IMG/VR virus record: IMGVR_UViG_3300028920_000001
Coordinates: 310,001 to 374,000 of that record
Strand: one strand, 5' to 3'
DNA: 64,000 nucleotides
Shown here: piece by piece, positions 1-64,000 of the stretch
Position numbering within the stretch: the first letter of the stretch is position 1
Layout: each line of letters starts with the position of its first letter
Notes under the pieces: generated by a model
Database searches by the model: none
What the model saw: the letters and a program-made list of their open reading frames with translations, nothing else
Told to the model about the DNA's origin: nothing
Position numbers and translations under genes: made by a program

Positions 1-287
1 AGATTAATCTCATCGAGGTTGGTGGGCATCTTTCCTTCATAGGGATCGGTGCAGATATAGTTAATGACGGCCGCCGTCATCACAGCGGCATTTACTTTAG
101 GAGCGGCTTCAATACAATAATCTCGATAGTGTTTATATTCTGAATTGATTACCATGGTAATGGAATGACCATGATTTTGAAGATGCTCTCCTAGGCGAGT
201 AGCCCAGGTCCCTCGAGCATGATTGGTCAAGATCTTATTGTCGTCGATATGGGTATAAACGGGACCGCCAGTAATCAGAATATCCAT
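1..287 (-). CDS. coaB: Phosphopantothenate-cysteine ligase (CoaB/DFP C-terminal domain)-like protein, 3' end outside window
   Basis: Not in ORF track (runs off the edge). Manual translation from ATG at 287: MDILITGGPVYTHIDDNKILTNHARGTWATRLGEHLQNHGHSITMV...AAVMTAAVINY...EGKM, matching the CoaB pattern LITxG...ID.VR.xTN.SxG and IMxAAVxDY. Confidence 0.65.
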   Translation of the reverse strand, partial: MDILITGGPVYTHIDDNKILTNHARGTWATRLGEHLQNHGHSITMVINSEYKHYRDYCIEAAPKVNAAVMTAAVINYICTDPYEGKMPTNLDEIN

Positions 288-316
288 ATTTAGATATACA
301 ACGGATATCTAAATAT
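286..316. repeat. Perfect 12-bp inverted repeat with 7-nt spacer
   Basis: ATATTTAGATAT (286-297) ACAACGG ATATCTAAATAT (305-316), filling the gap between ORF 317..877 and the coaB-like start. Confidence 0.85.
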
Positions 317-877
317 TTACGCGGCTTCCATTAAGGTTACTACTCTTTGAATTGAGTTCTGAAGCTCACCGGCTTTGCTAGCTGCTTCTTCCAAAGCTTT
401 GACTATTTCCTTTCGGTTGTTACTTTTATCCCTTGGAAGTCTATATTCAAAAGGTTTTAGTTCGGGAGCTCGTTCCAGTTCTTGATGCTCATAAAGATGA
501 GTAAGACGACGTCGAACGTTGTCTTTATCAATTTTATTCTTTGCTTTGAGTTTTTTACAAATTTCGATTGAGGATAATTGGGTGCTGGGTCCGAAGAGTC
601 CCTTTATTTTGGTATCTAGATCTTGGCTACTTAGGCCAACTTGGCCGTTTTTATACCACCAATAACGACCTTTTCGATCTAAGTGTCCTTTATCTCTGGC
701 ATACATTAGTGATCTTCGGGTTGAGTTAATGGAGAGGGGTCTTCCTTGACTGTTAATCCATTTTTGGCATTCTTCAGTGGTTTTTTTCTGGTCGTTGCCT
801 AACAACTTCTTTAGCCAATGAACCAACATCATGGCGTCATTAATTAGTTGCTTAGTGGTACGGAGCTTATTGGCCAT
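317..877 (-). CDS. Hypothetical protein, possibly tandem winged-helix DNA-binding protein
   Basis: 186 aa, basic; two wHTH-like segments (STRRSLMYARDKGHLDRKG; NVRRRLTHLYEHQELER); SD AAGGAG upstream. Confidence 0.55.
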   Translation of the reverse strand: MANKLRTTKQLINDAMMLVHWLKKLLGNDQKKTTEECQKWINSQGRPLSINSTRRSLMYARDKGHLDRKGRYWWYKNGQVGLSSQDLDTKIKGLFGPSTQLSSIEICKKLKAKNKIDKDNVRRRLTHLYEHQELERAPELKPFEYRLPRDKSNNRKEIVKALEEAASKAGELQNSIQRVVTLMEAA

Positions 878-1052
878 TGTGATCTCCTTCAGGATACATT
901 ACACTCTGGAGGATCGAGTTTGCTACTGAGGATCTCGGTTCTCTTGATGAGCTCGCTTCTCTTCATAACCTTACCGCTCTGAATCGGCGATTAAAACTCC
1001 AAAAGAGCGCCGCTATTCAGGACCATTGATTGAAACTGTAATTTAAATAATA

Positions 1053-1274
1053 ATGCAGATATTCAGCTTCACGATTGTTTTGGATGAAATTAATATTTCT
1101 GATGAGATGGCTAATGATCTATACGGTGGGGGGTGTGATGATGCTCTCTTAGCACGTCAAGGAGGAGAGGTTACCCTGGATTTTGATCGTGAAGCTGAAG
1201 ACGAGCAGTCAGCTATTGATTCGGCGATTGAGGATGTCCGCAAGGCAGGATATAAAGTCAGATTTGTTCGTTAG
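1053..1274 (+). CDS. Small acidic conserved bacterial-type hypothetical protein (antitoxin-like family)
   Basis: Motif pattern FTIVL...LYGGGCDDA...LDFDREA...AIDSAIEDV resembles a recurrent bacterial family often found near toxin-antitoxin genes. Confidence 0.5.
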   Translation: MQIFSFTIVLDEINISDEMANDLYGGGCDDALLARQGGEVTLDFDREAEDEQSAIDSAIEDVRKAGYKVRFVR

Positions 1275-1326
1275 GCTTTCAATCTGACTTCACAATTAGG
1301 TTTCCAAGACCTCAAGGAGTTGATTC

Positions 1327-1512
1327 ATGGTTAAGCCTAGTGATGTTGCAAATCGTCTTCGTCAGATCGCAGCCGCGATTGATAATTCGAAATCTCCGAA
1401 ACGGGAACTAGTTGCTGAGGATTTGCAGGAAGTTCTTAGCGTTCTTGAGAATGCGGAGCCCCCGGCAGCAGAGCCCCCGGCAGCAGAGCCCCCGGCACCC
1501 CCGGCCGAATAA
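1327..1512 (+). CDS. Small hypothetical protein, paralog of 7758..8171 N-terminus
   Basis: MVKPSDVANRLRQIAAAIDNSKSPKRELVAEDLQ aligns by eye to MRPSQLAQALRQIATKIENSKAPHRELVAEDIQ; SD AAGGAG. Confidence 0.75.
   Translation: MVKPSDVANRLRQIAAAIDNSKSPKRELVAEDLQEVLSVLENAEPPAAEPPAAEPPAPPAE
1456..1497 (+). repeat. 15-bp tandem repeat (about 3 copies) encoding EPPAA
   Basis: GAGCCCCCGGCAGCA twice plus GAGCCCCCGGCA. Confidence 0.9.
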
Positions 1513-1519
1513 GTCCTGC

Positions 1520-1843
1520 ATGGACTTGGCCAGGATTGCCAGGCGATTGGTCATCGCCAGGCAAATCGCGTATGGCGATGAAGGGACTGGTCTAACTTGG
1601 CAGGCGGATTTCCCTGCGACAACTCCTTGTGAGCACTGCGGGGCAGATGCTCGTCTTGCTTTCACCCTATTGGAAGAGGGTGAGGATGACGAATATATTT
1701 GTAATTTACATGATAATGATCACGAAGAAGGTGGGGAAGGTTTTTGGCTTCATGATGCCGGAGCTTTTGCCTTGTATATTTGTACTGATATAGATTGTGT
1801 AACTAAAACGGGTGGCACTACTACACTTTGGAATCAAGCCTGA
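1520..1843 (+). CDS. Hypothetical protein with N-terminal IAxR motif and Cys/His residues
   Basis: Start reassigned to ATG 1520 (MDLARIARRLVIARQIA) because the longer track ORF overlaps the EPPAA repeat of the upstream gene; CEHC and C/H residues. Confidence 0.7.
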   Translation: MDLARIARRLVIARQIAYGDEGTGLTWQADFPATTPCEHCGADARLAFTLLEEGEDDEYICNLHDNDHEEGGEGFWLHDAGAFALYICTDIDCVTKTGGTTTLWNQA

Positions 1844-2214
1844 TGGATTTTATTAAGATGGCCGCTCGAATTTCAGGGTTAGCTCCTGAATGGTACTCGA
1901 GCGGACGTGAATTTTTAAATAATCAAACACCAATAGATTCTGGTAAAACTCCGGCTGAGGAAAAAGCTGGTACTTCTCTTCCCGGGGATAATCCTGAAGG
2001 CGTCAATCAATACGTAGGAACCAGTCCTCAAAAATTATTAGCTAAACTTCGGACTGAGGACTTGACTTTCGAACAAATAGCCGAAATCGAACATGCTCTT
2101 CAAATTCATTCGGCTTGCACTGGTGATTTTATCGGTACTAAGGCCGAACAAGCATTGGGTTTGAAGCCGCCTAAGCCGCCGGCTCCTAAGCCGCCTCCAT
2201 TTAAACTAACATAA
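1843..2214 (+). CDS. Hypothetical protein, Pro/Lys-rich C-terminus
   Basis: TGATG overlap with previous stop gives MDFIKMAARISG. Confidence 0.7.
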   Translation: MDFIKMAARISGLAPEWYSSGREFLNNQTPIDSGKTPAEEKAGTSLPGDNPEGVNQYVGTSPQKLLAKLRTEDLTFEQIAEIEHALQIHSACTGDFIGTKAEQALGLKPPKPPAPKPPPFKLT

Positions 2215-2317
2215 CTTTTCCGGGGTCATACTCGTCCTCTAGACGTAAGACGTTAGTTGTACCCCAGATCTGACACCTGAGCATTCTCGAACATGTTTTT
2301 AATGTTCGAGAAATAAT

Positions 2318-2989
2318 ATGAAAGGTATTCGAGTATGTCGAAGCTGTGGTCTCCCTAAGGATATAGACCGAGAATACCTTGTTCGGGCCTCTGGTTACGT
2401 TTCTCTGGACTGCGCTGCCTGTGAGCGGGGTAAGGCCCGCCGGAGGCGGAGAGCGCGTTACGGGACCGAAGAAGGGCGACGGAAGATACTTGAAGCCAAT
2501 GCTAAATATCATAAATCTTATTCGAGGAAGGGTCGAATGGCCGGATTGCGTTTAACGGGATTAATTCAGAAATATGCAAATGGTCGAAGAATACTAGACC
2601 CTTATATGAATAATCATTTGGCTAATTTGCTTTGTTCTGGGCTCGAGCTCGTAGGTTGCAGTTTAGATTCAAAGATTGTGAAACTGGTGGAGCAATTATC
2701 TCCTCTCTGTAGCTCTAAGACTGAATTTTATGAAATGGATGGTCTAGAATTTCTAGGTCAAGATGAGCGTAAATATGGATTAATATTTGTTTCTTTACCG
2801 CCATCTGAAGAAGATGGTTGGGCAGACAATTTCGGCTTTCCATTTATTGAACGATGTCAATCACATTTAGAATCGGACGGCCACATCTTATTTTATCTTA
2901 GGAATATATCGGTCTATCAGCCCATTCTTAAGACTAACGGATTTAAGCGACTAGAGCGTCAAGCGGAGATCCATACTTACGGATTGTAG
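2318..2989 (+). CDS. Hypothetical protein: N-terminal CxxC zinc finger, C-terminal degenerate SAM-methyltransferase-like fold
   Basis: CRSC...CAAC; RILDPYM and MDGLEFL...YGLIFVSLP resemble methyltransferase motifs, but the glycine-rich loop is lost. Confidence 0.45.
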   Translation: MKGIRVCRSCGLPKDIDREYLVRASGYVSLDCAACERGKARRRRRARYGTEEGRRKILEANAKYHKSYSRKGRMAGLRLTGLIQKYANGRRILDPYMNNHLANLLCSGLELVGCSLDSKIVKLVEQLSPLCSSKTEFYEMDGLEFLGQDERKYGLIFVSLPPSEEDGWADNFGFPFIERCQSHLESDGHILFYLRNISVYQPILKTNGFKRLERQAEIHTYGL

Positions 2990-2997
2990 ATCTAAAT

Positions 2998-3222
2998 ATG
3001 TCATTCATGATCGATACTCATTGGAAGACTAAAGATGGTCGAATTATTGCCATTAAAGATATGGTTACCCCTCATTTGATCAATGTTTATTGTATGTGTC
3101 GTCTACAAAATGACGATCATAATTTTCCTGAGGAAGTTGCCATTACTGCTGAAATTGAGAAACGGGGACTCAAAAATGAGGTCGATGAATATTTTAAAGT
3201 GTATCGTGTGATGAGATCATGA
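2998..3222 (+). CDS. Small phage hypothetical protein
   Basis: WKTKDGRIIAIKDMVTPHLIN motif typical of small phage ORFs; ATGA-coupled to next gene. Confidence 0.7.
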   Translation: MSFMIDTHWKTKDGRIIAIKDMVTPHLINVYCMCRLQNDDHNFPEEVAITAEIEKRGLKNEVDEYFKVYRVMRS

Positions 3223-3422
3223 AACACGACTGGAAGCGCATTCCGAATCAAATTAAAGGAGGAGGAGTCTATGAATGTTCAGGATGTGGAGAACGGATGA
3301 TTCGTCCCTATCCTATGTCCTATCGGACAGGTAAGCAGATGTCTATGAAGACTTATTTTGATAAACTTGAGATTTCGACTAATTGCACACTTCAAAAAAT
3401 TAAACAAGTGATGAAATCGTGA
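3219..3422 (+). CDS. Small zinc-ribbon-like hypothetical protein
   Basis: HDW...YECSGCG; overlapped start/stop with neighbours. Confidence 0.65.
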   Translation: MKHDWKRIPNQIKGGGVYECSGCGERMIRPYPMSYRTGKQMSMKTYFDKLEISTNCTLQKIKQVMKS

Positions 3423-3625
3423 GTGGAGCAGTTTTAGGAACTCGTGTATTAGTTCCTATGTTTGAATTAACTAGTTGTGCTAAGATTAATCTATCAGTGA
3501 TTAAAAATCGTAGATATTCAAATTATGTTTGTCCTATTTGTGAAGAATTAGTCCCTGATCTTTTGGAGCATGCCGAAAAGATCGGTGATTTTCTTCATGG
3601 TTGGTTAACGATTATGGAGTCATGA
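3419..3625 (+). CDS. Small C2H2-like zinc-finger hypothetical protein
   Basis: CPICEELVPDLLEH...H; GTGA overlap with previous stop. Confidence 0.6.
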   Translation: MSGAVLGTRVLVPMFELTSCAKINLSVIKNRRYSNYVCPICEELVPDLLEHAEKIGDFLHGWLTIMES

Positions 3626-4771
3626 TTACCATTTCCCGTTTGTTACTTGCTTACTACTAATTACTTTAATTTGATTTTGGGGGACGTTTACTGACTGATT
3701 TTCAGGCAGAATTTTGCCTTTGCCTTCTTTTTGAAGTGCGGCTACGCTCTTTACGCCTTTGAGTTTTTCAGTTCCGCTGAGGGCTGGATCATCGTTGTAG
3801 TAATCAAACCAGGGCATGCCATGGGAGGTGTAATCATTGGCAGTAAGTGGTGTAGTTGGTGGGGCTTCTCCAGTAAGAGTTCGCCAAACCATGGAATTAC
3901 AGAGATGAATGAAACAACGCTGTTTGATTTTCTTAGCCCAGACATCAAAGTCATGAGGGTCTTCAAAAATTTGCTGTTTCATTCGTCCACCAGCGGCTAA
4001 GCTCATATCGGCGTCTTCGTTGAGCGCCATGCTATCACAGCAATAATTCATTGAGGTTTTTTCATCAATTTCTCGAGTGGCATTAAATGAACAAAGGGTT
4101 TCTGTCATACTGTAGACACCAACTACGCCACAAGACCCACCTGGGAATCCTCCCATGCTTTGTGGCATAATTCCGCGTGTTACACTGCGCCTTCGTGTGT
4201 CTATTGGACGTTCCGGATACTTTGTATTGAAGATTTCCGCTTTCATCGGAAAAACTTCGATCTGAATGCCACCATGTTTATCTTCTCCGGTAATTTGCTG
4301 TTCAACGGAGAAGCCGCTTCCGAGTGGAGCTGCTACGAATTGACGAACTTCACCGTTTTCGACTACGTAGCCATCGAGCCAGGGCTGTTCAGGTAAAACT
4401 ACGTAATCCTTCTTTTTTAGGCCCTTCTTCCATTCTTTACCGGTAATAGCACTGATTTTGCCGGTAGCAATCTTAATGGCGAATGGATAGGCATGTCCGC
4501 GCTCGTGTATATAATGAGGATGGAAATTAATCCAGAGGGCCTCGGATTGGTACATGGGGATCATAATCCCGCCGTGTTCTACCCATTTCTTTGGCGCTCT
4601 CTTATAATCATCCACGTGTTTAGCTGGGAAGCGACCTAATCCGGGTGGGAGAGCATATTGCTTATCGTCATCTGGGATTCTGAGGGTCCGTTGGAATTCG
4701 ATTGTGCATTTAGCCTCTGGATGAATTTCCGGAAAGCTAAACTCAAGGGCGTCGTGTTGTAGTTCTAGCAT
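3626..4771 (-). CDS. Conserved hypothetical protein of the FQRTLRIPDD...LPPGLGRFP family
   Basis: Signature FQRTLRIPDD, LPPGLGRFP, PMYQSEALWINF, QPWLDG, QFVAAPLGSG; start set at ATG 4771, one base after the XRE stop. Confidence 0.75.
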   Translation of the reverse strand: MLELQHDALEFSFPEIHPEAKCTIEFQRTLRIPDDDKQYALPPGLGRFPAKHVDDYKRAPKKWVEHGGIMIPMYQSEALWINFHPHYIHERGHAYPFAIKIATGKISAITGKEWKKGLKKKDYVVLPEQPWLDGYVVENGEVRQFVAAPLGSGFSVEQQITGEDKHGGIQIEVFPMKAEIFNTKYPERPIDTRRRSVTRGIMPQSMGGFPGGSCGVVGVYSMTETLCSFNATREIDEKTSMNYCCDSMALNEDADMSLAAGGRMKQQIFEDPHDFDVWAKKIKQRCFIHLCNSMVWRTLTGEAPPTTPLTANDYTSHGMPWFDYYNDDPALSGTEKLKGVKSVAALQKEGKGKILPENQSVNVPQNQIKVISSKQVTNGKW

Positions 4772-4772
4772 G

Positions 4773-5120
4773 TCACCATTCTCCATCTCGTACTTGACGG
4801 ACAATTCTCAGAATCGAATGATCTGGTTCTTTGTCCATAGTTTCCATGAGTTGCTCAAAGACTTCCGGCCTTCTGATAATATAAGACTGGAGTCTTTTTG
4901 AGACTTTGCCTGCCATAGCGAAAAGAACGGTTTCGTTGATTTCCAGATCTTTGGCAAGAGCGATGAGCAGATCATCGGACGGGGCCACTCCTTCACGTTC
5001 GACTTTGCTCAGGTAGGTTTGTTGGAATCTGATTCTTTCAGCGACCTTTCGGAGCGAATACTTCGGATCCTGTTTTCGTTTCGCCTCTCGGATTTTCCGA
5101 AGTTGTTTTCCGAATCCCAT
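4773..5120 (-). CDS. XRE/Cro-C1 family helix-turn-helix regulator
   Basis: FGKQLRKIRE...SLRKVAERI...YLSKVERE...PSDDLLIALAKDL. Confidence 0.9.
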   Translation of the reverse strand: MGFGKQLRKIREAKRKQDPKYSLRKVAERIRFQQTYLSKVEREGVAPSDDLLIALAKDLEINETVLFAMAGKVSKRLQSYIIRRPEVFEQLMETMDKEPDHSILRIVRQVRDGEW

Positions 5121-5185
5121 GTGTGTACCTTACCATACAAACATTACATTCGTCAAGTGTTTTTATCACGTGTAATTTCGGAAAG

Positions 5186-6955
5186 ATGAAGAAAAAAATA
5201 TTAATAATTGTTTTGGGAATAATTATTTGTTCAGTAATTGGTCTCTGGTTTGCGGCTCCATCAATTGCTCGTTGGTATATTTTAGACAAGTATTCCTATA
5301 TTACATCAGTTGGTGAAATTAAGATTAACAAAGATGAAATTGAAATTCAACAAGTTATAGTAGACAAAGATAATATAGAAGGAATTCTAAGAACTGTTGT
5401 TTTTGATTATGACACCACAATTATAATCGAAGGTGGATTCCTACTGGTTGACTTGAATAAAGGCCGTCCTAAAGCTGAAAGTGTTGGGAATGCTAAGAAA
5501 TATACGATTATTGCACGAAAATTAAATGTTAATGTCAAAGTTAAAGATTATTTGGTTAAATTAAGTGATGTTGCTTATAATGACCCTAGTATTCAGGGTG
5601 AAAATGAAGTTTCTTTTAAGGAGGCAACTGCTGAAATTCCAAAATTAGAAAATGTTAAAGCTTACGGTGGTAGTTATGATCTTTTGAGTAAAAAGTTTTT
5701 GCTCGGTTCCGTTAATTTTGATTTCAAATTGCCGATCAAAATTCCAACCGTAGATGCAAAACAATCCGTTTATGCAAATTCAATTTACGTAGATTTGCCT
5801 ACTAAATTAGTTAAGGCAAAAGAAATTTCATTTTCCTCTGAGGATTCAGAATATCCTCACACTACAATTCAAAATTTAGCTGTCACATATTCAAATAAAA
5901 TTGTAGTTACTGCCTCTGAACTCAATACGATGCATCCTTGGTTTCAGAGATCAGAAACAGAACCATTTATATTAAATAAATTCCAAGTCGAAGCGCCTGT
6001 TTCATTAATAAAAGAAAAACGCGGGAAAATTAGTATTTTTCATAATGATATAATAATAGAAATTGATCCTGTTCTTTTTGGTATTAAAACAAATGAAGCA
6101 TCCTGTGCATCATGGCTTGGTTTGACTTCGGGTTTAGAATTTATTGATTATAATGATATTAGCGGGAAATTTGGATTTGAGGTTGCACTAGAACCAGAGC
6201 CTAAGGTGAAAGTAAAAAGCACCTGTGAGGTAAACTGTAAAGCTGACTTTATAGTAGCTTTAAAGAAAGAATTTACTTATACTGCTTATCATGCTGACGG
6301 GGAGCCATTTGAGAGAACAACTGGAAAGCGAACTAAAGAATGGGCTTCATTAGCCGGATCTCCTCCTTGGGTGACGCAAGGTTTTATTTTATTTGAAGAT
6401 CCTTGGTTTGAACGTCATAAAGGCTATCAAAATAGCGCATTTTTGAATTCGCTTAAGGCGAATCTTCGAGCTAAGAAATTCGTGCGCGGTGGTAGTACAA
6501 TCCCAATGCAATTAGCTAAGAATTTATGGCTTGGACGACGTAAGACATTAGATCGGAAATTTCAAGAAATCATTCTAGCAACTGCGCTTGAGGGTTGTTT
6601 TCTCAAGCATGAAATCCTGGAGCTCTATGTAAACGTAGTAGAATTTGGTCCAGATATTTATGGGATCAGAGATGCTGCGTGGCATTATTTTAAAAAAGAT
6701 ACTGGTTTTTTGACACCTTTGGAGGCTTATTATTTAGCCAGAATTCTTCCTCGTCCTCATAGTGCAACCCCGCCTGATAAGGGTGGGCTTGAACATGTAA
6801 AGAAATTATTGGCTAAGATGATTAAAACTCATAATATTCCAAAACACTTGGTGTTAGAGGATGAGATTGCTTTCTATATAGGATATAAAGAAGATGGAGT
6901 TGATACAACAAATACTGAAGACCCGGATTTTTCAGATTCTGACTCAGAAGAGTGA
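5186..6955 (+). CDS. Membrane-anchored biosynthetic peptidoglycan transglycosylase (GT51 domain, no transpeptidase)
   Basis: N-terminal TM MKKKILIIVLGIIICSVIGLWF; GT51 motifs EDPWFERHKG, GGSTIPMQLAKN, RKFQE, KHEILELYVNVVEFG, YLARILPRP. Confidence 0.9.
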   Translation: MKKKILIIVLGIIICSVIGLWFAAPSIARWYILDKYSYITSVGEIKINKDEIEIQQVIVDKDNIEGILRTVVFDYDTTIIIEGGFLLVDLNKGRPKAESVGNAKKYTIIARKLNVNVKVKDYLVKLSDVAYNDPSIQGENEVSFKEATAEIPKLENVKAYGGSYDLLSKKFLLGSVNFDFKLPIKIPTVDAKQSVYANSIYVDLPTKLVKAKEISFSSEDSEYPHTTIQNLAVTYSNKIVVTASELNTMHPWFQRSETEPFILNKFQVEAPVSLIKEKRGKISIFHNDIIIEIDPVLFGIKTNEASCASWLGLTSGLEFIDYNDISGKFGFEVALEPEPKVKVKSTCEVNCKADFIVALKKEFTYTAYHADGEPFERTTGKRTKEWASLAGSPPWVTQGFILFEDPWFERHKGYQNSAFLNSLKANLRAKKFVRGGSTIPMQLAKNLWLGRRKTLDRKFQEIILATALEGCFLKHEILELYVNVVEFGPDIYGIRDAAWHYFKKDTGFLTPLEAYYLARILPRPHSATPPDKGGLEHVKKLLAKMIKTHNIPKHLVLEDEIAFYIGYKEDGVDTTNTEDPDFSDSDSEE

Positions 6956-7256
6956 TCATGTAAGTGAGCATATTTTTACATTTGAACAAGATGGCATTCG
7001 TTCATATTACTTAACTTATGATTCTAATGGATATTCTTTATTTCTTGAATCTCAAAAAATAGCATATTATCCAATCTTTAATTTAATTGATGCTGCAATT
7101 GTTGATCAAATTGTATCTGACATTTTAAATGTTGAGTTGGTAGCTCGTATTATGGAAGTGGATCGTTCTTTTCAGGGATGGAGTGTGTCTGAAAATGTTG
7201 GGATCGGTATAGCGAATCCTCGTGGTTTAAAACAACTTCGTCTTAAATCAGATTAG
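6894..7256 (+). CDS. Hypothetical protein (start uncertain)
   Basis: ORF track; overlaps the upstream gene end. Confidence 0.5.
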   Translation: MELIQQILKTRIFQILTQKSDHVSEHIFTFEQDGIRSYYLTYDSNGYSLFLESQKIAYYPIFNLIDAAIVDQIVSDILNVELVARIMEVDRSFQGWSVSENVGIGIANPRGLKQLRLKSD

Positions 7257-7689
7257 GTTCTGATTCTTCCATTTTGACGTGTTGAAGATAGCCTGCCAGT
7301 TGTAATCCCTGTACTATTTTGTTTAATGATTCATTCTCTGATTCAAATTCACGAATAAAATTTATAATTTCTTCATTAGTATGTCCAACATTGATGTCGA
7401 TTTGAATGTAATTATTTGTGTTAAAGTCATCTAGAGTATTCCCTAGACTGCCTTTGTCTCCCAGGGCTGCTTCAAGTTCATCATATTGGTCTTGGGTCAA
7501 ATTCATAGGGGGATAAAAGAAAACAGAATAAATCTCACCTGTTGGAGGTTCATTTCCATTTGGAGTGAGACCTTGATCATCTATTATTTCCCAATCTTCA
7601 TATTTTAGAGATAAATTTTTAAGGACATCTTCTGGACTCTTAACTGGAATTGTTTCAGCTATCTTTTTAGCAATTCGACTTAAATTCAT
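7243..7689 (-). CDS. Acidic hypothetical protein with N-terminal IAxKIA motif
   Basis: MNLSRIAKKIAE start; 148 aa. Confidence 0.7.
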   Translation of the reverse strand: MNLSRIAKKIAETIPVKSPEDVLKNLSLKYEDWEIIDDQGLTPNGNEPPTGEIYSVFFYPPMNLTQDQYDELEAALGDKGSLGNTLDDFNTNNYIQIDINVGHTNEEIINFIREFESENESLNKIVQGLQLAGYLQHVKMEESEPNLI

Positions 7690-7702
7690 AATCCAAAATA
7701 CA

Positions 7703-7716
7703 ATTAAGATCTTAAT
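7703..7716. promoter_or_regulatory. 14-bp perfect palindrome in a divergent intergenic region
   Basis: ATTAAGATCTTAAT presents TCTTAAT on both strands, 13 nt before the 7689 start and 41 nt before the 7758 start. Confidence 0.45.
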
Positions 7717-7757
7717 CTGGATTAAAAGTTAAGCTTTCTGGAGTAAGGAGATTTATT

Positions 7758-8171
7758 ATGCGTCCATCTCAATTAGCTCAGGCTCTTCGTCAGATTGCCA
7801 CTAAGATTGAGAATTCTAAGGCTCCTCATCGTGAATTAGTAGCAGAAGATATTCAAGGAATTCTTCAAGAGCTTGAAGAACCATCTCTAACTCGTGAAGA
7901 AGTAGCTAAGATGTGTCCTTCTTGTGCTGAAAAGATGGCCTCTATGGGCATTACTAAAATTTCGTCTGAAGCTATTATGCGAGCAATTGTTTCAGTTGAT
8001 CTGCCTAAGGGTTGGACTGAGGAATCAGCTAAAAAGTGGTGGAATACAGCAACTAAAGGTGCTGAACATAAGAAAACCAAATGTATGGAAAAGATTAAGG
8101 GAAAGGTTTCCAATCCCGGAGCTTTTTGCAATTGGTTAGCTGGTTTAGCTGATTATAAGCCGAGTAAATAA
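7758..8171 (+). CDS. Hypothetical protein, probable virion-internal protein
   Basis: SD AAGGAG; N-terminus paralogous to 1327..1512; CPSC and KCMEKI...PGAFCNWL segments. Confidence 0.75.
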   Translation: MRPSQLAQALRQIATKIENSKAPHRELVAEDIQGILQELEEPSLTREEVAKMCPSCAEKMASMGITKISSEAIMRAIVSVDLPKGWTEESAKKWWNTATKGAEHKKTKCMEKIKGKVSNPGAFCNWLAGLADYKPSK

Positions 8172-8218
8172 TTGTAAATTATTGGGTGTATTAGGTACGT
8201 AAGTACAAATCACCCACT

Positions 8219-8539
8219 GTGAAGAAAATTGAATACATCGCTATTAAGGCAGCTCAAGGGAGTAAAAAATTTTTAAAAAAACTTCGTTCTCATTTTCCTG
8301 ATTCTTTTATTTTTTACACGTCTAACATCGGTTTGCTTGTTTTTTGGAACAATCATGTCAGACCTTTTGAGACAATGCCTATTAAATTACAACAGATTGC
8401 TTCCTACATAGAAGTGTTTGGACCTCGAGCTCAAATACTTAAAGATCGAGAGAATTGTTGTGCTGGTCGTTTTAAAAATCGTCTTTCTCTACGATTCATT
8501 AACAATGAAGTAGTAACTTGGGATGTAATGGCTTTATAA
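8219..8539 (+). CDS. Hypothetical protein
   Basis: ORF track, 106 aa. Confidence 0.5.
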   Translation: MKKIEYIAIKAAQGSKKFLKKLRSHFPDSFIFYTSNIGLLVFWNNHVRPFETMPIKLQQIASYIEVFGPRAQILKDRENCCAGRFKNRLSLRFINNEVVTWDVMAL

Positions 8540-8562
8540 ATTCTTTTTGATTCCAACTTGGT

Positions 8563-8877
8563 GTGGAATTTAGGGATTACTACAACAGTATTTTTGATTA
8601 TTTAAACAAACATCCGGGTCAGACTATCTTAGATTATGATAATCCACCAGGTCCTAAAACTCATTTTATTATTCTTGAAACTAGACAGAAGTGGTTTACT
8701 TCACATTTAGAAATTTTTCAATTCATAAATTGCCTCCATAACCAAGAATTAAAAAAACGATTGTTAGAAGGTGTTGTTAGTATAGTAGCGCCATTAAACA
8801 ATCGTATTCCATATGAAAATATTGAGGCTTGGTTTATTGATAATAATTATCATACTGTTAAAATTCCAAAATCATAA
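8563..8877 (+). CDS. Hypothetical protein
   Basis: ORF track, 104 aa. Confidence 0.55.
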   Translation: MEFRDYYNSIFDYLNKHPGQTILDYDNPPGPKTHFIILETRQKWFTSHLEIFQFINCLHNQELKKRLLEGVVSIVAPLNNRIPYENIEAWFIDNNYHTVKIPKS

Positions 8878-9145
8878 CTAAGATGGTCATGATTTCTCCT
8901 TTAAATTCAAAATCTTGATCTTCACAAATTTTCATATCAAGGACGGTATTTGAGCCCATAGTAATTTGAACTGGAATTTGTAAAGAATTTGAATAATTTT
9001 GTGCTTTGAACTTAGGAAATTTTACAAGTTCTTCCATTAATTTATTAAAATATTCATTATTGATTTCAGCAATAGAATTGTCTGCAAAAATAATTTCAAA
9101 CATGTCATCAGACCACTGCTGAATATGAGTGATGACTTTATTCAT
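8858..9145 (-). CDS. Hypothetical protein
   Basis: ORF track, 95 aa. Confidence 0.5.
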   Translation of the reverse strand: MNKVITHIQQWSDDMFEIIFADNSIAEINNEYFNKLMEELVKFPKFKAQNYSNSLQIPVQITMGSNTVLDMKICEDQDFEFKGEIMTILVMILEF

Positions 9146-9189
9146 ACTAAATAATACATGATTTAATCTTTAATTTTCGAATTTTAGAT

Positions 9190-9774
9190 ATGAAATCAAG
9201 GCAAGCAAGTATTAATGATATGCTGAAAAAATTCCTTGATTTATTAGATAACTCTGTTGAAAAGTATATATCTTCAAATCGGGAAAACATTGAAAGAAAA
9301 TTACGGTATAAGGCTCAGCAACATAAAGTTGAGCTTTCAGATGAACAAGTCAATAATGTACTCGAGTATTTAGGTGATTGGATAGATAAAAATTTGCAAT
9401 TGCCGGATGATCAAATTCAGAGATTAGTTAATTCCCTGGCTGAACCAGCTAAATTACGTGATTTAATCGAAAAAGCTTTGAATGATGAAATTTATACTTT
9501 GAAACAAGAACGGGGCATGGTATCTCAAGCGTCTTTATGCTATATGGCAGCTCGGATTGCTGGAGCAGAAGGAACTGAACCTGATAAAGAGAAATTTAGA
9601 CAATCTCTTAAGACATTGGATGAATTAGCAGATGATGTTATGTCTGCAGCAGAAAATATAAAATCATTGGTTGAATACGCTAAAAGGCGCGCTCCGCAGG
9701 CTAAATGGCAGGAATTTATTGATGGTAATATAGCTAAATATACTGAATTGAAAAAAATAATGCAAATTAACTAA
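9190..9774 (+). CDS. Helical hypothetical protein with RQAS and MAARIAG motifs
   Basis: 194 aa; internal SQASLCYMAARIAG. Confidence 0.7.
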   Translation: MKSRQASINDMLKKFLDLLDNSVEKYISSNRENIERKLRYKAQQHKVELSDEQVNNVLEYLGDWIDKNLQLPDDQIQRLVNSLAEPAKLRDLIEKALNDEIYTLKQERGMVSQASLCYMAARIAGAEGTEPDKEKFRQSLKTLDELADDVMSAAENIKSLVEYAKRRAPQAKWQEFIDGNIAKYTELKKIMQIN

Positions 9775-10349
9775 AAAGGTGCATCTTCATCAGGTCGAAT
9801 TGAAGTAAGTTCATCTTTTTCAATTTCTCTCCAACGTTTATTACAAGCTTTTACCCATTTAGCAGCTCGAGTCATTACTTCGATTCCTTCTTGTTCTATG
9901 TCTTTGCCATTTTCTTTAGTATTGAGATAACGATTAGTGGCCTTTCCTAATCTCCATAGACTTCGAAGTAAATCAGGTGGAACAAAGATGAATCCTCGTT
10001 CTCGTAATTTATTTAAAATGTCATCTAAATTATCTACTTGTTGATTCTCTTTATCAATTTTATCAATTTTCTTTTTTAATCTTTGTAAGCATTCGATTAC
10101 ATTTTCTTTGGTATGAATTTCATCTTCTAACCAATCATCAAGTCCGAATAAATTGGGGACATTGAGATCTGAAGTTATTTCATCTAAAATGGTATTCTTG
10201 TCTTGGCTAGACTTTGTGAATTTATCAATTACTTTTTCCAATAGAGTGTCTTTGGCCAGAGGTTTTTGGCAAGTAGATATAAATTCAATTATTTTTTGAA
10301 GGACATCCCTTAATTGAAATAATTCTGCACAGTTATAATCACGGAACAT
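9771..10349 (-). CDS. Helical hypothetical protein ending in acidic ...DEDAPF
   Basis: 192 aa; C-terminus RPDEDAPF. Confidence 0.65.
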   Translation of the reverse strand: MFRDYNCAELFQLRDVLQKIIEFISTCQKPLAKDTLLEKVIDKFTKSSQDKNTILDEITSDLNVPNLFGLDDWLEDEIHTKENVIECLQRLKKKIDKIDKENQQVDNLDDILNKLRERGFIFVPPDLLRSLWRLGKATNRYLNTKENGKDIEQEGIEVMTRAAKWVKACNKRWREIEKDELTSIRPDEDAPF

Positions 10350-10417
10350 ACTGAATTTTACGTTTGAATTATGGAAACGATCTATTAAATGATATAATTA
10401 TTTTGAGAACTATTTAT

Positions 10418-10609
10418 ATGAATTTATCTAAAATAGCAATTCGAATTGCAGGTTTGACTCAGCCTCTATCTGAACGTCCTGACTACGGGAGTCGTGAGTC
10501 TTCTCGAGGCTGTCCTAAATGCGGATTTGTTAAGGGAAATAATGGTGAAATCTATGATCCTACTTATCCCTGTCCTGGTTGTGGTAATGGTGGTGTAAAA
10601 TCTGGTTGA
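10418..10609 (+). CDS. Small zinc-ribbon protein with N-terminal IAIRIA motif
   Basis: Start reassigned to MNLSKIAIRIAG; CPKCG...CPGCG; TATAAT 19 nt upstream. Confidence 0.7.
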   Translation: MNLSKIAIRIAGLTQPLSERPDYGSRESSRGCPKCGFVKGNNGEIYDPTYPCPGCGNGGVKSG

Positions 10610-10683
10610 AAATAATATTAATCTTTTTATAATCAGATCTTCGTTCATCTAGTAGAGTACTCCTAGATGATAGGAGTCCAACA

Positions 10684-11700
10684 ATGGCTGAGATGATAAA
10701 ATGGAAGAGGGGTCAATTTTTCACTTTTTACGCTCAGATGAAGATCCGAGTGGGAGGATTGAACGGCCAGCCGGATATTGAAATTGCGGCTGGAGATGAA
10801 TTTGAATATGATGGTAGCATTTGTAAATATGCAGGTGCTGAATATCCTCAGCAAGGGCTCCGAGGGGCCGTTCGAGAGGGTTGGGCTACTACTGAGGAGG
10901 ATGCCGGGATTCCTGAAGGTAGGACTGCGGCTCGAAATGTAGCAGAGGCTCAATCTGTGAATCGAGATCTGAGTCGGGTTCAACGTCGTTCGGCCGCTCA
11001 GCCTATTGAGCAAGATTCTTTAGACGAAGAAACTGTTTTAGAAATTGGAGATCGGGAAGCTGCGATGGACCCTGTCACTCGTAAGGGCCATCTGACAGCT
11101 AGGGACAATCGTGGTCGTCAACTTAGGTCGGCTCGAGGAATGGAAATCGAGCAAAGTGACTTGGATGAACAGGACCATACCCCTATTTCACCTATCAAAT
11201 CACCTGCGAAGATTAAGGTAGATGTTACTGCTAATCCTAATGCGGCCCGGGACATCGAGATGCGATCTGTGGATCAAGGATATGGCCGATATGCAGGTAA
11301 GAAACCGGGTCGTTCGAATGTAATTGTAAGGGAGGGAGTTGAGATCCGAACTGACGTAAGGGGCGACTCCGCAATTGGTGGCGAAGAGACTGGAACGGTA
11401 GTTAGTCCGGTCCGTAACGTTTCCCAGAGGAAAGCTAAGATGGATAAAGAGAATAACAAGAAGCCCGTTAAGAAAGCCTCCAAGAAGAACCAGGGTATGT
11501 CCCCCAAACTTCAAAAGGCCGTCGAGCTTTATGCTGATTTCCCTCGTGATTGGAATTTCTTTGGGAAGACTGAAGAAAAGATCGCCAAGCTCAAGGAAAT
11601 CAGCCCTGACGCTGAGTTGCTGAATGCTCTATACGCTTCTGAAAGCAAATCAACTAAGGAAGCTCTGAAGAAAGCTTATCCAAAGCACTCCTTTTCCTGA
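10684..11700 (+). CDS. Hypothetical phage protein
   Basis: 338 aa, SD AGGAG, charged low-complexity middle. Confidence 0.8.
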   Translation: MAEMIKWKRGQFFTFYAQMKIRVGGLNGQPDIEIAAGDEFEYDGSICKYAGAEYPQQGLRGAVREGWATTEEDAGIPEGRTAARNVAEAQSVNRDLSRVQRRSAAQPIEQDSLDEETVLEIGDREAAMDPVTRKGHLTARDNRGRQLRSARGMEIEQSDLDEQDHTPISPIKSPAKIKVDVTANPNAARDIEMRSVDQGYGRYAGKKPGRSNVIVREGVEIRTDVRGDSAIGGEETGTVVSPVRNVSQRKAKMDKENNKKPVKKASKKNQGMSPKLQKAVELYADFPRDWNFFGKTEEKIAKLKEISPDAELLNALYASESKSTKEALKKAYPKHSFS

Positions 11701-11714
11701 TTTCAAGCTTTGAT

Positions 11715-12089
11715 GTGGCGGTCCTATTGATGCAGTATAGGACCGCCACTGGGGCAACTATATATCTTCAGGAGGAGCTTTCTACATCGAGACTTCATAC
11801 TGAAAATATAAAGCATTTAATTGTTAGAGCTTATGATTTAATTAACGCCAGTGAGAATCGAGACCACTTTTTTGCTGTGGCTGGCGATATCATTTATTCA
11901 CTTCCTCGAGAAGTTGAAGCGCTGGAACGTTCACTTAATGCTAGCGCAATGGCGGTCAATAAAATTGATTATGAAGAATTGCGCCAAGCCTTAAGACCTG
12001 ATAAAATAGATGAGTTGGAGCGAGTTTTAGATGATGTCCGACTCAAAATCCCAAGACGTACAGGTAAACTCCCAGTCATTGAAGAATAA
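11715..12089 (+). CDS. Hypothetical helical protein
   Basis: ORF track, 124 aa. Confidence 0.65.
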   Translation: MAVLLMQYRTATGATIYLQEELSTSRLHTENIKHLIVRAYDLINASENRDHFFAVAGDIIYSLPREVEALERSLNASAMAVNKIDYEELRQALRPDKIDELERVLDDVRLKIPRRTGKLPVIEE

Positions 12090-13518
12090 TTATCTGGATT
12101 ATATTATTGGTGAGTATGATAAAATCACAGATAGAACTATTGTAATTGCAAAGTGCAAATTTTGTGGGTCTCATTGTGAAATTAAAGTAAAGAATTTAAA
12201 AGCAATTATTCGTAGTAAACATATTTTTCAATGCAGAAGTTGTTCAATTAAGGCACTATGGAAGAAACCTGAGTATATAAGTAAAATTAGGCAAACTCAA
12301 ATAGCAGTATGGTCTGATTCTGAAACTAAGGATAAAATTTCATATAAGTCAAAGCTTGTATGGCAGGACGCTGAATATAGGAAAAAACAAGAAGAAATTC
12401 ATTCGGATCCAGAGTATCTTAATAAAACTGCAGATTATTCTAGAAAATTATGGGAAAGAAATGGATTTAGGAGGAATCAAGAAAAAATAAGGTCTGATCC
12501 AGAATGGTTAAAAGAGCATGCCGAGCGTTCTCGTAAATTATGGAAGGATCAGATTTATAAAATTAAGCAAAGTAAAGCTAGATTAGAATGGTTAAATACC
12601 TGTAAAGATTCAGGGATTGAGAGAACAACGCAATCTTTGTTACACTTATTGGGTGTTGAATTCAAAATTCATTATCAAATTGGTCATTATGAATTTGATA
12701 TTTTTGTCTCCTCTCATAATTTATTAATTGAATGTCAAGGAGAATACTGGCATAGTACGAAACAAGCTAAACGACGGGATGCTGCCAAGGCTTCTTATAT
12801 CCATGAATATTTTCCTGATTATAGAATACTATATCTATATGAGAGAGAATTTTTAAATCCTAATTTAGTGAAACAAAAATTAGAGCAAGCATTACATCGA
12901 ATAAGTCCTGATATTAAAATTCAACATTTCGATTTAAATTCAGTTACGATTATGAAATTATCTGTTAAAAATAAATTACAAAAATCTTTTTATTCAGAGC
13001 CTGAAGAATTTCTTCAATCATTTCATTATGCGGGCTTTGGAAGATCAGCTAAAGTAATTTACGGGGCTTATTTAGGTGATAAGTTAACTGCTGTATGTAA
13101 ATTTTCTAGGATTATACGGCAAGAAGTTGCTACGTCTATGAAATTAAAGCCATCAGAAGTCCTGGAATTAGATAGGTTTTGTATTCATCCGGAATATCAA
13201 AAGAAGAATTTCGCCTCTTGGTTTATTTCTCGTTGTTCTAAATTAATATTTCAAGAATATGAAATTAAATGTCTGGTGTCATTTGCTGATTTAACATTTG
13301 GGCACACTGGGATTATTTACAAGGCTGCTAATTGGGAAGAGATAGGAAAGATTCGACCTGATTATTATTATGTCTCAGAGGATGGATTTATTCTTCATAA
13401 GAAAACTTTGTATAATCGAGCTCGAAAAATGGGTATGACCGAACGGAAATATGTAGAAGAATATAAATATACTAGGACTTATGGGAAAGGAAAAATTAAA
13501 TATATTCTAAAACGCTAA
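12031..13518 (+). CDS. Vsr/DUF559-type endonuclease fused to Mom-like GNAT-fold domain
   Basis: N-terminal CxxC pairs and W-x7 repeats; YEFDIF...LIECQGEYWHS...RRDAAK; C-terminal FHYAG, ELDRFCI, SFAD, GIIYKAANW. Confidence 0.7.
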   Translation: MMSDSKSQDVQVNSQSLKNNYLDYIIGEYDKITDRTIVIAKCKFCGSHCEIKVKNLKAIIRSKHIFQCRSCSIKALWKKPEYISKIRQTQIAVWSDSETKDKISYKSKLVWQDAEYRKKQEEIHSDPEYLNKTADYSRKLWERNGFRRNQEKIRSDPEWLKEHAERSRKLWKDQIYKIKQSKARLEWLNTCKDSGIERTTQSLLHLLGVEFKIHYQIGHYEFDIFVSSHNLLIECQGEYWHSTKQAKRRDAAKASYIHEYFPDYRILYLYEREFLNPNLVKQKLEQALHRISPDIKIQHFDLNSVTIMKLSVKNKLQKSFYSEPEEFLQSFHYAGFGRSAKVIYGAYLGDKLTAVCKFSRIIRQEVATSMKLKPSEVLELDRFCIHPEYQKKNFASWFISRCSKLIFQEYEIKCLVSFADLTFGHTGIIYKAANWEEIGKIRPDYYYVSEDGFILHKKTLYNRARKMGMTERKYVEEYKYTRTYGKGKIKYILKR

Positions 13519-13533
13519 TACTTAATATGTAAT

Positions 13534-14808
13534 ATGAGTGACGATATTCATGGCTTTATTTTAAGTGAAGCCGCACTTTATTCATTTAAAGCTCAGGATG
13601 TATTTCCTGACTTAATTAGTTTCTGTGCTGCTATTCCGGATCATTTACGACCGTTATTTTTAATTCCAATTCAACTTGATACTAATTCTGATGTTCCCTA
13701 CGGGAATTTGGCTTCCGTGGCTTCTAGAGTGGCTTCATATACTTATATGGATGGTATGCACAATGCTACTCCAGAAGGGGAACTATTTAGCTATCAAACC
13801 TTTGTTTATGACGAAGATGAACCACCTTTAATTCCTAGTTCTGAACCTGGTTCAATTCACAATAAAGATACTGGTCCAACTAAAACGCATCATCAAGAGG
13901 ATCCTGAGGAGGACGAGAATATTCAAGTTCCAACTGATACTTCATATATGTCAGATGTGGATATGACCCAATATTGGGATTATCCATATCGAAGTGAAGA
14001 ACAACCTCGTCACTCTTCAATTATGATTGCTGCTCGTTCTTTAGCTCGGAGAGTTGCCCTTAAAACTGAACAGCTTGAGACTAAGGCTCCGGAAGAAATT
14101 CAAGATCGGGCTGAGACTTGTTTGGTCAATTTTATTTCTTATGATAAGAGGGGTCGAGTTTTTACTTTTGAAGTAAATTGTGGAAATGTTCCTCGGACGG
14201 TTAGAGCAGCCATGTCAGATATTGATCATGTTGCTTTGACGTGTAATTGTCCGTTTTGGCAATACGGTGGTCCTGAATTTCATGCTAAAGAGAACCGTTA
14301 TCTTTTAGGTCCTCCTCGGGGAACTGCTACTCCTCCTGATATTCGAGATCCAGATAGAAAATTTTTTCTTTGTAAACATGCTTATGCTGTTTTAGCTCGC
14401 CTTGATCATTTTGTAGAACGAATTGTTGAGGAGAATTGGGACTTGGATGATGCAGAATTACTAGAAATAATTGATAAAGAATGGGATAAACTTGAGCCTA
14501 CTGCTCAGATTGATCTTGATGAAGCTATAGAGGAAGAACCCGAAATAGAGGAAATAGAAGAAGAGCCTGAGGGGGCTGAAGAAGAGCCTGAAGAGGCTGA
14601 GGCTGAGGTTGAAGAAGAGTCTGAAGAGCCTGAGGTTGAAGAAGAGCCTGAGGAGGCTGAGGCTGAAGAGCCTGAGGAGGCTGAGGAGGCTGAGCCTGAG
14701 GAGGCTGAGGCTGAGGCTGAAGAGCCTGAGGAGGCTGAGGCTGAAGAGCCTGAGGAGGCTGAGGCTGAAGAGCCTGAGGCTGAAGAAGAGGAAGAAAAAG
14801 AAAAATAG
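13534..14808 (+). CDS. SWIM zinc-finger protein with long acidic tail
   Basis: LTCNCPFW...FLCKHAYAVL (CxC...CxH); C-terminal ~95 aa of E/A/P repeats. Confidence 0.75.
   Translation: MSDDIHGFILSEAALYSFKAQDVFPDLISFCAAIPDHLRPLFLIPIQLDTNSDVPYGNLASVASRVASYTYMDGMHNATPEGELFSYQTFVYDEDEPPLIPSSEPGSIHNKDTGPTKTHHQEDPEEDENIQVPTDTSYMSDVDMTQYWDYPYRSEEQPRHSSIMIAARSLARRVALKTEQLETKAPEEIQDRAETCLVNFISYDKRGRVFTFEVNCGNVPRTVRAAMSDIDHVALTCNCPFWQYGGPEFHAKENRYLLGPPRGTATPPDIRDPDRKFFLCKHAYAVLARLDHFVERIVEENWDLDDAELLEIIDKEWDKLEPTAQIDLDEAIEEEPEIEEIEEEPEGAEEEPEEAEAEVEEESEEPEVEEEPEEAEAEEPEEAEEAEPEEAEAEAEEPEEAEAEEPEEAEAEEPEAEEEEEKEK
14560..14795 (+). repeat. Low-complexity tandem repeat encoding (EEPEEAEA)n
   Basis: Repeated GAAGAGCCTGAGGAGGCTGAGGCT units. 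Confidence 0.85.
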
Positions 14809-14819
14809 TATAGTGATAT

Positions 14820-15236
14820 ATGTTATATGATTATGAATGTACTAAATGTGGGAATATTCAAGAAGAAGAAGCTAGGGTAGCTGAATTTAAAGAATTTGAG
14901 CCTACCTGCAATGAATGTGGGGGTAAATGTAAATATCATTTTACCCCAACTGTGATTCAGTTTGCTTTAAAAGATGGCCCATCTGGATCTTGGCCATCTA
15001 AGGGAAACAGATTTAAAAATTATCGAGCTAAGCAGAGCGAGGCGGTTAAAAAGCGTCAACGTGAAAGATATGGGGGTGGTAATAAATTAATTCCGAATTA
15101 TAGAGGCCAACGGACCGAAGATTGGCGGGAAGCTCAATCTATGGCTATGCAAGATAAAGATAATCCTGATTCTTTAGCGACTGCATCTACTTATAACGAA
15201 CAAATCAACAAAGAGAAGGCCGCTAAAGCTAAATAG
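14820..15236 (+). CDS. FmdB-family zinc-ribbon protein
   Basis: MLYDYECTKCG...PTCNECGG. Confidence 0.75.
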   Translation: MLYDYECTKCGNIQEEEARVAEFKEFEPTCNECGGKCKYHFTPTVIQFALKDGPSGSWPSKGNRFKNYRAKQSEAVKKRQRERYGGGNKLIPNYRGQRTEDWREAQSMAMQDKDNPDSLATASTYNEQINKEKAAKAK

Positions 15237-15274
15237 TTTAATTCCCAGGCCTTTAATTTCTCAGTAAATCCGAG

Positions 15275-15964
15275 ATGCCTCGATCTATATCTGTAACTCG
15301 TCGTAAGCCAGATTTAATTGATTTGTTCGTTGAGAAACGAGCAGGTGTGACTGGGTTCCAGTTTTCTGTAGCTGCTAATTTTGACTCTGCTTTAACTGTT
15401 TTTCAGGAAATACCAATTTATGGATATGCTTCCCCTTCAGTTATAGGAAACGCTACTATTAATAAGTATGCTGGGGCGATAGGCAATCAGTATCGGAATA
15501 AAACTCGGTTTGTATTTGCTCCGTCTGATTATACTGCGTCTGTTGCTGCGATGCGCGATGATAAGCCTATATATTTAAGTATTAAACAGCGAAATGCTGA
15601 TGGTAGTTTAGGTGCCGCTGAAGCATTACATATGATTGTGCCTCCTCCATGGCCTGGTCGCCGGCCGATCATGTTACGTGGAACAGTTCCACTTGGTGCT
15701 AATATAGCAGCTTCTTTGGAAATCCAGCTTCCTATGTCTTGTTATGATTGGGAGATTCAAAATGGCGGAGCTGCTGATATGTATATTGCTTTTGAGCGGG
15801 GTGTAGGAACTACAACAGATCCGGAATTCAGACTACCTCCTGCTACTTCAGTATTTAGGAGTTTAGAGCAGTACGCAACTAATATTTCTCAAATATTTTT
15901 GCGGGGAGCCGGTGCTAGCACAATAATTGATGGAATATTTACGGCACGTAATGAAGAACTTTAA
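15275..15964 (+). CDS. Putative virion structural protein
   Basis: Beta-rich 229 aa in structural gene run. Confidence 0.6.
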   Translation: MPRSISVTRRKPDLIDLFVEKRAGVTGFQFSVAANFDSALTVFQEIPIYGYASPSVIGNATINKYAGAIGNQYRNKTRFVFAPSDYTASVAAMRDDKPIYLSIKQRNADGSLGAAEALHMIVPPPWPGRRPIMLRGTVPLGANIAASLEIQLPMSCYDWEIQNGGAADMYIAFERGVGTTTDPEFRLPPATSVFRSLEQYATNISQIFLRGAGASTIIDGIFTARNEEL

Positions 15965-16004
15965 TTGTGGCTCTTTAATTGAGGTCCTAATTTAGGAGAA
16001 TTTC

Positions 16005-16568
16005 ATGGCTATCACCTATCTCAGAGTTGTAAACGAGCAGACTCTTAACCGCAGCATCTTGCTGGATAAAATTGATCGTGCTCAGGGAAATTTTGAGGGA
16101 TATGCTCAGAGAGTAAGGCATAAGGAACAAATTTATGTTCCTTATTCGAATCCACTTGATGCAAATGTCAAGGGATATTCTGACTTAATTGCCGGTGATC
16201 AAGTTTTAATGCAAGCTGAACCTGAAGGCAGTATTGGTGGATTGGTGGCAGCTGGTAAGCTTTCAGCTGCTTTGGTTAGCTCGACATTGGTAGCCACTCC
16301 TACTTTGACTAATGCTCAAGCCAATACTCCTGCTGGTAGCTCAACCTATACTGGGACTACATTTTTATCAGTTTCTCCTGATATCACTTATCTTGAATTG
16401 ACTAATGCAGGTGGCGGTATTCAGGTGATTGATGAAACATCATTTACTACTCATACAGCTACTTCTATTGTTATCCCTGATGCCAGTGTAACCGGTACAC
16501 CTGTTGCTGGTTGGAAGGCCAGGATTTTTGCGAACTCCAAGTGGAGTAACCAGTTCACGCTTGTCTAA
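16005..16568 (+). CDS. Putative virion structural protein (Ig-like C-terminus)
   Basis: SD AGGAG; T/A/G-rich beta composition; ends NSKWSNQFTLV. Confidence 0.65.
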   Translation: MAITYLRVVNEQTLNRSILLDKIDRAQGNFEGYAQRVRHKEQIYVPYSNPLDANVKGYSDLIAGDQVLMQAEPEGSIGGLVAAGKLSAALVSSTLVATPTLTNAQANTPAGSSTYTGTTFLSVSPDITYLELTNAGGGIQVIDETSFTTHTATSIVIPDASVTGTPVAGWKARIFANSKWSNQFTLV

Positions 16569-16586
16569 GAGACAGAGGAGAATACA

Positions 16587-17408
16587 ATGCGCGTAGCAAT
16601 GGTACGAACTGATCTTGATCGGATCTATCTCTCGGATCTCGAGAATAGCTCCCAGCGAAACTTCTCAAGTGAGCCGGTTGGGCAGAGTCGTTATGTTCAC
16701 CGTTTGACGGCGGCTGAGATTACGACTTTGTTAAGTGCAAATGCTCCTCTAACTCTGCTCGGATCTGTCGGTGCTGCGACGTTTGATACGTCAGTAAACG
16801 ATACCCTTGAGATCGGAACAGCGGCTGGTGTATTCACCGCAATTTCGGTTACCTCAGGTGCTGCCACTCCGATCGCAACTATAGTTGCTGATCTGAATGC
16901 TGGGTTCCTTGCCAATAATTTACCATTTGTAGCTGAGGCTTCTACAGATGCTGGTACCCTGAATCAGGTACGTATCAATACCACGACTCTTGGTCCGAGT
17001 GCTACATTGTACACGGATACGTTTGCTGGTGGCTCAACTCTGAATACTCCGCTTGGTCTGACCGATGGTGCGTCTCTTACGGGTTTAACTGCTGCCGCAT
17101 TTGCCGCTGCGGTTTATACTGGCGCACTTCCTAATCAAGATGTAGATATCACAGATGCTACTCTTCAGGGTCTTTCTACGTTTGATGATTTGGAAGATGC
17201 TGACGAAGCGGTTCTGCTTTTGGCGATTCGGGATGCTGTGGCTCCTAGAATTGTTGAAACTGGACAAGCTTTGCTGTCGTTTGCCTACGGTGTCACAGGT
17301 AAATTGACGGATGTGACTCTTCAGCCTGGTGGGACTCGAGCTGGCTATGCTGCAGGACGGGCTGCGGTGGTGAAGCTAGACGACGGGTCCGCTAATTTCA
17401 CTATTTAA
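16587..17408 (+). CDS. Putative virion structural protein sharing a module with tail-sheath insertions
   Basis: SD GAGGAG; VNDTLEI...IATIVADLNAG...QVRIN...LNTPLGL resembles sheath TNDTLTV...ATDIANDINGAG...HLRLN...ANGILGF. Confidence 0.65.
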   Translation: MRVAMVRTDLDRIYLSDLENSSQRNFSSEPVGQSRYVHRLTAAEITTLLSANAPLTLLGSVGAATFDTSVNDTLEIGTAAGVFTAISVTSGAATPIATIVADLNAGFLANNLPFVAEASTDAGTLNQVRINTTTLGPSATLYTDTFAGGSTLNTPLGLTDGASLTGLTAAAFAAAVYTGALPNQDVDITDATLQGLSTFDDLEDADEAVLLLAIRDAVAPRIVETGQALLSFAYGVTGKLTDVTLQPGGTRAGYAAGRAAVVKLDDGSANFTI

Positions 17409-17419
17409 TATTTGCCTCT

Positions 17420-17452
17420 TTGACCCCGGGTTTATTCTCCGCCCGGGGTCAA
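17420..17452 (+). terminator. GC-rich hairpin, probable terminator
   Basis: TTGACCCCGGG (17420-30) pairs with CCCGGGGTCAA (17442-52) just after stop 17408. Confidence 0.7.
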
Positions 17453-17506
17453 GAGTATTTCGTCAATTTTTTCTTAGTAAGGTTACTAAAATCATACGGA
17501 TATGAG

Positions 17507-17743
17507 ATGAGTACATCTGAAGAAATTGAAGTTCATGATATTTATTTTGCTGCTTATCTTAAAGTAGCTGAATGTGAATTGACTCGCCGCCGTAAGGAAG
17601 GCAGCCGATGGTATTTCGTATTCATTAATCCAGCAGGATCTTTAACTCAACTTCGTGAGGATTATTATTCAGGTAAAGGAAAAGTTTCTGCTGTTCGATA
17701 TGCTCAAGAAATTCAGAACATGAAACAGATGTGTTTCGGCTGA
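17507..17743 (+). CDS. DUF5659-like small phage protein
   Basis: Start moved to ATG 17507, downstream of the hairpin; DIYFAAYL...WYFVF...YYSG...VSAVRYAQEI. Confidence 0.65.
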   Translation: MSTSEEIEVHDIYFAAYLKVAECELTRRRKEGSRWYFVFINPAGSLTQLREDYYSGKGKVSAVRYAQEIQNMKQMCFG

Positions 17744-17794
17744 TTCGAAGGATCAAATTACACTAGAATTTTTATCAGCGTTTTCATATGAAAC

Positions 17795-18535
17795 ATGAAG
17801 GAAAAAACAATAAGAAAAATTTGTCCACTTTGCGGTAAAGAATATTTTACTATTCATAGGGATTCAAAATTCTGTAGTAGAATTTGTTCAAATAAAAATA
17901 GGCGTAGATCAGATGAGAATGGGTTCTTTGATAGGGTATGTAAAAATTGTGGGATAAGATTTAAGACTAAGAGATCATCTAACTATTGTAGTACTCAATG
18001 TTATTCTAAATTAAAATTTGGTGTAAGGGATTTTCCAGAGCCTCTTCCTGTACAAGGTGCACGATGGGTTGAATTAGGATATGGGACTTTTTCTTTAATT
18101 GATGAAACAGATTATGAATTAGTTTCCAATGTTCTTTGGAGATTGCATAAGCGTGGCTATGCTTATCGATTGGTTAAAGGTCAAAATATATATTTGCATC
18201 GTTTTATTATGGAATCACATTTAGGGAAAATCCGAGAGACTATAGATCATATTAACGGGGATAAACTAGATAATCGAAAGTGCAATCTTAGAGTAGCTAC
18301 TCAATCTCAAAATAATGCAAATCAAAAAATGCAAGAAAATACTACTAGTGAATACAAAGGTGTTTGTTTTAATCGAAATCTAAAAGCCAACTGTTGGAGG
18401 GCCTATATTCGACATAATTATAAAATGATTAATATAGGATCTTTTTCATCTGAAGAAGCAGCTGCTCGAGCTTATGACCAAAAAGCCAAAGAGTTGTTCG
18501 GTACATTTGCGAAGCTAAATTTTCCAGAGTCTTAG
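17795..18535 (+). CDS. HNH homing endonuclease with AP2 DNA-binding domain
   Basis: IDHINGDKLDNRKCNLR; SEYKGV...WRAYI...IGSFSSEEAAARAYD...LFG.FAKLNF; N-terminal CxxC repeats. Confidence 0.9.
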   Translation: MKEKTIRKICPLCGKEYFTIHRDSKFCSRICSNKNRRRSDENGFFDRVCKNCGIRFKTKRSSNYCSTQCYSKLKFGVRDFPEPLPVQGARWVELGYGTFSLIDETDYELVSNVLWRLHKRGYAYRLVKGQNIYLHRFIMESHLGKIRETIDHINGDKLDNRKCNLRVATQSQNNANQKMQENTTSEYKGVCFNRNLKANCWRAYIRHNYKMINIGSFSSEEAAARAYDQKAKELFGTFAKLNFPES

Positions 18536-18569
18536 GAATTTGATAAGGTGCTAATTCTTTATTCCAAAT

Positions 18570-18974
18570 ATGAGTCGTCAAGTATCCGGTGGACAGGTCA
18601 TTCATGACCAATTAGATATTTATTCTCCAAATACGATAACTCGATTGATTGGAGTTACTATACCTCAAATCGAGCTTTTAGTATTTACAAATAACGTTGA
18701 TCAAAATTGGGTATTAGCTGACGGATCAGCCGTACTAGATACTGGTATATCTTCAGGCACAGTCTATTTTGATGAATTAACTACAAATTCTGGATATTAT
18801 CGAGTTAGATTCTTTCCAGGTCAAGTTGGATTTTGGAGGTTGATTTATAAATTACCATCAATTCAAACTGAAATCATTAAAGAATATGATATACTGGCAG
18901 TGGGGGCACTACAGCCCGGACCTAATGTTCGCGGCTTGGTTTCTAGTTTTGAGTCAAGCGGTAGTTCATGCTAA
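18570..18974 (+). CDS. Putative virion structural protein
   Basis: Beta-rich; GYYRVRFFP...GFWRLIY Ig-like segment. Confidence 0.6.
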   Translation: MSRQVSGGQVIHDQLDIYSPNTITRLIGVTIPQIELLVFTNNVDQNWVLADGSAVLDTGISSGTVYFDELTTNSGYYRVRFFPGQVGFWRLIYKLPSIQTEIIKEYDILAVGALQPGPNVRGLVSSFESSGSSC

Positions 18975-18975
18975 C

Positions 18976-20217
18976 ATGGCTCTCCTTTTTGTCAATTCGG
19001 GTATCCCTGCTGGACGCTTGCAGCTCTCTTTATTTAATCTAGAGGGTTATCCGCAAGATGCCTATAACGTAGGATATACTATATTTAAACAAGACGGAAC
19101 TCAAGTATCTGGACGTAATATTCCTGCAGTTAAAGTTGACACTGGAAGATATGAAGCTTCATGGGCTTGTTCTAATGTAGGTGGATGTTACAAAATTAAA
19201 TGGGAATATAAACCGGAATCTGGGCGCTCTGTTGAAATAATTTGTGATGATTTCTTTGTAGTTTCTCCTTCTTTTTATCAAAATTTCTTGGCGGGAGCCG
19301 CTTCTGGTCAGCCTCTTAGTACAACTTGTAAAGCGTTCTATTGTGGTCAGGCTCTCGGCGATGGTGATTTAAGTCTATATCTGAAAGATGCAAATGGATT
19401 TCCTGCTAATGCTTATGCAGTTTTTTGGTCCATAATTGATTGTTGTACTGGTTGTCCTTTAATTCAAAGAACTGAAGCTACTCCTGGAGCTGAAATTGGT
19501 TCGTATTATGCAAATTGGTTTGTTAATTTAACCGGAGGTGAATATAAGGTAAAATGGGAATGGATGGAGGAAGCTGATTCTCCATTAGAATCAGCTTGCA
19601 TGACATTTTCTATAATTTGTAATAATTTATTCAATGTTCTCGGAGAGTGTGTTACATCTGAATCTTTTTGTGTTTCTCCGGATGGATTAGATACCTGTTG
19701 CATAATTAAGAAAATTTATATCCCAGTTTCAAATCCTTGTAGCCCAGTTGGTCCAGGAATACCGGTGGTGCCAGTGACTGATCAATGCTGCCCATTTGAA
19801 ATCCCTCGAGTAGTTCATTTAATTACTCAAGTTTTGCCTGCAGGAGGCGCCTATACTACACAACCTGTTTATGAAATTCCGTCTAGAATTCGTAAAATAA
19901 TGTTCTACGTGACTTATAAGAGAGGAATAGCTGGTGGTTATGCTAATTTCAGATTGATGTGGGGAAATGGAACTGAAGAAATTCAATCTACTATGATTGA
20001 TTTAGATTTTGTGAATATAAATACGGCTAGATCTAGACAAGATGCATTTATGAATGATTTTAAAGGACCTGAACCAATAAATGATAATCAAGTAAATTTT
20101 GCATTTGAAGTTAATGTGCCAGGAGGTTCAACTACAGTCAGATTGCTTGCGTCTGAAGGTGGACAGGTAGGAGCGCCTGGGATAATAAGTATTACCTTAA
20201 CTGCTGCGAGTGATTAG
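18976..20217 (+). CDS. Cys-rich putative virion structural protein with two copies of a neck-protein-like domain
   Basis: Start at MALLFVNSG; two repeats similar to the N-terminus of 41408..42301; about 17 Cys. Confidence 0.65.
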
Positions 20218-23200
20218 TGGCTGTTCAGAATCCCCGTGGTAAAAAACCAGGTGCAACTGGTGCAACCGGGCCTCCTGGTCCGACTGGGCCACAAGGTGTA
20301 ACTGGTTTACAAGGGCCTCCTGGTTCACCAGGTGCTACAGGACCACAGGGATCACCAGGTGCTACAGGACCACAGGGATCACCGGGTGTCACAGGTCCAC
20401 AAGGTGTTACTGGTGTAATTGGTCCACAAGGTGCCACTGGACCACAAGGTATTCAGGGATCGCCTGGTCCTGCAGGTCCACAAGGTATTCAGGGATCGCC
20501 TGGTCCTGCAGGTCCACAAGGACCCACTGGATCAATTGGTCCACAAGGTGTTACTGGTTCCCTTGGCCCCACTGGTCCACAAGGATCACAGGGTTCCCCG
20601 GGTGTTACTGGATTACAAGGTGTTCAGGGTTCCCCTGGCCCCACGGGTCTACAAGGATCACAGGGTTCCCCTGGCCCCACGGGTCCACAAGGTTCTACTG
20701 GTCCACAAGGTTCTACAGGTCCCCAGGGTCCTACTGGTGCCACTGGTCCACAGGGTGCCACTGGTCCACAGGGTTCCACTGGTCCACAGGGTGCAACTGG
20801 TTTACAAGGACCAACTGGTGTTACTGGACCACAAGGCTCACCAGGCACTACTGGACCACAAGGTTCCCCTGGACCACAAGGTTCCCCTGGACCACAAGGT
20901 GCTACAGGAATTCAAGGACCAACTGGACCACAAGGCGTAACAGGACCACAAGGAATTCAAGGTACTCCTGGCCCTCGAGGCGCTACTGGTTTACCTGGTC
21001 CTCCAGGATTGCAAGGTAATCAAGGTTCACCGGGTGTTACTGGACCACAAGGAATTCAGGGATCGCCTGGTGTTACTGGATCAACTGGTCCTACTGGTCC
21101 CCAAGGTGCCACTGGTCCCCAAGGTACACAGGGAGTAACTGGTCCTCAGGGAGTAACTGGTTCTACAGGCCCTACTGGTCCCCAAGGTGCAACAGGACCA
21201 CAGGGAATTCAGGGTGCCACTGGTTTACAGGGTGCCACTGGTTTACAGGGTCCTAATGGTGTCACAGGAGCTACTGGTCCCCAAGGTGCAACTGGTCCCC
21301 AAGGTGCCACAGGTGTTACGGGTCCTACTGGACCACAAGGGGCAACAGGACCACAAGGGGCAACAGGACCACAAGGGGCAACAGGACCACAAGGAATTCA
21401 GGGTACCACTGGCCCAACTGGACCACAGGGTGCAACTGGTCCCCAAGGTGCCACTGGACCACAGGGTGCAACAGGACCGCAGGGTATAACTGGCCCAACT
21501 GGTCCTCAAGGTAGTCCAGGTGTTACTGGACCACAAGGTATTCAGGGTCCTACGGGTCCCCAAGGTCCTACGGGTCCCCAAGGTTCTACGGGTCCCCAAG
21601 GTCCTACGGGTTTAAAAGGTGATCAAGGCAGTCCAGGTATAACTGGTGCGACAGGCCCTACCGGACCCCAGGGCGAAACAGGTGTACAAGGCACCCCTGG
21701 GTCAACTGGTCCCCAAGGCGTTACTGGTTTACAGGGTGCAACTGGTGCAACTGGGCCTCAAGGTTCGCCTGGTGTTACTGGCCCCCAGGGTGCAACTGGT
21801 GTTCAAGGTCCTACAGGTGTTCAAGGTCCTACAGGCCCTACTGGACCACAAGGCGTAACAGGACCACAAGGAATTCAAGGTACTCCTGGCCCTCGAGGCG
21901 CTACTGGTTTACCTGGTCCTCCAGGATTGCAGGGCCCACAAGGTAGTCCAGGCATAACTGGTGCACTTGGTCCTACGGGTCCTATTGGTACTACAGGTCC
22001 ACAAGGCGCTACGGGTCCACAGGGTGCTACAGGATTACAAGGCGCTACAGGATTACAAGGACCAACAGGCGCTACAGGTCCCCAGGGTGCAACTGGTCCC
22101 CAGGGTGCAACTGGTCCACAAGGTGCTACAGGATTACAAGGACCAACAGGTCCCCAGGGTGCAACTGGACCACAAGGCGTTACAGGTCCCCAAGGTGCAA
22201 CTGGTTTACCAGGCGCAACTGGTTTACCAGGCGCAACTGGATCAACTGGACCACAAGGCGTTACAGGTCCCCAAGGTGCAACAGGATTACAAGGACCAAC
22301 AGGTGCTACAGGACCAACAGGTGCTACAGGACCACAAGGCGCTACAGGTCCCCAAGGTAGTCCAGGTGTTACTGGCTCACAGGGTATTCAAGGACTAACA
22401 GGTGCTATTGGTCCCACTGGACCACAAGGATTACAGGGTAGTCCAGGTGTTACTGGGGTTACGGGTCCACAGGGTGATCAAGGCTCACCTGGTGTTACTG
22501 GTCCACAAGGATCACCGGGTGTCACAGGTCCTACGGGTTCACAAGGTGATCAGGGCTCTCCGGGTGTTACTGGTCCTACAGGTCCCCAAGGTGATCAGGG
22601 TTCTCCAGGTGTCACAGGCCCTCAAGGATCACCGGGTGTTACAGGTTCTATAGGTTCACAGGGATCACCTGGAGTCACAGGTCCCCAAGGTGATCAGGGC
22701 TCCCCAGGTGTCACAGGAGCTACAGGTCCCCAGGGATCACCAGGTGTTACCGGTCCGACTGGACCCACTGGACCGCAGGGTGATCAAGGCTCTCCGGGTA
22801 TTACCGGCTTTACTGGTCCACAGGGTGATCAAGGCTCCCCAGGTGTCACAGGTCCTACAGGCCCCCAAGGTGATCAAGGATCACCAGGTCCTACAGGCCC
22901 CCAAGGATCACCGGGTGTTACAGGTCCAACCGGACCGCAGGGTTCCCCCGGAATCACAGGTCCCCAAGGTTCTCCCGGAATCACAGGTCCCACAGGCCCT
23001 CAAGGTGATCAAGGCTCACCTGGTGTTACAGGAGCCATAGGCCCTCAAGGCTTCCCGGGTGTTACCGGTCCTACAGGTCCACAGGGTGTTACCGGTCCTA
23101 CAGGCCCCCAGGGCTCACCTGGTGTCACAGGATCACAAGGTGATCAAGGATCACCTGGAGTTACCGGTCCTACAGGTTCCCGGGGCGCCACCGGTACTCA

Positions 23201-26200
23201 GGGTGATCAAGGGTCACCTGGTGTCACAGGCCCTACAGGCCCTCAGGGTGTCACCGGTACTCAGGGTGATCAAGGATCACCTGGTGTCACAGGCCCTCAA
23301 GGATCACCTGGTGTCACAGGCCCTACAGGTCCAACAGGTCCCCAAGGTGTCACAGGCCCTACAGGCCCTCAGGGTGATCAGGGATCACCTGGAATTACGG
23401 GCACTATTGGTCCAACAGGTCCCCAGGGTGAGACAGGTGTTCAAGGAATTCAAGGAAGTCCTGGAGTAACAGGTGCTACAGGTCCTGCTGGATCTGCTAC
23501 TGGAGTCACCGGTCCCCAGGGGCCACAGGGGAGTCCAGGTGTCACAGGTTCTATAGGTCCACAAGGCAGCCCTGGTGTCACAGGTTCCCAGGGCGCTACA
23601 GGCCCACAAGGTTTCACCGGTCCCCAGGGGTCACCTGGTGCTACAGGCCCACAAGGTGTCACAGGCCCTCAGGGTGATCAGGGCTCACCTGGTGTCACCG
23701 GTCCAGTAGGGGCTACTGGATCCCAAGGTGCTCAAGGCTCACCTGGAGTTACAGGATTTACTGGGCCACAAGGCTCACCTGGAGTCACAGGTCCCCAAGG
23801 CTCACCTGGTGTCACTGGTTCTACAGGCCCCCAAGGTGTTCAAGGTTCACCAGGTGTCACGGGTCCACAAGGTTCACCTGGAGTCACAGGTCCCCAAGGT
23901 GTCACTGGTCCTATAGGTTCAACAGGTCCCCAAGGTGTTACAGGATCTACAGGTCCCCAAGGTCCCCAAGGCTCACCTGGAGTCACAGGTCCAACAGGCC
24001 CTCAAGGCGTCACAGGTCCACAGGGTGTTACCGGTTTTATAGGCCCTCAAGGCTCACCAGGTGTAACGGGTCCAACAGGTCCCCAAGGCGATCAGGGTTC
24101 TCCAGGTGTTACAGGGGCTACTGGACCTCAAGGTCCTACAGGCCCCCTGGGTGTCACAGGTCCAACAGGTCCCCAAGGCGATCAGGGAAGTCCTGGAATT
24201 ACTGGTGCGACAGGGGCTACTGGTCCTACAGGTCCCCAAGGTGTTACTGGACCACAGGGTGATCAGGGTTCACCAGGTGTCACAGGTCCACAAGGTGTCA
24301 CAGGTCCTACAGGCCCACAGGGTTCACCTGGAGTCACCGGTCCCATAGGTCCAACAGGTCTAACAGGTCCAACAGGTCCACAAGGGGTTACTGGTTCTAC
24401 AGGCCCTCAAGGCGAAACAGGGGTTACTGGTTCTACAGGCCCCCAAGGTGATCAAGGATCCCCGGGTGTTACAGGTCCTACTGGACCCCAAGGAGTCCAG
24501 GGATCACCAGGTGTTACAGGGGTAACTGGACCCCAAGCATCACCTGGTGTCACTGGTCCAGTAGGGGCTACTGGATCCCAAGGTGCTCAAGGCTCACCTG
24601 GAGTTACAGGATTTACTGGGCCACAAGGCTCACCTGGAGTCACAGGTCTTACAGGCCCCCAAGGTGCTCAAGGATCACCTGGAGTCACAGGCTCTACAGG
24701 TCCCCAAGGTGTTACTGGCCCACAGGGATCACCAGGTGTTACCGGGGCTACAGGCCCCCAAGGTGTCACAGGTCTTACAGGCCCCCAGGGCTCACCGGGT
24801 GTCACAGGCCCCCAAGGCTCACCGGGTGTCACAGGCCCCCAAGGCTCACCGGGTGTCACAGGCCCCCAAGGTGCTCAAGGCTCACCGGGTGTCACAGGTC
24901 CTACAGGTCCTGTTGGTCCACAGGGTGTTACTGGTTTTACTGGACCGCAGGGTGATCAGGGCAGTCCAGGTTTCACTGGTCCACAAGGTGATCAGGGCTC
25001 ACCTGGAGTTACAGGTCCTACAGGCCCCCAAGGTGTCACAGGCCCCCAAGGATCACCGGGTGTCACAGGTCCACCGGGTGTCACAGGTCCTATTGGACCG
25101 CAAGGTGATCAAGGCTCACCGGGTGTCACAGGTCCACAGGGTGATCAAGGCTCCCCGGGTGTTACAGGAGCTATAGGTGTCACCGGTCCACAAGGCGATC
25201 AGGGTTCACCTGGAGTCACAGGCCCTCAAGGTGTCACTGGTCCACAAGGTGATCAAGGCTCCCCAGGTGTTACAGGTGTTACAGGGGCTACAGGTCCACA
25301 AGGTGATCAGGGCTCACCTGGAGTCACAGGCCCCCAAGGTGTCACAGGTCCTACGGGTCCCCAAGGTGTTACCGGTTTCACAGGTTCTAAAGGTGATCAG
25401 GGTTCACCTGGAGTCACAGGTCCCCAAGGTGATCAGGGTTCACCTGGAGTCACCGGTTCTACGGGCCCTGTTGGCTTACAGGGTTCTCCAGGTGTTACAG
25501 GAGCTACAGGTCCACAAGGTGATCAGGGAAGTCCTGGTGTCACAGGTCCCCAAGGATCACCTGGTGTCACAGGCCCTACAGGCCCACAGGGTGTTCAGGG
25601 TTCACCAGGTGTCACAGGTTCTACAGGTCCACAAGGTGATCAAGGATCACCTGGAGTCACAGGAGCTTTAGGTCCAACAGGCCCCCAGGGTGATCAAGGC
25701 TCACCCGGAGTCACAGGCCCCCAAGGTGTCACAGGTCCTACGGGTCCCCAAGGTGTTACCGGTCCCCAAGGTGATCAAGGCTCCCCAGGTGTCACAGGAG
25801 CTATAGGCCCCCAAGGTGTTACCGGGGCTACAGGTCCTACGGGTCCCCAAGGTGATCAGGGATCACCTGGAATTACAGGCCCCCAAGGTGCTCAAGGATC
25901 ACCTGGAATTACAGGCCCCACAGGTCCTGTTGGCCCACAAGGCTCACCGGGTGTCACAGGAGCCACAGGTCCCCAAGGTTCTACAGGTCCACAGGGTTCA
26001 CCTGGAGTTACCGGTTCTACGGGTCCACAGGGTGATCAAGGCTCACCGGGTGTCACCGGTCTTACAGGCCCCCAAGGCTCACCGGGTGTCACCGGCCCCC
26101 AGGGTGTCACAGGTCCTACAGGTCCACAGGGTTCACCTGGAGTCACAGGTGCTACAGGACCACAAGGCGCTACAGGATTACAAGGATCAACAGGTTCTAC

Positions 26201-27434
26201 GGGTCCACAGGGTGATCAAGGATCACCTGGAGTCACAGGAGCTTTAGGTCCAACAGGCCCCCAGGGTGATCAAGGCTCCCCGGGTGTCACAGGAGCTACA
26301 GGCCCCCAAGGATCACCTGGTGTCACCGGTCCTACAGGCCCACAGGGTGTCACAGGTCCTATTGGACCGCAAGGTGATCAAGGCTCACCGGGTGTCACAG
26401 GTCCACAGGGTGATCAAGGGTCACCCGGAATTACGGGTGTCACAGGCCCTCAGGGTGATCAAGGCTCCCCGGGTGTCACAGGCCCCCAGGGTGTCACAGG
26501 TTCTATAGGTCCAACAGGTTCTATTGGACCGCAAGGTGATCAAGGCTCCCCAGGTGTCACAGGCCCCCAAGGTGTCACAGGCCCCCAAGGTGTCACAGGC
26601 CCCCAAGGTGTCACAGGTCCTACAGGCCCCCAGGGTGATCAGGGCTCACCAGGTGTCACCGGTCCTACAGGTCCCCAGGGTGATCAAGGATCACCGGGTG
26701 TTACAGGCCCCCAAGGTGATCAAGGATCACCAGGTCCTACAGGTCCACAGGGTGATCAAGGCTCTCCTGGTATTACAGGCCCCCAGGGTGATCAAGGCTC
26801 TCCTGGTATCACAGGAGCTACAGGTCCCCAAGGCGTCACAGGTCCCCAGGGTGATCAAGGCTCTCCTGGTGTCACAGGATCTACAGGCCCCCAGGGCTCT
26901 CCTGGTGTCACAGGCCCCCAAGGAGTCACAGGTCCTACGGGTCCCCAAGGTCCACAAGGTAGTCCTGGTGTAACTGGAGTTACTGGTTTTATTGGTCCTC
27001 AAGGATCGCCTGGAGTTACTGGTGCTACAGGTCCAGCTGGTGCTAGTACTGATTGGTTTAATTCTATTACAAGTAATACAACTATAACTTCAACTTCATT
27101 CGTTACTTTGTTATCTGTGAATATTACTAAAGCTACTTCTGGTTCGGTTCTTAAAATTTATGGAGTTGTTAATGGTGTTATTTCTTCTGCTCAGCAACAG
27201 ACAGAAGTTAGATTAAGAATTGATTCTACGACTTATATGGGTGGATCTCTTGATCAAGCTGCCAATACGAATGCAGCTTGTTGTTCATTTGTATACAGAG
27301 CAACTGGAATTTCGTCAGGAGCTCATACTGTAGAAATTCAAGTTAGATCAATTCAGCCTAGTCAATCAATTTATGTTAGACCTTCTACTTATCCTAATCG
27401 TGAGAGTGCTACACTGCTTGTTGAGGAGATTTAA
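20217..27434 (+). CDS. Giant collagen-like fibre protein (2405 aa)
   Basis: Gly-X-Y from residue 12 to about 2277 (about 755 triplets), Thr/Gln/Pro-rich, plus about 130-aa beta-rich C-terminal domain. Confidence 0.95.
20922..21931 (+). repeat. Exact ~92-bp direct repeat within the collagen gene (20922-21013 and 21840-21931)
   Basis: Identical DNA encoding [30 protein letters not shown], offset 918 bp (102 triplets). Confidence 0.85.
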
Positions 27435-27437
27435 TAG

Positions 27438-29783
27438 GTGGCTTCTTATAATTATTCAGTTTCCGGAGATTTTCCGAATAGCATAGTTGATAATGATCGT
27501 TTATGGGATGAGATTATTGCAGAAACTGCAATAACTGCTACACTCGAGTCAATAATAACTATTGGTGATACTTGTACAATCACGTTTGATATTGCTCTTT
27601 CAGGCGCTGAAGAAACTGCACTAGATAATGTTGTAGCTAATCATAGTGGTGAACCTAAAGCTTATCCTGAACCTATTTATAGTGATGATGTATTTACAGG
27701 GCCTTCTGCTACTGGTCCAGGTCGAGCTGGTATAATTCCAACTCCAATTGGTTCTGCTGCTGGTGTTGCTTCTGCTTATTTGCGAATTGATGGGACTTGG
27801 GATTATACTGGAGCTCTTGGCCCTACCGGGGCTCAAGGTGTAACTGGTCCACAAGGCATTACTGGAGTTACGGGTCCTCAAGGTGCAACGGGGGTCACTG
27901 GAGCCCGTGGTGCCACTGGAGTTACAGGCCCACGAGGTGCAACAGGCCCTACAGGTCCACGAGGTGCAACGGGGGTTACTGGATCACAGGGTGTTACAGG
28001 CCCACAAGGATCACCTGGAGTTACAGGCCCACGAGGTGCAACAGGCCCTACTGGTCCACAGGGATCACCTGGAGTCATTGGATCACAAGGGGTTACTGGA
28101 TCACAGGGTGTTACAGGCCCACAAGGATCACCTGGAGTTACAGGCCCTACAGGCCCACGAGGTGCAACAGGGGTCACTGGAGCCCGTGGTGCCACTGGAG
28201 TCACAGGCCCACGAGGTGCAACAGGGGTCACTGGAGCCCGTGGTGCAACAGGGGTCACAGGCCCTACAGGCCCACGAGGTGCAACAGGGGTCACTGGAGC
28301 CCGTGGTGCAACGGGGGTCACTGGAGTCCGTGGTGCCACTGGAGTCACAGGTCCACGGGGTGCCACTGGAGTTACAGGCCCTCAAGGCCCTCAAGGATCA
28401 CCAGGCGTAACTGGTGCAGGAGGAATCGTTGGTCCAGGATCTTCTACTGATAATGCTATAGTACGTTGGAATGGTACTGGTGGTAATCAAATTCAAGATT
28501 CTAATATTCTGGTTGATGATGATGGTAATATTGTAAATGCACGTACTACTCAATATGAATTATTAAGTCCTACTGCGGTTGCTTGGTCTGAGGGCATAGT
28601 TTTTTATGATGACGATCATCATACTTTAGCAGTTCATAATGACCAGTCTGATGCTACTCTTCGATTAGGGCAGGAAGAACATCTTCGTGTTTATAATAAT
28701 ACTGGATCTCAAATCAATAATGGAAGTGCCGTATATATTAGTGGTGCGAATGGGAACTTACCTACCGTAGCTTTAGCTCAATCTAATGCTTGGTCCACGG
28801 CTTATGCTGTTGGTCTTGCTACTCATGATATACCTAATGCTTCTGAGGGCATTATTACAGTTTTAGGGAATGTAACGATGGACACTACCGGGTTTTCTCC
28901 CGGTACCAGAGTTTATGTTTCTGCAGCTTCTCCTGGTTTATTAACTTCTACTTTACCCGCACAAGGAAACATTGTTGTTACAATTGGGGAAGTTATTAAT
29001 TCTGCTTCCGACGGCATGATTTATGTATCACCAAGTGGTCTTCCACTTGGTTCTAATAAGGAATTAGTTATTCCTGGCGATATTTATGTGAGCGCTAATG
29101 GTTCATCTTTATCCAACCCGCGCATTATTGGTGCGGTTGATATGACTTCTGGTGAGGGAGCTCGTTATCAATTTGGTGATGCTGCGAATGGCTGGCAGAA
29201 TGGCTATGATCAAGCTATGCAGTTGTGGGCATACCATACTATTATTCTTGAAGGTGATAGATCGAGTCTCACACCTCCTAGCATGGAGACTACTAGTAAT
29301 ATTAGTATACTAATTCGGAATACAACTGCCAGTAGTCCGGCATTAGTTGTACGTGGAGCATCTGGTCAGACAGCTAATCTTCAACAATGGCAGAGTTCTA
29401 CTCCAACAACATTGTGTAGTATTACATCATCTGGAAATTTTGATGCTAACAATCATGATTTAGATAATATTAGAACAGCTACTTTTAACGGTGTTATTGC
29501 TCATGGGTCCATGGGGTCTACAGAAACAATTAATTGGACTCAGGGTCAAAAACATTCAGGGACGAATAATGCAACCTGCACTATTAGTTTCACTAATCCT
29601 CCTGGACCTTGTAATTTGATTTTTGTATTAACAAATGGGGGAGCTTATACACTTACTTGGCCAGCTTCTGTGAATTGGGCTGGTGGATCACAACCCTCTT
29701 GGACAACAAGTGGTGTGGATATCATAGCGTTTTTCTTTGATGGGACCAACTATTTTGGAGTCGCTAGTTTGAACTTCTCATAG
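27438..29783 (+). CDS. Collagen-like tail/fibre protein (781 aa)
   Basis: 68 Gly-X-Y triplets (27810-28421); fibre modules [15 protein letters not shown]...GLATHDI; C-terminal [12 protein letters not shown]...[10 protein letters not shown] tail-fibre end. Confidence 0.9.
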
Positions 29784-29817
29784 TGAAAGTTCTTTCTAGT
29801 CTCTTGAAGGAGAAATC

Positions 29818-30441
29818 ATGTCGAGCACCAAGACCGTTCGTACCTATGCCGAGTCGGAGTTCACATCGGCAACCACTGTCAACGTTGGCATCTTCCAGCA
29901 AGAGTTGGAAGATGATGCCTCGGTTACAGAAAAACCATCAGCTGTCTACAAGGCGGGCACATCTGTCATTGTAGAATGGTCTGTAGATAATGTTAGTTCA
30001 GGTACATTTAGTGCTGTTGACGCTGCTGTGGCTGCTCACGTTGGAGGGGCTTACGCAAGCGTACCCATTACGGAGATTTCGGAAGGGGAGTCTTCTGACG
30101 ACTCTGGAGATGAACAGACCAAGTTGACTCTGGACACAGGTTTGCTGCCTGCTGGGAGCTACTTGCTCGGATGGTACTGTGAACTCAAGACCGCTGGTGA
30201 AGTTGCAGCGACTGCAGCTCAGGTCAGGTTGTACGCCGACAAGAATGGCGGTGGGGAAGTGGAGCGAGGACTCTGCACTTGGCAACACTCGCAGTATCAC
30301 GATTTTGGAGGCTCCTTCCCATTCGTGGCGAAGGACGGGGATCGATACGAGCTGCGTCTGGCCTACGAACGGCTCGGGGCAAGCAGCAACGAGGTCTCGA
30401 TCCAACGGGCTCGGATGTACTGCGTGCAACTGAACAGCTAG
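29818..30441 (+). CDS. Putative fibre-associated structural protein
   Basis: SD AAGGAG; N-terminus ending VDAAVAAH resembles LDNVVANH of 27438. Confidence 0.7.
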   Translation: MSSTKTVRTYAESEFTSATTVNVGIFQQELEDDASVTEKPSAVYKAGTSVIVEWSVDNVSSGTFSAVDAAVAAHVGGAYASVPITEISEGESSDDSGDEQTKLTLDTGLLPAGSYLLGWYCELKTAGEVAATAAQVRLYADKNGGGEVERGLCTWQHSQYHDFGGSFPFVAKDGDRYELRLAYERLGASSNEVSIQRARMYCVQLNS

Positions 30442-30452
30442 TACTCTGAATA

Positions 30453-31814
30453 ATGCCCAGCTATGACAACAGTTCCTCGACCACAGCTGGTGGTGGAGGG
30501 ACTAGTTATTCTGCTAATCATACGATTGCAGCGCAAGGAAACGGCCGCATTCTCATTGCGGTGTTTTTTGCGATGGCTGGGTCGAACGCTGCCACCAAGT
30601 TCACGTCGGTGCAGTACGATGGGACTGCACCGACGGGACAACTTACTCCTGATGTAGAACACGATCGATATGGAAACTATGGGAGTATCTCAGTTTACTA
30701 TTGGCTGGAATCAGATCTACCAGCCAATGGATCGCCGACTGCTTACAATATCACGGCGACGAGTGCTACTGGTCAGTGGAATGGGCATCTAGCAGCCATC
30801 TCGTTGACGGCGGCTGCCCAGACGGCCCCTACAGCCACAGGGAGGAACGAGGCCGAGAATGCAACTTCAAGCTCGGTAAGCATCACGACCACGGACACCA
30901 ATTCAATGATTGTGGATGCTGTTGCTGTCGTAGCAAGCGACATGTCGGGAGGTGTGTCACCAACAGCAGGCCAAACCGAAGTCCAAGACATTACTGCTGC
31001 TACCGCTTATAGGTTGGGTCTCGGTTACGAAGCGGTCACGACGGCCCAAGCTTACTCTCAAACTTGGTCGTGGAGCCCCACTTGCATGTTCGACATGGAG
31101 TTTGCCGTTGCGGTAGCTCCAGGTGGTGGTGTCAACATAGAAATAGGAAACCTCGCCCAGGGTAACGCTGGTTCCAGTGTAAGCCATACTCTGACAACGA
31201 GTGCCAATCGCATCGCCATCGTCTTGATCGATGACGAATCCACCAGTCAAGCCTCAGGTGTTACCTACAACAGTGTGGCAATGACCCGGGTGGCGTACTC
31301 GACTGCGACGGCAGGTGCGGGCAACGCATCCTCTATGTGGGTAATCCTTGATGCAGATTTACCTGCTGGAGGCACTAGCTACAACGTCGTGGTCTCGGGA
31401 TTGGACTCGGGTGCGTCGGTAACTGTTGTCGAGATCAACAATGTGGCACAGGTCATTCCTACAGGGTCTCAAGTGGATACGACCGAGTCTGGTGATGTTT
31501 CTAGCTCGTCCACGACAGTCACCGCACCGGATGGTAACTCGATCTCTGTAGGAGCGCTTGGGTACGGAAACGACACAGCGACTTTCAACAGTCCGAGTGG
31601 GACGGGAACTTGGACCCGGCTGTTCACGATTTATGGTCCGCCCAGCAGTGCCTGGTATGGAGGTGCTTACCAGGCATGGACAACAGGAGGATCTAAGACA
31701 TATACCGAGAGCGTAGATACTACGTTCTTTCGAGCTTCGCATATTCAAGCGGTATTTGCAGCTTATGCTGTTGTTACGACTTATAATGCCCCATTTTTCG
31801 GGACCAATTTTTGA
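30453..31814 (+). CDS. Putative fibre/adhesion protein with duplicated beta-sandwich module
   Basis: Two repeats: SANHTI...GRILIAV...VQYDG... and SVSHTL...NRIAIVL...VTYNS...; S/T/A/G-rich. Confidence 0.7.
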   Translation: MPSYDNSSSTTAGGGGTSYSANHTIAAQGNGRILIAVFFAMAGSNAATKFTSVQYDGTAPTGQLTPDVEHDRYGNYGSISVYYWLESDLPANGSPTAYNITATSATGQWNGHLAAISLTAAAQTAPTATGRNEAENATSSSVSITTTDTNSMIVDAVAVVASDMSGGVSPTAGQTEVQDITAATAYRLGLGYEAVTTAQAYSQTWSWSPTCMFDMEFAVAVAPGGGVNIEIGNLAQGNAGSSVSHTLTTSANRIAIVLIDDESTSQASGVTYNSVAMTRVAYSTATAGAGNASSMWVILDADLPAGGTSYNVVVSGLDSGASVTVVEINNVAQVIPTGSQVDTTESGDVSSSSTTVTAPDGNSISVGALGYGNDTATFNSPSGTGTWTRLFTIYGPPSSAWYGGAYQAWTTGGSKTYTESVDTTFFRASHIQAVFAAYAVVTTYNAPFFGTNF

Positions 31815-31877
31815 AGCATTTATCTGAATTGATAATGCTTATAAATTAACTCAATTTTTTAGCGGTAACGTTAGGCT

Positions 31878-34289
31878 ATGAATCAGGTTGCTCCAATATC
31901 TGTCTGTCTAATTACTAAAAATGAAGCTGGTCAAATTGAAAATTGTTTAAAATCTATCCGTCCGTATGTGGCTGAAATTTGTGTAGTTGATACTGGATCC
32001 TCAGATAATACTCCTGAAATTTGTAAAAAATACGCAGATAAACTTGAAACGTATACTGAATGTAATGATTCTCAGGGCCGAATAATATCATTTTCTAAGG
32101 CTCGAAATCGAAGTTTTGAATTAGCCAGTCAGCCTTGGGCTATGTGGGTTGATGGGGATGATGAGGTTCAAGGTGCTGAAAATTTATATAACGTAATTCA
32201 AAATCTTGATCATCTTTCTCGTCCCATTCTCATTTTGTTTCAATATGAATATTCTCATGACGATAAAGGAAATGTTACTTGTTTACATTGGAGAGAGCGA
32301 TTAGTTCAGCCTAAAGAACAATTTGAATGGGTAAATCCTGTTCATGAAGTATTGAATCCTAAAATACCGAATACTATTCATATTAGATCTGAAGCTGTTA
32401 GAATTATCCATCGACGAGATTTATCAGGTAAAATAATTGAACCAGGTCGCAATCTTCGAATTTTGAAAAAGCACTACGCAAATGTTGGGGAATCCGATGT
32501 TCGTAGTTTATATTATTTAGGATTAGAATATGGGAATAATGGTGATATTGAAAGTGCTTTAAAATTTCATAAGCGATATATTGAATTATCTGGTTGGGAT
32601 GATGAAAGATTTCAAGCATGTTTAAAAATCGTTGAACATTATCAGACTTCTGGTAGATATGAAGAAGCTATTGAATGGGCGCTTAAATCATTAACTATTA
32701 GAGAGGGATGGGCTGAGTCTTATTTTGCTTTAGCTAGGAACTATTATTTCTTGGCTCAACGGAATGATGCTAATTCGCGTCGTAATTGGGAAAGGTGTAT
32801 TTATTTTTCTAAATTAGGATTAGATTTTCCTCCGACTGAAACTATTTTATTTGTTAATCCGACTGAAAGAGACTTTGAGATCCATAAATATTTAAATGTA
32901 GCGTATAATAATGTTGGAAGGGTTGAAGACGCACTTGATAGTGTAAATACTGCACTTCAAATTAAAGGAGATCCAGGATTAGAACACAATAAACGATTAT
33001 ATGAACTTCATTTAGCTCGAGTGAGAATTAACACTGAATTAGACGTTCTTAATCGATATGAAAATGATGGAGGAATTTCTGTTAAAGCAAAGCATATTAT
33101 TGATTCAATATTGGACGGGAAGTTTTTGGTATCCCAGGAATTGGAACAAACTAAATCAGATAAGCTAGATATTGTTTTTTATGTTGGGAGTAGTATTGAG
33201 TCTTGGAATCCAAAAACAATAAAGAAAAATGGAATAGGAGGATCTGAGACAGCGGTTTGGGAAATGGGTCGTCGTTTTACTAAGATGGGTCATAGAGTTC
33301 GTGTATTCGGTGATTGTCCTGGACGGCTTGAAGGAGTCTTTGAGGATGTTGAATTTCTATATTATGATAAATGTAGGGATTTAACTTGTGATGTTTTTAT
33401 AACTTCTCGTCAGCCTCATATTGTTGATGATGGATTTAACATTAAATCTAAAATTAAATTATGCTGGGTCCATGACATTCATTGTGGATCTGGATTAAAT
33501 CATGAGCGGGCTTTGAAAATTGACAAGTTTTTATGTTTAAGTAAATGGCATAAGGATTTCTTCTTAGCTCAATATCCATATATACATCCTGATCAAGTTA
33601 TTGTAACTAGAAATGGTATTGATTTAAGTCGATTTGAATCAAATGATTCAATTATTAGAAATCCGCATAAGGGAGTTTATAGTAGTAGTCCTGATCGTGG
33701 ATTAGAGATTGCTATCAAATCTATGCCGAAGATTCGAGAACGAGTTCCAGATGCAGAACTTCATATATATTATGGATTTAAGAATTGGGAGATTTCTGCT
33801 AAATTAGCAAATAGTAAAGATCAAATGGAACTTATTCAATACTTGAAGATTTTGATTGAAGAACATGAAGAACATGGTGTAGTATTCCATGATCGATTAG
33901 ATCAAGATACACTAGCTAAGGAATTCGTGAGTGCAGGTGTGTGGATGTATCCAACTTGGTTTTCTGAGACATCGTGCATTACTGCAATGGAAGCTCAGGC
34001 AGCAGGTCTTCATATAGTTACTTCTCCAATTGCAGCATTGAATGAAACGGTCGGTGATCGCGGAACAATGATCGAGGGAGATTGGCTTTCTCCTGAATAT
34101 ATGGAAAAGTTTGTTAATGCTGTAGAATTTCACATGAATCGTTCAGGAGATGATGAGAGGAAGTCACTTCAGCAGTATGCTCGAGGGCATTTTGGATGGG
34201 ATTCTCTAGTAAATGATTGGGTTAAAATGTTTGAAAGTATAGTTGAAGAAGTGATGGAAAATATTGTTCCTGCGTTTAAATCGGTGTAA
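31878..34289 (+). CDS. Glycosyltransferase fusion: GT2 + TPR + GT4-like
   Basis: ISVCLITKNEA...VVDTGSSDNT...FSKARN...WVDGDD...VHE; TPR helices; GGSETAV, SSSPDRGL, ETSCITAMEAQAAG. Confidence 0.9.
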   Translation: MNQVAPISVCLITKNEAGQIENCLKSIRPYVAEICVVDTGSSDNTPEICKKYADKLETYTECNDSQGRIISFSKARNRSFELASQPWAMWVDGDDEVQGAENLYNVIQNLDHLSRPILILFQYEYSHDDKGNVTCLHWRERLVQPKEQFEWVNPVHEVLNPKIPNTIHIRSEAVRIIHRRDLSGKIIEPGRNLRILKKHYANVGESDVRSLYYLGLEYGNNGDIESALKFHKRYIELSGWDDERFQACLKIVEHYQTSGRYEEAIEWALKSLTIREGWAESYFALARNYYFLAQRNDANSRRNWERCIYFSKLGLDFPPTETILFVNPTERDFEIHKYLNVAYNNVGRVEDALDSVNTALQIKGDPGLEHNKRLYELHLARVRINTELDVLNRYENDGGISVKAKHIIDSILDGKFLVSQELEQTKSDKLDIVFYVGSSIESWNPKTIKKNGIGGSETAVWEMGRRFTKMGHRVRVFGDCPGRLEGVFEDVEFLYYDKCRDLTCDVFITSRQPHIVDDGFNIKSKIKLCWVHDIHCGSGLNHERALKIDKFLCLSKWHKDFFLAQYPYIHPDQVIVTRNGIDLSRFESNDSIIRNPHKGVYSSSPDRGLEIAIKSMPKIRERVPDAELHIYYGFKNWEISAKLANSKDQMELIQYLKILIEEHEEHGVVFHDRLDQDTLAKEFVSAGVWMYPTWFSETSCITAMEAQAAGLHIVTSPIAALNETVGDRGTMIEGDWLSPEYMEKFVNAVEFHMNRSGDDERKSLQQYARGHFGWDSLVNDWVKMFESIVEEVMENIVPAFKSV

Positions 34290-34291
34290 AT

Positions 34292-34957
34292 ATGCTTGGT
34301 TTATTATCATTTAAGGGCAAAGAGTTCAGATATGAATTCATACCAGGAAATATTCCTACTGGTCAGAACCCATCTTGGTATTCATTTGTAGATGAACAAT
34401 CAGTACGCGACAGATGGTGGAATATCGAAGAAGGTGATGTTATCTTTGATGTTGGATGTGCATATGGTTCTTACACCTTGCCGGCTTTAGTATTAGGAGC
34501 CAGTCACTGTTATTGTTGGAACCCCCTTGATTCAGAAATGTCTATTTTAGCTCAATCTTTAAAGCATAATGGGTGGGAAGATAAAGCTACTTTATTTATG
34601 GCTGGGCTATATAATAAGATTGGATTTCTTAACCCAGATACTCAAGAATTTTCTCAAGAATACAAAGATGGAATGTTTGCTGTTACGACTTTAGATCAAT
34701 ATTTAGAAGATCAGAAAATTAAATTAAGTAACTCTAAATGTTGGATGAAAATGGATGTTGAAGGAGCTGAATTAGAAATTCTTAAAGGAGGAACGAAATT
34801 ATTAAATCAATTTAGACCAAATATTATAATAGAAAATCATGTATTTAAGATTGCTGATATTCAGACACAGGTTCAGTCTTTTCTGGAATCATTGAATTTT
34901 AAACATGTAGAAACTGTTCCTTATCATGCTGTATCTCATTCTTTGTATATTCCATGA
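34292..34957 (+). CDS. FkbM-family SAM methyltransferase
   Basis: IFDVGCAYGSYT; VTTLDQY; MKMDVEGAELEILKGG. Confidence 0.9.
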   Translation: MLGLLSFKGKEFRYEFIPGNIPTGQNPSWYSFVDEQSVRDRWWNIEEGDVIFDVGCAYGSYTLPALVLGASHCYCWNPLDSEMSILAQSLKHNGWEDKATLFMAGLYNKIGFLNPDTQEFSQEYKDGMFAVTTLDQYLEDQKIKLSNSKCWMKMDVEGAELEILKGGTKLLNQFRPNIIIENHVFKIADIQTQVQSFLESLNFKHVETVPYHAVSHSLYIP

Positions 34958-36102
34958 AAATATTATTTGTTTTTGCCCCTTATTTGTTTTTGAGGGGTCT
35001 TTTTGACCATGGTAAAAAATATGATTTTGTAAATTTAAGGGACAATCCTAGAGGATTAACAGGTTCTGAAGTCTCTTGTTTCCAAATTGCTAAGCAATTT
35101 GCTCTAAAGGATCATGATGTTGCAATATCTACTACATTGAATTCAAATAGAATAAATATCTGGGAAAATGTCAATATTATACCTATGGATAATGTAGATG
35201 ACATTAAGAAAATTGTGAATGGTGATTGGGATGTTGTTTATTCTTGGAATGAAGTCAATGTTTTAAGATATGTAAATCCGAATTCACTTAGGATGATAAA
35301 TCTTCAAATTAATGACTTGGATCATGGTGAAGATGGATATGATGATTATGTAGATATATATACTAGTCCATCTGAATCTCACAAGTCTGTTATCGGCAAA
35401 TTAGCTCCTAATCTTAGCAAATGGGAAGTTGTGCCAAATGGATGTTATTTGGATATATATGACAAATTAAATCAAAACATAATAGATGGGAGAATAATTT
35501 ATGCATCTTCTCCAGATAGGGGTCTTCATTGGTTACTTCAAATATGGCCTTCAATTCGTAAGGCAGTTCCAGAAGCTCATTTAAAAATTTTTTATGAGAT
35601 TCAATCTTGGATAAATCGATTTAATGATATAGATCCAATATCGGTAACTAAAATAATGGCTCAACTTTCATGTCGAGCACGTTATATTAAAGAGGCTTTT
35701 AGAAGATTTGGATCAAATTCTGGAATTGAAGTTATTGGTTCTGTCAGTCGGAATCAGATTGCTAAAGAATTTGCTCAAGCTCAAATTTTAGCTTATCCTT
35801 GCGATACTGTTAGTTATACTGAAGGATTTTCAGTTACTTTGATGGAAGCGTGTGCTTCTAAAACTGTTCCAATCACTACTGATGTGGATGCTCTTGGAGA
35901 GATTTATGGATCTGCAGTTCCCATGGTGCATGCACCAATTGAGCCCAATTTGGATGAATATCGGGAGTTGGTAATTAGAGCGCTTACTGATTATAATTTT
36001 CGTCAGGAAGTGATCTCTAAAGCTAGGCAATTAGCAGAGCAGTATACCTGGGATAAGGTTGCTGATAAGGTGTTAGATATCATAGAAAAGAGACGAAAAT
36101 GA
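34954..36102 (+). CDS. GT4-like glycosyltransferase
   Basis: GLTGSE; YASSPDRGL; EGFSVTLMEACA; YTWDKVA. Confidence 0.9.
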   Translation: MKILFVFAPYLFLRGLFDHGKKYDFVNLRDNPRGLTGSEVSCFQIAKQFALKDHDVAISTTLNSNRINIWENVNIIPMDNVDDIKKIVNGDWDVVYSWNEVNVLRYVNPNSLRMINLQINDLDHGEDGYDDYVDIYTSPSESHKSVIGKLAPNLSKWEVVPNGCYLDIYDKLNQNIIDGRIIYASSPDRGLHWLLQIWPSIRKAVPEAHLKIFYEIQSWINRFNDIDPISVTKIMAQLSCRARYIKEAFRRFGSNSGIEVIGSVSRNQIAKEFAQAQILAYPCDTVSYTEGFSVTLMEACASKTVPITTDVDALGEIYGSAVPMVHAPIEPNLDEYRELVIRALTDYNFRQEVISKARQLAEQYTWDKVADKVLDIIEKRRK

Positions 36103-36566
36103 ATCATGATGAATATACAACAGCTGTGGATCAGGGTAAATGGCCATCCGATTCATTAGTTCCTTTAGATGATCCTTTCATTAATGAAAATGGGGTTATT
36201 CAGAATCTTCTTCTTAAGCCTGCAAATAGTTTTACTATCATTCATAGTAAACCATCTAGTATTCGTGCCAATCACTACCATAAGACTGATTGGCATTATT
36301 CATATGTAGTGAGTGGAAGAATTATTTATTTTGAGCGCAAAGTTGGCGATACTATTGTTCCAGAACCACAGTTTTATGAATCTGGAAAAATGTTTTTTAC
36401 TCCACCGATGGTGGAACATGTTATGTATTTTCCTGAACAAACAACTTTTGTGACTATGGCCAAAAATATACGTTCTCATGAAAGTCATGAATCTGATGTT
36501 GTCAGAGTTTCATTTTTAGATTTGGATCAAATACGAGATTTGTGTTGGAAAGCTTTGAGGAAATAA
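36099..36566 (+). CDS. Cupin-fold NDP-sugar epimerase/isomerase-like protein
   Basis: IRANHYHKTDWHYSYVVSG...FTPPMVEH. Confidence 0.8.
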   Translation: MNHDEYTTAVDQGKWPSDSLVPLDDPFINENGVIQNLLLKPANSFTIIHSKPSSIRANHYHKTDWHYSYVVSGRIIYFERKVGDTIVPEPQFYESGKMFFTPPMVEHVMYFPEQTTFVTMAKNIRSHESHESDVVRVSFLDLDQIRDLCWKALRK

Positions 36567-36567
36567 T

Positions 36568-37878
36568 ATGACTCTTCAAAGGATTCGGAAAGACTGTAGG
36601 CTGTGTGGAAGTGAAGAGCTTGAGAAAACTTTTGATTTAGAGGATTCTCCTCCAGCAAATGAATTTGTTACAGAATCAGAAATAGACAAGTCTCAGGAGA
36701 AGTTTCCACTCGGATTATGGGAATGTCAAAATTGTGGTCATGTTCAGTTACCTGTAGTAGTAAGCCCTGATCAGCTATTTCGTAATTATGTTTATGTATC
36801 TGGTACTAGCCCAGTTTTTGTAGATCATTTTCGTAAGTATGCCGAATCTTTAACTAATCGGGCCAATTTTCGAAAAGGAGACTGGGTAATTGATATTGGA
36901 AGTAATGATGGTACTCTTCTTAAATTTTTTAAAGAGAAGGGCGCTCGAGTTTTAGGTGTTGATCCGGCTAGAGATATTGCAGCTAAGGCAACAGTAGAAG
37001 GTATTGAAACTATTCCGGAATTTTTTACTAGTGAACTGGCTCAGAAAATTAGTGAAGAGCGAGATATTAGGACAACTAAGGCTAATGGAGCTAGATTCAT
37101 AACAGCGAATAATGTGTTTGCCCATGCTGATGATTTAGGTGATATTGTTAATGGAGTAAAGAAATTACTTGATACTAATGGGATATTTGTTTTTGAGGTT
37201 TCTTATTTAGTTGATGTGATAGAGAAGAATTTATTTGATACCATTTATCATGAGCATTTATCTTATCATCACTTAGGACCACTTATTAAATTTATGTTAT
37301 CTTATAATATGATGGTTAGCCATGCCGAGCGTATTGATACTCATGGCGGATCTTTACGGGTTTACTGTACGAGTTTGTTTAGTTCTGCTTTTGGAAAACC
37401 GTCGAGTTTAGTCCAAGAAATTCTTGAACACGAATTTAAGATGAACTTAAAAGGAAGTGGCTTTGATGATGTATTTAATGGATTTATGCCATTACATTCT
37501 TTGAAATCGAAGATTGATTCACTTCGTGATCAATTACTAAATAGATTGAAAGAGATTAAGTCAAGAGGAAAATCTATAGTAGTTTTTGGAGCTCCAGCTA
37601 AAGCCACTACTTTAATGCATCATTTTAAATTGGGTAAAGAAACCATTGATTTTGTGGTGGACGACTCTCCACTTAAACAGGGGTTATTTACTCCTGGAAC
37701 TCATATTCCTGTGGTATCGTCAAGTACCTTGTATGAAAAGAAGCCAGACTATTGTGTGATTTTGGCTTGGAATTTTGCAGAGCCAATTATGAAAAATCAT
37801 CAGGCTTATTTAGAACAAGGTGGAAAATTTATTGTACCAATACCAGAGTTAAAAGAATATGGAACTCCTAAAAACTGA
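36568..37878 (+). CDS. NDP-hexose C-methyltransferase (Zn-binding N-terminus, SAM domain, C-terminal domain)
   Basis: CRLCG...PPANEF...CQNCGHVQL; IDIGSNDGTLL; NNVFAH; FDTIYHEHLSY; HGGSLR; GAPAKATT; ILAWNFAEPI. Confidence 0.9.
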   Translation: MTLQRIRKDCRLCGSEELEKTFDLEDSPPANEFVTESEIDKSQEKFPLGLWECQNCGHVQLPVVVSPDQLFRNYVYVSGTSPVFVDHFRKYAESLTNRANFRKGDWVIDIGSNDGTLLKFFKEKGARVLGVDPARDIAAKATVEGIETIPEFFTSELAQKISEERDIRTTKANGARFITANNVFAHADDLGDIVNGVKKLLDTNGIFVFEVSYLVDVIEKNLFDTIYHEHLSYHHLGPLIKFMLSYNMMVSHAERIDTHGGSLRVYCTSLFSSAFGKPSSLVQEILEHEFKMNLKGSGFDDVFNGFMPLHSLKSKIDSLRDQLLNRLKEIKSRGKSIVVFGAPAKATTLMHHFKLGKETIDFVVDDSPLKQGLFTPGTHIPVVSSSTLYEKKPDYCVILAWNFAEPIMKNHQAYLEQGGKFIVPIPELKEYGTPKN

Positions 37879-38905
37879 TATTGATGAAATTGCCACTAGT
37901 TTAAACAGTTTGAGAGATGTTTTCGACGGAAAACGAATTCTCATTACTGGTGGATGTGGATTTTTAGGTCGATATTTTATCGAGACCTTTGTTTTTCTTA
38001 ATAAACACTTTCTTCGGAATCCCTGTGAATTAATTGTTTTAGATAACTTCATTACTTCTGGTGATAAGGGTGAATTACCAGAAACTAAGAACATTGCATT
38101 TATTGAACATGATATAATTAAGCCATTTTATCCAGAAAGACCGGTAGATTTCATTTTGCATGCAGCTGGAATAGCTAGCCCATTTTATTATCGTAAATAT
38201 CCATTAGAAACATTAGCAGTTGCTACTACTGGACTTCAGAATACGCTTGAACTTGCCCAAAAAAGTCCTGGATCAAGGTTACTTTTCTTTAGTTCGAGTG
38301 AGATTTATGGAGATCCAGATTCGAAATGTGTTCCTACTCAAGAAAGTTATCGTGGCAATGTGAGTTGTATCGGACCTCGCGCATGTTATGATGAATCGAA
38401 ACGATTGGGGGAGACTTTAATTGATATTTTTCATCAACAATATGGGGTTCATGCTACTGTAGTACGTCCATTTAATGTATACGGCCCGGGAATGTTGAAA
38501 ACTGATTATCGAGTGTTACCTAATTTTGGAGCTCGAATAAAAGAGGGTAAGCCGCTTCAAATTTATGGAACTGGAGATCAAACCAGAACTTTTTGTTATA
38601 TAACTGATGCTATTCGCGGGTTTTTACAAGTACTGGTTAGTGGTGTACCGGGGGAGCCTTACAATATTGGCAATCCAAGTCCTGAAATTTCCATGATTGA
38701 TTTGGCTTATGAGATTGGAAAGACTTTAGGAAAAGAAGTTAAATTTGATATAGTTGAATATCCTGATTCTTACCCAGCGGATGAACCTAATCGACGTTGT
38801 CCTGATATTACCAAAGCAGCACGTCAAGTTGGGTATGAGCCTTCCATACCTTTGCAAATGGGCTTGAAGAGATTCTTTGATTGGGTTGAAGAGGCATATA
38901 AGTGA
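37859..38905 (+). CDS. UDP-glucuronate decarboxylase-like extended SDR
   Basis: ITGGCGFLG; HAAGIASP; SSSEIYGD; GPRACYDESKR; RPFNVYGP; QTRTFCY. Confidence 0.85.
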   Translation: MELLKTDIDEIATSLNSLRDVFDGKRILITGGCGFLGRYFIETFVFLNKHFLRNPCELIVLDNFITSGDKGELPETKNIAFIEHDIIKPFYPERPVDFILHAAGIASPFYYRKYPLETLAVATTGLQNTLELAQKSPGSRLLFFSSSEIYGDPDSKCVPTQESYRGNVSCIGPRACYDESKRLGETLIDIFHQQYGVHATVVRPFNVYGPGMLKTDYRVLPNFGARIKEGKPLQIYGTGDQTRTFCYITDAIRGFLQVLVSGVPGEPYNIGNPSPEISMIDLAYEIGKTLGKEVKFDIVEYPDSYPADEPNRRCPDITKAARQVGYEPSIPLQMGLKRFFDWVEEAYK

Positions 38906-39771
38906 GATTCACTCTTGTAGGTTGTGGCGCTTGGGGAAAAAATTACTTAAAAACTGTTAAAACTATTCCAGGTATAGAAATTTCTAATGTAATTAAGCGA
39001 AGCATTCTTTCTGAAGATGCACGTACATTAATGTCGAAATATGGATTAACAATTTCAACTCCAGATGCTTTAGATTATATTAATCCAACTGGAGTTATAA
39101 TTGCTACTCCCCCACAGACACATAAAGATATGGTTATTCCACTTTTACAAAGGAAAATCCCCGTTTTATTGGAAAAACCTGTTGCTCATACTTATGGTGA
39201 TGCAAAAGAAATTTTTGAAGCTGCTAAGGCTACCGGAACCCTTTTGTTAGTGAATAATATTCATTTATTTGCTGACGCGTTTTTGAGTTTAAAAGATAGC
39301 TTAGTTCATCGACCCATCCATATTGTTTCTTGTGGAGGAAATCAGGGTCCATTTCGTGATTATTCTTCATTGTTAGATTACGCTCCTCATGATTTAGCAA
39401 TGTGTTTGTCATTGTTTGATGGGCAAAATCCAGATCAAGTAGAGATAAATAAAATAAACAGACCCAGAGGTGAGACTTATACTATTGCTTTAAAATTTGG
39501 TGATAGTTCTGCTGAGCTTGTGGTTGGGAATGGCATGACTGGAAAGCGTCGATATTTTGAAGTAACACAAGGTAGAAATAAGATTGTTTATGATGATTTG
39601 GCTTATTCAAAATTAATCGTAAATGGCATAGGTACGATGAAAACTCAAGAACCTCCATTAACTCGAGTGATTCAAACATTTGCGAAATCTATTATTGATA
39701 ACAATCGTGATTGGAGGTTTGACTATGAATTAAATCTGAGAATTATGAAGATTATTCAACAAGGACTATGA
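38902..39771 (+). CDS. Gfo/Idh/MocA family oxidoreductase
   Basis: VGCGAWG; IATPPQTH; VLLEKP; DYAPHDL. Confidence 0.9.
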   Translation: MRFTLVGCGAWGKNYLKTVKTIPGIEISNVIKRSILSEDARTLMSKYGLTISTPDALDYINPTGVIIATPPQTHKDMVIPLLQRKIPVLLEKPVAHTYGDAKEIFEAAKATGTLLLVNNIHLFADAFLSLKDSLVHRPIHIVSCGGNQGPFRDYSSLLDYAPHDLAMCLSLFDGQNPDQVEINKINRPRGETYTIALKFGDSSAELVVGNGMTGKRRYFEVTQGRNKIVYDDLAYSKLIVNGIGTMKTQEPPLTRVIQTFAKSIIDNNRDWRFDYELNLRIMKIIQQGL

Positions 39772-39772
39772 A

Positions 39773-40297
39773 TTAAGTAGTCATTATATCTTCAATCTGT
39801 TTTGTATGCGTGACATCTATTGTTTTTTCCCATCTTTGCCAATAAGATGGGAGAACGTGTCTTAGCCAATGTTCTTTATCATAATAAGCTGGTTCAATTT
39901 CTAGTATATAAAATAAGTGATGCGCTGCATCAATGGCTTCTTTACCGGAAGCAGTTTTAAGTAAATGAATGGTTGTTGAAATTTCATATGGATCAATAGT
40001 CAACTTGGGAAGGTTTTTAATTACGTGATGAGGACTTTTACAAAACCAATTTTTTTCATAGACTCTTACCTGAGCTAAATAATTTCCACCATTTGATACT
40101 GCAAATGCAGATGAGTTGTAAACATGTAGCGTGTTTTGAGGTTTAATCCATATTTCTTTTTCAATTCTGATAGTCATTCCATCTTGATTAAAGATAAGAT
40201 AAATCCAAGCTGGAGATCTAAATTTAGTACTCCTACATTTAGTGATTTCTTCAATCTTAATTCTGAAAGTATTAACTTGGTTCCAATCAGTATCCAT
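39773..40297 (-). CDS. Hypothetical protein
   Basis: ORF track, start moved to ATG 40297; ends EDIMTT. Confidence 0.6.
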   Translation of the reverse strand: MDTDWNQVNTFRIKIEEITKCRSTKFRSPAWIYLIFNQDGMTIRIEKEIWIKPQNTLHVYNSSAFAVSNGGNYLAQVRVYEKNWFCKSPHHVIKNLPKLTIDPYEISTTIHLLKTASGKEAIDAAHHLFYILEIEPAYYDKEHWLRHVLPSYWQRWEKTIDVTHTKQIEDIMTT

Positions 40298-40937
40298 TGA
40301 GATCAGGCTCCCAGCCTTCCATTCCATCAAACAGAATTTTTAGCCAATCCGGGTGCTTGGTTGATCGACTGCAGTGATCACGTCGAACGGAGCCATTCTT
40401 CTTAAGAACTACTCCATGTATGAATCCATGTTTGGAGTTTCCGGCTTTTCTCATTTCGATTGCTTCTCGATTAATTCGTTCGCATTCTTCCAATGATGCT
40501 TCGAGTATTTCAACTTGTTTAATGCTTGGACATTCTTCTTTCATTAAACTACCGAGAATTTCCCGGCGTTTTTCGATTGGTTCTTTACTTAAATCAGTCT
40601 GTCCGATCCGGATGATATCCCATAGAGTAATCCGACACTCTCCGGGTTCACATTTATGCCAGCCTCCTTTCTTTTTCTGGGTCCAGATTTCTCCGTCAAA
40701 TACTGTTCCCTTTGGAGCTTGAAGAGCTGCTAATTGATCCATCAAATCCGACGGAGCTTGAATCTTCTTCTTTTGGCGGGTAAATAATTTAGGAGTTCCG
40801 TTTAAAATATTTATGATACGCCATCCATCTAGTTTAGTTTCCATGGTATAATTTGAAGTATCAATTGTTTTAAAGACAGCCTTAGTAGTTCGGACTGGCT
40901 TGAAGGGATACATCCACCAGGAAAGAGTATTGAGCAT
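40287..40937 (-). CDS. ATP-dependent DNA ligase-like nucleotidyltransferase (adenylation domain only)
   Basis: ETKLDGWR (motif I), FDGEI (III), LWDII (IIIa), HGVVLK (IV variant), WLKI (V); no OB domain. Confidence 0.8.
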   Translation of the reverse strand: MLNTLSWWMYPFKPVRTTKAVFKTIDTSNYTMETKLDGWRIINILNGTPKLFTRQKKKIQAPSDLMDQLAALQAPKGTVFDGEIWTQKKKGGWHKCEPGECRITLWDIIRIGQTDLSKEPIEKRREILGSLMKEECPSIKQVEILEASLEECERINREAIEMRKAGNSKHGFIHGVVLKKNGSVRRDHCSRSTKHPDWLKILFDGMEGWEPDLNGY

Positions 40938-40997
40938 ATAAAGATGTACAAGGATCTAGCTGTGATTTACGCAATTTTTAATTATTTGGTTTGACTG

Positions 40998-41408
40998 ATG
41001 AACCGGCAAGCATCCATTCAAAAAGCATTCAGTTTAGCTAATATTGCTATGCGGATCGTTGAAGCTTCAGAAAAGCGGACCGCATACATTAAAAAAGAGA
41101 AAGGTAAATGGTGCGTAAAATCACCGAATAATCCTAAATGGTCTGGAGGATGTTACGATACTAAGGCTGAAGCCGAAAAGCGGCTTGGTCAAGTTGAGAT
41201 GTTTAAGCATATGAAGAAAGGGGCTGAAGAAGTAACGGATCCAGGTCCAGGTCGGAGACGTCAGCAGAGATTAAGGCGTCCGGATTGTCCTTGGGCTGAT
41301 GTTGAATTTGATGAAGAATTTAATCCTGGCCCCGGTGGACCAAGAGGGCGTGGATTAGGAGATGTAAATATTGAAGAGTTGGATATCGAAATTGAAGATG
41401 ATGATTAA
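40998..41408 (+). CDS. Probable head-associated protein with propeptide-like N-terminus
   Basis: IAMRIV...KRTA followed by YIKKEKGKWCVKS...GCYDTKAEAEKRL, a module recurrent in phage head-morphogenesis genes. Confidence 0.6.
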   Translation: MNRQASIQKAFSLANIAMRIVEASEKRTAYIKKEKGKWCVKSPNNPKWSGGCYDTKAEAEKRLGQVEMFKHMKKGAEEVTDPGPGRRRQQRLRRPDCPWADVEFDEEFNPGPGGPRGRGLGDVNIEELDIEIEDDD

Positions 41409-42301
41409 TGCCGACTTTTAAACGTGGACAAGAATTAGGTCCAGGAGACCTGAATATTCATCTTCGGACTCGAGATAGAAATCCGAGGAATGCGGCTGAA
41501 ATTTATTATAATATTTTTGATTTTACGACAGGTGTAGAGGTTCTTCTTCCTCCCACTAATCGAGCTCCTGAAAATCCATCTATTGGTGAATATTACGCTC
41601 CATTCATTATTCCATTAGATGCTAACCTTGGGCCATATCGAATTAGGTGGTATTTTAAAGAATATACTAATTCACCGGAAAATCAGGTTCTTCAAGAATT
41701 TGATATTGTAGAAACCTCAACTCAAATTGTGAGTTTGCCAGATATTACGGCGGTTGAATTTGACTTAGTTAGAAGTTTAAGGATTTTGCTCCGGGACAAC
41801 AATCCTGATCGGAATTATCATTTTGTTCCTCCAACACATGAAGAAACAATCAATCAATTTAATCGAGTATTTGGATTTATTTGGGAGGATATTGAACTTA
41901 TTGAATATTTGAGGATAGCACTTGATGTGATTAATATGTATCCTCCAATGACTACTTTTGCTACTTTAGATCAGTTGATATCTCAGCAGCGCCCATGGCG
42001 TCATTTGTTGCTTGAGGCTGCCATGATTTATGCAGTCACGGCATTGACTCTAAATTGGATTCATGAGGAATTCGACTATAGCATTGGTGGTGTATCTCTT
42101 TCAATTGAGCGTAGTTCTAAATATCAATCCTTGGCTAGTGATTTAAGGTCTCGTTTGACTGATGATATAACTGGAGCAAAGGAAACTGTTAAAATTATGC
42201 GCGGTTTGAAGCAAAGTCGTTACGGAGTTGGGATTCGTTCTTCATTCGGTCCATCAGTTGGTAGGGGAGCGCTCACCCCACGCAGATTCCTTGGTATTTA
42301 A
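41408..42301 (+). CDS. Putative neck/head-tail adaptor protein
   Basis: YLRIALDVIN.YPP; FDYSIGGVSLSIERSSKY resembles neck proteins of large myoviruses. Confidence 0.55.
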   Translation: MPTFKRGQELGPGDLNIHLRTRDRNPRNAAEIYYNIFDFTTGVEVLLPPTNRAPENPSIGEYYAPFIIPLDANLGPYRIRWYFKEYTNSPENQVLQEFDIVETSTQIVSLPDITAVEFDLVRSLRILLRDNNPDRNYHFVPPTHEETINQFNRVFGFIWEDIELIEYLRIALDVINMYPPMTTFATLDQLISQQRPWRHLLLEAAMIYAVTALTLNWIHEEFDYSIGGVSLSIERSSKYQSLASDLRSRLTDDITGAKETVKIMRGLKQSRYGVGIRSSFGPSVGRGALTPRRFLGI

Positions 42302-42347
42302 GTCCTCTTTAAGTGTTACAGTTTCTTTTTTAATGTAAATTCCTTTT

Positions 42348-43802
42348 ATGAAGAAGGAATATTACGAAGCCCATAAAGAAGAGATTAAACGTAAGGCTCG
42401 AGAACGATATAAGAAAAATCGGGCACGAATTTTAAATCAAAAGAATGAACGATACACTAGAGAGCGAGATAATATTTTAACTCGTAGGCGTAAAGCTTGG
42501 AAAGAAAACTCTGAAATTAAGAAAAACCATGATAAATACCACCGTCAGCTCAAAAATAAATGTTATGAGATTTTAGGTGGTAAATGTGTCCGATGTGGAG
42601 AGGCTAATCATGATTTACTGTCCATTGATCATATAAACGAAGATGGGGCTCAAGAAAGAAAGTCTCTTACTTTAGTTAAACTTCGGTCTAATATTGTAAA
42701 TGGTGTAAATCGGGAGAATTATCAACTTCTTTGTTTCAATTGCAATCTGAAGAAGCACCTGAATTATGAAGAACGATTTTTATTGATTGGGAGAGATAAA
42801 TACTGTCCTACTTGTCGCTTGTCTAAGGATGAATCTCAATTCAAGAAAGATAAATTGTATGAAGATGGTTATTATTATGAATGTCGATTTTGTGTTCAGT
42901 CTAGAGAGTTAGAAGTTAAAATTAAGGTATTTAATTTATTAGGAAAATCTCAATGTAATTGCGGCATCAGTGACGTTGATGTTCTTACTGTTGATCATAT
43001 TGAAAAGATTGGGAAGAAAAGAAAATGGCTAGGTAGTTCTTTATATAGAAAGATTTTACAAGGAGCTTTGAATGCTCAGAATTATCAAGTATTATGTTTG
43101 AACTGCAACATTTTGAAGAGTCTTCAAAATGGAGATAAACAGCATGCGACTAATCTGAAAATTGGTTCTTATATTACTGAGGTTGATTTTGAAGAACCTG
43201 TGACCAAAACCACTTTGGAGTATGACTTAGTTAATTTTGATTTTGAAGATATTATAATTCAGAATATTGATAGGGAAAAATCAGTCGTATTTTTAGAAAA
43301 TTATCACTACATTGGATTTGGAAGATCTGGATTTGGTGCGTATGGGGTATTCTTAGGTGATAAATTAATTGCAGTTGTTAAATTCGCTCCCCCGGTTCGA
43401 CAAAAAGTGGCTAGTTCTATTGGATATGAATCTAATAAAATTTTTGAATTAGATCGATTTTGTATCCATCCTGCCTACCAGAAGAAAAACTTTGCCTCTT
43501 TTCTTTTGTCTCGAGTTGTTAAATTGGTAAAACGAGATTATTCAGACATCAAATGTTTGGTTTCATTTGCTGATCCACGGTATGGGCATGATGGGACAAT
43601 TTATAAGGCTGCGAATTGGAAGTTCGTGAGGAAAACTGCTTATAGTTATGCTTATGAGAATGGGAAAGGTGAAGAGATAAATAAGAAAACTCTCTATAAT
43701 TGGTCAAAGGTTCGAGGGATGACTGAGAAAGAAGGGGTGGAACAACTATGTTTGAAGAAGATTAAGTTACCTCGAAAATTGAAATTTGTGTATGAATTGT
43801 AA
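42348..43802 (+). CDS. Tandem HNH-type endonuclease fused to Mom-like GNAT-fold domain
   Basis: Two C..C...(S/T)(I/V)DHI...YQ(L/V)LC.NCN units; C-terminal YHYIG, ELDRFCIHP, SFADP, GTIYKAANW. Confidence 0.75.
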   Translation: MKKEYYEAHKEEIKRKARERYKKNRARILNQKNERYTRERDNILTRRRKAWKENSEIKKNHDKYHRQLKNKCYEILGGKCVRCGEANHDLLSIDHINEDGAQERKSLTLVKLRSNIVNGVNRENYQLLCFNCNLKKHLNYEERFLLIGRDKYCPTCRLSKDESQFKKDKLYEDGYYYECRFCVQSRELEVKIKVFNLLGKSQCNCGISDVDVLTVDHIEKIGKKRKWLGSSLYRKILQGALNAQNYQVLCLNCNILKSLQNGDKQHATNLKIGSYITEVDFEEPVTKTTLEYDLVNFDFEDIIIQNIDREKSVVFLENYHYIGFGRSGFGAYGVFLGDKLIAVVKFAPPVRQKVASSIGYESNKIFELDRFCIHPAYQKKNFASFLLSRVVKLVKRDYSDIKCLVSFADPRYGHDGTIYKAANWKFVRKTAYSYAYENGKGEEINKKTLYNWSKVRGMTEKEGVEQLCLKKIKLPRKLKFVYEL

Positions 43803-43813
43803 ACTTTTCAATA

Positions 43814-44677
43814 ATGGCTCGTCTTAAAAATGAAGAATGGATAATTGACTACAATCAACAATATGAGTATAGTGATTTGTTAAATTATACTATTAGTTCG
43901 AAAGATCTTACATTTCATGCTAATAGTGATGGTAAACATTTTGAAATTAATTATTTTGATAATTTAAATCCTATTTCTTTTAATTTTTCTAAAAAATTGG
44001 AAGGTTTATCCTGGATTGAAACAATTTTGAGGTCGTCAGATATTAGATCTAGTGTTGAGTACTTAAAGGAAATAACTACTAAATTTGAACAAATCAAGAA
44101 AAATGCACGAAAGAAAGGAGTTATTTCTTCTTCTGCTAGGTTATTGTATCAATTGATCATGGATTGTCAAAAAGATTTTCAATCCAAAGTTGAAAAAGAG
44201 ATTAAATCATTTATAAAATCATTTGAGCTCGCTTGTGAGCAAATTAATATTATTGGTGTTAGTTTTCGACCTAAAGCCAATTATTATTTATTAGATTTAT
44301 CTTTTCCTTGTTATAATGTATTTGAGTATAATCAACATGAACATCTTTGCATAGCAATTACAAAGGGAAACCGGGATTTAACGAATAATGTTTTTGCATT
44401 AATGAAAAAATCTGATTCTTTCGATTATAATGGTGTATATTATTGGCATAGTAGTGAATACCATAAAATAAAATCATACTGTAATATGATAAAACGACTT
44501 GATGGTCAAATGACTAAGTTTGATTCTCAAATACTAGCTGATTCTAAAAATCCGGCTAGGAAAAAGATACGCAGTTTACTTTGGAGTCTCAGTAAAAAAT
44601 ATTCTGTTGAATTAATTGATCAATTTTTGGAGGAAGAAACGGCTTTGTTTAAAGTTGAAAAGATGCTATCTGAGTGA
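43814..44677 (+). CDS. Hypothetical protein
   Basis: 287 aa, very AT-rich; ends KVEKMLSE. Confidence 0.65.
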   Translation: MARLKNEEWIIDYNQQYEYSDLLNYTISSKDLTFHANSDGKHFEINYFDNLNPISFNFSKKLEGLSWIETILRSSDIRSSVEYLKEITTKFEQIKKNARKKGVISSSARLLYQLIMDCQKDFQSKVEKEIKSFIKSFELACEQINIIGVSFRPKANYYLLDLSFPCYNVFEYNQHEHLCIAITKGNRDLTNNVFALMKKSDSFDYNGVYYWHSSEYHKIKSYCNMIKRLDGQMTKFDSQILADSKNPARKKIRSLLWSLSKKYSVELIDQFLEEETALFKVEKMLSE

Positions 44678-44728
44678 TGCTATAATGGACTCTTGAATTA
44701 TTATGGCGTACCTTGGATGAGGTTAGTT

Positions 44729-44908
44729 ATGAAATATACTTGGGCAATTGCATTAGCTTTAGTTTTGGTTGGCTGTGGATCTGATGACGACGATGCGGGA
44801 AGTGCTGGCGCCGCTGGTGCATCCGAAGTCGGTGTATCTGGAGCTGCAGGTTCTGAAGTTGGCGGAGCTGCGGGCCAACAGGTTGGTGGGGAAGCTGGGA
44901 CTGAGTAA
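44729..44908 (+). CDS. Small lipoprotein with Gly/Ala-rich tail
   Basis: SD GAGG; MKYTWAIALALVLVGC lipobox, then GSDDDDAGSAGAAGA. Confidence 0.8.
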   Translation: MKYTWAIALALVLVGCGSDDDDAGSAGAAGASEVGVSGAAGSEVGGAAGQQVGGEAGTE

Positions 44909-44924
44909 ATTGTAATCTTATCCT

Positions 44925-45194
44925 GTGGAAGCAGGATACGATTGGCAACAAATTCAACCGCCTGTGGGATCAGGCGGTATTTATCGCATTTATCAATGTG
45001 CCAGGACAGGTATATATGGGTATGTAAGAGGAAGCGGTATTAATCCAAAGCGAAAAGTGAAGAAAATTATTCCATATTTATGCTCTGCTAAGGGATGTAA
45101 GCGGAAAGCTACGGCCAGAAAACCAGGGTTGATTGGTCCTCGATATATTTGGGTATGTGAAGAACATCTACATGTTGACTTTGCTAGAAGGTGA
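44925..45194 (+). CDS. Small Cys-containing basic hypothetical protein
   Basis: YQCARTG; CSAKGC...CEEH. Confidence 0.6.
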   Translation: MEAGYDWQQIQPPVGSGGIYRIYQCARTGIYGYVRGSGINPKRKVKKIIPYLCSAKGCKRKATARKPGLIGPRYIWVCEEHLHVDFARR

Positions 45195-45197
45195 CTT

Positions 45198-45494
45198 GTG
45201 GATGATATTAAAAATCAGATTAAGGAACGTATCGAAAGGGCCTTACGAACAACTTTGATGGAGCATGATGATCATGCTGAGGAACGAATAACGAATACGC
45301 TTATGCAGTATTTGCAAAGTCTTGATCATGTTAGTGCTCCTCAAGTTGAGTTGGTTGAAGAATCGGATGAAATGAAGATAGTTCGAGAAATTATGGAAGA
45401 AATTAAAGATAAATATGAATTTAAAGTGTCAATGCAATTACCAACGTATATAGATCATATTATTTTTGAGGTCAAAGTAGGGGATAAGGATTAA
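45198..45494 (+). CDS. Hypothetical protein
   Basis: ORF track, 98 aa. Confidence 0.6.
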   Translation: MDDIKNQIKERIERALRTTLMEHDDHAEERITNTLMQYLQSLDHVSAPQVELVEESDEMKIVREIMEEIKDKYEFKVSMQLPTYIDHIIFEVKVGDKD

Positions 45495-45517
45495 GCCCTT
45501 CATAGCACCATATTGAT

Positions 45518-45940
45518 ATGGATTTTCGATCCATTGCTATGCGCGTAGCTTCTGGGACGACGGCGGCTAGGAAAAAGTCTAAGAAGTCAAAAAAATCCCG
45601 GAAAACTAAGAAAACTCGAACTAAAAAGACTAAGCCTCGCACCTCCAAACCGGTGAAACCGGTTGAGCCGGATCCTCCTGAAGAAACTGAGGATGAAGAG
45701 GAATCAACAGATAGTATTTTGAAGCCGAAGACTGAATATTCTTGTCAGCTTCAAATATCTATAATTGCTGATTTTGAAGGTGAAGTTGATCAGGGTAAAT
45801 TAAAGAGAAAGCTTAAGACCGAATCTATCAATGCTGTGAAAGCAGGGGTGGCTACTACCGCTCGTGAATATAGATTGGAGGCCACTCAGATTACGGTTCA
45901 ACCAATCAGTATCGAATGTGCGGTTAATTCGATTGAATGA
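45518..45940 (+). CDS. Lys-rich protein with N-terminal IAMRVA motif
   Basis: MDFRSIAMRVAS then KKSKKSKKSRKTKKTRTKK. Confidence 0.7.
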   Translation: MDFRSIAMRVASGTTAARKKSKKSKKSRKTKKTRTKKTKPRTSKPVKPVEPDPPEETEDEEESTDSILKPKTEYSCQLQISIIADFEGEVDQGKLKRKLKTESINAVKAGVATTAREYRLEATQITVQPISIECAVNSIE

Positions 45941-45959
45941 GCTCAGGTAAAGTCTTCAT

Positions 45960-46319
45960 ATGAAGACTCACAGTATTCAGCTGGAAAAAGACGATACTCA
46001 ACAAGTTCAGCAAATCGAACGATCTATCATTCATTATTCAATTGAGCTTGGGAAGATAGCAGTTGTAGAACATAATATCAGGAATTCTTTGGTCGGTTTG
46101 GGTGAAGCTCGACATAAACTAATTCAGTCCATTCTAAAAAATAATGGATTTGATCTGAATAAGGTGGCTGGAGTCCAGGTTAATCCTGAAATTGGATCTA
46201 TAATTGTTGAAATCGATGAATCTAAATCTGAATCTGCACCAAACGGACCTGTTGGAGCAGAACCTGTATCAGATTCAGTTGGTAAGAATGGACCTGCGGG
46301 TCATCCTCCTACGGAATAA
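45960..46319 (+). CDS. Hypothetical coiled-coil protein
   Basis: ORF track, 119 aa. Confidence 0.65.
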   Translation: MKTHSIQLEKDDTQQVQQIERSIIHYSIELGKIAVVEHNIRNSLVGLGEARHKLIQSILKNNGFDLNKVAGVQVNPEIGSIIVEIDESKSESAPNGPVGAEPVSDSVGKNGPAGHPPTE

Positions 46320-46347
46320 CCGCCTCTTAATGTTGTGTCTCTAGTAA

Positions 46348-47673
46348 ATGCCAGCTCCTCGCGATCGACAAATCCCACATATATTGGAGATACGAAAGCC
46401 GGCTTTTCCTCTCCCGCCGCTAAATGTCCGGGTATATTCTCCTGCTAAAGAAGTTATTGATATTCGATGGACGCCTCCTAGTCAATTAGATCAAAATTCT
46501 TGTTTTAATATTATTGGTGTTAATATTTATCGTAGTTTTAATTCTGAATTTGGACCGTATTATCGATTAAATACTATTCCGCTTGGTGCTACTTTTTGGC
46601 GAGATCAGACTCGGATTGTTTTAGCTCTACAAGAAGATGTTTCCAAGTGTTTTGTGGCTCGAGGAGTGGAATCGGATCCAGTAGGACGTTATGTTTTTAG
46701 GACTCCTCATCGTCCCATCATTATTCATCCTTCCCCGGGAGCAGCGAACTGTACTAATTTGAATGTTCAGGTCACAGTTAATGGACAAAATGCATGGGTA
46801 CAGACTATCAGGACAGAAGAAGGTTTAGTAGAACTTCGAAATAAGGACGCTTTTGATGTTGCGTCTCAGCAGGCTGTACCGGTAGTTTTACCTACTAATG
46901 AAGATGATGTTGTTTTAGCTACTTACCGATATCGGGCGGAAGAAGTTAAGACTAGATTATATCAGAGAGTGTTCTATCGAATTACTACAGTTGCTACTTG
47001 TAAAGATGAACCAAGATTAATTGAGACTCCGCTTGATCGAGCGACACAATCTAATCGGCATGAAATAGAGAAACTAGATTATATTTGGCGTGAAGCTATT
47101 CGTCGCACTCGCTGGATTTTGAATCAGGGTGGAGAAAGAGTCAAATTATTTATCCGTAGATCAGCAGGTGTTCAATGTGGTTGCTATTCGGTTGAACATA
47201 AACAGCCCCAAAATGACTGTGAGGTTTGTTACGGAACCGGAATTTTAGGCGGGTATGATGGTCCTTATGATATTGTAATAGCCCCGGATGATGCTGAAAG
47301 AGGAATTTCTCAATCGAATCGAGGTCGAAATTTATCTCATTCTTATGAGACCTTTACAGGTCCTTCTCCTTTAATTTCTCAACGAGATTTTATTGTTAAG
47401 GAAAGTGGAGACAGGTATGGAATAGGTCCAGTTAGAATGCCTAGTAATCGAGGTATGCAACTTCAACAAATGTTTACAATTTCTTATTTAGATGAAGCTG
47501 ACATTCGATATAGGATTCCAATTTTTGATCCCACTTATATGGAATTTCCTGAGACTAGATGGATTGTTCCTGGTGAAGGTAAATCTACTCCGATGATGAC
47601 TGAGAAGCATAATATTGATGATCATCGTGAAATTCGTGGTAATACTGTAACATACGAAAATATAGTTTATTGA
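46348..47673 (+). CDS. Putative neck/head-closure protein with Zn-binding insert
   Basis: FN3-like start (PPLNVRV...IRW); GGERVKLF...QCGC...CEVCYGTG..GGY as in neck proteins of large myoviruses. Confidence 0.55.
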   Translation: MPAPRDRQIPHILEIRKPAFPLPPLNVRVYSPAKEVIDIRWTPPSQLDQNSCFNIIGVNIYRSFNSEFGPYYRLNTIPLGATFWRDQTRIVLALQEDVSKCFVARGVESDPVGRYVFRTPHRPIIIHPSPGAANCTNLNVQVTVNGQNAWVQTIRTEEGLVELRNKDAFDVASQQAVPVVLPTNEDDVVLATYRYRAEEVKTRLYQRVFYRITTVATCKDEPRLIETPLDRATQSNRHEIEKLDYIWREAIRRTRWILNQGGERVKLFIRRSAGVQCGCYSVEHKQPQNDCEVCYGTGILGGYDGPYDIVIAPDDAERGISQSNRGRNLSHSYETFTGPSPLISQRDFIVKESGDRYGIGPVRMPSNRGMQLQQMFTISYLDEADIRYRIPIFDPTYMEFPETRWIVPGEGKSTPMMTEKHNIDDHREIRGNTVTYENIVY

Positions 47674-47677
47674 TCAA

Positions 47678-48331
47678 ATGGCCGAAATTACTACTGCGTT
47701 TAATACGGCATTGGACCGGGCATTGGACCGGGTTATAGATAGTGTAGCTATTGAAGGAGTGAAGGCTCTTCAGGTAATACTGGACGATGCTGGATTTTCA
47801 AAATCTCCATATCTTAAAGACTATGAAATTTATGCTAATGTAATTGGACATGAGATTGTTTTTGAAATACTTTTGAGCATGGATTCGGTAGAATATGAAA
47901 AGGAGATAGAAGAAAAACAGGAAGAAGCCAAGAAGAAGCAAGAAAAGCAGCTTCAGGATTTGACCGCACGTACTTACGGGCTGACGAGACAGTCCCGGAA
48001 AGTGACTCGAATTTATAGTGCCACTGATATGCGTCGTCCTGCTCGAGACGCCAGGAAAGGGGCAAGAGACGCCAGAAAAGGGGCAGCCTATAGACTAGCG
48101 CAGCATGAAATGATAAATAAACGTCCCCGGTCAGCCCATATAACCCGTCAGGGTAAATTGGCTATCGAAATGAAACGTTCAATGAGAGAAAGTGAGACTC
48201 AAGTTCATTTACCTCAAGGTAACTTTGAGGGGATTATAAAAGATATAATTGATAAAGCAAAGGAAATTATATTAGATAAATTCCTTCCGGAACTTTCTGA
48301 CGCTATTCAGGTTCGATTTGGCAAGGTATAA
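47678..48331 (+). CDS. Hypothetical (possibly tail-completion) protein
   Basis: Position in structural operon; basic middle. Confidence 0.5.
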   Translation: MAEITTAFNTALDRALDRVIDSVAIEGVKALQVILDDAGFSKSPYLKDYEIYANVIGHEIVFEILLSMDSVEYEKEIEEKQEEAKKKQEKQLQDLTARTYGLTRQSRKVTRIYSATDMRRPARDARKGARDARKGAAYRLAQHEMINKRPRSAHITRQGKLAIEMKRSMRESETQVHLPQGNFEGIIKDIIDKAKEIILDKFLPELSDAIQVRFGKV

Positions 48332-48908
48332 AGTTACTAATCTCATTTCGGCTGGGGTTTCCATTACCGATCTTGGGATCCATCTTCCTGGAAAGGGAAG
48401 CTATAAAATAATAGATGCTAGTGCTAAGGAAAAATCTCATGATCTTAAAGATGTTAAAGGTCGGAGATGGGTTAGGGTAGACTTAATAATCGAGGAAAAA
48501 GTGCCAGTTTGGCCATTCACCAAAGGACCTCGGTCTAATCTAAAAGCTCAGCCTAAAATAAGATCTGAGCCTGAAGCTCTATCGTCTTTAGATGAATTAA
48601 CTCGTTCAGTCAAAAGTATTGAAAAATCTTTACTTGAATTATTGCAGCGTCCTTCTCCTCCTCCACCTGAGGTAATAGCTGCTCATATGAAATCAATAAG
48701 CCAAATAGGTGAAATTCCGAGAGGTCTACCCGGAGCTTCACCTAGGCCAGGTCCGGGTGTATCTGAAAATCCTCTTTATATTCCTTCTAAAATTAAGCCT
48801 GAAGTTAAAGATGGGGAGGTTTCTATTTCTTCTAAAGATATGTCGACAGATGACGTAGATCAAAGTGTGGATATGTTGAGAAAAATGAGAAAAAATAGGA
48901 AGAAATAG
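48318..48908 (+). CDS. Hypothetical protein
   Basis: ORF track, 196 aa, Pro-rich. Confidence 0.6.
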   Translation: MARYKVTNLISAGVSITDLGIHLPGKGSYKIIDASAKEKSHDLKDVKGRRWVRVDLIIEEKVPVWPFTKGPRSNLKAQPKIRSEPEALSSLDELTRSVKSIEKSLLELLQRPSPPPPEVIAAHMKSISQIGEIPRGLPGASPRPGPGVSENPLYIPSKIKPEVKDGEVSISSKDMSTDDVDQSVDMLRKMRKNRKK

Positions 48909-48941
48909 CCTCGATGTAATGTAGAAAAGACTGGAGAGATC

Positions 48942-49934
48942 ATGGCTAAAGATGTAGTAGGAGTAGGTCTTGATTGTGGCACCATGAATTTTGTTGCCGC
49001 TAGAAAAGCGGATGGAAGTATTGGTATTACTCAAATTAGAGATGCTTTTCTTGATTTACCGCTTGAGCACAAGAGAATGCTCAGATTGTCTGAAACTAGT
49101 TATGTAGAGATGGGTGACCGATTATTGGTTCTCGGAGATGAAGCACTAGAAACAGCCAATTTATTTAATCGAGAAGCTCGTCGGCCAATGATTAACGGAA
49201 TGATTTCTCCTGGTGAAATTGATGCTCAGGAAGTTATCTCGATCATGATCGAGAAAGTTTTAGGTAAACCTAAGAAAGATGAAAAATGTTGTTTTTCGGT
49301 TCCGGCTACTGCCATTGATGTTACTGGTTCTGATGTTACTTATCACAAATTGATTTTAGAGAAAATACTAAAAGAAATTGGATATTTGCCTGAACCAATT
49401 AATGAAGCTCAAGCCGTGGTTTTTTCCGAAGCACCTAAAGAGAAATTCTCAGGTGTAGGCATTTCTTATGGTGCTGGAATGACCAATGTCTGTCTGTCCT
49501 ATAATGCTATGAGTGCTCTTGAATTTTCGTTGGCTAAAGGTGGTGATTGGGTTGATGAATTGGCAGCTAAGGCGGTTAATACTACTAAAGCTAAGATGAC
49601 TGCCGTCAAAGAAAAAGAAATTGATATTAATAATCCTCAGACTCGAGAACAAGAAGCTTTAGTGCTATTTATTCAAACTCTCATTGATAATTCACTTAAT
49701 GGAATAATTGAGCATTTTCATAAAGTGAAAAATGAATTACTGGTTCCTAAACCTATTCCAATTATAGTGAGTGGTGGGACTTCCAAAGCAACTGGTTTCT
49801 TAGACAAATTTAAAGAACGATTTGAAGTTTTGAAGCAAAGATTTCCGATTGAAATTTCTGAAATTCGTGCTGCTCGAGATCCTATGACGGCAGTAGCTAC
49901 TGGATTACTTGTGGTTGCCCAAATGGAGGATTGA
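48942..49934 (+). CDS. Actin/MreB-fold ATPase
   Basis: Phosphate-1 GLDCGT, connect-1 INEAQA, phosphate-2 ISYGAGMT, adenosine VSGG, connect-2 PMTAVATG. Confidence 0.85.
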   Translation: MAKDVVGVGLDCGTMNFVAARKADGSIGITQIRDAFLDLPLEHKRMLRLSETSYVEMGDRLLVLGDEALETANLFNREARRPMINGMISPGEIDAQEVISIMIEKVLGKPKKDEKCCFSVPATAIDVTGSDVTYHKLILEKILKEIGYLPEPINEAQAVVFSEAPKEKFSGVGISYGAGMTNVCLSYNAMSALEFSLAKGGDWVDELAAKAVNTTKAKMTAVKEKEIDINNPQTREQEALVLFIQTLIDNSLNGIIEHFHKVKNELLVPKPIPIIVSGGTSKATGFLDKFKERFEVLKQRFPIEISEIRAARDPMTAVATGLLVVAQMED

Positions 49935-49964
49935 CGAGTAGTCCTTTAATGTTCTAGCCCAAAT

Positions 49965-50249
49965 ATGGGCTCATTAAATATTCCGGTTCTGAAAACTCCT
50001 GAGGATGTTCTTGCCCATAAAGGCAAGGCACCTGCTCCGATTAAGCCTGCTCCGGCTCCTCCGCCTGCTCCTCCTCCGGCTCCGGCTCCGGCTCCCGCTC
50101 CGGAACAGAGTGTTGAAGAAGTCGCAGCTGGTTTGGTGAGCCAGTATAAGAAGGATGAACTGGTTCAAATGTGCAAAGATGCTGGTTTGGAAGCTGAAGG
50201 CACTAAGGCTGATTTGGCACAGGCATTAGCTGAAGCCTACGCTAAATAA
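49965..50249 (+). CDS. SAP-domain protein with Pro/Ala linker
   Basis: YKKDELVQMCKDAGLEAEGTKADLAQAL. Confidence 0.75.
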   Translation: MGSLNIPVLKTPEDVLAHKGKAPAPIKPAPAPPPAPPPAPAPAPAPEQSVEEVAAGLVSQYKKDELVQMCKDAGLEAEGTKADLAQALAEAYAK

Positions 50250-50292
50250 TAGAAGCCAACATTTGGGTGTATCGGCCGGCGTATAGTTTTGT

Positions 50293-50451
50293 ATGTCGTT
50301 TGATAAGTTAGTTGGAATATCCGTCACATCCACACTTACAAAAGAAAAATTTGCTGAGGTAATTGACAAACCAAAATTAAAACAAAAGATGGTTGATGCA
50401 TTTGCAGCAGCAAATGGTGAAGTTGATCTTGATGATATTTTTGACGATTAA
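50293..50451 (+). CDS. Small acidic-tailed protein (52 aa), below ORF-track cutoff
   Basis: MSFDKLVGISVTSTLTKEKFAEVIDKPKLKQKMVDAFAAANGEVDLDDIFDD fills the gap. Confidence 0.55.
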   Translation: MSFDKLVGISVTSTLTKEKFAEVIDKPKLKQKMVDAFAAANGEVDLDDIFDD

Positions 50452-50467
50452 TTAAATTTCCGGATCA

Positions 50468-51211
50468 GTGGAAAAAATCTGTACTGCTTGTGATACTCCT
50501 AAATTATTATCTGAGTATCATGTACATAAATTGGGCAAATTTGGGAGAAACTCAATTTGTAAGCTTTGTAAAAATAAATATACTAGTAAACACAGGATAG
50601 GATATAAAAAACGATTTAAAGAGCTCCGTGAGTTAAGAAAAGCTAAGCTCATTGAATTCTTAAATATCGAAAAATCAAAACCATGTGTTGACTGCGGCAA
50701 GTCTTTTATCCCAGAAGCGATGCACTTTGATCATCTCCCTCAATTTCATAAAGTTAAGCATATTGCTGATATGGTTAATAGAGTATATAGTATTAGCACT
50801 GTTCAGAAAGAGCTTCAAAAATGTGAATTAGTATGTGTTGGGTGTCATCGCGATCGAACTAAAGATAGGAATGAACTAAGGGAGCATTATTCTTGTTCAA
50901 AACATAAAACATATCAAGAGGATTGTAGATTATGTAAAATTTGTGATCGAGTTAGAATTAATAAACGTAAATTTACTAAGTTTATTGAATCATTGAAGGA
51001 TAAAGAGTGTGTTGATTGCGGTCAGAAATTTCAGCCTCACAAGATGGATTTTGATCATTTTGATGATAAGCTTGAGGGAATATCTGATTTAATTCATAAG
51101 CATCATATTACATCTCGACATCAAATGAGAATCATTGAGGAAATTCAAAAATGTGAATTAGTCTGTTGTTGGTGTCATGTTAATAGAACTATAAGTAGGA
51201 GGTCTTTATGA
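50468..51211 (+). CDS. Tandem HNH endonuclease
   Basis: Two CVDCG...M(H/D)FDH...KCELVC..CH units; N-terminal CTAC...CKLC finger. Confidence 0.85.
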   Translation: MEKICTACDTPKLLSEYHVHKLGKFGRNSICKLCKNKYTSKHRIGYKKRFKELRELRKAKLIEFLNIEKSKPCVDCGKSFIPEAMHFDHLPQFHKVKHIADMVNRVYSISTVQKELQKCELVCVGCHRDRTKDRNELREHYSCSKHKTYQEDCRLCKICDRVRINKRKFTKFIESLKDKECVDCGQKFQPHKMDFDHFDDKLEGISDLIHKHHITSRHQMRIIEEIQKCELVCCWCHVNRTISRRSL

Positions 51212-52419
51212 AAAATTGGCTGTCAGCGGCCACTAAGAAGCGTGTAATCCAGGAGATCAAGCGTATTCTATATGAGCATCCTCGTTATCGGGGGGATTCT
51301 GGAAATGTTCAAAATAAATTTTCGTTTGATGAACGTCCTCAACGTGGAGTGATTGTAAACGGAACCTCTGCTGATCGGGTTAGGCTATCAGCTAATAATT
51401 ATGTTGGGAGAGTTTCTTCATTTGTAATGCAGGCCAATCTAGAAAATTATCCTAATACTACAATTGAATGGGTGATTGAGAATCAAGGTTTGTTAGGTAG
51501 ATATTCACCTAAGCGAGATGTATTCCCTACTCCACCCGGAGTTTATATAATTGAAATTGAAGAAGTTCCTGATGTGGGCCGAAATTTACCTGGAAAATTC
51601 TATATCGATCCTATTTTAACTGAATTCAATGAGCCACTCATTAAATTTCAAACTACTTCTGATACAACAGCACAGCTTTCGCGTGAAAATATTTATCCAC
51701 AGTCAGTTAGATTGTGGTTGGATGGTAGATTGTCATTAGCGCAGGGAGTCGATTATTCAGTAGATCATGAGAGTGGTCAAATCACATTTTTAAAACCTAC
51801 TCCTCCGGAAACTGAAGTTTATGCAGACTATCGATATCAATTAGAAAAACAAGGTCCATTTGATTTTTACATGGAATCAACTGATATGGAGGTGATTCCT
51901 GGTGCTATTATTGCTTTCGGAGATCGTCCTCAGAAATGTGATAAGATTCCAATCGTAGTTAGTGCTACTCGAGCTGAGGTTCATGAAGTTTATGGTGGCA
52001 AATTTGAAATGAATTTCGATTTGACAGTATTTTCTCGTGATGCTGAAGATCGAGAAAAATTGAGTGATTATATTATCATCAAAATTTTGGAAGTTCAAAA
52101 TCATCTAGGTTGGGAAGGGTTGGAATTAATGGATGTTTCTCCGGGCGGGGAAAGTGAAGAAATTTATGTAGAATCAATTGATGATTATTTTTATGATGGT
52201 GCAGTTTCATTAAGTATGAGAGTAGATTGGGAAATATATGTTCCATTGCCAGTAGAAATATTTAGAGTTGTTTCAGTATCTAAAACAGAGGAACAAGAAA
52301 AGGGATATATGGATGGGACTTACACTGATGATTTATTCAAGGCTATAGCTAATCCTATAGAGTTAGCTGGATCTGTAATATCTATAGGAAATCAGCTTTC
52401 TTTTGAGCGAATTAAATAG
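51208..52419 (+). CDS. Putative tail terminator/completion protein
   Basis: Near the sheath gene; FDLTVFSRDAEDREKLSDYI; Ig-like insert GVDYSVDHESGQITF. Confidence 0.55.
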   Translation: MKNWLSAATKKRVIQEIKRILYEHPRYRGDSGNVQNKFSFDERPQRGVIVNGTSADRVRLSANNYVGRVSSFVMQANLENYPNTTIEWVIENQGLLGRYSPKRDVFPTPPGVYIIEIEEVPDVGRNLPGKFYIDPILTEFNEPLIKFQTTSDTTAQLSRENIYPQSVRLWLDGRLSLAQGVDYSVDHESGQITFLKPTPPETEVYADYRYQLEKQGPFDFYMESTDMEVIPGAIIAFGDRPQKCDKIPIVVSATRAEVHEVYGGKFEMNFDLTVFSRDAEDREKLSDYIIIKILEVQNHLGWEGLELMDVSPGGESEEIYVESIDDYFYDGAVSLSMRVDWEIYVPLPVEIFRVVSVSKTEEQEKGYMDGTYTDDLFKAIANPIELAGSVISIGNQLSFERIK

Positions 52420-52431
52420 TATAGTTTAATT

Positions 52432-52884
52432 GTGCCAACGTATGAATATCTTTGTCAAACTTGTAATATTGAATTTGAACAATTACTGATTCAAAAAGAT
52501 GAAATCGAAGAATACCAGGATTTTCACCCTTGTCCTAAATGCGGGGAATTGTCTCCCAGGATTCCATCCGCAGTTAATTTTCAATTTAAAGGAAACGCTG
52601 AAGGGGATCCTACCAAGTCCGGCAGTTCCGGAGTCCATGATTTAGATTATCCTAGTGTGGATAAAGCTGTTGGAAGGTCTGCTAATCGCAGATGGAAACA
52701 ATTTAATGAGCGAAAGGCCCAGCGAGATAAGGCTCGGCGTGAGCTTGGAACCAATACAATAGCAGTGAGTGGTCTAGAGGCCGATGCTGGGGTTCAAGCT
52801 ATTTCTTCGGATCAGTCTAAAATTCGAGAGAAGGGCATTAAAACCTTTAAAGAGGCCCTCAAATCTGATTCAGAATCTAAATAA
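52432..52884 (+). CDS. FmdB-family zinc-ribbon protein
   Basis: MPTYEYLCQTCNIEFEQ...PCPKCG. Confidence 0.8.
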   Translation: MPTYEYLCQTCNIEFEQLLIQKDEIEEYQDFHPCPKCGELSPRIPSAVNFQFKGNAEGDPTKSGSSGVHDLDYPSVDKAVGRSANRRWKQFNERKAQRDKARRELGTNTIAVSGLEADAGVQAISSDQSKIREKGIKTFKEALKSDSESK

Positions 52885-52914
52885 TTAATAAGCTCTCTAT
52901 AATCTGATTGATAG

Positions 52915-52930
52915 TGAAGCTCGAGCTTCA
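52915..52930. promoter_or_regulatory. 16-bp perfect palindrome in the sheath gene leader
   Basis: TGAAGCTCGAGCTTCA. Confidence 0.45.
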
Positions 52931-53015
52931 TATCATACCAATATTCAAACGTTTGTGCCAAGGGAAATATATACTGAAGATTAACATCGTCGCTCGAGCA
53001 CAATAGGGAGCTGAA

Positions 53016-56000
53016 ATGACAATTGGACCTTTCACGACGTATGCCCCTCCTGGCGTCTACACTCAGACTATTGTTGAGCCAGTCGTTATTCAGCTCCTAG
53101 GAGGGCTGAGGGTTCCGGTATTGATCGGAACGGCCCAAGAGACACTCACTCAGACCGATTTTGAAATGATTCGTGGGTCCAGCAGCGTGGCTGATACCCC
53201 GATCTTCAATGAGGATGTCTCTGGTCGGTGGATTGTTAGTGGGACTAATCAAAATCCTATTATCGGTAGTCAAGATGGGACCCTTTTTAAATTTAAAGTT
53301 CGTAATTATCCGATTGTTGATGGTGATGGTCTTGGTCGTACTACATTTGATGTAACCAAGGTTTCGGTTACTGTTAATGGTGAAGCTACAGTTGTTTCCC
53401 AGGTTGATGGCACTAATGGTGTTATTACCTTATTAACTGCTCCTCAGTCTACCGATACTGTTCTAATCAGTTATTTCTTCCATCGGAAAGATACCCGTAT
53501 CACCGATGACGTTTCTGATCAGGTGACCGAGGACGCAGCGTCCTTGATTGCTCCCAAGGCTGAAACCTACGAGATTACGACTGGTACTAATGATACATTA
53601 ACTGTGTATATTAATGATGCAATTGCATCAAATTCGGTTACTTTGACCGCTGGAATTCGAAGTGCCACAGACATTGCTAATGATATTAATGGAGCAGGCG
53701 TTACTGGGTTGACCGCTACTGTCCATGTTGATAACCAAGGTTTGAATCATCTGCGACTGAATGCCCAAGGCAACATTTTAATCGGTAGTGGTACTGCCAA
53801 TGGTATCCTTGGGTTTAATCCCGGAGATTACACTAATCGTACTCGTGTATTCCGTACGTATCAAGGTCCGATTGTAGATGGTTCTGATGGTGGTATCACT
53901 ACCACTGAACCTTCCAAGGTGACGGTCTTGGTCAATGGAGTCCAGGTAGTTGCATCCGAGGTGGATGGTACCAATCGCTTGGTTACTCTGCCAACTGCTC
54001 CGGTTCCTGGTGCTATTGTCACAATTGAATATTGGTTCAATACTTGGCAGGATACGTTTGATTATCTGCCGAATTCAAATATTGTGACGATGGGCAATGT
54101 GGGTATCTCGCCTGGTCGGCGAGATTATCTGAATGGTCCGGACTTTGTAGTCGTTAATGAAAACGACCAGTCCAAGATTCTGTGGGGCACAGCTTGGCAG
54201 GTTGTTTCTGGTGAGGTCACCGGGTCTACGCCGCTTGATTCCACACAGGTTACCGCCATGTTGGTGGATGACCGAATGTACGCGGTTGAATTAGATCGGT
54301 ATGTAGATACTACTACTAACACAGTATCTTCTACACAATTTGAGCTTCCACTGATCGCCACTACCGGTAATGGACGAGATACGCCGCTTGGTACATCTGT
54401 TTACCAGACTGTGACCAATAGCCGGATTGATCTGCCAACAAATCGTCCTGATTTGGTGATTGTTCATACTGGCAAGACTCCTAGGGATGCCCTTTCTCGG
54501 CCTCCGGTTACGGTTCTCGAGGTTAACATCAGCAATAATACCATAGTTCTTCAGGATACGGTGCCTGCGGACTATAATGCTTATGCCACTTTCTGGTATA
54601 ACCGCACAGTTGATGATAATTACACTTTGACTTGTCAAACACCTGGTGCCAGTGGGATTGGCAAGTTTACGGTTACTTCCGAGCTAAATAACGATGTTAA
54701 TCTTTACAGTGTCATCTTTGGTACTAAGAATGCATTGCCTCAGACAGTGCAATGGCCAAGTGGGGTGGAGAAGATAACTGATGCTATCCATTATGGTGGA
54801 CAGCCTGTGCCCGAGACAGTTACTATCACTTTTGATAGTACGCTGCTTCCAAACACTCATGCGTCGTTCTCGAATGCTCTGCCTGAGCCATACGACCTAT
54901 ATACTACTTATAGTGATCAATTTGGTGGGATTCGGATTGATGGAGCTTCTGCATTCTCTGTTGATTTGAATACGGCGTTCGCTGCTCAGTTGTTAGGTAG
55001 TCCGGTTTCCGGTACTCTGCCGGCAGCTATTACGACAACTGATGAGCTCGTGCTTGAGATTGATGGAGTTATTCTAAATATCAATGAGACGACTGTTACG
55101 GCAGCTGCAGGCACTTGGTCTACCGTTACCACCCTTGCAGGTGTGGTTACTGCCATTAATGCTGTAATTGATGCTGACGTTCAAGTTCATCCTGATGGAT
55201 CTGGCACGTTTGCTTCAACAGCGGCTAATAGTCTGGCTTCCGTAGTTACTTATGGGACTCAGAGCATTCTGAAGATTGCCGGTAGAAATGTTCAAACTTC
55301 TACCAATGGTCTAGAATCTCAGGTTAAGGTTCTGACTCCAACTACTGTTGGTCAGGTTGATATTTCGGCCACTCTTGGTTTCACTCCGAATCAAGAATCC
55401 CTTGGTAGCTGGGATGGTTTGAATCAGCCAGCAGAGATCATTAGTTCGGTTGATGCTCCGTACTTGATTACTGCTAGTGTGGATGATTCTTTCCTGTTCA
55501 ATATTGATGGACAGGATTATCAAGCTACCATTCCGTCTGGTTCGGCGGTGACTCAGGGTCAGGTGGTTGATGCTATTAATGCTGGGTATCTAGACACTGC
55601 TCCTGCTGCTGATCAGGCTACTGCGTTGGCTCAGGCTATTGTAGTGGCGAACTCATTGGCTACTAATTACGGTGGCCATCAGGCTTTGGCTACTTGGCAC
55701 GTATTAGCGGATGCTGCTAATAATGTGACAGCGCCTGTGGCCACTGATTTGTCATCATTGCTTACTTTGTTAGCAGATATTAAGGCCCAGTTCAATGCCC
55801 ATATCATTAATACTGGTGGTGTTTATCATAATGGCTCGACTGATACCACCAATACGATATCAGCAGCTGATCCGACTACTCTGGAAGAAGCTATCAATTT
55901 CATCTGGGTTTTGAAGAATAATTTCAATTCGCACTTGGCGACAGCCGGAACCATCCACCTTTTGGCTGATGCAACCAACGTTGAGACTAATAGTAACTCT

Positions 56001-57731
56001 CAGTTGGTAGCAATTGCTGGTGCAGGTTTGTACGCGAATAAGATTATTCTTAGATCGCGTGTCAATACCATTTCTTCGCGAGTGGCAATTAGTACGTTGG
56101 GGACTGCCAATACGAAGCTCGGGTTTACTGCTGGTGATTCGGCCTCTGTTAATCAACCAACTGCTTCTCGTTTAGCAGCTGCTTTGAATGCTGATGCTAC
56201 TTTTGCTGCAGCGGCAGTGGCATGGCCAGTAACGACCCAGGGTCGTGGCACATTCCTCCAGATTGATTCTCTTTCTGCCGGTATCGGCTCCAGTATCACT
56301 TTCACTAGTGTGACTGGCACGGTCTTTACCACAGATACGGGAATCGGTATTACTCCTGGTGTTAGTGGTGATATCGGTGAGGCAGCCACTGCTGGTTATA
56401 CAGTTTCCTCTTCGAATCCAAATGGATCAAGCGGAACTGGTGTTCCGGGCCAGACTTATACAGATGCTCAGACCGGGCTTCGGTTCACTGTTCTTCCGGC
56501 ATCTGCTGGTGATTACGCTGATGGTGGTTCGTTCACTTTGATTGTGAATTCCACCTTCACTGCTGATGCCTCAATTCCGTCTCGAGCTATTCCGGGCTTG
56601 GAATTCTACGTTTTCAACACCCTGAATGTGGGCGTTGATTCGACAGCTATTCTGAGCACATTTAATAAGGGTGGTTCGGAACCAGCAGTGGGTGACGTTT
56701 ACTACGTCAGCTACAACTACGCTAAGTCGGATATTTCCACTGCCCTATTCCGGGATCTGAAGAAGATTCAGCAGAATTTTGGAGCTCCTACTCCCGAAAA
56801 TCCGCTCAGTCTTGGAGCTCGGTTGGCTCTGTTAAATGGTTCGGTTCTGCTTGGCCTGCGTCAGGTGCTTCGAGCCCCGAATTCAGCTCAAGCTTCTCTG
56901 CAATCATACGCAGATGCTATCAATGAGCAGAAGAAACCAATTGAGGGCAGCGTGAAGCCGGATGTATTGGTTGCTCTAGCAACTGATCCAGAAATCTTCA
57001 GTTTGCTGAATCAGCATGCTGTGTTCATGTCCGCTCCGCGCCAGGAAGGTGAGCGAATTAGCATCGGTGGTGTTGCAGCTGGTACCACCCCGTTGGGTGT
57101 GCGTGCTATTGCTCAAGGTCTGCAATCTGAGTTGTTCATTCTGACTTATCCTGATACTTTCGTAATTTCGGTTACGGATCAGCAGGGTAATACGGTTGAA
57201 CAGCTGATTGATGGCTCGTATGCTGCAGCGGCTTTAGCGGGTAGTGCAACCAATCCGGCTGTAGATGCCGCTACCCCATGGACTCGTCGTCAAGTTCTCG
57301 GGTTCAAGAGGTTGGGCCGCATTCTGGATCCGACTGAAGCTAATCAGGTGGCGGTCAGTGGTGTCAGCATTATTGAGCGAGTCGACACCGGGATGCGAAT
57401 TCGCCACGGGTTGACGACTCGAATTGATAACGTCATTACGCGTACACCGAGCGTGACGTTGACGATTCATTACATCCAGCAGTCTACTCGCCGAACTTTG
57501 GATCCATACATTGGGCAGAAGTTCACGAGCACTCTGATTAAGTCGGTTGAGTCCAAACTGAACGGTATGTTCAGCGGACTTATCGATAAGGAAATTGTAA
57601 CTGAGGTTGGTGGAATTGCGGTGACGATTGATGAAGATGATCCTACTATCATGAGGACGTCTGCCATCTACGTCCCAGTGTTCCCGCTTGAGTATATCGT
57701 TAGTACCTTCCAGGTACGAATTCGGCTCTAA
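53016..57731 (+). CDS. Contractile tail sheath protein with large insertion domains (1571 aa)
   Basis: N-terminal YAPPGVY; C-terminal sheath core (YAAAALAG...PWTRRQV.GF...ANQVAVSGV.IIE...IRHGLTT...YVPVFPLEYI). Confidence 0.9.
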   Translation: MTIGPFTTYAPPGVYTQTIVEPVVIQLLGGLRVPVLIGTAQETLTQTDFEMIRGSSSVADTPIFNEDVSGRWIVSGTNQNPIIGSQDGTLFKFKVRNYPIVDGDGLGRTTFDVTKVSVTVNGEATVVSQVDGTNGVITLLTAPQSTDTVLISYFFHRKDTRITDDVSDQVTEDAASLIAPKAETYEITTGTNDTLTVYINDAIASNSVTLTAGIRSATDIANDINGAGVTGLTATVHVDNQGLNHLRLNAQGNILIGSGTANGILGFNPGDYTNRTRVFRTYQGPIVDGSDGGITTTEPSKVTVLVNGVQVVASEVDGTNRLVTLPTAPVPGAIVTIEYWFNTWQDTFDYLPNSNIVTMGNVGISPGRRDYLNGPDFVVVNENDQSKILWGTAWQVVSGEVTGSTPLDSTQVTAMLVDDRMYAVELDRYVDTTTNTVSSTQFELPLIATTGNGRDTPLGTSVYQTVTNSRIDLPTNRPDLVIVHTGKTPRDALSRPPVTVLEVNISNNTIVLQDTVPADYNAYATFWYNRTVDDNYTLTCQTPGASGIGKFTVTSELNNDVNLYSVIFGTKNALPQTVQWPSGVEKITDAIHYGGQPVPETVTITFDSTLLPNTHASFSNALPEPYDLYTTYSDQFGGIRIDGASAFSVDLNTAFAAQLLGSPVSGTLPAAITTTDELVLEIDGVILNINETTVTAAAGTWSTVTTLAGVVTAINAVIDADVQVHPDGSGTFASTAANSLASVVTYGTQSILKIAGRNVQTSTNGLESQVKVLTPTTVGQVDISATLGFTPNQESLGSWDGLNQPAEIISSVDAPYLITASVDDSFLFNIDGQDYQATIPSGSAVTQGQVVDAINAGYLDTAPAADQATALAQAIVVANSLATNYGGHQALATWHVLADAANNVTAPVATDLSSLLTLLADIKAQFNAHIINTGGVYHNGSTDTTNTISAADPTTLEEAINFIWVLKNNFNSHLATAGTIHLLADATNVETNSNSQLVAIAGAGLYANKIILRSRVNTISSRVAISTLGTANTKLGFTAGDSASVNQPTASRLAAALNADATFAAAAVAWPVTTQGRGTFLQIDSLSAGIGSSITFTSVTGTVFTTDTGIGITPGVSGDIGEAATAGYTVSSSNPNGSSGTGVPGQTYTDAQTGLRFTVLPASAGDYADGGSFTLIVNSTFTADASIPSRAIPGLEFYVFNTLNVGVDSTAILSTFNKGGSEPAVGDVYYVSYNYAKSDISTALFRDLKKIQQNFGAPTPENPLSLGARLALLNGSVLLGLRQVLRAPNSAQASLQSYADAINEQKKPIEGSVKPDVLVALATDPEIFSLLNQHAVFMSAPRQEGERISIGGVAAGTTPLGVRAIAQGLQSELFILTYPDTFVISVTDQQGNTVEQLIDGSYAAAALAGSATNPAVDAATPWTRRQVLGFKRLGRILDPTEANQVAVSGVSIIERVDTGMRIRHGLTTRIDNVITRTPSVTLTIHYIQQSTRRTLDPYIGQKFTSTLIKSVESKLNGMFSGLIDKEIVTEVGGIAVTIDEDDPTIMRTSAIYVPVFPLEYIVSTFQVRIRL

Positions 57732-57759
57732 TCTCCTCTTGCGAGGTATGTTGGCTGTT

Positions 57760-57788
57760 GCCTGAGGTCGCGGGCAGGGACCTCAGGC
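57760..57788. terminator. GC-rich hairpin between convergent genes, probable bidirectional terminator
   Basis: GCCTGAGGTC / GACCTCAGGC 10-bp stem. Confidence 0.75.
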
Positions 57789-57794
57789 GCAGCT

Positions 57795-58322
57795 CTATTT
57801 CCCGCTATTATTCTTGGTAGGCGGAAGCAGGGGCATCGAGTCGATAGCGGCAGTCAAAGCCTTCATTGATTTACGACTCTTGTTGACCTCCCGCTTGACG
57901 TCAGCGCTGAGTTTGTTGACATCTACATTCTTATCTGTGGATTCTAAACTCGCGGCACTGGACTTAACCCGACGACGCTTTCGACGGTGAACAGTACGAG
58001 CCAAATCTTCATCATCAACTGTTGCTCGTACTCCCTCAACTTTATCAAACCAGATTTCCCGGTGATATTTTCGGCTCAGGATTCGGTTGGCACTGGCTAG
58101 AACACTGGAGAGGCGATTTTTGACTTGGTCGCTATCTTCCCCAGGAATTCGGCTCAAGCCGAAGGCGACCTTAGCGATATATCGTTTATCAAAAAAGGCG
58201 AGTGGGAGTTCATCGGCTCCGGTGTTTAAGAACTCGGCAGCTCGTTCGCCATAAGTTCCGGTGTTGTCAGTTTTATAAGATTTTAGAAATTCAGCAGGTG
58301 ATCTTACAGTGCGTTTTGACAT
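57795..58322 (-). CDS. Module protein C2 (paralog of 60124..60648)
   Basis: RAAEFL...GVRATVDDEDLAR...LLPP. Confidence 0.8.
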   Translation of the reverse strand: MSKRTVRSPAEFLKSYKTDNTGTYGERAAEFLNTGADELPLAFFDKRYIAKVAFGLSRIPGEDSDQVKNRLSSVLASANRILSRKYHREIWFDKVEGVRATVDDEDLARTVHRRKRRRVKSSAASLESTDKNVDVNKLSADVKREVNKSRKSMKALTAAIDSMPLLPPTKNNSGK

Positions 58323-59246
58323 TTATTTCTCCATCTGTTCGTTCCAGAGTTCTACGACCTCCCACGCTTCATTTACAGCGTGATATTGTTTAACCAGCTT
58401 GTCACTTCCATTGTTCCGATCCGGATGATACCTTGCGGCCAATCTTTTGTAAACCGATCTGGCTCTTTTAATATCGACTTTATGTCTACCTCTAGGTCTA
58501 GAGATACCGAGGGTTTCGCAGGCGTTACGGATGGCAGTAACAGTAATAGTGTCGGTGTCAGAAGGAGTGAAATCCCGCCTAAGATTTCTAATTTTCTTGA
58601 GAAGATCTTCATAGGTGACGCGGACTTCGTACTCGAAATCTTCAACTAGCCCTCTTCTTACATCAGGTTCAATACCTTCTAATCTTACATTGACGAATGT
58701 ATCTGTTAACGCCTTGATACTGGCGTAAAACATTCGGGCGTTGTCGGCTCTAAGATCTTCAGGATTGATTTCTGGAATTGAAGGTTTTGTTTTTTTAGAT
58801 TTAGGTTTTTTGGGTGGTCGTCTTCGATGAATATACCCGTCTTTATTAGGATAATCTATGTATTTATCTGAAAAATATTCCTCAAGGAATTCTTTTAATT
58901 TGGTAGGATCTCCTTTGGCTTTTTTTCCAAGAACATAAGCTGTAGCCAGGGGCATTTTTCTAACCGCGATGGCATCCCATAGTGGTTTGGCTAGATCCCC
59001 CATTAATAAAATTCCGGCTCTCTTGGCAGGGCCATATGTATTTTTTGCTCCAATTTCTACAAACCATTGACTTCTTCTTAGAGGAGTTTTATCTCCTTTG
59101 TCACGTCGGTTAATGCTATAGAAGGACCAAACTTTTCTTTCAAGTTTAGCTATTTTATATTGATTGGTTGGGATGTCTTTTTCATACTCTTCAAGTAATT
59201 CAAGGATTAGCTCTTCTACATGCTTATCAAGGTTCTGCAGATTCAT
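58323..59246 (-). CDS. Module protein B2: C-terminal J-domain (HPD) protein
   Basis: YKRLAARYHPDRNNG...YHAVNEAWEV. Confidence 0.85.
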   Translation of the reverse strand: MNLQNLDKHVEELILELLEEYEKDIPTNQYKIAKLERKVWSFYSINRRDKGDKTPLRRSQWFVEIGAKNTYGPAKRAGILLMGDLAKPLWDAIAVRKMPLATAYVLGKKAKGDPTKLKEFLEEYFSDKYIDYPNKDGYIHRRRPPKKPKSKKTKPSIPEINPEDLRADNARMFYASIKALTDTFVNVRLEGIEPDVRRGLVEDFEYEVRVTYEDLLKKIRNLRRDFTPSDTDTITVTAIRNACETLGISRPRGRHKVDIKRARSVYKRLAARYHPDRNNGSDKLVKQYHAVNEAWEVVELWNEQMEK

Positions 59247-60117
59247 GTTGCTTTAGGTGCTTCACAACGGTTTCGATCTCTTTGAATAAAGAGTCCTCTT
59301 TTTTCATTTGAGAGGACATTTGATTAATAAGATTCTTACCTCGAGAGTTAAATTCCATTACTTTTGCTAATAATTCTATAACTTGAAGTTGGGTCTTGTT
59401 GTCTACTTTCTTGTTGATTCCGGTGCAGAGTCGCATCAACCCTGCAGTTCGATCTGCACTTGCAGACGAAAGTTCTTGAATTGCGATCAATTTAGTATCA
59501 TATTCTCCGAGGAATTCAAGCTCAGTTTCAATCCCTTGGTTAATTTTGGTGGCAGTGCCGGCAATTTCTTTTAATTGTGATGTTGTGCCGTTTTGAAAGC
59601 TTTCTACTTTTTCTTCGAGTTCTTCAACTTTCTTATAAAGGTTGGTGGAGATTTGAATTAAGGCAGCTACTCCTCTTATTAATTGATCTGCAGTGTTTTC
59701 TTCTTGTTCTTGGGTAACATCAGAACCTACGTTATGAGCTATGACTGGTTCTTCTTCAGGTTTTTCCTTCAGGGGATATTCATTTGGCCAAATTATGTGT
59801 TTGATATAAACAGTATCATTTGCTGCTTTAGTAAGCAATCCAATAGCTTTGTCCTTGTTTCCAATTTCGTAAGTTGTATTTCTAAGTGAACCACTTCTAA
59901 TTGCCAATTCTTCTTCAATCAGGCGACTCATTAATTTGCGCTGCCAGTCTTTTGACATGGCCATCTTGCGCATTTGTGGAACTTCTAAATCTCCGTCACC
60001 TCTTGGAGAGAATAATTCTTTCATTGAAAGCGGGTCCTTTGAACTAATCAGTCTTTCTAAGACTACTCCAGCCCAAAGGACCTTCGCTTCATTCTTATTT
60101 AAGTTACGTGAAACCAC
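59227..60117 (-). CDS. Module protein A2: wHTH-like plus coiled coil (paralog of 61505..62620)
   Basis: SMKELF...SKDWQRKLMSRLIEEEL; C-terminal heptads. Confidence 0.7.
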   Translation of the reverse strand: MVSRNLNKNEAKVLWAGVVLERLISSKDPLSMKELFSPRGDGDLEVPQMRKMAMSKDWQRKLMSRLIEEELAIRSGSLRNTTYEIGNKDKAIGLLTKAANDTVYIKHIIWPNEYPLKEKPEEEPVIAHNVGSDVTQEQEENTADQLIRGVAALIQISTNLYKKVEELEEKVESFQNGTTSQLKEIAGTATKINQGIETELEFLGEYDTKLIAIQELSSASADRTAGLMRLCTGINKKVDNKTQLQVIELLAKVMEFNSRGKNLINQMSSQMKKEDSLFKEIETVVKHLKQHESAEP

Positions 60118-60123
60118 GTTCTA

Positions 60124-60648
60124 TTATTCTTTTTCTTCCTGGACTGGAGGCAACAGTTTCTGAATTCGATCATCAGAAATCAGGTTACTGATTTTCTTGA
60201 CATTACGGACGAAGCTACGAAGTTTACGACCTTCAGGATTTGAGGTTGAAATCTTACGGGCATCGATCATGCCGAGGCTATTATCAACACTAACCTTGGC
60301 TGAGGCTAATCGCTTAGTACGGTCAGCTAAATCAAATCGAGCTTTATCTTCATCATTGACAGTGGCACGGTAGCCAACTCCGCGTTGGCAGATATACCCA
60401 CGTTGATATTCTTTGCGTAGAAGATCACGGGCTCGAGTCATACATGCCCGTACGCTATCTGCTTCCTTGGAAGTAGCACGTGGTGTATGATTATAACCAT
60501 TAATGGCTTTTACGATTTCCTGTGCCGGGAAATACTGATACCGCAAATTCTTAGCGGCCCAGTCGAGGAAATGAGCAACACGTTGAGTTAGGCTCATCCC
60601 AGGAAGTGACTGGTAATCCGCTACTGCCGCCTTTCGTTTCTTGGTCAT
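60124..60648 (-). CDS. Module protein C1
   Basis: RVAHFL...GYRATVNDEDKAR...LLPP. Confidence 0.8.
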   Translation of the reverse strand: MTKKRKAAVADYQSLPGMSLTQRVAHFLDWAAKNLRYQYFPAQEIVKAINGYNHTPRATSKEADSVRACMTRARDLLRKEYQRGYICQRGVGYRATVNDEDKARFDLADRTKRLASAKVSVDNSLGMIDARKISTSNPEGRKLRSFVRNVKKISNLISDDRIQKLLPPVQEEKE

Positions 60649-61508
60649 AGCTTCTCCTTATTCAAGGAATCATTGTATTCCTTGAGAATTTCGTGTGCTC
60701 CTACTGCTTCTTCAAACAAATCCCTAGTCTCTTCATTGCCACCGTGAGCATCAGGATGATACAACCTGGTGAGTCTTTTCATTTGTTTAGTAGCTTGTTT
60801 TAGATCTATTGGTTGATTAATTGGAGGCGAATCAATTTGTAGGATTTTACAAGCGCGAATCAATTTTTTTCGATCTATTGTAGTTCCGAATTTAATTTTG
60901 CTTTTTGCGGCTCGGGCAGCTCTGGATTGCCAACCCATGATTAATGTTTTCAAATCAATTTCAAATTCTCTTAGAAGATTATCTTTTTCAATTTCAAGTA
61001 AATCTCCGAGTTTTCCTTCAAGATGATCAGTGATCATCATTCTGATTTGTGCCCAGAATGGTTTATCTCCGTTTTCTCGAACAATTAAACCAATCCCAGT
61101 TTCAGTTTTTCTTTTAATGATTGGAAATTTTTTCTTAATTTGTTTTCCACTGGGGAGTCGTGCTTCATAGGATTTATTTTCATATTTATTGAATTCAATA
61201 TTTAGTGCTTTTTCAATTGGTTCTCCTCGTCTTTTAGCTGTAGTGATTATTCGATAAATAGTATGAAAAGGCATTCCATTTTCAAGTCTTTCCCAAAGAG
61301 GACTTGATAATCTAGGTGGTAACTTATAAATTGACCGTCGAGTTCGATATTGAATATCAGTGATTCCGAGAGTATGAACGACAGTTTTGGCTGCTCTTTT
61401 ACTGTTTTGGATACCTTTATAATGTTTCCAAAGGGTATACTCGAATTCAGCTTTCTCCTCTTGGGTGGAAAGTTTCTGATATTCTTCCACTAATTGACTC
61501 GTGTTCAT
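60645..61508 (-). CDS. Module protein B1: C-terminal J-domain (HPD) protein
   Basis: MKRLTRLYHPDAHGG...FEEAVGAHEIL. Confidence 0.85.
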   Translation of the reverse strand: MNTSQLVEEYQKLSTQEEKAEFEYTLWKHYKGIQNSKRAAKTVVHTLGITDIQYRTRRSIYKLPPRLSSPLWERLENGMPFHTIYRIITTAKRRGEPIEKALNIEFNKYENKSYEARLPSGKQIKKKFPIIKRKTETGIGLIVRENGDKPFWAQIRMMITDHLEGKLGDLLEIEKDNLLREFEIDLKTLIMGWQSRAARAAKSKIKFGTTIDRKKLIRACKILQIDSPPINQPIDLKQATKQMKRLTRLYHPDAHGGNEETRDLFEEAVGAHEILKEYNDSLNKEKL

Positions 61509-62620
61509 TTCTTGAAAATGCGGGTTTGGACTTTACGGTTAAGTTCAGAATCAAAAATAACTGCTTTAGTACGTTTAAATCCGAATTCTCTTAAAATATT
61601 AGCGATTTCTTTAGCTTCTTGTCCTTTTGGATTTATTTGAAGTTCCAGATAATTGCAAATATCTTTTATACTTACAGCAGATAAATTTTGAACAAAATCA
61701 GCAATATTTTTCCTCAATTCAATTTGTTTCAAATTTGGTTGGGGATAAACTGTATGAACATGAGTGTCATGTTTTTGACTAATTTTTCTGAGTTCAGTTT
61801 CAATTGCTTCTAATCTGGTTGAATGATACTCAAGAATTTGTAAATATTGAACTAGCTTTTCAAGAATTACTAATCCAACATTAGTTTGATCAGATTCTTT
61901 TAATTTTGGTTCTTGCTTTGATTCAAGAGCTACGGAATGTTTAAGTTGCTTGACATTTCTTTTTAGAAATCCAGGTGCAGTTACTCTTTGTGTGTATCGA
62001 TACCATTTAGGGAAAAGTAATTCAACAATTTTTTCGTTATCTGGTTGAATGACGGCTTTACCAACTCGAGCTTTATACTCAACCCATCTGGTCCAGCCTT
62101 TAACTGAACAAAATCCAGTAGCGACAAGCCGTTTCATAAAAGCTGATTGCCAACTTGCTGTTTCTTGAAATAAATCATCCCTTCTAATTGGTTTTCCTTT
62201 AGCAAGTTTTCTTACTACTTTTGTTGCGTCAATAAACTGAGTATGTTGCTCATCAGTTAGGCGTTGGAAAATACTGAGTGCATAAATATTTTCAAAATTG
62301 CTATCTGCAATGGCGGTTCCGCAAATAGCAACCTCTTGTGTAAGAGGATAATGGGATATAATTTGACGAATAGCTTGTTTTTCTTTAATTACATATGTAT
62401 CGGCATTACGTTCAATAAGCCCCTTTCCGGCTAAATGATACATACAGCCCTTTTGCCAATCTTTAGAGGCTGTCTTTTTTCTATTACCGATTCCTATAAA
62501 GATATCCTCGATGGTAACTGGTGCGTCAGTTTTAAGCATTTCTTTTAAGGCATTACGGATAATCTTCTCAAGGGCAGAGAGGGTTTTTTGATCCATAACT
62601 GAACTTACAAGTTGATTCAA
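61505..62620 (-). CDS. Module protein A1: two wHTH-like units, coiled coil, C-terminal HTH-like segment
   Basis: IEDIF...SKDWQKGCMYHLAGKGL and RDDLF...ASWQSAFMKRLVATGF. Confidence 0.7.
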   Translation of the reverse strand: MNQLVSSVMDQKTLSALEKIIRNALKEMLKTDAPVTIEDIFIGIGNRKKTASKDWQKGCMYHLAGKGLIERNADTYVIKEKQAIRQIISHYPLTQEVAICGTAIADSNFENIYALSIFQRLTDEQHTQFIDATKVVRKLAKGKPIRRDDLFQETASWQSAFMKRLVATGFCSVKGWTRWVEYKARVGKAVIQPDNEKIVELLFPKWYRYTQRVTAPGFLKRNVKQLKHSVALESKQEPKLKESDQTNVGLVILEKLVQYLQILEYHSTRLEAIETELRKISQKHDTHVHTVYPQPNLKQIELRKNIADFVQNLSAVSIKDICNYLELQINPKGQEAKEIANILREFGFKRTKAVIFDSELNRKVQTRIFKK

Positions 62621-62630
62621 TCAATTTACG

Positions 62631-62870
62631 ATGTACAGTTTGAATATGAATCATCAATTTGAAGAATATCAAGGTCCGGAGAAGCACAACAATCAATGGG
62701 AATTTACTAATGGGGATGATCGAATTCAAATTAATTTAGAAATGAATATTGTTTATGGAGATAAAATGAAAAAGTGTAAATACTGCGGACTCATGTATGC
62801 CGTGGAATTTGAACAGCCGAAATTTCAGACTTGTGAAGAAGTGTATGTTGATGAGGTAATGAAATCATGA
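62631..62870 (+). CDS. Small hypothetical protein with CxxC
   Basis: CKYCG...CEE; ends DEVMKS. Confidence 0.6.
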   Translation: MYSLNMNHQFEEYQGPEKHNNQWEFTNGDDRIQINLEMNIVYGDKMKKCKYCGLMYAVEFEQPKFQTCEEVYVDEVMKS

Positions 62871-63352
62871 GTTCTAGTGTTCAAGCTCAGATTGATGATG
62901 ATATCCTTAAGCATTTGCTTAAGGGTTTAACTCAAACAGTATCTTCGATACCAATTTCAATCCAAACCAGGATTACTGAGTTTGTTGGGTTTGAATCAGA
63001 TATTTTATTAGCCAAGCGGCTTTACTCCGGTCTTTTAGGAAAGGGGACATTTCAAGGTCAAACAATCAAATTTGAAGATACGGAATATTCATTAAGCTGG
63101 GCTAGTGAATCTCAAATGCGAATTCCTCCCATTCAGATTCAAACTAATCCTAGTTTTAGTTTGGATCAGGTCAAGATGGTTTATAATAAGCCTCAGTTTA
63201 TGGTTTATGAAGAACCAGTGAAGATGGGTACCGAAAATCCATTGGTTGAACTTCGTAATGCACTCATACGTTGTCATCGAGAAGGTATTTCAATCAAACA
63301 AGTAGATGAAACTTATGTGTTAGCAGTAGCTCAATGGGTAATGGATCAATGA
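62867..63352 (+). CDS. Hypothetical protein
   Basis: ATGA coupling; ends QWVMDQ. Confidence 0.65.
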   Translation: MSSSVQAQIDDDILKHLLKGLTQTVSSIPISIQTRITEFVGFESDILLAKRLYSGLLGKGTFQGQTIKFEDTEYSLSWASESQMRIPPIQIQTNPSFSLDQVKMVYNKPQFMVYEEPVKMGTENPLVELRNALIRCHREGISIKQVDETYVLAVAQWVMDQ

Positions 63353-63759
63353 TTTTAAGGGTTGTTCTTGACAAAATAAATGCGGGGTCACCGCCGGCCG
63401 TCCAATATCAAAAAAATGAAAAGGATAAGTGTCTTATTTCAGTTGATGATAAGACAGCTGCTACACCTTGGTCTAATGTAAAAGATACTACTTTTTCAGT
63501 CCCTTTACATCATTTAGATGCGAATGAAGCTAAACAATTTTTAAAGGATCGATTTGCTTGCTTGAATGAAGATGGTTGTATTATGGTTCCTTATATGAGT
63601 CCTGTAAATGGAGAGGTTGTATTTGGATTAGTATATTATCCTAAAAGAACATTCATGTCATTTGATAACAATCATAATATGGCACAACCATTTGAACCGA
63701 ATGTTTTAGTAGATTATTTAATTAATATTATGCTAGTAGATGAAGTTATGGATAACTAA
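63349..63759 (+). CDS. Hypothetical protein
   Basis: Start set at the ATGA overlap; ends DEVMDN. Confidence 0.65.
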   Translation: MILRVVLDKINAGSPPAVQYQKNEKDKCLISVDDKTAATPWSNVKDTTFSVPLHHLDANEAKQFLKDRFACLNEDGCIMVPYMSPVNGEVVFGLVYYPKRTFMSFDNNHNMAQPFEPNVLVDYLINIMLVDEVMDN

Positions 63760-64000
63760 GGATTAGCTAAATCAGTAGTATTTCCAGTATCAGCTCGAGC
63801 CTTCAGTTTTCCATCTCCTGAGTCTGCCCAAACATACCAAGAACCAGTAGGTGGGGTTCCAGGATCAGAAATTGTTGAAAGTTCCAATAATGGACCCAAT
63901 ACTCCGGTAGCCCCTTGAGGTCCTGTAGCACCTATTGGGCCCGTTGGACCTATCGGTCCAGTTACAATTGACCCTGTTATTCCTTGTGGACCTACTGGCC
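63756..64000 (-). CDS. 3' end of a third collagen-like fibre gene (5' part outside window)
   Basis: Manual translation: [80 protein letters not shown]-stop (TAG 63756-58). Confidence 0.85.
   Translation of the reverse strand, partial: PVGPQGITGSIVTGPIGPTGPIGATGPQGATGVLGPLLELSTISDPGTPPTGSWYVWADSGDGKLKARADTGNTTDLANP

What the first reader, a model, noticed from the sequence alone, without database searches (positions are those of the whole stretch)
1327..45940. Recurrent N-terminal IAxRIA-like helix on many unrelated proteins: possible capsid-targeting or propeptide signal
Seen: MDLARIARRL (1520), MDFIKMAARIS (1843), MNLSRIAKKIA (7689, minus strand), MNLSKIAIRIA (10418), MDFRSIAMRVA (45518), SLANIAMRIV...KRTA (40998), LRQIA(A/T)(A/K)I (1327, 7758); internal SLCYMAARIA (9190), NLASVASRVA and RSLARRVA (13534). 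RQAS occurs at 9190 and 40998. Established: T4 internal proteins share an N-terminal capsid-targeting sequence removed by the prohead protease. Inference: these genes encode head-internal or ejected proteins recruited by a common leader, possibly cleaved after an R-x-A-type site.
Basis: partly seen in the sequence, partly recalled or inferred. Interest (0 to 1): 0.65.

Follow-up and report, generated by a model that had tools for sequence, protein, structure and literature searches.

The report
Shared N-terminal leader on phage proteins
About two dozen otherwise unrelated small proteins of a 427-kb phage start with the same 11-residue helix, which most likely sends them into the assembling capsid and ends in the head protease's cutting site, though neither step has been shown.

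Summary
The window is part of a complete 426,960-bp huge-phage genome. The motif M-[DN]-[LF]-x-[KR]-I-A-x-[RK]-[IV]-A occurs 13 times in six-frame translation (0.008 expected), always at an ORF start. A profile brings the count to about 20-25 genes, seven of them in tandem just downstream of the major capsid gene, immediately upstream of the window.

Codons vary synonymously, so selection acts on the peptide. With the leader removed, only 1 of 210 protein pairs is similar. The bodies are mostly small, acidic orphans. Relatives with 85-93% identical capsid protein carry the leader on other proteins. In one 374-aa family with more than 250 homologues it is conserved and modelled as a free helix (residues 3-12) before a loop.

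R-[IVT]-A is concentrated only in the portal-to-capsid block (16 sites against 3.0 expected, P 1.4e-7; next best window P 0.087). It sits at conserved positions in the scaffold, the protease tail and the capsid N-arm.

Best reading, confidence about 0.5: a T4-CTS-like targeting propeptide, in a phage with a different protease and motif. Packaging and cleavage are untested. "LRQIA" (1327, 7758) is a separate 40-residue module.

The parts
1520..1843 (+). Leader-bearing gene, 107 aa. The leader is residues 1-11; the body is acidic and has a Cys-rich motif.
   Evidence: profile score 15.9. The ATG follows the stop of the upstream gene at 1512.
1843..2214 (+). Leader-bearing gene, 123 aa (variant with M at position 6 and S at position 11).
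   Evidence: 18.3 bits. No Pfam family.
7243..7689 (-). Leader-bearing gene, 148 aa, acidic (pI about 4.05), an orphan.
   Evidence: 19.5 bits; no homologue among 5.8 billion proteins.
10418..10609 (+). Leader-bearing gene, 63 aa. The leader is followed by a copy of the capsid-protein N-arm segment (QPL-x-ER-x-DY) and a zinc ribbon.
   Evidence: 22.3 bits; residues 9-26 align to capsid residues 31-48, E 0.004 within the proteome. Orthologues in relatives keep both parts.
40998..41408 (+). Gene with the leader core offset to residues 12-21 and an R-T-A at residues 27-29, 136 aa.
   Evidence: Orthologues in relatives L109 and L130 carry the canonical core.
45518..45940 (+). Leader-bearing gene, 140 aa. 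It is the one strongly basic body (pI 9.5, Lys/Arg-rich stretch).
   Evidence: (18.8 bits).
9190..9774 (+). 194-aa protein with an internal leader-like core at about residues 113-123.
   Evidence: core at residue 119; rank 26 of 129,408 positions.
13534..14808 (+). SWIM zinc-finger protein, 424 aa, with an internal leader-like segment at residues 58-67 and a poly-Glu tail.
   Evidence: Pfam SWIM. Orthologues L114 and L117 keep the motif at the same place; in L114 it is expanded to a repeat.
1327..1512 (+). Member of a second, distinct N-terminal module of about 40 aa containing L-R-Q-I-A-x-x-I.
   Evidence: 60% identity over 40 aa to the protein at 7758; cluster of 5.
7758..8171 (+). Member of the second N-terminal module, 137 aa.
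   Evidence: In paralogue g104655 the module precedes a PHROG DNA-binding domain.

Best explanation
The leader is a modular, clade-specific capsid-targeting propeptide.

Structure (sequence shown; the helix is supported by a model for one family, otherwise inferred):
- Residue 2 (D or N) caps a three-turn amphipathic helix spanning residues 3-12.
- The hydrophobic face is L/F3, I6, A7, I10, A11. K/R5 and R/K9 flank it.

Proposed mechanism (inferred):
- The helix docks the protein onto an interior component of the assembling procapsid, either the scaffold or the inner face or N-arm of the capsid protein.
- Its last three residues, R-I/V-A, are a recognition site of the phage head-maturation protease.
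- The protease would remove the 11-residue leader and leave the body free inside the head. The bodies are mostly small, acidic and fast-evolving. From there they could be ejected with the DNA.

Shown here:
- the motif, its N-terminal position and its statistics
- selection at the peptide level
- unrelated bodies
- conservation across the clade
- the leader modelled as a free helix in one family
- R-[IVT]-A concentrated only in the head-assembly module and at conserved positions of the scaffold, protease and capsid N-arm

Inferred, not shown: packaging, cleavage, the identity of the receptor, and the function of the bodies.
For: 1. The motif is overwhelmingly non-random and N-terminal.

2. Synonymous codon variation and unconserved upstream DNA place the selection on the peptide.

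3. The bodies are unrelated. After the leader is removed, 1 of 210 pairs has Z > 4. One body is a Pfam DUF5661 domain that starts after the leader. In relatives one body is a NIF/FCP1-like phosphatase.

4. Head-module context:
- The order is large terminase, portal, a 744-aa protein carrying the motif at residues 65-76, the protease, a scaffold-like protein, a decoration-like protein and the capsid protein.
- Seven leader genes follow directly, with overlapping starts and stops.

5. The 374-aa leader family:
- It lies in a conserved block upstream of the terminase.
- It has more than 250 homologues with a conserved leader: A7 in 84/88, L/F3 in 76/85.
- AlphaFold2 models residues 3-12 as a free helix, then a loop (13-43), then a confident helical bundle.

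6. R-[IVT]-A enrichment:
- 17 sites against 2.75 expected in the head module (P 6e-9).
- Controls are flat: A[IVT]R 0 against 3.3, K[IVT]A 4 against 4.1, R[IVT]S 2 against 3.6.
- For R[IV]A, none of 5000 residue shuffles reached the observed count.
- In a genome-wide scan of 648 windows, the portal-to-capsid block is the only peak: 16 against 3.0, P 1.4e-7, next best P 0.087. The tail-like and fibre blocks are at expectation.
- There are no sites in the terminase or the decoration-like protein.

7. The sites are conserved in relatives:
- the scaffold helix E-R-[VI]-A-R
- R-[TV]-A at the end of the scaffold helical domain
- R-T-A-S at the start of the conserved scaffold C-terminal tail
- the protease C-terminal tail W-K-G-[RK]-I-A-S-[ILV]-[AS]
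- protease residue 40, R-[IV]-A-K
- the capsid N-arm, R-[IL]-A-A-S

8. Parallels in the literature:
- The T4 CTS is a 10-residue N-terminal propeptide on unrelated internal proteins. It combines targeting with a protease site, and the T4 internal-protein repertoire is poorly conserved (PMC9026906).
- The giant-phage proteases of SPN3US and phiKZ cut at a short motif and auto-cleave their C-termini. SPN3US paralogues share identical N-terminal propeptides (PMC5694885).
Against: - There are no virion or N-terminal proteomic data, and no cultured member of the clade is known.
- Many leader genes lie in regions of small genes of mixed orientation (106-120 kb, 235-245 kb) that look like accessory or early regions.
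- Leader genes are not enriched next to the capsid gene in relatives.
- The bodies are acidic (median pI 4.4), unlike the basic T4 internal proteins, and would sit uneasily beside packed DNA.
- The motif also occurs internally and at C-termini.
- Nothing is conserved after residue 12, so cleavage has to be assumed inside the helix.
- The R-x-A enrichment could equally reflect shared docking helices rather than cleavage sites.
- The complex prediction (capsid protein plus scaffold plus leader) gave no verdict.
- The enrichment was measured in one genome only.
Confidence: 0.5

Rival explanations
1. The leader is a generic docking or oligomerisation helix that is unrelated to the capsid. It would tether many accessory proteins to one hub, a phage or host protein or each other, for example by forming Ala-rich helix bundles. 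It is not a propeptide.
For: - It is an amphipathic helix with invariant small residues at A7 and A11.
- In relatives it can expand to (I-A-S-R)n repeats, and it occurs internally and C-terminally.
- Many carriers sit in accessory-gene regions.
- The spacing of hydrophobic residues matches that of microcompartment encapsulation peptides (own knowledge).
Against: This reading does not explain why R-[IVT]-A is concentrated only in the head-assembly module and at conserved positions of the scaffold, protease tail and capsid N-arm. It also does not explain the seven-gene block behind the capsid gene.
Confidence: 0.2
2. The leader is a membrane-targeting amphipathic helix, like the short terminal helices of MinD, FtsA or SepF. 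It would bring phage accessory proteins to the host inner membrane.
For: - High hydrophobic moment: 0.64, the 97th percentile of N-termini in this genome.
- Net positive charge and a length of about three turns.
Against: - The conservation is residue-specific (A7 18/18, I6 16/18) rather than physicochemical.
- The hydrophobic face is made of small or medium residues with few aromatics.
- The bodies are strongly acidic, which disfavours anionic membranes.
- It does not account for the head-module signal.
Confidence: 0.08
3. The leader is an N-terminal degradation or timing tag read by a host or phage AAA+ protease or adaptor. It would limit the lifetime of accessory proteins.
For: - It is an exposed N-terminal peptide followed by a loop.
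- There is a loose resemblance to ClpX N-terminal recognition motifs of the form polar-hydrophobic-x-basic-hydrophobic (own knowledge, not tested).
Against: - The conserved stretch is longer and more specific than known degrons.
- Internal and C-terminal copies exist, and the motif is present in structural head proteins.
Confidence: 0.07
4. The leader has no function of its own. It would be a relic of a tandemly duplicated gene family whose bodies diverged beyond recognition, or a gene-start cassette spread by recombination.
For: - Tandem arrays exist (305.7-308.6 kb and 106.4-107.8 kb).
- One pair of neighbours still shows body similarity (Z 7.1).
Against: - The codons are scrambled while the peptide is kept.
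- The leader is conserved in a family of more than 250 members down to 41% identity, while the linker after it varies in length.
- It is fused to unrelated known domains: DUF5661 and a NIF phosphatase.
Confidence: 0.05

Closest known systems
Phage T4 capsid targeting sequence (CTS) of internal proteins IPI, IPII, IPIII and Alt
   Same: - A 10-11-residue N-terminal peptide shared by unrelated proteins.
- Targeting and a protease site combined in one short peptide.
- A fast-evolving cargo repertoire.
- A protease that itself has terminal propeptides (PMC9026906).
   Different: - The sequence differs. T4 ends in I-A-E and is cut after Glu; here the candidate site is R-I/V-A.
- No Peptidase_S77 (gp21-type) protease was detected. 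The protease here matches PHROG 18299 and the proteases of Tunturi_5 and phage G.
- The capsid protein is a small phage-G-like HK97-type protein with a separate scaffold, not the gp23/gp22 core.
- The cargo bodies are acidic, not basic.
- Packaging and cleavage are not shown here.
Propeptides and A/S/G-x-E cleavage motif of the giant phages phiKZ, 201phi2-1 and SPN3US
   Same: - A short three-residue cleavage motif recurs in many head and ejection proteins.
- The protease auto-cleaves at its C-terminus.
- Paralogous ejection proteins share identical N-terminal propeptides (PMC5694885).
   Different: - Those propeptides are mostly long (up to about 125 residues).
- Those proteases are T4-like and cut after Glu.
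- There is no sequence relation to the motif here.
C-terminal capsid-targeting tail of HK97-type prohead proteases, and C-terminal capsid-binding helices of scaffolds (P22, 80alpha/SaPI1)
   Same: - A short terminal peptide takes a protein into the procapsid by binding the capsid protein or its N-arm (own knowledge).
- Here the protease ends in a clade-conserved tail containing [RK]-I-A-S, the same four residues as leader positions 5-8.
   Different: The leader is N-terminal and is spread over about 20 non-structural proteins. Binding was not demonstrated.
Encapsulation peptides of bacterial microcompartments and cargo-loading peptides of encapsulins
   Same: - A short modular tag, followed by a linker, loads diverse cargo into a protein shell.
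- Microcompartment peptides are amphipathic helices with the same spacing of hydrophobic residues. Encapsulin shells have the HK97 fold (own knowledge).
   Different: - No sequence similarity.
- Those shells are cellular organelles, and their tags are not removed by a protease.
- Encapsulin tags are usually C-terminal and extended.

Membership tests
T4-type capsid targeting sequence system | A short (about 10 aa) N-terminal peptide shared by otherwise unrelated proteins of one phage | tested here: met
T4-type capsid targeting sequence system | The peptide ends in the prohead-protease cleavage motif (L/I-x-E in T4) | tested here: not met
   No Glu or other residue is conserved at or after the end of the leader. 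A different candidate motif, R-I/V-A, ends the leader and is enriched in head proteins.
T4-type capsid targeting sequence system | gp21-type prohead protease (Pfam Peptidase_S77) and a gp22-type scaffolding core | tested here: inconclusive
   There is no PF03420 match in the genome, but the control genomes did not match either. The protease present matches PHROG 18299 and the Tunturi_5 and phage G proteases.
T4-type capsid targeting sequence system | Carriers are packaged in the head and the peptide is removed | not testable with these tools
   The genome is a metagenomic assembly. No proteomes exist and no RNA runs were found.
Prohead-protease substrate set defined by a short cleavage motif (as in phiKZ/SPN3US) | The motif recurs preferentially in head-interior proteins and at conserved positions, including the protease's own terminus | tested here: met
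   - R-[IVT]-A: 17 sites against 2.75 expected in the head module, and the only peak in the genome.
- Conserved in the scaffold, protease tail, portal and 744-aa protein of relatives.
Prohead-protease substrate set defined by a short cleavage motif (as in phiKZ/SPN3US) | Cleavage at the motif demonstrated by mass spectrometry or N-terminal sequencing | not testable with these tools
   No data available.
Microcompartment encapsulation peptide / encapsulin cargo-loading peptide | Co-occurrence with microcompartment shell or encapsulin genes, and binding to the shell protein | tested here: not met
   The only shell protein in context is a phage major capsid protein within a terminase-portal-protease module. 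Binding was not demonstrated (no verdict).

The most novel reading that the evidence does not exclude
A whole clade of huge phages from sediment, wetland and hot-spring samples uses a two-part code to load capsids. The code is an 11-residue N-terminal helix that ends in an R-I/V-A protease site, read by a non-T4, HK97-type head protease.

With it the phages would load a large, hypervariable set of small acidic effector proteins, together with occasional enzymes such as a phosphatase, for co-injection with the DNA. The leader may have arisen by copying the capsid protein's own N-arm helix, as the w10418 family still shows.

This would be an independent invention of the T4 CTS principle, and a ready-made cargo tag for such phages.
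Probability: 0.35. Interest if true: 0.75.

Novelty: new variant of a known kind. Interest (0 to 1): 0.62.

Why it matters
- If the leader is a capsid-loading propeptide, it marks out from sequence alone which of the hundreds of orphan genes in uncultured huge phages encode packaged, probably injected, proteins. Those are prime candidates for anti-defence or host-takeover factors.
- It would give a first predicted specificity (R-[IVT]-A) for the phage-G-like family of head proteases.
- It would show that the CTS strategy evolved outside the T4 lineage.
- It would supply a short tag for loading foreign proteins into such capsids.
- Even if the capsid reading is wrong, a strictly conserved 11-residue address label on more than 20 unrelated proteins points to an unknown hub interaction worth finding.

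Tried and rejected
- **Complex prediction.** Capsid-protein alignment plus scaffold-like protein plus leader residues 1-40. Scores were ipSAE 0.12 and 0.07, which gives no verdict and is evidence neither way.
- **Fold search.** Foldseek of the 374-aa family model against the PDB found no match with E <= 0.001.
- **Capsid-protein model.** Mean pLDDT was only 54. It was used only to note predicted N-arm helices at residues 12-23 and 26-35.
- **Family scans of leader bodies.** Pfam and PHROGs found only DUF5661 in this genome, a NIF phosphatase in a relative, and a DNA-binding PHROG on a member of the second module.
- **Big-database searches.** The w7689 protein has no homologues. The w10418 protein has only two near-identical hits.
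- **Peptidase_S77 search of the genome.** No hit, but the controls were silent too.
- **Proline cap after the helix.** Seen in 7 of 18 leaders, against a 31% background, so not significant.
- **Capsid N-arm as a general template for the leader.** The N-arm windows rank only 120-336 of 129,408 positions with the leader matrix. This is kept as a lead for the w10418 family only.
- **Leader genes next to the capsid gene in 79 related loci.** Only 12 profile hits in 939 kb, so no enrichment.
- **More distant relatives.** LR745208.1, Tunturi_5 and phage G lack N-terminal leaders of this form.
- **Promoter and terminator scan of the head block.** At or below the shuffle expectation.
- **Sequencing runs.** No RNA runs hold the locus.
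- **Literature.** No paper contains the motif strings. The phage G multi-omics paper has nothing on processing.
- **DNA/RNA-level element.** Rejected because of synonymous codon variation.


Full report
**What the window is.** The window is G000:C1:310001-374000 of a single 426,960-bp contig with 40% G+C. IMG/VR classes the record as a complete virus with direct terminal repeats. It is a huge tailed phage.
- A PHROG major-head-protein match (1.3e-43) lies at genome 304457-305350.
- That protein is 73.5% identical to the capsid protein of uncultured phage LR745208.1, 45% to Tunturiibacter phage Tunturi_5 and 36% to Bacillus phage G gp27.
- The nearest sequencing run holding the locus is a marine sediment metagenome.

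**Checking the observation.**
- Across the whole genome, the strict pattern M-[DN]-[LF]-x-[RKSN]-[IM]-A-x-[RK]-[IVL] matches 13 times in six-frame translation. Every match sits at an ATG at the very start of an open frame. From amino-acid composition, 0.0013 matches are expected in the proteome and 0.008 in six frames.
- A 13-column profile finds 15 hits above its inclusion threshold plus several weaker N-terminal ones, including GTG starts and variants such as K-I-A-A-R-M-T-E. The family is therefore about 20-25 genes.
- The six-residue core occurs 22 times against 1.3 expected, and 15 of those lie in the first 24 residues.
- Unsupervised clustering of all N-terminal 28-mers makes this by far the largest cluster.
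- Positions 1-11 are conserved (D/N2, L/F3, A7 and R/K9 in 18 of 18). Conservation stops abruptly at position 12.

**Peptide, not nucleic acid.** Arg, Ser and Ala codons differ freely among the copies, and the 45 bases upstream are unrelated. Selection is therefore on the peptide, not on a DNA or RNA element.

**Unrelated bodies.**
- With the leader cut off, only one of 210 pairs, two neighbouring genes, keeps significant similarity.
- BLAST matches between carriers are confined to the first 10-14 residues.
- The bodies are 63-383 residues long and mostly very acidic. Their median pI is 4.4 and 71% fall below pI 5, against 20% genome-wide.
- They are essentially orphans.
- One body is a DUF5661 domain that begins after the leader. 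In a relative the leader precedes a NIF/FCP1-like phosphatase.
- The leader is therefore a portable module.

**A second module.** The 'LRQIA' proteins at 1327 and 7758 belong to a different N-terminal module of about 40 residues. It has at least five copies, one of them fused to a DNA-binding PHROG domain. It shares only the L-x-x-I-A-x-x-I spacing with the leader.

**Where the genes are.** The head module lies just upstream of the window. In order, it contains:
- the large terminase
- the portal
- a 744-aa protein that carries the motif at residues 65-76 and a second conserved leader-like helix near residue 513
- two small proteins
- a 919-aa head-maturation protease interrupted by an intein
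- a 422-aa scaffold-like protein
- a decoration-like protein
- the capsid protein
- a 181-aa protein with the motif at residue 66
- six more leader genes packed start-to-stop (306302-308591)

Other carriers are at window 1520, 1843, 7689(-), 10418, 40998 and 45518. Further carriers sit at genome 106-108 kb, 119.8 kb, 235-245 kb and 286 kb. Several of these neighbourhoods consist of small genes in mixed orientation and look like accessory regions.

**Relatives.**
- An exact DNA-pattern scan of IMG/VR and pattern searches of five related genomes found the same leader at the N-termini of other proteins. These phages have capsid proteins 85-93% identical to this one. The core pattern gave 3-12 hits per genome against 0-1 for the reversed control.
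- In relatives the motif also occurs at C-termini. In one gene it is expanded to (I-A-S-R)n.
- LR745208.1, Tunturi_5 and phage G do not show it.
- In relatives the leader genes are not concentrated beside the capsid gene.

**The 374-aa family.**
- The carrier at 286060 has more than 250 homologues on huge-phage contigs.
- It lies in a conserved block upstream of the terminase.
- Its leader is conserved down to about 41% identity: A7 in 84/88, L/F3 in 76/85, R/K9 in 68/89.
- A Gly/Ser-rich linker of variable length follows, and then an invariant R-T-A-G-K-I-E-F segment.
- AlphaFold2 with 90 sequences (mean pLDDT 73) models residues 3-12 as a free helix, 13-43 as a loop, and 44-167 as a confident helical bundle.
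- The fold has no PDB match.

**The R-x-A test.**
- In the head module there are 7 R-I-A sites against 1.0 expected. R-[IV]-A gives 13 against 2.2, and none of 5000 residue shuffles reached that count.
- R-[IVT]-A gives 17 against 2.75 (P 6e-9). Controls are flat: A-[IVT]-R 0 against 3.3, K-[IVT]-A 4 against 4.1, R-[IVT]-S 2 against 3.6, R-[IVT]-G 1 against 2.9.
- A genome-wide scan was run over 648 windows of consecutive genes, with the first 30 residues of every protein dropped. The portal-to-capsid block is the only peak (16 against 3.0, P 1.4e-7). The next best window has P 0.087. The tail-like block (1 against 2.5) and the collagen-fibre block (3 against 3.1) are unremarkable.
- The terminase and the decoration-like protein have none.
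- The sites are conserved in relatives:
  - the scaffold helix E-R-[VI]-A-R
  - an R-[TV]-A at the junction of the scaffold's helical domain and its acidic linker
  - R-T-A-S at the start of the conserved scaffold C-terminal tail
  - the protease C-terminal tail W-K-G-[RK]-I-A-S-[ILV]-[AS] in about 27 loci
  - protease residue 40, R-[IV]-A-K
  - portal residue 289
  - the 744-aa protein at residues 513 and 632
  - the capsid N-arm, G-R-x-R-[IL]-A-A-S
- Positions at domain boundaries and termini are what one expects of maturation cleavage sites. They could also be shared docking helices.

**A side lead.** The 63-aa protein at 10418 continues from the leader into a copy of the capsid N-arm (Q-P-L-x-E-R-x-D-Y), with E 0.004 within the proteome. 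A 55-aa ORF at genome 73397-73564(-) copies capsid residues 39-60. With the leader scoring matrix, the capsid N-arm itself ranks only 120-336 of about 129,000 positions. 'N-arm mimicry' is therefore a hypothesis for that family, not for the leader in general.

**Interpretation.** The best-supported model has four parts:
- the leader is a T4-CTS-like propeptide
- it is an N-capped three-turn amphipathic helix that docks cargo to the inside of the procapsid
- it ends in the site of the head protease
- the same short site serves to process the scaffold, the protease and perhaps the capsid N-arm

The parallels with T4 are close. T4 uses a 10-residue CTS in which targeting and processing residues are interleaved. 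Its internal-protein repertoire is poorly conserved, and its protease has terminal propeptides (PMC9026906). SPN3US and phiKZ use a three-residue motif, auto-cleave the protease C-terminus, and have identical propeptides on paralogues (PMC5694885).

It is not the T4 system. The motif differs, no Peptidase_S77 protease was detected, and the capsid protein and scaffold are of the phage-G type.

Packaging, cleavage and the receptor are all inferred. The single complex prediction allowed gave no verdict.

Weaknesses of the model:
- the scattered genomic positions of many carriers
- the acidic bodies
- internal and C-terminal copies of the motif
- the enrichment test was run in one genome only

I put this model at about 0.5. 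The rivals are:
- a capsid-unrelated docking or oligomerisation helix (0.2)
- a membrane-binding helix (0.08)
- a degradation tag (0.07)
- a functionless relic of paralogy (0.05)

**Novelty.** No paper in the library contains the motif. I know of no description of a CTS-like leader or an R-x-A protease motif for phage-G-like or other non-T4 huge phages. I rate it a new variant of a known kind.

Noticed in passing
L002:9465-12224 (genome 299465-302224, about 8-10.5 kb upstream of the window): The head-maturation protease gene is interrupted by an intein with a LAGLIDADG homing endonuclease (Pfam Hint, Intein_splicing and LAGLIDADG_3 matches across residues ~184-565). Relatives have intein-free versions of 507-565 aa. 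In one relative (L138) the portal gene carries an intein instead.
   Followed up: partly
window 20217-27434 and 27438-29783: There is a 2405-aa protein made almost entirely of collagen Gly-X-Y repeats (Pfam Collagen, 1092 bits), followed by a 781-aa collagen-repeat protein. They explain the 55-57% G+C island in a genome that is otherwise 37-40% G+C. They are presumably giant fibres.
   Followed up: partly
window 12031-13518 and 42348-43802: Two paralogous Mom-like DNA-modification domains (45% identical) are each fused to an HNH or Vsr-type nuclease region. In a relative (L138) a Mom-like gene stands at the head of the conserved block upstream of the terminase. Each window copy lies 1-2 genes downstream of a leader-bearing gene.
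   Followed up: partly
window 10418-10609; genome 73397-73564 (-): Two small ORFs copy parts of the capsid protein N-terminal arm: residues 31-48 and 39-60. They may be decoys or assembly modulators.
   Followed up: partly
window 1327-1512, 7758-8171; genome 79714(-), 104655, 111172: There is a second recurrent N-terminal module of about 40 aa (P-S-Q-L-x-x-x-L-R-Q-I-A-x-x-I-x-x-S-K-x-P-x-R-E/D) on different bodies. One body is a PHROG DNA-binding protein.
   Followed up: partly
L018:3822 (-) / L113; L114: In relatives the leader core is expanded into a tandem (I-A-S-R)n peptide repeat. One case is at the N-terminus of a 53-aa ORF. The other is inside the orthologue of the SWIM protein at window 13534.
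   Followed up: no
window 5123-6955: A 610-aa protein carries a penicillin-binding-protein-type transglycosylase domain (Pfam Transgly, 2e-42) behind an N-terminal hydrophobic segment. This is unusual phage cargo.
   Followed up: no
window 31878-37878: A cluster of glycosyltransferases (GT2 with TPR and GT4; GT1) and a C-methyltransferase follows the collagen-like fibre genes. This suggests glycosylated fibres.
   Followed up: no

What the first reader, a model, noticed from the sequence alone, without database searches (positions are those of the whole stretch)
2998..63759. Unrelated small proteins end in the same C-terminal tag: hydrophobic-x-x-[VI]M-x-x-stop
Seen: C-termini KVYRVMRS (2998), KIKQVMKS (3219), WLTIMES (3419), QIEDIMTT (39773), YVDEVMKS (62631), VAQWVMDQ (62867) and LVDEVMDN (63349), with looser matches KVEKMLSE (43814) and VVTLMEAA (317). 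The rest of these proteins look non-homologous. A DNA-level explanation (SD of the next gene) could apply at 62631, but 3419, 39773 and 63349 are followed by convergent genes and still carry the tag. Inference: a shared C-terminal recognition signal (degron, TPR/PDZ-type ligand, or localisation/packaging tag) marking a class of accessory proteins, or a shuffled terminal cassette.
Basis: partly seen in the sequence, partly recalled or inferred. Interest (0 to 1): 0.72.

Follow-up and report, generated by a model that had tools for sequence, protein, structure and literature searches.

The report
Proteome-wide C-terminal tag in a megaphage
About a third of the proteins of this 427-kb uncultured phage, mostly small and unrelated to one another, end in the same 11-residue tail (…V-x-x-[V/I]-M-E-S-stop), which behaves like a protein "zip code" read by one still unidentified receptor and has not been described before.

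Summary
The window is part of a 426,960-bp phage genome with terminal repeats, from a marine sediment metagenome. Genome-wide, 171 of 569 predicted proteins have Met exactly three residues from the end (10 expected, p~1e-151). The consensus is [DEK]-E-x-x-[VI]-x-x-[VI]-M-[EDN]-S-stop.

- **Peptide motif, not DNA motif:** third codon positions are degenerate, Ser uses all six codons, nothing is conserved after the stop, and the tag is as common before convergent genes as before co-directional ones.
- **Unrelated carriers:** 161 of 171 are BLAST singletons. They are small (about half of all 60-150 aa proteins, none above 500 aa) and mostly genome-specific.
- **Clade distribution:** related megaphages with GC 40-66% carry the tag in genome-specific dialects (M; M/H/Q; V-H-D-L). 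A sister clade has none.
- **Register:** fixed relative to the C-terminus.

Together these points indicate one co-evolving reader of the free C-terminus. Its identity and purpose are unresolved. I favour cargo selection for virion loading and co-injection (~0.35) over a degron (~0.25) or hub docking (~0.2). A clade-specific PAN/Cdc48-like AAA ATPase beside the tail module is the best candidate reader, but this is untested.

The parts
3187..3222 (+). Tag plus stop of ORF 2998-3222 (74 aa): ...EYFKVYRVMRS*. The stop overlaps the ATG of the next gene (TCATGA).
3387..3422 (+). Tag plus stop of ORF 3219-3422 (67 aa, Zn-ribbon-like CxxC body): ...C-TLQKIKQVMKS*, with Cys at -12.
3590..3625 (+). Tag plus stop of ORF 3419-3625 (68 aa): ...HGWLTIMES*. 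A convergent gene follows. The protein is conserved in the relatives G001, G003 and G011.
8504..8539 (+). Tag plus stop of ORF 8219-8539 (106 aa): ...NEVVTWDVMAL*.
39773..39808 (-). Tag plus stop of ORF 39773-40330 (185 aa): ...THTKQIEDIMTT*. A convergent gene follows.
62835..62870 (+). Tag plus stop of ORF 62631-62870 (79 aa): ...C-EEVYVDEVMKS*, with Cys at -12.
63317..63352 (+). Tag plus stop of ORF 62867-63352 (161 aa): ...VLAVAQWVMDQ*.
63724..63759 (+). Tag plus stop of ORF 63334-63759 (141 aa): ...NIMLVDEVMDN*. A convergent collagen-like gene follows.
317..355 (-). End of ORF 317-877 (186 aa): ...QRVVTLMEAA*. This is the only tag-like end in the genome that is shifted by one extra residue, so its membership is doubtful.
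44642..44677 (+). It does not fit the consensus and is not counted as a member.
3626..4804 (-). 392-aa protein of unknown function, convergent with the three tagged genes at 2998-3625. It is one of about 30 untagged proteins present in all five tag-bearing genomes and absent from tagless G004, so it is on the candidate-reader list only.

Best explanation
**Shown.**
- The motif is a protein-level C-terminal tag about 11 residues long: [DEK]-E-x-x-[VI]-x-x-[VI]-M-[EDN]-S-COOH.
- In the one tagged family that was modelled, it forms the last turns of a C-terminal alpha-helix.
- It is attached to about 170 otherwise unrelated, mostly small and genome-specific proteins of a 427-kb phage.
- It is kept by purifying selection, gained and lost on orthologous bodies, fixed in register to the chain end, and changes in concert within each related genome.

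**Inferred (about 0.85).** One common reader recognises the tag together with the free alpha-carboxylate and co-evolves with it.

**Committed mechanism (about 0.35).** The tag is a cargo-selection signal.
- It hands small accessory proteins, probably host-takeover or anti-defence proteins, to a phage machine that loads them into the virion so that they are delivered ready-made with the DNA.
- The best candidate for that machine is the clade-specific PAN/FtsH/Cdc48-like single-AAA ATPase. It lies just beyond the window at genome 374,795-376,342, at the head of the baseplate/tail module.
- This would be the way T4 internal proteins share only a capsid-targeting sequence, and the way eCIS payloads share a signal read by the Pvc15 AAA ATPase.
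For: **Enrichment and peptide-level selection.**
- Genome-wide enrichment.
- Peptide-level signature.
- Independence from the orientation of the downstream gene.

**Carriers.**
- Non-homologous bodies: 161/171 are singletons.
- Size limit: 42-53% of 60-150 aa proteins are tagged, and 0 of 37 above 500 aa.
- Genome-specific: 10/171 tagged proteins have a homolog in G001, against 141/398 untagged.

**Tag evolution.**
- Tag kept at 21-36% body identity and absent from homologs in tagless genomes.
- In one family, 20 of 29 representatives keep the M-type tag in register and one more has a Q-type tag.
- Per-genome dialects M, M/H/Q and V-H-D-L across GC 40-66%.
- Sister clade has none.
- Strict register: one protein shifted by +1 and none shifted by -1.
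- C-terminal helix in an AF2 model of a tagged family, pLDDT 89.8.

**Candidate reader.**
- Classical-clade unfoldase with a private N-domain found only on huge-phage contigs.
- Present in all five tag-bearing genomes, with no ortholog in six tagless ones.
- Encoded next to baseplate hub, wedge and fibre genes.

[quoted passage not shown] Pvc15 loads signal-bearing payloads into the eCIS tube (PMC11495950).
Against: - No experiment or proteome shows any tagged protein in a virion.
- Most tagged genes sit in long arrays on the arm opposite the structural genes, a layout typical of early genes. Virion cargo is usually made late.
- 170 cargo species is far more than any known phage packages.
- One tagged protein is RuvC-like, a function normally exercised in the cytoplasm.
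- The known phage and eCIS loading signals are N-terminal, not C-terminal.
- The AAA link rests on co-occurrence within a single clade, shared with about 30 other genes. The one complex prediction gave no answer.
Confidence: 0.35

Rival explanations
1. C-terminal degron. The tag is an encoded ssrA-like tail that delivers small accessory proteins to an AAA+ unfoldase. This could be the phage's PAN/FtsH/Cdc48-like ATPase working with a host peptidase, or a host ClpX/Lon/FtsH-type protease. The result would be rapid or timed turnover.
For: - The length (about 11 aa) matches ssrA. The strict register to the free C-terminus is typical of pore-read degrons (established knowledge of ssrA/ClpX).
- The tag starts directly after folded domains: Cys is enriched at -12 in four tag-bearing genomes.
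- A clade-specific classical-clade unfoldase is present.
- Many phage early regulators are known protease substrates (established knowledge of lambda CII, O, N and Xis).
Against: - No phage ClpP or proteasome/HslV. The AAA protein has no recognisable peptidase domain, and its C-terminal tail is poorly conserved in the alignment consensus and modelled at low confidence.
- The tag ends polar (E-S-COOH), unlike the non-polar known C-degrons.
- The tag is predicted helical, continuing a long helix rather than forming a floppy tail.
- It is unclear why half of all small proteins should be made unstable.
Confidence: 0.25
2. Docking or localisation motif. The tag tethers many accessory proteins to one hub that is neither a loader nor a protease. 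Possible hubs are a replication or assembly compartment, the phage type-I DnaJ handing clients to host DnaK, a clamp-like ring, or tag-tag helical bundling.
For: - Amphipathic helix with hydrophobic positions at -3, -4, -7, -10, -14 and -17.
- The spacing E-x-x-V-x-x-[VI]-M equals that of the PIP box Q-x-x-h-x-x-a-a (my own knowledge).
- A type-I DnaJ is present in all tag-bearing genomes and absent from tagless ones. Further J-domain proteins lie in the window.
- RuvC-like and L7/L12_C-like proteins are among the tagged set.
Against: - No compartment-forming proteins were identified here, and no phage Hsp70.
- DnaK/DnaJ clients are usually basic-hydrophobic, whereas the tag is acidic.
- The residues do not match any known clamp, PDZ, TPR or MIT ligand class, and no PDZ or clear TPR protein is encoded.
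Confidence: 0.2
3. Nascent-chain signal. The last 11 residues act inside the ribosome exit tunnel at termination, through stalling, factor-dependent release or coupling to re-initiation, rather than on the finished protein.
For: - The motif abuts the stop codon in fixed register.
- The clade encodes unusual translation genes, EF-Tu and RtcB.
- Many tagged genes overlap the next start by 4 nt.
Against: - All three stop codons are used, and nothing after the stop is conserved.
- The tag is equally common on operon-terminal genes.
- The i, i+3/4, i+7 periodicity is that of a docking helix, not of known arrest peptides.
- The motif has none of the Pro, Trp or Arg residues typical of arrest peptides.
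Confidence: 0.05
4. Nucleotide-level element or shared ancestry. The motif would be a DNA or RNA signal (the next gene's ribosome-binding site, a terminator, or a recombination/shuffling cassette). Alternatively, the tagged proteins would be one diverged paralog family whose C-terminus alone stayed recognisable.
For: - TCA-TGA ends are over-represented because of ATGA overlaps.
- There is some bias toward G or C at the third position of codon -4.
- A few small subfamilies exist.
Against: - Third positions carry almost no information, Ser uses both codon boxes, and there is no flanking conservation.
- The same peptide is found in genomes of 40%, 50%, 51% and 57% GC.
- Bodies range from 60 to 365 aa, include RuvC, J-domain and Zn-ribbon folds, and 161/171 are BLAST singletons.
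- Orthologs in tagless genomes lack the tag.
Confidence: 0.03

Closest known systems
Capsid targeting sequence (CTS) of T4 internal proteins (IPI-III, Alt)
   Same: Highly diverse, fast-evolving, largely anti-defence proteins that share nothing but a short terminal targeting peptide (PMC3012670). The phage encodes both the signal and the machinery that reads it.
   Different: - The CTS is N-terminal, and from my own knowledge it is removed by the prohead protease. The present tag is C-terminal with a strict register, and no N-terminal motif exists.
- T4 has a handful of such proteins, whereas this genome has about 170.
- Virion residence is not shown here.
eCIS (PVC/Afp) payload signal peptides read by the Pvc15/Afp15 AAA ATPase
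   Same: Unrelated payloads carry a common terminal signal. A classical-clade AAA ATPase encoded with the contractile-tail genes selects and loads them into the tail tube (PMC11495950). Here a classical-clade AAA ATPase lies at the head of the baseplate/tail module.
   Different: - eCIS signals are N-terminal and loosely conserved, and about 50 aa long from my own knowledge.
- Pvc15 has tandem D1-D2 AAA domains, whereas the phage protein has one AAA domain and an unrelated N-domain.
- Payload genes in eCIS sit next to the operon, whereas here they are spread over 250 kb.
ssrA tag and other C-terminal degrons of AAA+ proteases
   Same: About 11 residues at the extreme C-terminus, with the free carboxylate part of the signal, appended to unrelated proteins and read by an unfoldase.
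   Different: ssrA is added by tmRNA and ends in non-polar residues (LAA). This tag is genome-encoded and ends in E-S. No partner peptidase is encoded by the phage.
PTS1 (SKL-COOH)/Pex5 and other carboxylate-anchored sorting signals (KDEL, EEVD/TPR, PDZ ligands)
   Same: A proteome-wide C-terminal 'zip code' in fixed register on unrelated proteins. The consensus drifts between lineages together with its receptor.
   Different: These are eukaryotic and cellular systems. The consensus sequences do not match, and no TPR or PDZ reader was found in the phage.
Encapsulin cargo-loading peptides and the C-terminal capsid-targeting tail of the HK97 maturation protease (my own knowledge, not checked in a paper here)
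   Same: Short C-terminal peptides that dock cargo onto the inner face of an HK97-fold shell.
   Different: Those peptides are Gly/Ser/Leu-rich and not strictly anchored to the last residue. They serve one or a few cargo types.

Membership tests
T4-type capsid targeting sequence | Short leader at the N-terminus of the cargo | tested here: not met
   There is no positional enrichment at N-terminal residues 2-9 of tagged proteins. The motif is at the C-terminus.
T4-type capsid targeting sequence | Diverse, unrelated cargo bodies sharing only the tag | tested here: met
   161/171 tagged proteins are BLASTP singletons once the last 16 aa are removed. Only 8 Pfam families hit among 150 tagged proteins.
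T4-type capsid targeting sequence | Cargo present in the virion and tag cleaved by the prohead protease | not testable with these tools
   There is no cultured member and no proteome. [VI]-M-E|S resembles the T4 gp21 site (L/I)-x-E| from my own knowledge, but E(-2) is present in only about 40% of tags.
eCIS payload signal / Pvc15-type loader | AAA ATPase of the classical clade encoded with the contractile tail genes | tested here: met
   L020:1795-3339 carries PF00004, and its best structural and sequence matches are Rix7, PAN/Rpt, p97 and FtsH. Baseplate hub, wedge and fibre genes lie downstream.
eCIS payload signal / Pvc15-type loader | Tandem D1-D2 AAA domains and an N-terminal, loosely conserved signal on payloads | tested here: not met
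   The phage protein has a single AAA domain at residues about 250-480. The signal is C-terminal and sharply conserved.
ssrA-like C-degron | Extreme C-terminal position with fixed register to the carboxylate | tested here: met
   One protein in the genome has the motif shifted by +1 and none by -1.
ssrA-like C-degron | Non-polar last residues and a partner compartmental peptidase | tested here: not met
   The last two residues are mostly E/D/N plus S. No ClpP or proteasome family hit in G000, G001, G003 or G011. A host peptidase cannot be excluded.
PDZ / TPR C-terminal ligands | Class consensus ([ST]-x-hydrophobic, hydrophobic-x-hydrophobic, EEVD, SKL) and a PDZ or TPR reader | tested here: not met
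   The consensus is different. PF13180 gives no hit in any genome. PF13424 gives only sub-threshold hits inside a glycosyltransferase. Only one model per superfamily was searched.
DNA-level element (RBS of next gene, terminator, shuffled cassette) | Conservation at synonymous sites and/or in flanking non-coding DNA, and dependence on a downstream gene | tested here: not met
   Third positions carry 0.06-0.16 bits against 1.1-2.3 bits at the conserved first and second positions. Positions after the stop carry 0.08 bits or less. Tag frequency is 40% before convergent and 45% before co-directional genes.
PIP-box / clamp-binding motif | Q-x-x-[ILM]-x-x-[FY]-[FY] binding to a sliding clamp | not tested
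   Only the spacing matches (E-x-x-V-x-x-[VI]-M), and the residues do not. The clamp was not identified. A clamp-loader-like gene exists (L017:13278-14735).

The most novel reading that the evidence does not exclude
A clade of uncultured megaphages runs its own protein-sorting system. A PTS1-like C-terminal zip code sits on more than 100 unrelated, rapidly turning-over effector proteins per genome. A phage-encoded AAA translocase reads it and loads the effectors into the virion, so the phage injects a ready-made arsenal together with its DNA. This would be a viral counterpart of effector secretion systems.
Probability: 0.25. Interest if true: 0.95.

Novelty: new variant of a known kind. Interest (0 to 1): 0.85.

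Why it matters
**A new scale for viral sorting signals.** Terminal sorting signals are known for a few phage proteins (T4 CTS) and for phage-tail-like injectors. I know of no virus in which a third of the proteome carries one sharply defined tag, and four full-text literature searches for such a tag found nothing.

**A handle on ORFans.** The tag gives an immediate, sequence-only label for hundreds of ORFan proteins per genome that are otherwise unannotatable. It marks them as one functional class with a common fate.

**A testable tool.** An 11-residue portable tag can be fused to reporters and tested directly. If it is a protease adaptor, it would be a new viral way of timing protein lifetimes.

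Tried and rejected
- **Promoter classes.** A k-mer scan of 176 upstream regions gave no clear motif, so the temporal class of tagged genes stays unknown.
- **Complex prediction.** Full-length AAA ATPase plus a 30-aa tag peptide, each with an alignment, scored 0.11. The verdict was 'no answer', which is evidence neither for nor against.
- **N-domain of the AAA ATPase.** No Pfam or NCBIfam family matched, and no structural match separate from the AAA domain was found.
- **Fold of a tagged family (model m7b7b50c8711a).** No significant PDB match.
- **Functional annotation of tagged proteins.** 150 were scanned and only 8 Pfam families hit. Of these, Volactin is a chance Met at -3, also conserved in the tagless genome. 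The M16 peptidase and a J-domain protein lack V(-7).
- **Phage-encoded readers or partners searched and not found.** Hsp70 (58), ClpP (71), proteasome/HslV (72), PDZ_2 (97) and TPR_12 (98, sub-threshold only).
- **Presence/absence profiling.** It left about 30 untagged candidates, too many to name one.
- **Properties of tagged small proteins.** They do not differ from untagged ones in TM-like segments, net charge or Cys content.
- **Second tag.** None was found among untagged small proteins.
- **Word-based homolog search for the 68-aa window protein.** It found only near-identical copies.
- **Literature.** Four searches for the tag found no description of it.
- **Closest GenBank records.** They are distant: TerL identity is 44% to uncultured huge phage LR745208.1 and 28% to Tunturiibacter phage Tunturi_5.

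Full report
**Context.** The window is bases 310,001-374,000 of a 426,960-bp IMG/VR virus record with direct terminal repeats. The genome has 40% GC and is read without difficulty in the standard code. The only sequencing run holding nearly all of it is a marine sediment metagenome. Partial matches occur in hot-spring, wetland and marsh metagenomes.
- The large terminase (L018:5853-7796) has more than 1,000 homologs, many on 300-450 kb contigs, and 184 related stretches were confirmed in IMG/VR.
- The nearest GenBank records are distant: 44% identity to uncultured huge phage LR745208.1 and 28% to Tunturiibacter phage Tunturi_5.
- This is therefore an uncultured megaphage lineage.

**Checking the observation.**
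- I called genes on the whole genome with a simple codon-usage and greedy non-overlap caller (569 ORFs, 86% coverage). The C-terminus depends only on the stop codon, so start-site errors do not matter.
- Met at position -3 occurs in 171 of 569 proteins against 10.4 expected (p=8e-152).
- The next strongest signals are V at -7, S at -1, I and V at -4, E at -2 and E at -10.
- Met counts at every other position from -1 to -15 are 3-23.
- [VI]M-x-x-stop ends 152 proteins against 1.9 expected.
- Without gene calling, 208 of 1,725 ORFs of at least 60 codons have Met at -3, against about 25 at neighbouring positions.
- Inside the window the count is 8 of 71 genes against 0.15 expected (p=3e-12).
- Met at -4 is not enriched, so the two 'looser' matches are not a class. 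VVTLMEAA is the single tag-like end in the genome shifted by one residue, and no tag is one residue short.

**Peptide or nucleotide motif.** I aligned the 171 gene ends on the stop codon.
- Information content is 0.6-2.3 bits at the first and second positions of codons -7, -4, -3, -2 and -1. It is only 0.06-0.16 bits at their third positions, apart from Met's single-codon ATG, and at most 0.08 bits at any of the 45 bases after the stop.
- Ser(-1) is written TCA 48, TCT 16, TCG 13, AGT 10, AGC 6 and TCC 4 times. Val and Ile use all their codons.
- The excess of TCA and TGA comes from ATGA overlaps with the next start. Ser is actually most frequent (31/42) where the next gene is convergent.
- Among small genes of the accessory arm, the tag ends 38 of 94 genes followed by a convergent gene and 118 of 264 followed by a co-directional one.
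- All three stop codons follow the tag.
- The ribosome-binding-site, terminator and DNA-cassette explanations are therefore rejected.

**Who carries the tag.**
- After removing the last 16 residues, 161 of 171 tagged proteins have no BLASTP hit (E<=1e-3) to any other protein of the genome.
- The tagged fraction by length is 53% (60-80 aa), 46% (80-100), 42% (100-150), 28% (150-200), 12% (200-300), 7% (300-500) and 0 of 37 above 500 aa.
- Tagged genes are concentrated between about 50 and 250 kb, in long arrays of small genes. The replication, head and tail arm (255-427 kb), which includes the window, has few.
- Only 8 Pfam families hit among 150 tagged proteins. These include RuvC-like, J-domain, L7/L12 C-terminal-like, Zn fingers and an M16 peptidase. 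The Volactin hit is a chance Met, also conserved in a tagless genome.
- Tagged and untagged small proteins do not differ in TM-like segments, charge or Cys content. There is no N-terminal motif and no second tag.

**Anatomy of the tag.**
- The strong positions run from -11 to -1: polar or charged at -11, E (or L) at -10, V/I at -7 (92% hydrophobic), polar at -5, I/V at -4, M at -3, E/D/N at -2 and S at -1.
- Weaker hydrophobic periodicity continues at -10, -14 and -17, a heptad-like pattern typical of an amphipathic helix.
- Cys is enriched at -12 in four tag-bearing genomes. The tag often starts right after the last Cys of a Zn-ribbon-like body, with no linker.
- An AF2 model of one tagged family (28 sequences, pLDDT 89.8) ends in a long helix, residues 204-244 of 245, whose last three turns are the tag. 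The fold has no significant PDB match.

**Relatives.** The DNA pattern for M-E-S-stop, with its reversed-pattern control, gave these counts:

| Genome | Size / TerL identity | Matches | Control |
|---|---|---|---|
| G000 | own genome | 41 | 0 |
| G001 | 436 kb, 61% | 59 | 2 |
| G002 | 393 kb, 59% | 26 | 0 |
| G003 | 377 kb | 6 | 0 |
| G004 | 407 kb, 44% | 0 | 0 |

Five further genomes of the 41-45% TerL clade gave 0-2 matches. I fetched five genomes and repeated the unbiased analysis:

| Genome | GC | Result |
|---|---|---|
| G001 | 50% | 76/439 proteins with M(-3), p=1.5e-45; consensus V-x-x-V-M-[ED]-S |
| G003 | 51% | 57 with M(-3), plus enriched H and Q at -3 |
| G011 | 57% | M 38, Q 35, H 25 at -3 |
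| G012 | 66%, 64% complete | no M-type tags; 12 proteins end [VI]-x-x-[VI]-[HQ]-x-x (0.3 expected), 11 of them with H, mostly V-x-x-V-H-[DA]-L |
| G004 | 58% | nothing; 8 M(-3) against 7 expected, no position below p=1e-4 |

G004 also serves as a negative control for the method. The same peptide in genomes from 40 to 57% GC confirms selection on the protein.

**Tag evolution.**
- Tagged proteins are the genome-specific fraction: 10 of 171 have a homolog in G001, against 141 of 398 untagged.
- Where orthologs exist, the tag is modular. The RuvC-like protein is tagged in G000 and G001 but not in G003, G011 or G004.
- One family has no tag in G000, an M tag in G001 and Q tags in G003 and G011.
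- Another family has an M tag in G001 and Q tags in G003 and G011.
- Homologs in tagless G004 never have the tag.
- In the family of L011:13159-13896, searched against 1.8 billion representatives, 20 of 29 members keep the M-type tag in exact register and one more has a Q-type tag, although the bodies are only 23-36% identical apart from one 83% relative.

**Inference from these facts.** Three features point the same way. The tags of unrelated genes change in concert within a genome. The register to the chain end is strict. The tag persists while the bodies are replaced. Together these are what one expects of a ligand read, with its free carboxylate, by a single receptor that co-evolves with it. 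This is inferred, not shown, and I put it at about 0.85.

**Who reads it.**
- About 30 untagged proteins are present in all five tag-bearing genomes and absent from G004. Among them are a type-I DnaJ, ThyX, a PurA-like enzyme, several proteins of unknown function (one in the window at 3626-4804) and a 515-aa AAA ATPase.
- The ATPase (L020:1795-3339, genome 374,795-376,342, 795 bp past the window) has one classical-clade AAA domain. Its best matches are VAT/Cdc48/p97, Rix7, PAN/Rpt and FtsH.
- Its 240-residue N-domain is found only in 38 proteins, nearly all about 500 aa long and several on huge-phage contigs. The AF2 model has pLDDT 85.7.
- It is 50-56% identical across tag-bearing genomes. 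Tagless genomes have only generic AAA-domain hits.
- It lies at the head of the baseplate/tail module, followed by baseplate hub, wedge and fibre genes.
- No phage Hsp70, ClpP, proteasome or PDZ domain, and no convincing TPR, was found.
- A complex prediction of the ATPase with a tag peptide gave no answer.
- All of this co-occurrence comes from one clade, so it is a lead and not evidence of binding.

**What the tag is for.** I commit to cargo selection for virion loading and co-injection at about 0.35.
- For: the carriers are small, hypervariable and ORFan, like arms-race proteins.
- For: phage-tail-like injectors load signal-bearing payloads with a classical AAA ATPase encoded among the tail genes (PMC11495950).
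- Against: the gene layout looks early, there are 170 cargo species, known loading signals are N-terminal, and one carrier is RuvC-like.
- A degron (about 0.25) fits the length, the register and the unfoldase. It does not fit the polar end, the helical context or the missing peptidase.
- Docking to another hub or compartment, including the DnaJ route (about 0.2), fits the amphipathic helix but has no identified hub.
- A nascent-chain role (about 0.05) and DNA-level or common-ancestry explanations (about 0.03) are poorly supported or refuted.

**Novelty.** Four full-text searches for such a tag found no description of it. The principle of terminal sorting signals on unrelated cargo is known. 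A sharply defined C-terminal tag on a third of a viral proteome, with lineage-specific dialects, is to my knowledge new.

Noticed in passing
window 20217-27434 (+): A 2,405-aa ORF in which 2,262 residues are uninterrupted Gly-X-Y collagen-like repeats (G 32%, P 16%, T 14%, Q 12%) with a short globular C-terminal end. It explains the local jump to 55-57% GC in a genome that is mostly 34-45% GC. The next ORF (27438-29783) is a collagen-like tail fibre protein.
   Followed up: partly
window 48942-49934 (+): A phage-encoded actin-like protein of the Volactin family (PF25216, E=3.5e-73). It is conserved at 61-65% identity in the tag-bearing relatives and 47% in the tagless sister clade. Its Met at -3 is coincidental.
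   Followed up: partly
window 58323-59246 (-) and 60645-61508 (-); also L004:18762-19844 (-): Two roughly 300-aa proteins with a C-terminal J domain lie in one minus-strand operon, and a complete type-I DnaJ lies elsewhere in the genome. No Hsp70 is encoded, so the phage seems to recruit host DnaK through several J proteins.
   Followed up: partly
window 12031-13518 (+) and 42348-43802 (+); also L003:5654-7534, L020:4186-5736 (-), L017:17181-18824: At least five paralogous large proteins carry a C-terminal Mom-like (PF25680, GNAT-related) domain. Some have HNH or endonuclease VII-like regions upstream. This looks like an expanded family of DNA-modification or homing-type genes.
   Followed up: no
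L009:11069-12265 (-), L009:13317-14555 (-), L005:6101-6757, L006:8859-10046 (-): The tag-bearing genomes G000, G001 and G003, but not tagless G004, encode a full EF-Tu, an RtcB RNA ligase and two sigma-70-family factors. L016:11766-13262 gave a further sub-threshold sigma-70-family hit. They also encode ThyX and a PurA-like enzyme.
   Followed up: no
L018:14465-17221 (+): A 919-aa ORF with a weak head-maturation-protease hit is interrupted by an intein with a LAGLIDADG endonuclease. Several relatives carry an intein in the large terminase (about 1,100-aa TerL homologs).
   Followed up: no
genome-wide, position -12 of tagged proteins: Cys is about 2.5- to 3-fold enriched exactly 12 residues from the end in four independent tag-bearing genomes. 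The tag is often fused directly to the last Cys of a Zn-ribbon-like module.
   Followed up: partly
window 31878-34289 (+): An 803-aa protein with two glycosyltransferase regions. Its middle part carries the only (sub-threshold) TPR-like match in the genome.
   Followed up: no

What the first reader, a model, noticed from the sequence alone, without database searches (positions are those of the whole stretch)
12031..43802. Two different endonucleases each fused to a closely similar Mom-like GNAT domain
Seen: 12031..13518 (Vsr/DUF559-type nuclease) and 42348..43802 (two HNH units) end in the same about 180-aa domain: FL..(F/Y)HY.GFGRS...YG.(Y/F)LGDKL.AV.KF...RQ.VA.S...ELDRFCIHP.YQKKNFAS...IKCLVSFAD...GH.G.IYKAANW...KKTLYN...GMTE. 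Established: these HY, ELxR, SFAD and GxIYxAxN motifs resemble phage Mu Mom, a GNAT-fold adenine-modifying enzyme; Hef-like homing endonucleases also join a nuclease to a GNAT-like domain. Inference: either a nuclease-plus-modifier self/non-self unit in one polypeptide, or a GNAT-fold DNA reader swapped between nucleases. The high identity of the C-terminal halves suggests recent domain shuffling.
Basis: partly seen in the sequence, partly recalled or inferred. Interest (0 to 1): 0.68.

Follow-up and report, generated by a model that had tools for sequence, protein, structure and literature searches.

The report
Homing nucleases carrying a Mom-like domain
Two selfish, mobile nuclease genes in a 427-kb phage each end in a domain related to the phage Mu DNA-modifying enzyme Mom; the gene type is already known, but the domain keeps Mom's active-site residues, so it may still modify DNA.

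Summary
ORF1 (12031..13518) and ORF2 (42348..43802) share a C-terminal domain of about 190 aa. It passes the Pfam Mom threshold, and its best structural match is Mu Mom (8bv8, Z 17.7). The two copies are only 45% identical.

ORF1 has a zinc ribbon, helical repeats and a Vsr-like EDxHD nuclease whose family profile hits I-Bth0305I at 6e-11. This is the "Hef-like homing endonuclease" architecture of cultured large phages. ORF2 instead has two zinc-HNH units, a variant common in metagenomes but absent from GenBank phages.

Both genes look like free-standing homing endonuclease genes:
- They have low GC.
- They sit exactly between conserved genes that abut in relatives.
- Their presence among relatives is patchy.
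- At least five such genes occur in this genome.

A tree of 304 Mom-like domains follows nuclease type, so recent shuffling is not supported.

Across 303 fused domains, Mom's H58, Y59, R111, S124, D149 and Y159 are almost invariant. R151, the dimer tryptophan W48 and the basic C-terminal tail are not kept. The domain most likely engages target DNA through an adenine-flipping pocket. Whether it still transfers an acyl group is untested.

The parts
12031..13518 (+). ORF1, 495 aa: Hef-like free-standing homing endonuclease gene (zinc ribbon + helical repeats + Vsr-like nuclease + Mom-like domain).
   Evidence: GC is 31.2% against 41-48% in the flanks. The gene is absent between the same two flanking genes in L082 and L084.
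12139..12255 (+). ORF1 zinc ribbon, aa 37-75, with C42, C45, C68 and C71.
   Evidence: The four cysteines are at least 90% conserved in the 51-sequence family alignment A2. The AlphaFold2 model shows strands at 37-41 and 48-52.
12256..12600 (+). ORF1 array of about seven helices, aa 76-190, carrying a recurring motif of the form K-x-L-W ... Y-R. I presume it binds DNA.
   Evidence: Family consensus and conserved tryptophans. Helices H80-190 in the model have pLDDT above 90. No Pfam family matches this stretch.
12601..12900 (+). ORF1 Vsr-like (EDxHD-type) nuclease module, aa 191-290, with D223, E234, H241 and D250.
   Evidence: The family profile A3 hits I-Bth0305I (3r3p) at E 6.3e-11, the only significant PDB sequence match. 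The catalytic residues align and are invariant or at least 90% conserved.
12928..13515 (+). ORF1 Mom-like GNAT domain, aa 300-495. It has H332/Y333, R382, S396, D420 and Y430. Threonine replaces Mu R151.
42348..43802 (+). ORF2, 484 aa: free-standing nuclease gene with tandem zinc-HNH units plus a Mom-like domain.
   Evidence: GC is 33.4%. Presence at this intergenic site is patchy among 80 related loci.
42573..42767 (+). ORF2 HNH unit 1, aa 76-140, with C80, C83, D94-H95, C129 and N131-C132-N133.
   Evidence: Pfam HNH scores 27.3 bits against a cut-off of 21.4. PHROG 'endonuclease VII' matches at 9e-9. The residues are invariant or nearly so in 58 sequences.
42795..42893 (+). ORF2 central zinc ribbon, aa 150-182, with C153, C156, C179 and C182.
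   Evidence: Invariant in alignment A1. Four strands in the model.
42942..43127 (+). ORF2 HNH unit 2, aa 199-260, with C203, C205, D216-H217, C250 and N252-C253-N254.
   Evidence: All are invariant in 58 sequences. It is 37.5% identical to unit 1.
43137..43205 (+). ORF2 flexible linker, aa 264-286, between the nuclease half and the Mom-like domain.
   Evidence: This is the only stretch of the model with pLDDT below 50.
43233..43799 (+). ORF2 Mom-like GNAT domain, aa 296-484. It has H320/Y321, R370, S384, D409, R411 (the equivalent of Mu R151) and Y419.
11715..12089 (+). Conserved upstream gene 'c'. ORF1's ATG lies inside its conserved 3' end, with a 59-nt overlap.
   Evidence: The C-terminal residues of c are conserved in L084, and ORF1 starts in another frame of that stretch.
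13534..14808 (+). Conserved downstream gene 'd' (SWIM zinc finger plus an acidic tail). In relatives it follows c after 27-38 nt.
41408..42301 (+). Conserved 297-aa gene just upstream of ORF2. It is a candidate target gene, because in relative L070 it is fractured by a split intein with a Vsr-like endonuclease gene between the halves.
46348..47673 (+). Conserved 441-aa gene that closes the variable hot spot. It abuts the 297-aa gene directly in L026, L040 and L045.

Best explanation
Both genes are free-standing homing-endonuclease-type selfish genes of a 427-kb phage.

ORF1 belongs to the Hef-like family: zinc ribbon, helical repeats, a Vsr-like EDxHD nuclease and a C-terminal Mom/GNAT-like domain. 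ORF2 belongs to a sister family. It keeps the same C-terminal domain but has two zinc-HNH (endonuclease VII-like) units, which could let one molecule cut both strands.

Proposed mechanism:
1. The Mom-like domain sits on a flexible linker. It docks on double-stranded target DNA and flips an adenine into a pocket lined by the conserved His-Tyr, Arg, Ser, Asp and Tyr residues.
2. The zinc ribbons and helical repeats add further DNA contacts.
3. The nuclease cuts nearby in a genome that lacks the gene.
4. Recombinational repair from the carrier genome copies the gene into the intergenic site.

Shown here: the architecture, the fold, the catalytic residues, precise insertion between conserved genes, patchy distribution, low GC and multiple copies per genome.

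Inferred: cleavage, homing, adenine flipping, and the role of the Mom-like domain in target engagement. Whether that domain still transfers an acyl or aminoacyl group remains open.
For: Architecture and fold:
- Pfam, PHROG and PDB matches.
- AlphaFold2 models at pLDDT about 90, with Mu Mom as the best structural match.

Intact nuclease sites across the families:
- D223, E234, H241 and D250 in ORF1.
- Two Cys...Asp-His...Cys-x-Asn-Cys-Asn units in ORF2.

Mobility:
- ORF1 is missing between adjacent homologs of its flanking genes in L082 and L084.
- At ORF2's site the two conserved genes abut in L026, L040 and L045.
- The closest relatives, L002 and L003, lack ORF2.
- L004, L021 and the P0002 contig carry an HNH-type fusion gene there, and L005 carries a Vsr-type one.
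- GC is 31-33% against about 41% for the window.
- At least 5 such fusion genes lie on the same contig.
- Families are large and often sit on 300-430 kb contigs, with several paralogs per contig.

Same architecture in annotated Hef-like endonucleases of AR9, PBS1, CP81, phiR1-37 and JC221. These sit beside RNA polymerase, DNA polymerase or capsid genes.

Pocket conservation in 303 fused domains: H58 303/303, Y59 302, E108 302, R111 303, N121 300, S124 as Ser or Thr in 302, D149 303, Y159 302.
Against: - No cleavage site or homing event has been observed. Presence/absence polymorphism would also fit any variable accessory gene.
- The proteins already have zinc ribbons and repeats that could supply DNA binding. 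The Mom-like domain may therefore not be needed for recognition.
- Near-invariance of S124 and N121, in the donor-side loop, is more than a pure reader would seem to need.
- The 303 sequences were collected by similarity to the window proteins. Invariance is therefore partly conditioned on that sampling.
- HNH-type genes at the same site in different relatives are not each other's nearest kin. The domain is therefore not shown to set the target site.
Confidence: 0.6

Rival explanations
1. The Mom-like domain is an active DNA adenine acyl- or aminoacyl-transferase, so each protein is a one-chain cut-or-mark enzyme with the logic of a type IIG restriction-modification enzyme. It would modify adenines at its own recognition sites in the carrier phage's DNA, so packaged and replicating carrier DNA resists cutting. 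It would cleave unmodified DNA of co-infecting relatives or the host. This would give a homing nuclease immunity by modification rather than by target-site disruption.
For: - Mom's catalytic set is nearly invariant in 303 fused domains whose pairwise identity is about 40-50%. This includes S124 and R111, both essential for Mu Mom catalysis (PMC13219725).
- ORF2 also keeps R151.
- L022 keeps a stand-alone 188-aa Mom-like ORF with the full motif set after apparent loss of the nuclease part.
- R151 also varies in stand-alone actinophage Mom-like proteins, so its loss does not by itself show inactivity.
Against: Features needed for Mu Mom activity are missing or changed:
- R151 is Thr in 154 of 182 Vsr-type domains and varies in the HNH type, yet is 113/113 in Mu-type Mom.
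- The dimer residue W48 is absent.
- The helix-turn-helix-like insertion is shorter.
- The basic N-terminal stretch and the basic C-terminal tail are gone.

A modifier acting in trans would also protect the recipient genome, which works against homing. The T4-type Hef-like protein of JC221 has lost Y59, S124 and D149. No modified base has been measured.
Confidence: 0.27
2. The genes are not homing elements but variable accessory nucleases, used for example to degrade host DNA or exclude competing phages. They come and go by ordinary recombination in hot spots.
For: ORF2 sits in a hot spot whose content differs in almost every relative. No target site or co-conversion tract was identified.
Against: - ORF1 is a precise single-gene insertion in an otherwise tight gene junction.
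- The nuclease module's only significant PDB match is the homing endonuclease I-Bth0305I.
- The cultured-phage proteins with this architecture are annotated as homing endonucleases and lie beside typical target genes. The founding member, Hef of phage U5, is reported to cleave nrdB (PMC2988022).
- The neighbouring 297-aa gene is fractured by a split intein plus a Vsr-like endonuclease gene in L070.
Confidence: 0.1
3. The Mom-like domain is a reader of already modified adenine, which would make these modification-dependent nucleases aimed at momylated or methylated foreign DNA.
For: Nucleases fused to base-flipping sensor domains are a known design (PMC6765204). The pocket residues are conserved.
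Against: Reader domains derived from writers usually lose donor-side residues. Here S124 and N121 are kept. Nothing in the data points to modified targets.
Confidence: 0.05
4. The shared domain was recently swapped between the two genes within this genome.
For: Rare swaps do occur over evolutionary time. L005 and P0081 carry a Vsr-type N-terminus with a Mom-like domain from the HNH clade.
Against: - The two domains are 45-51% identical.
- Each nests in a clade of its own nuclease type; only 2 label changes are needed on 262 leaves.
- ORF1's domain is 73-76% identical to other Vsr-type paralogs in the same genome.
Confidence: 0.03

Closest known systems
Hef-like homing endonucleases. Hef of T4-related phage U5 is the founding member. 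Annotated examples are AR9 g265, PBS1, Campylobacter phage CP81 hef-1, Yersinia phage phiR1-37 g171 and JC221 gp166.
   Same: ORF1 has the same order of modules: zinc ribbon, Vsr-like nuclease, C-terminal GNAT/Mom-like domain. It aligns across the nuclease and GNAT parts at about 24-26% identity. Like them it is free-standing and sits beside conserved genes.
   Different: In ORF1 and its metagenomic family the C-terminal domain is much closer to true Mom. It passes Pfam Mom with the Asn...Ser loop, whereas the cultured-phage proteins mostly fail Pfam Mom and carry a glycine-rich GNAT motif A instead. ORF1 has Thr where they keep the R151-equivalent arginine.
I-Bth0305I, prototype of the EDxHD (Vsr-like) homing endonuclease family (PDB 3r3p; PMC3239194).
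   Same: The nuclease module is homologous, with a profile E of 6.3e-11. Asp, Glu, His and Asp are at the catalytic positions.
   Different: I-Bth0305I is intron-encoded. Its DNA-binding region is N-terminal (NUMOD and helix-turn-helix), and it has no GNAT/Mom-like domain.
Phage Mu Mom (PDB 8bv8; PMC13219725), a Gly-tRNA(Gly)-dependent adenine N6 modifying GNAT.
   Same: It is the best sequence and structure match for both C-terminal domains. H58, Y59, E108, R111, N121, S124, D149 and Y159 are kept.
   Different: Mom is a stand-alone dimer of about 240 aa. The fused domains lack W48 and the basic N-terminal and C-terminal stretches, and their helix-turn-helix-like insertion is shorter. They do not conserve R151, which is invariant in 113 Mu-type Moms.
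HNH / endonuclease VII-type free-standing homing endonucleases: T4 MobE, and F-CphI (PMC6083498).
   Same: Each ORF2 unit has the Cys-x2-Cys ... Asp-His ... Cys-x2-Cys pattern, with a conserved Asn.
   Different: ORF2 has two such units in tandem plus a Mom-like domain. No GenBank phage record covers more than 42% of it.
Type IIG/IIL restriction-modification enzymes such as MmeI (named from my own knowledge, not tested here).
   Same: A nuclease and a base-flipping DNA-modifying fold are joined in one polypeptide.
   Different: Those enzymes use a SAM-dependent methyltransferase and a target recognition domain. Here the second fold is a GNAT of the Mom family, and its activity is unproven.

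Membership tests
Mom family (Pfam PF25680) | Profile match above the curated gathering score | tested here: met
   ORF1 scores 73.9 bits and ORF2 101.4 bits, against a cut-off of 27.1.
Mom family (Pfam PF25680) | GNAT fold closest to Mu Mom | tested here: met
   8bv8 is the top Foldseek hit for both models, at E 1.3e-11 and 5e-11. VIA gives Z 17.7 over 160 aligned residues at rmsd 3.4, against 13.9 or less for other GNATs.
Mu-type Mom enzyme (adenine N6 modification) | Active-site residues H58, Y59, R111, S124, D149 and Y159 | tested here: met
   All are present in both ORFs and are nearly invariant in 303 fused domains.
Mu-type Mom enzyme (adenine N6 modification) | R151, essential in Mu and invariant in 113 Mu-type Moms | tested here: inconclusive
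   ORF2 has Arg and ORF1 has Thr. Thr occurs in 154 of 182 Vsr-type fusions, and the position varies in the HNH type. It also varies in stand-alone actinophage Mom-like proteins.
Mu-type Mom enzyme (adenine N6 modification) | Dimer residue W48, full helix-turn-helix-like insertion (175-209) and basic terminal stretches | tested here: not met
   The W48 column is a gap in 252 of 303 sequences. The insertion is about 8 residues shorter, and both proteins end without the basic tail.
Mu-type Mom enzyme (adenine N6 modification) | Gly-tRNA(Gly)-dependent formation of N6-carbamoylmethyl-adenine in dsDNA | not testable with these tools
   This needs biochemistry or nucleoside mass spectrometry.
EDxHD / Vsr-like homing endonucleases, including the Hef-like type | Vsr-like nuclease module with the catalytic Asp, Glu, His and Asp | tested here: met
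   Profile A3 against 3r3p gives E 6.3e-11. D223, E234, H241 and D250 align and are conserved.
EDxHD / Vsr-like homing endonucleases, including the Hef-like type | Hef-like module order: zinc ribbon, nuclease, C-terminal GNAT-like domain | tested here: met
   ORF1 aligns with the JC221, AR9, CP81, phiR1-37 and Internexus proteins. PHROG 3339, 'homing endonuclease', matches residues 40-494.
Free-standing homing endonuclease genes (both ORFs) | Presence/absence polymorphism at a fixed site between conserved genes | tested here: met
   ORF1. ORF2.
Free-standing homing endonuclease genes (both ORFs) | Site-specific cleavage of the gene-less allele, and gene conversion | not testable with these tools
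   This needs cleavage assays and mixed infections.
HNH (His-Me finger) nucleases | HNH profile match and a conserved Asp-His / Asn / zinc-cysteine pattern | tested here: met
   Pfam HNH scores 27.3 bits against a cut-off of 21.4. The pattern is invariant in both units across 58 sequences. The profile found no solved relative by sequence, and the structure searches were filled by the GNAT domain.
Single-chain restriction-modification enzymes (type IIG-like) | Both nuclease and modification activities demonstrated in one chain | not tested
   Only the architecture is seen. The modification activity is unknown.

The most novel reading that the evidence does not exclude
The Mom-like domain of these nucleases is catalytically active. 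It would mark adenines at the enzyme's own target sites, using an aminoacyl-tRNA or another acyl donor. These widespread huge-phage genes would then be homing or exclusion nucleases whose self-immunity comes from DNA hypermodification rather than from target-site disruption. That would be a Mom-based, one-chain restriction-modification-like selfish element.
Probability: 0.25. Interest if true: 0.85.

Novelty: new variant of a known kind. Interest (0 to 1): 0.5.

Why it matters
Hef-like endonuclease genes are annotated in many large phages, but I found no paper that says what their C-terminal half does. This analysis shows three things:
- That half is a Mom-family GNAT domain.
- The same domain is attached to at least two unrelated nuclease types, in families that are large in metagenomes: 2214 clusters at E 1e-3 or better.
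- The residues essential for Mom catalysis are almost invariant in it.

Mom was shown in 2026 to be a tRNA-dependent DNA-modifying enzyme. That makes one question directly testable: do homing nucleases use a DNA-writing enzyme fold only to grip DNA, or do they also write?

If they only grip, this is a new DNA-recognition module for nuclease engineering. If they also write, it is a new kind of self/non-self marking in phage-phage conflict.

Tried and rejected
- Megablast of both regions against 50,697 phage records found nothing.
- The upstream and downstream genes of ORF1 gave only two useful relatives, so the empty-site evidence for ORF1 rests on L082 and L084.
I used a degenerate DNA pattern for the motif ELDRFCIHP instead. 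That counts only copies with this exact motif, so copy numbers are lower bounds.
- The tandem-HNH profile found no solved structure by sequence.
- The Foldseek and VIA result lists were filled by GNAT hits, so the nuclease halves were not tested by fold.
- No tRNA gene and no Rfam family (including group I introns) was found in the window.
- The neighbouring genes have no informative Pfam or PHROG family.
- The original Hef paper (PMC1275590) is not held. What Hef does is therefore cited from reviews (PMC2988022, PMC3239194), and I could not check the U5 Hef sequence itself.
- DNA for the P0002 contig could not be fetched.
- No complex prediction was run, because I make no binding claim.
- I rejected recent shuffling between the two genes.
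- I also rejected reading the loss of R151 as proof of inactivity.

Full report
**Observation**

ORF1 (12031..13518, 495 aa) and ORF2 (42348..43802, 484 aa) are intact ORFs on the + strand. Only their C-terminal ~195 residues align.

Both C-termini pass the Pfam Mom (PF25680) gathering score and match PHROG 1384. Both also match the Mu Mom crystal structure 8bv8 by sequence.

AlphaFold2 models built on family alignments are confident, with mean pLDDT 90.6 and 89.9. In both models the C-terminal domain matches Mu Mom first, with Foldseek E 1.3e-11 and 5e-11. VIA gives Z 17.7 for Mom against 13.9 or less for ordinary GNATs.

**Source genome**

The window is bases 310001-374000 of IMG/VR contig IMGVR_UViG_3300028920_000001, a 426,960-bp phage contig. 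It has no near relative among GenBank phages. More than 80 relatives exist among IMG/VR contigs, many of 350-450 kb.

**The nuclease halves**

*ORF1.* It has four parts before the Mom-like domain:
- A four-cysteine zinc ribbon.
- An array of about seven helices with a recurring Trp / Tyr-Arg motif.
- A Vsr-like nuclease module.
- A short linker.

A profile of the nuclease module from 31 family members hits one solved protein significantly. That protein is I-Bth0305I (3r3p), prototype of the EDxHD homing endonuclease family, at E 6.3e-11. The catalytic positions D223, E234, H241 and D250 are conserved.

*ORF2.* It has a helical N-terminus and then two zinc-HNH units. The units are 37.5% identical to each other and are separated by a four-cysteine ribbon. 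The Cys...Asp-His...Cys-x-Asn-Cys-Asn pattern of both units is invariant in 58 homologs. Pfam HNH is above threshold, and PHROG "endonuclease VII" also matches. A disordered linker of about 23 residues joins this half to the Mom-like domain. Two active units in one chain could cut both strands as a monomer; this is my inference.

**Evidence that both are mobile, free-standing nuclease genes**

*ORF1.* In relatives L082 and L084 the homologs of the two flanking genes lie 38 and 27 nt apart with nothing between them. In the window ORF1 fills that gap exactly. Its ATG lies inside the conserved 3' end of the upstream gene, and 15 nt separate its stop codon from the next start. A strain variant with 93.6% DNA identity (L087) carries the gene too.

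*ORF2.* It lies in a hot spot between a conserved 297-aa gene and a conserved 441-aa gene.
- These two genes abut in L026, L040 and L045.
- The two closest relatives by flank identity, L002 and L003, lack ORF2.
- L004, L021 and the P0002 contig carry an HNH-HNH-Mom gene there.
- L005 carries a Vsr-type Mom fusion there.
- L022 carries a 188-aa stand-alone Mom-like ORF with a zinc-finger remnant.

*Other signs.*
- GC is 31.2% for ORF1 and 33.4% for ORF2. The ORF1 flanks are 41-48% and the window as a whole is 41%. The low GC is uniform across each gene's modules.
- A pattern scan found five genes with the motif ELDRFCIHP on this one contig: ORF1, ORF2, two further Vsr-type genes and one partial gene.
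- In relative L070 the 297-aa gene is itself fractured by a split intein, with a Vsr-like endonuclease gene between the halves. That neighbourhood is therefore a proven endonuclease target.

**Relation to known families**

tBLASTn of ORF1 against GenBank phages hits proteins annotated "Hef-like homing endonuclease". They occur in Bacillus AR9, PBS1 and Internexus, Campylobacter CP81 and CPX, Yersinia phiR1-37 and JC221, Tenacibaculum PTm1 and the Lak phages. The alignments span both the nuclease and the C-terminal domain.

Those proteins share the zinc ribbon, the Vsr-like module and a GNAT-like C-terminus. They keep His58, Glu108, Arg111 and Tyr159, and four of the five keep Asp149. Their donor loop, however, is a glycine-rich GNAT motif A. 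Only phiR1-37 g171 passes Pfam Mom. They sit beside RNA polymerase, DNA polymerase or capsid genes.

Hef of phage U5 is reported to cleave nrdB (PMC2988022), and it was placed in the Vsr-like family (PMC3239194). ORF1 is therefore a member of a known kind.

ORF2's architecture is different. No GenBank phage record covers more than 42% of it, and no single PHROG covers it. More than 70 metagenomic clusters share its full length.

An exhaustive search with ORF2's Mom-like domain found 2214 clusters at E 1e-3 or better. Among the best 150, almost all are proteins of 300-870 aa with the domain at the C-terminus. In my collected set, 301 of 306 have it at the C-terminus.

I found no paper that describes a Mom-like domain in homing endonucleases.

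**Was the domain recently shuffled?**

No.
- On a FastTree of 304 Mom-like domains, the Vsr and HNH labels need 2 changes on 262 leaves. Shuffled labels need about 71-95.
- ORF1 lies in a well-supported clade made only of Vsr-type proteins, and ORF2 lies in the HNH clade.
- ORF1's domain is 73-76% identical to those of two other Vsr-type paralogs in the same genome, but 51% identical to ORF2's.
- Rare exchanges do exist. L005 and P0081 combine a Vsr-type N-terminus with a Mom-like domain from the HNH clade.

**What does the Mom-like domain do?**

Mu Mom transfers glycine from Gly-tRNA(Gly) to adenine N6 in dsDNA. [quoted passage not shown] R151A is inactive, and W48 (the dimer residue), H58, Y59, Y159 and W181 also matter. 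A helix-turn-helix-like insertion at residues 175-209 is required as well (PMC13219725).

I aligned 303 nuclease-fused domains with Mu Mom.

| Mu Mom residue | State in 303 fused domains |
|---|---|
| H58 | 303/303 |
| Y59 | 302 |
| E108 | 302 |
| R111 | 303 |
| N121 | 300 |
| S124 | Ser 279, Thr 23 |
| D149 | 303 |
| G156 | 302 |
| Y159 | 302 |

Pairwise identity in this set is only about 40-50%.

Other features differ from Mu Mom:
- R151 is Thr in 154 of 182 Vsr-type domains, including ORF1. In the HNH type it varies, with Arg in 29 of 80, including ORF2.
- R151 is 113/113 in Mu-type Moms.
- W48 is absent and the insertion is about 8 residues shorter. The basic terminal stretches of stand-alone Moms are missing.
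- Stand-alone actinophage Mom-like proteins also vary at position 151.
- The T4-type JC221 protein has lost Y59, S124 and D149.

The pocket that should hold the flipped adenine and the donor end is thus under strong purifying selection. The parts that the 2026 paper links to dimerisation and tRNA binding are not kept.

My best reading, at about 0.6, is that the domain engages target DNA through this pocket as part of a homing nuclease. I give about 0.25-0.3 to the stronger reading that it still transfers an acyl group. In that case these would be self-marking, restriction-modification-like selfish nucleases. Neither reading can be settled without biochemistry.

**Verdict**

The link to Hef-like endonucleases is also correct. 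The claim of recent shuffling is wrong. The modifier-versus-reader question stays open, but it can now be tested with specific mutants. ORF1 is a new member of a known kind. ORF2's architecture is an undescribed variant of it.

Noticed in passing
L070:8001-10336 (relative of window gene 41408..42301); probably also L076:7717-9174: The homolog of the 297-aa gene is fractured at about residue 222. The N-terminal half ends in an intein-like start, and the C-terminal half begins with an Intein_splicing domain (E 8e-11, above threshold). A 321-aa Vsr-like endonuclease gene (MTES_1575, above threshold, no Mom-like domain) lies between them in another frame. This is the 'fractured gene' arrangement of split intein plus Vsr-like homing endonuclease.
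   Followed up: partly
L022:1901-2716: At the ORF2 hot spot this relative has a stand-alone 188-aa Mom-like ORF with the full motif set. It is preceded by a short ORF resembling the zinc-finger N-terminus of the L005 fusion protein, as if the nuclease part had been deleted.
   Followed up: partly
L112, L130 and L113 (same contig as the window, outside it): Three more nuclease/Mom-like fusion genes lie in the same 427-kb genome: two Vsr-type (627 and 548 aa) and one cut by the locus end. The count includes only copies with the exact motif ELDRFCIHP.
   Followed up: partly
window 43814..44677: A 287-aa orphan ORF directly after ORF2 has the lowest GC in the neighbourhood (27.8%). It has no Pfam or PHROG family and was not found in any of the 80 related loci. 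It may have arrived together with ORF2.
   Followed up: partly
window 20217..27434: A 2405-aa ORF made almost entirely of collagen triple-helix repeats (Pfam Collagen, 1092 bits) has 53-60% GC in a 41% GC window. It is followed by a collagen-like tail-fibre protein at 27438..29783.
   Followed up: partly
L091:446-1179 (Microbacterium phage Appa): A stand-alone Mom-like gene lies next to a tRNA-Gly(ccc) gene. This fits the recent finding that Mom uses Gly-tRNA(Gly).
   Followed up: no
window 12031..12089: ORF1's start codon and first 19 codons lie in another reading frame of the conserved 3' end of the upstream gene. The inserted gene seems to borrow its start from its neighbour.
   Followed up: partly
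L018:12319-14931: The homolog of the 441-aa gene (window 46348..47673) is split into two pieces about 1.1 kb apart. The two pieces match overlapping parts of the window protein (residues 5-338 and 294-441). This may be another insertion or a fractured gene.
   Followed up: no
window 13534..14808: The gene downstream of ORF1 combines a weak SWIM zinc-finger match with a C-terminal tail of about 90 residues made of Glu/Ala/Pro repeats.
   Followed up: no
L082:12596-14255: The homolog of window gene 16587..17408 is present as two tandem copies in this relative.
   Followed up: no
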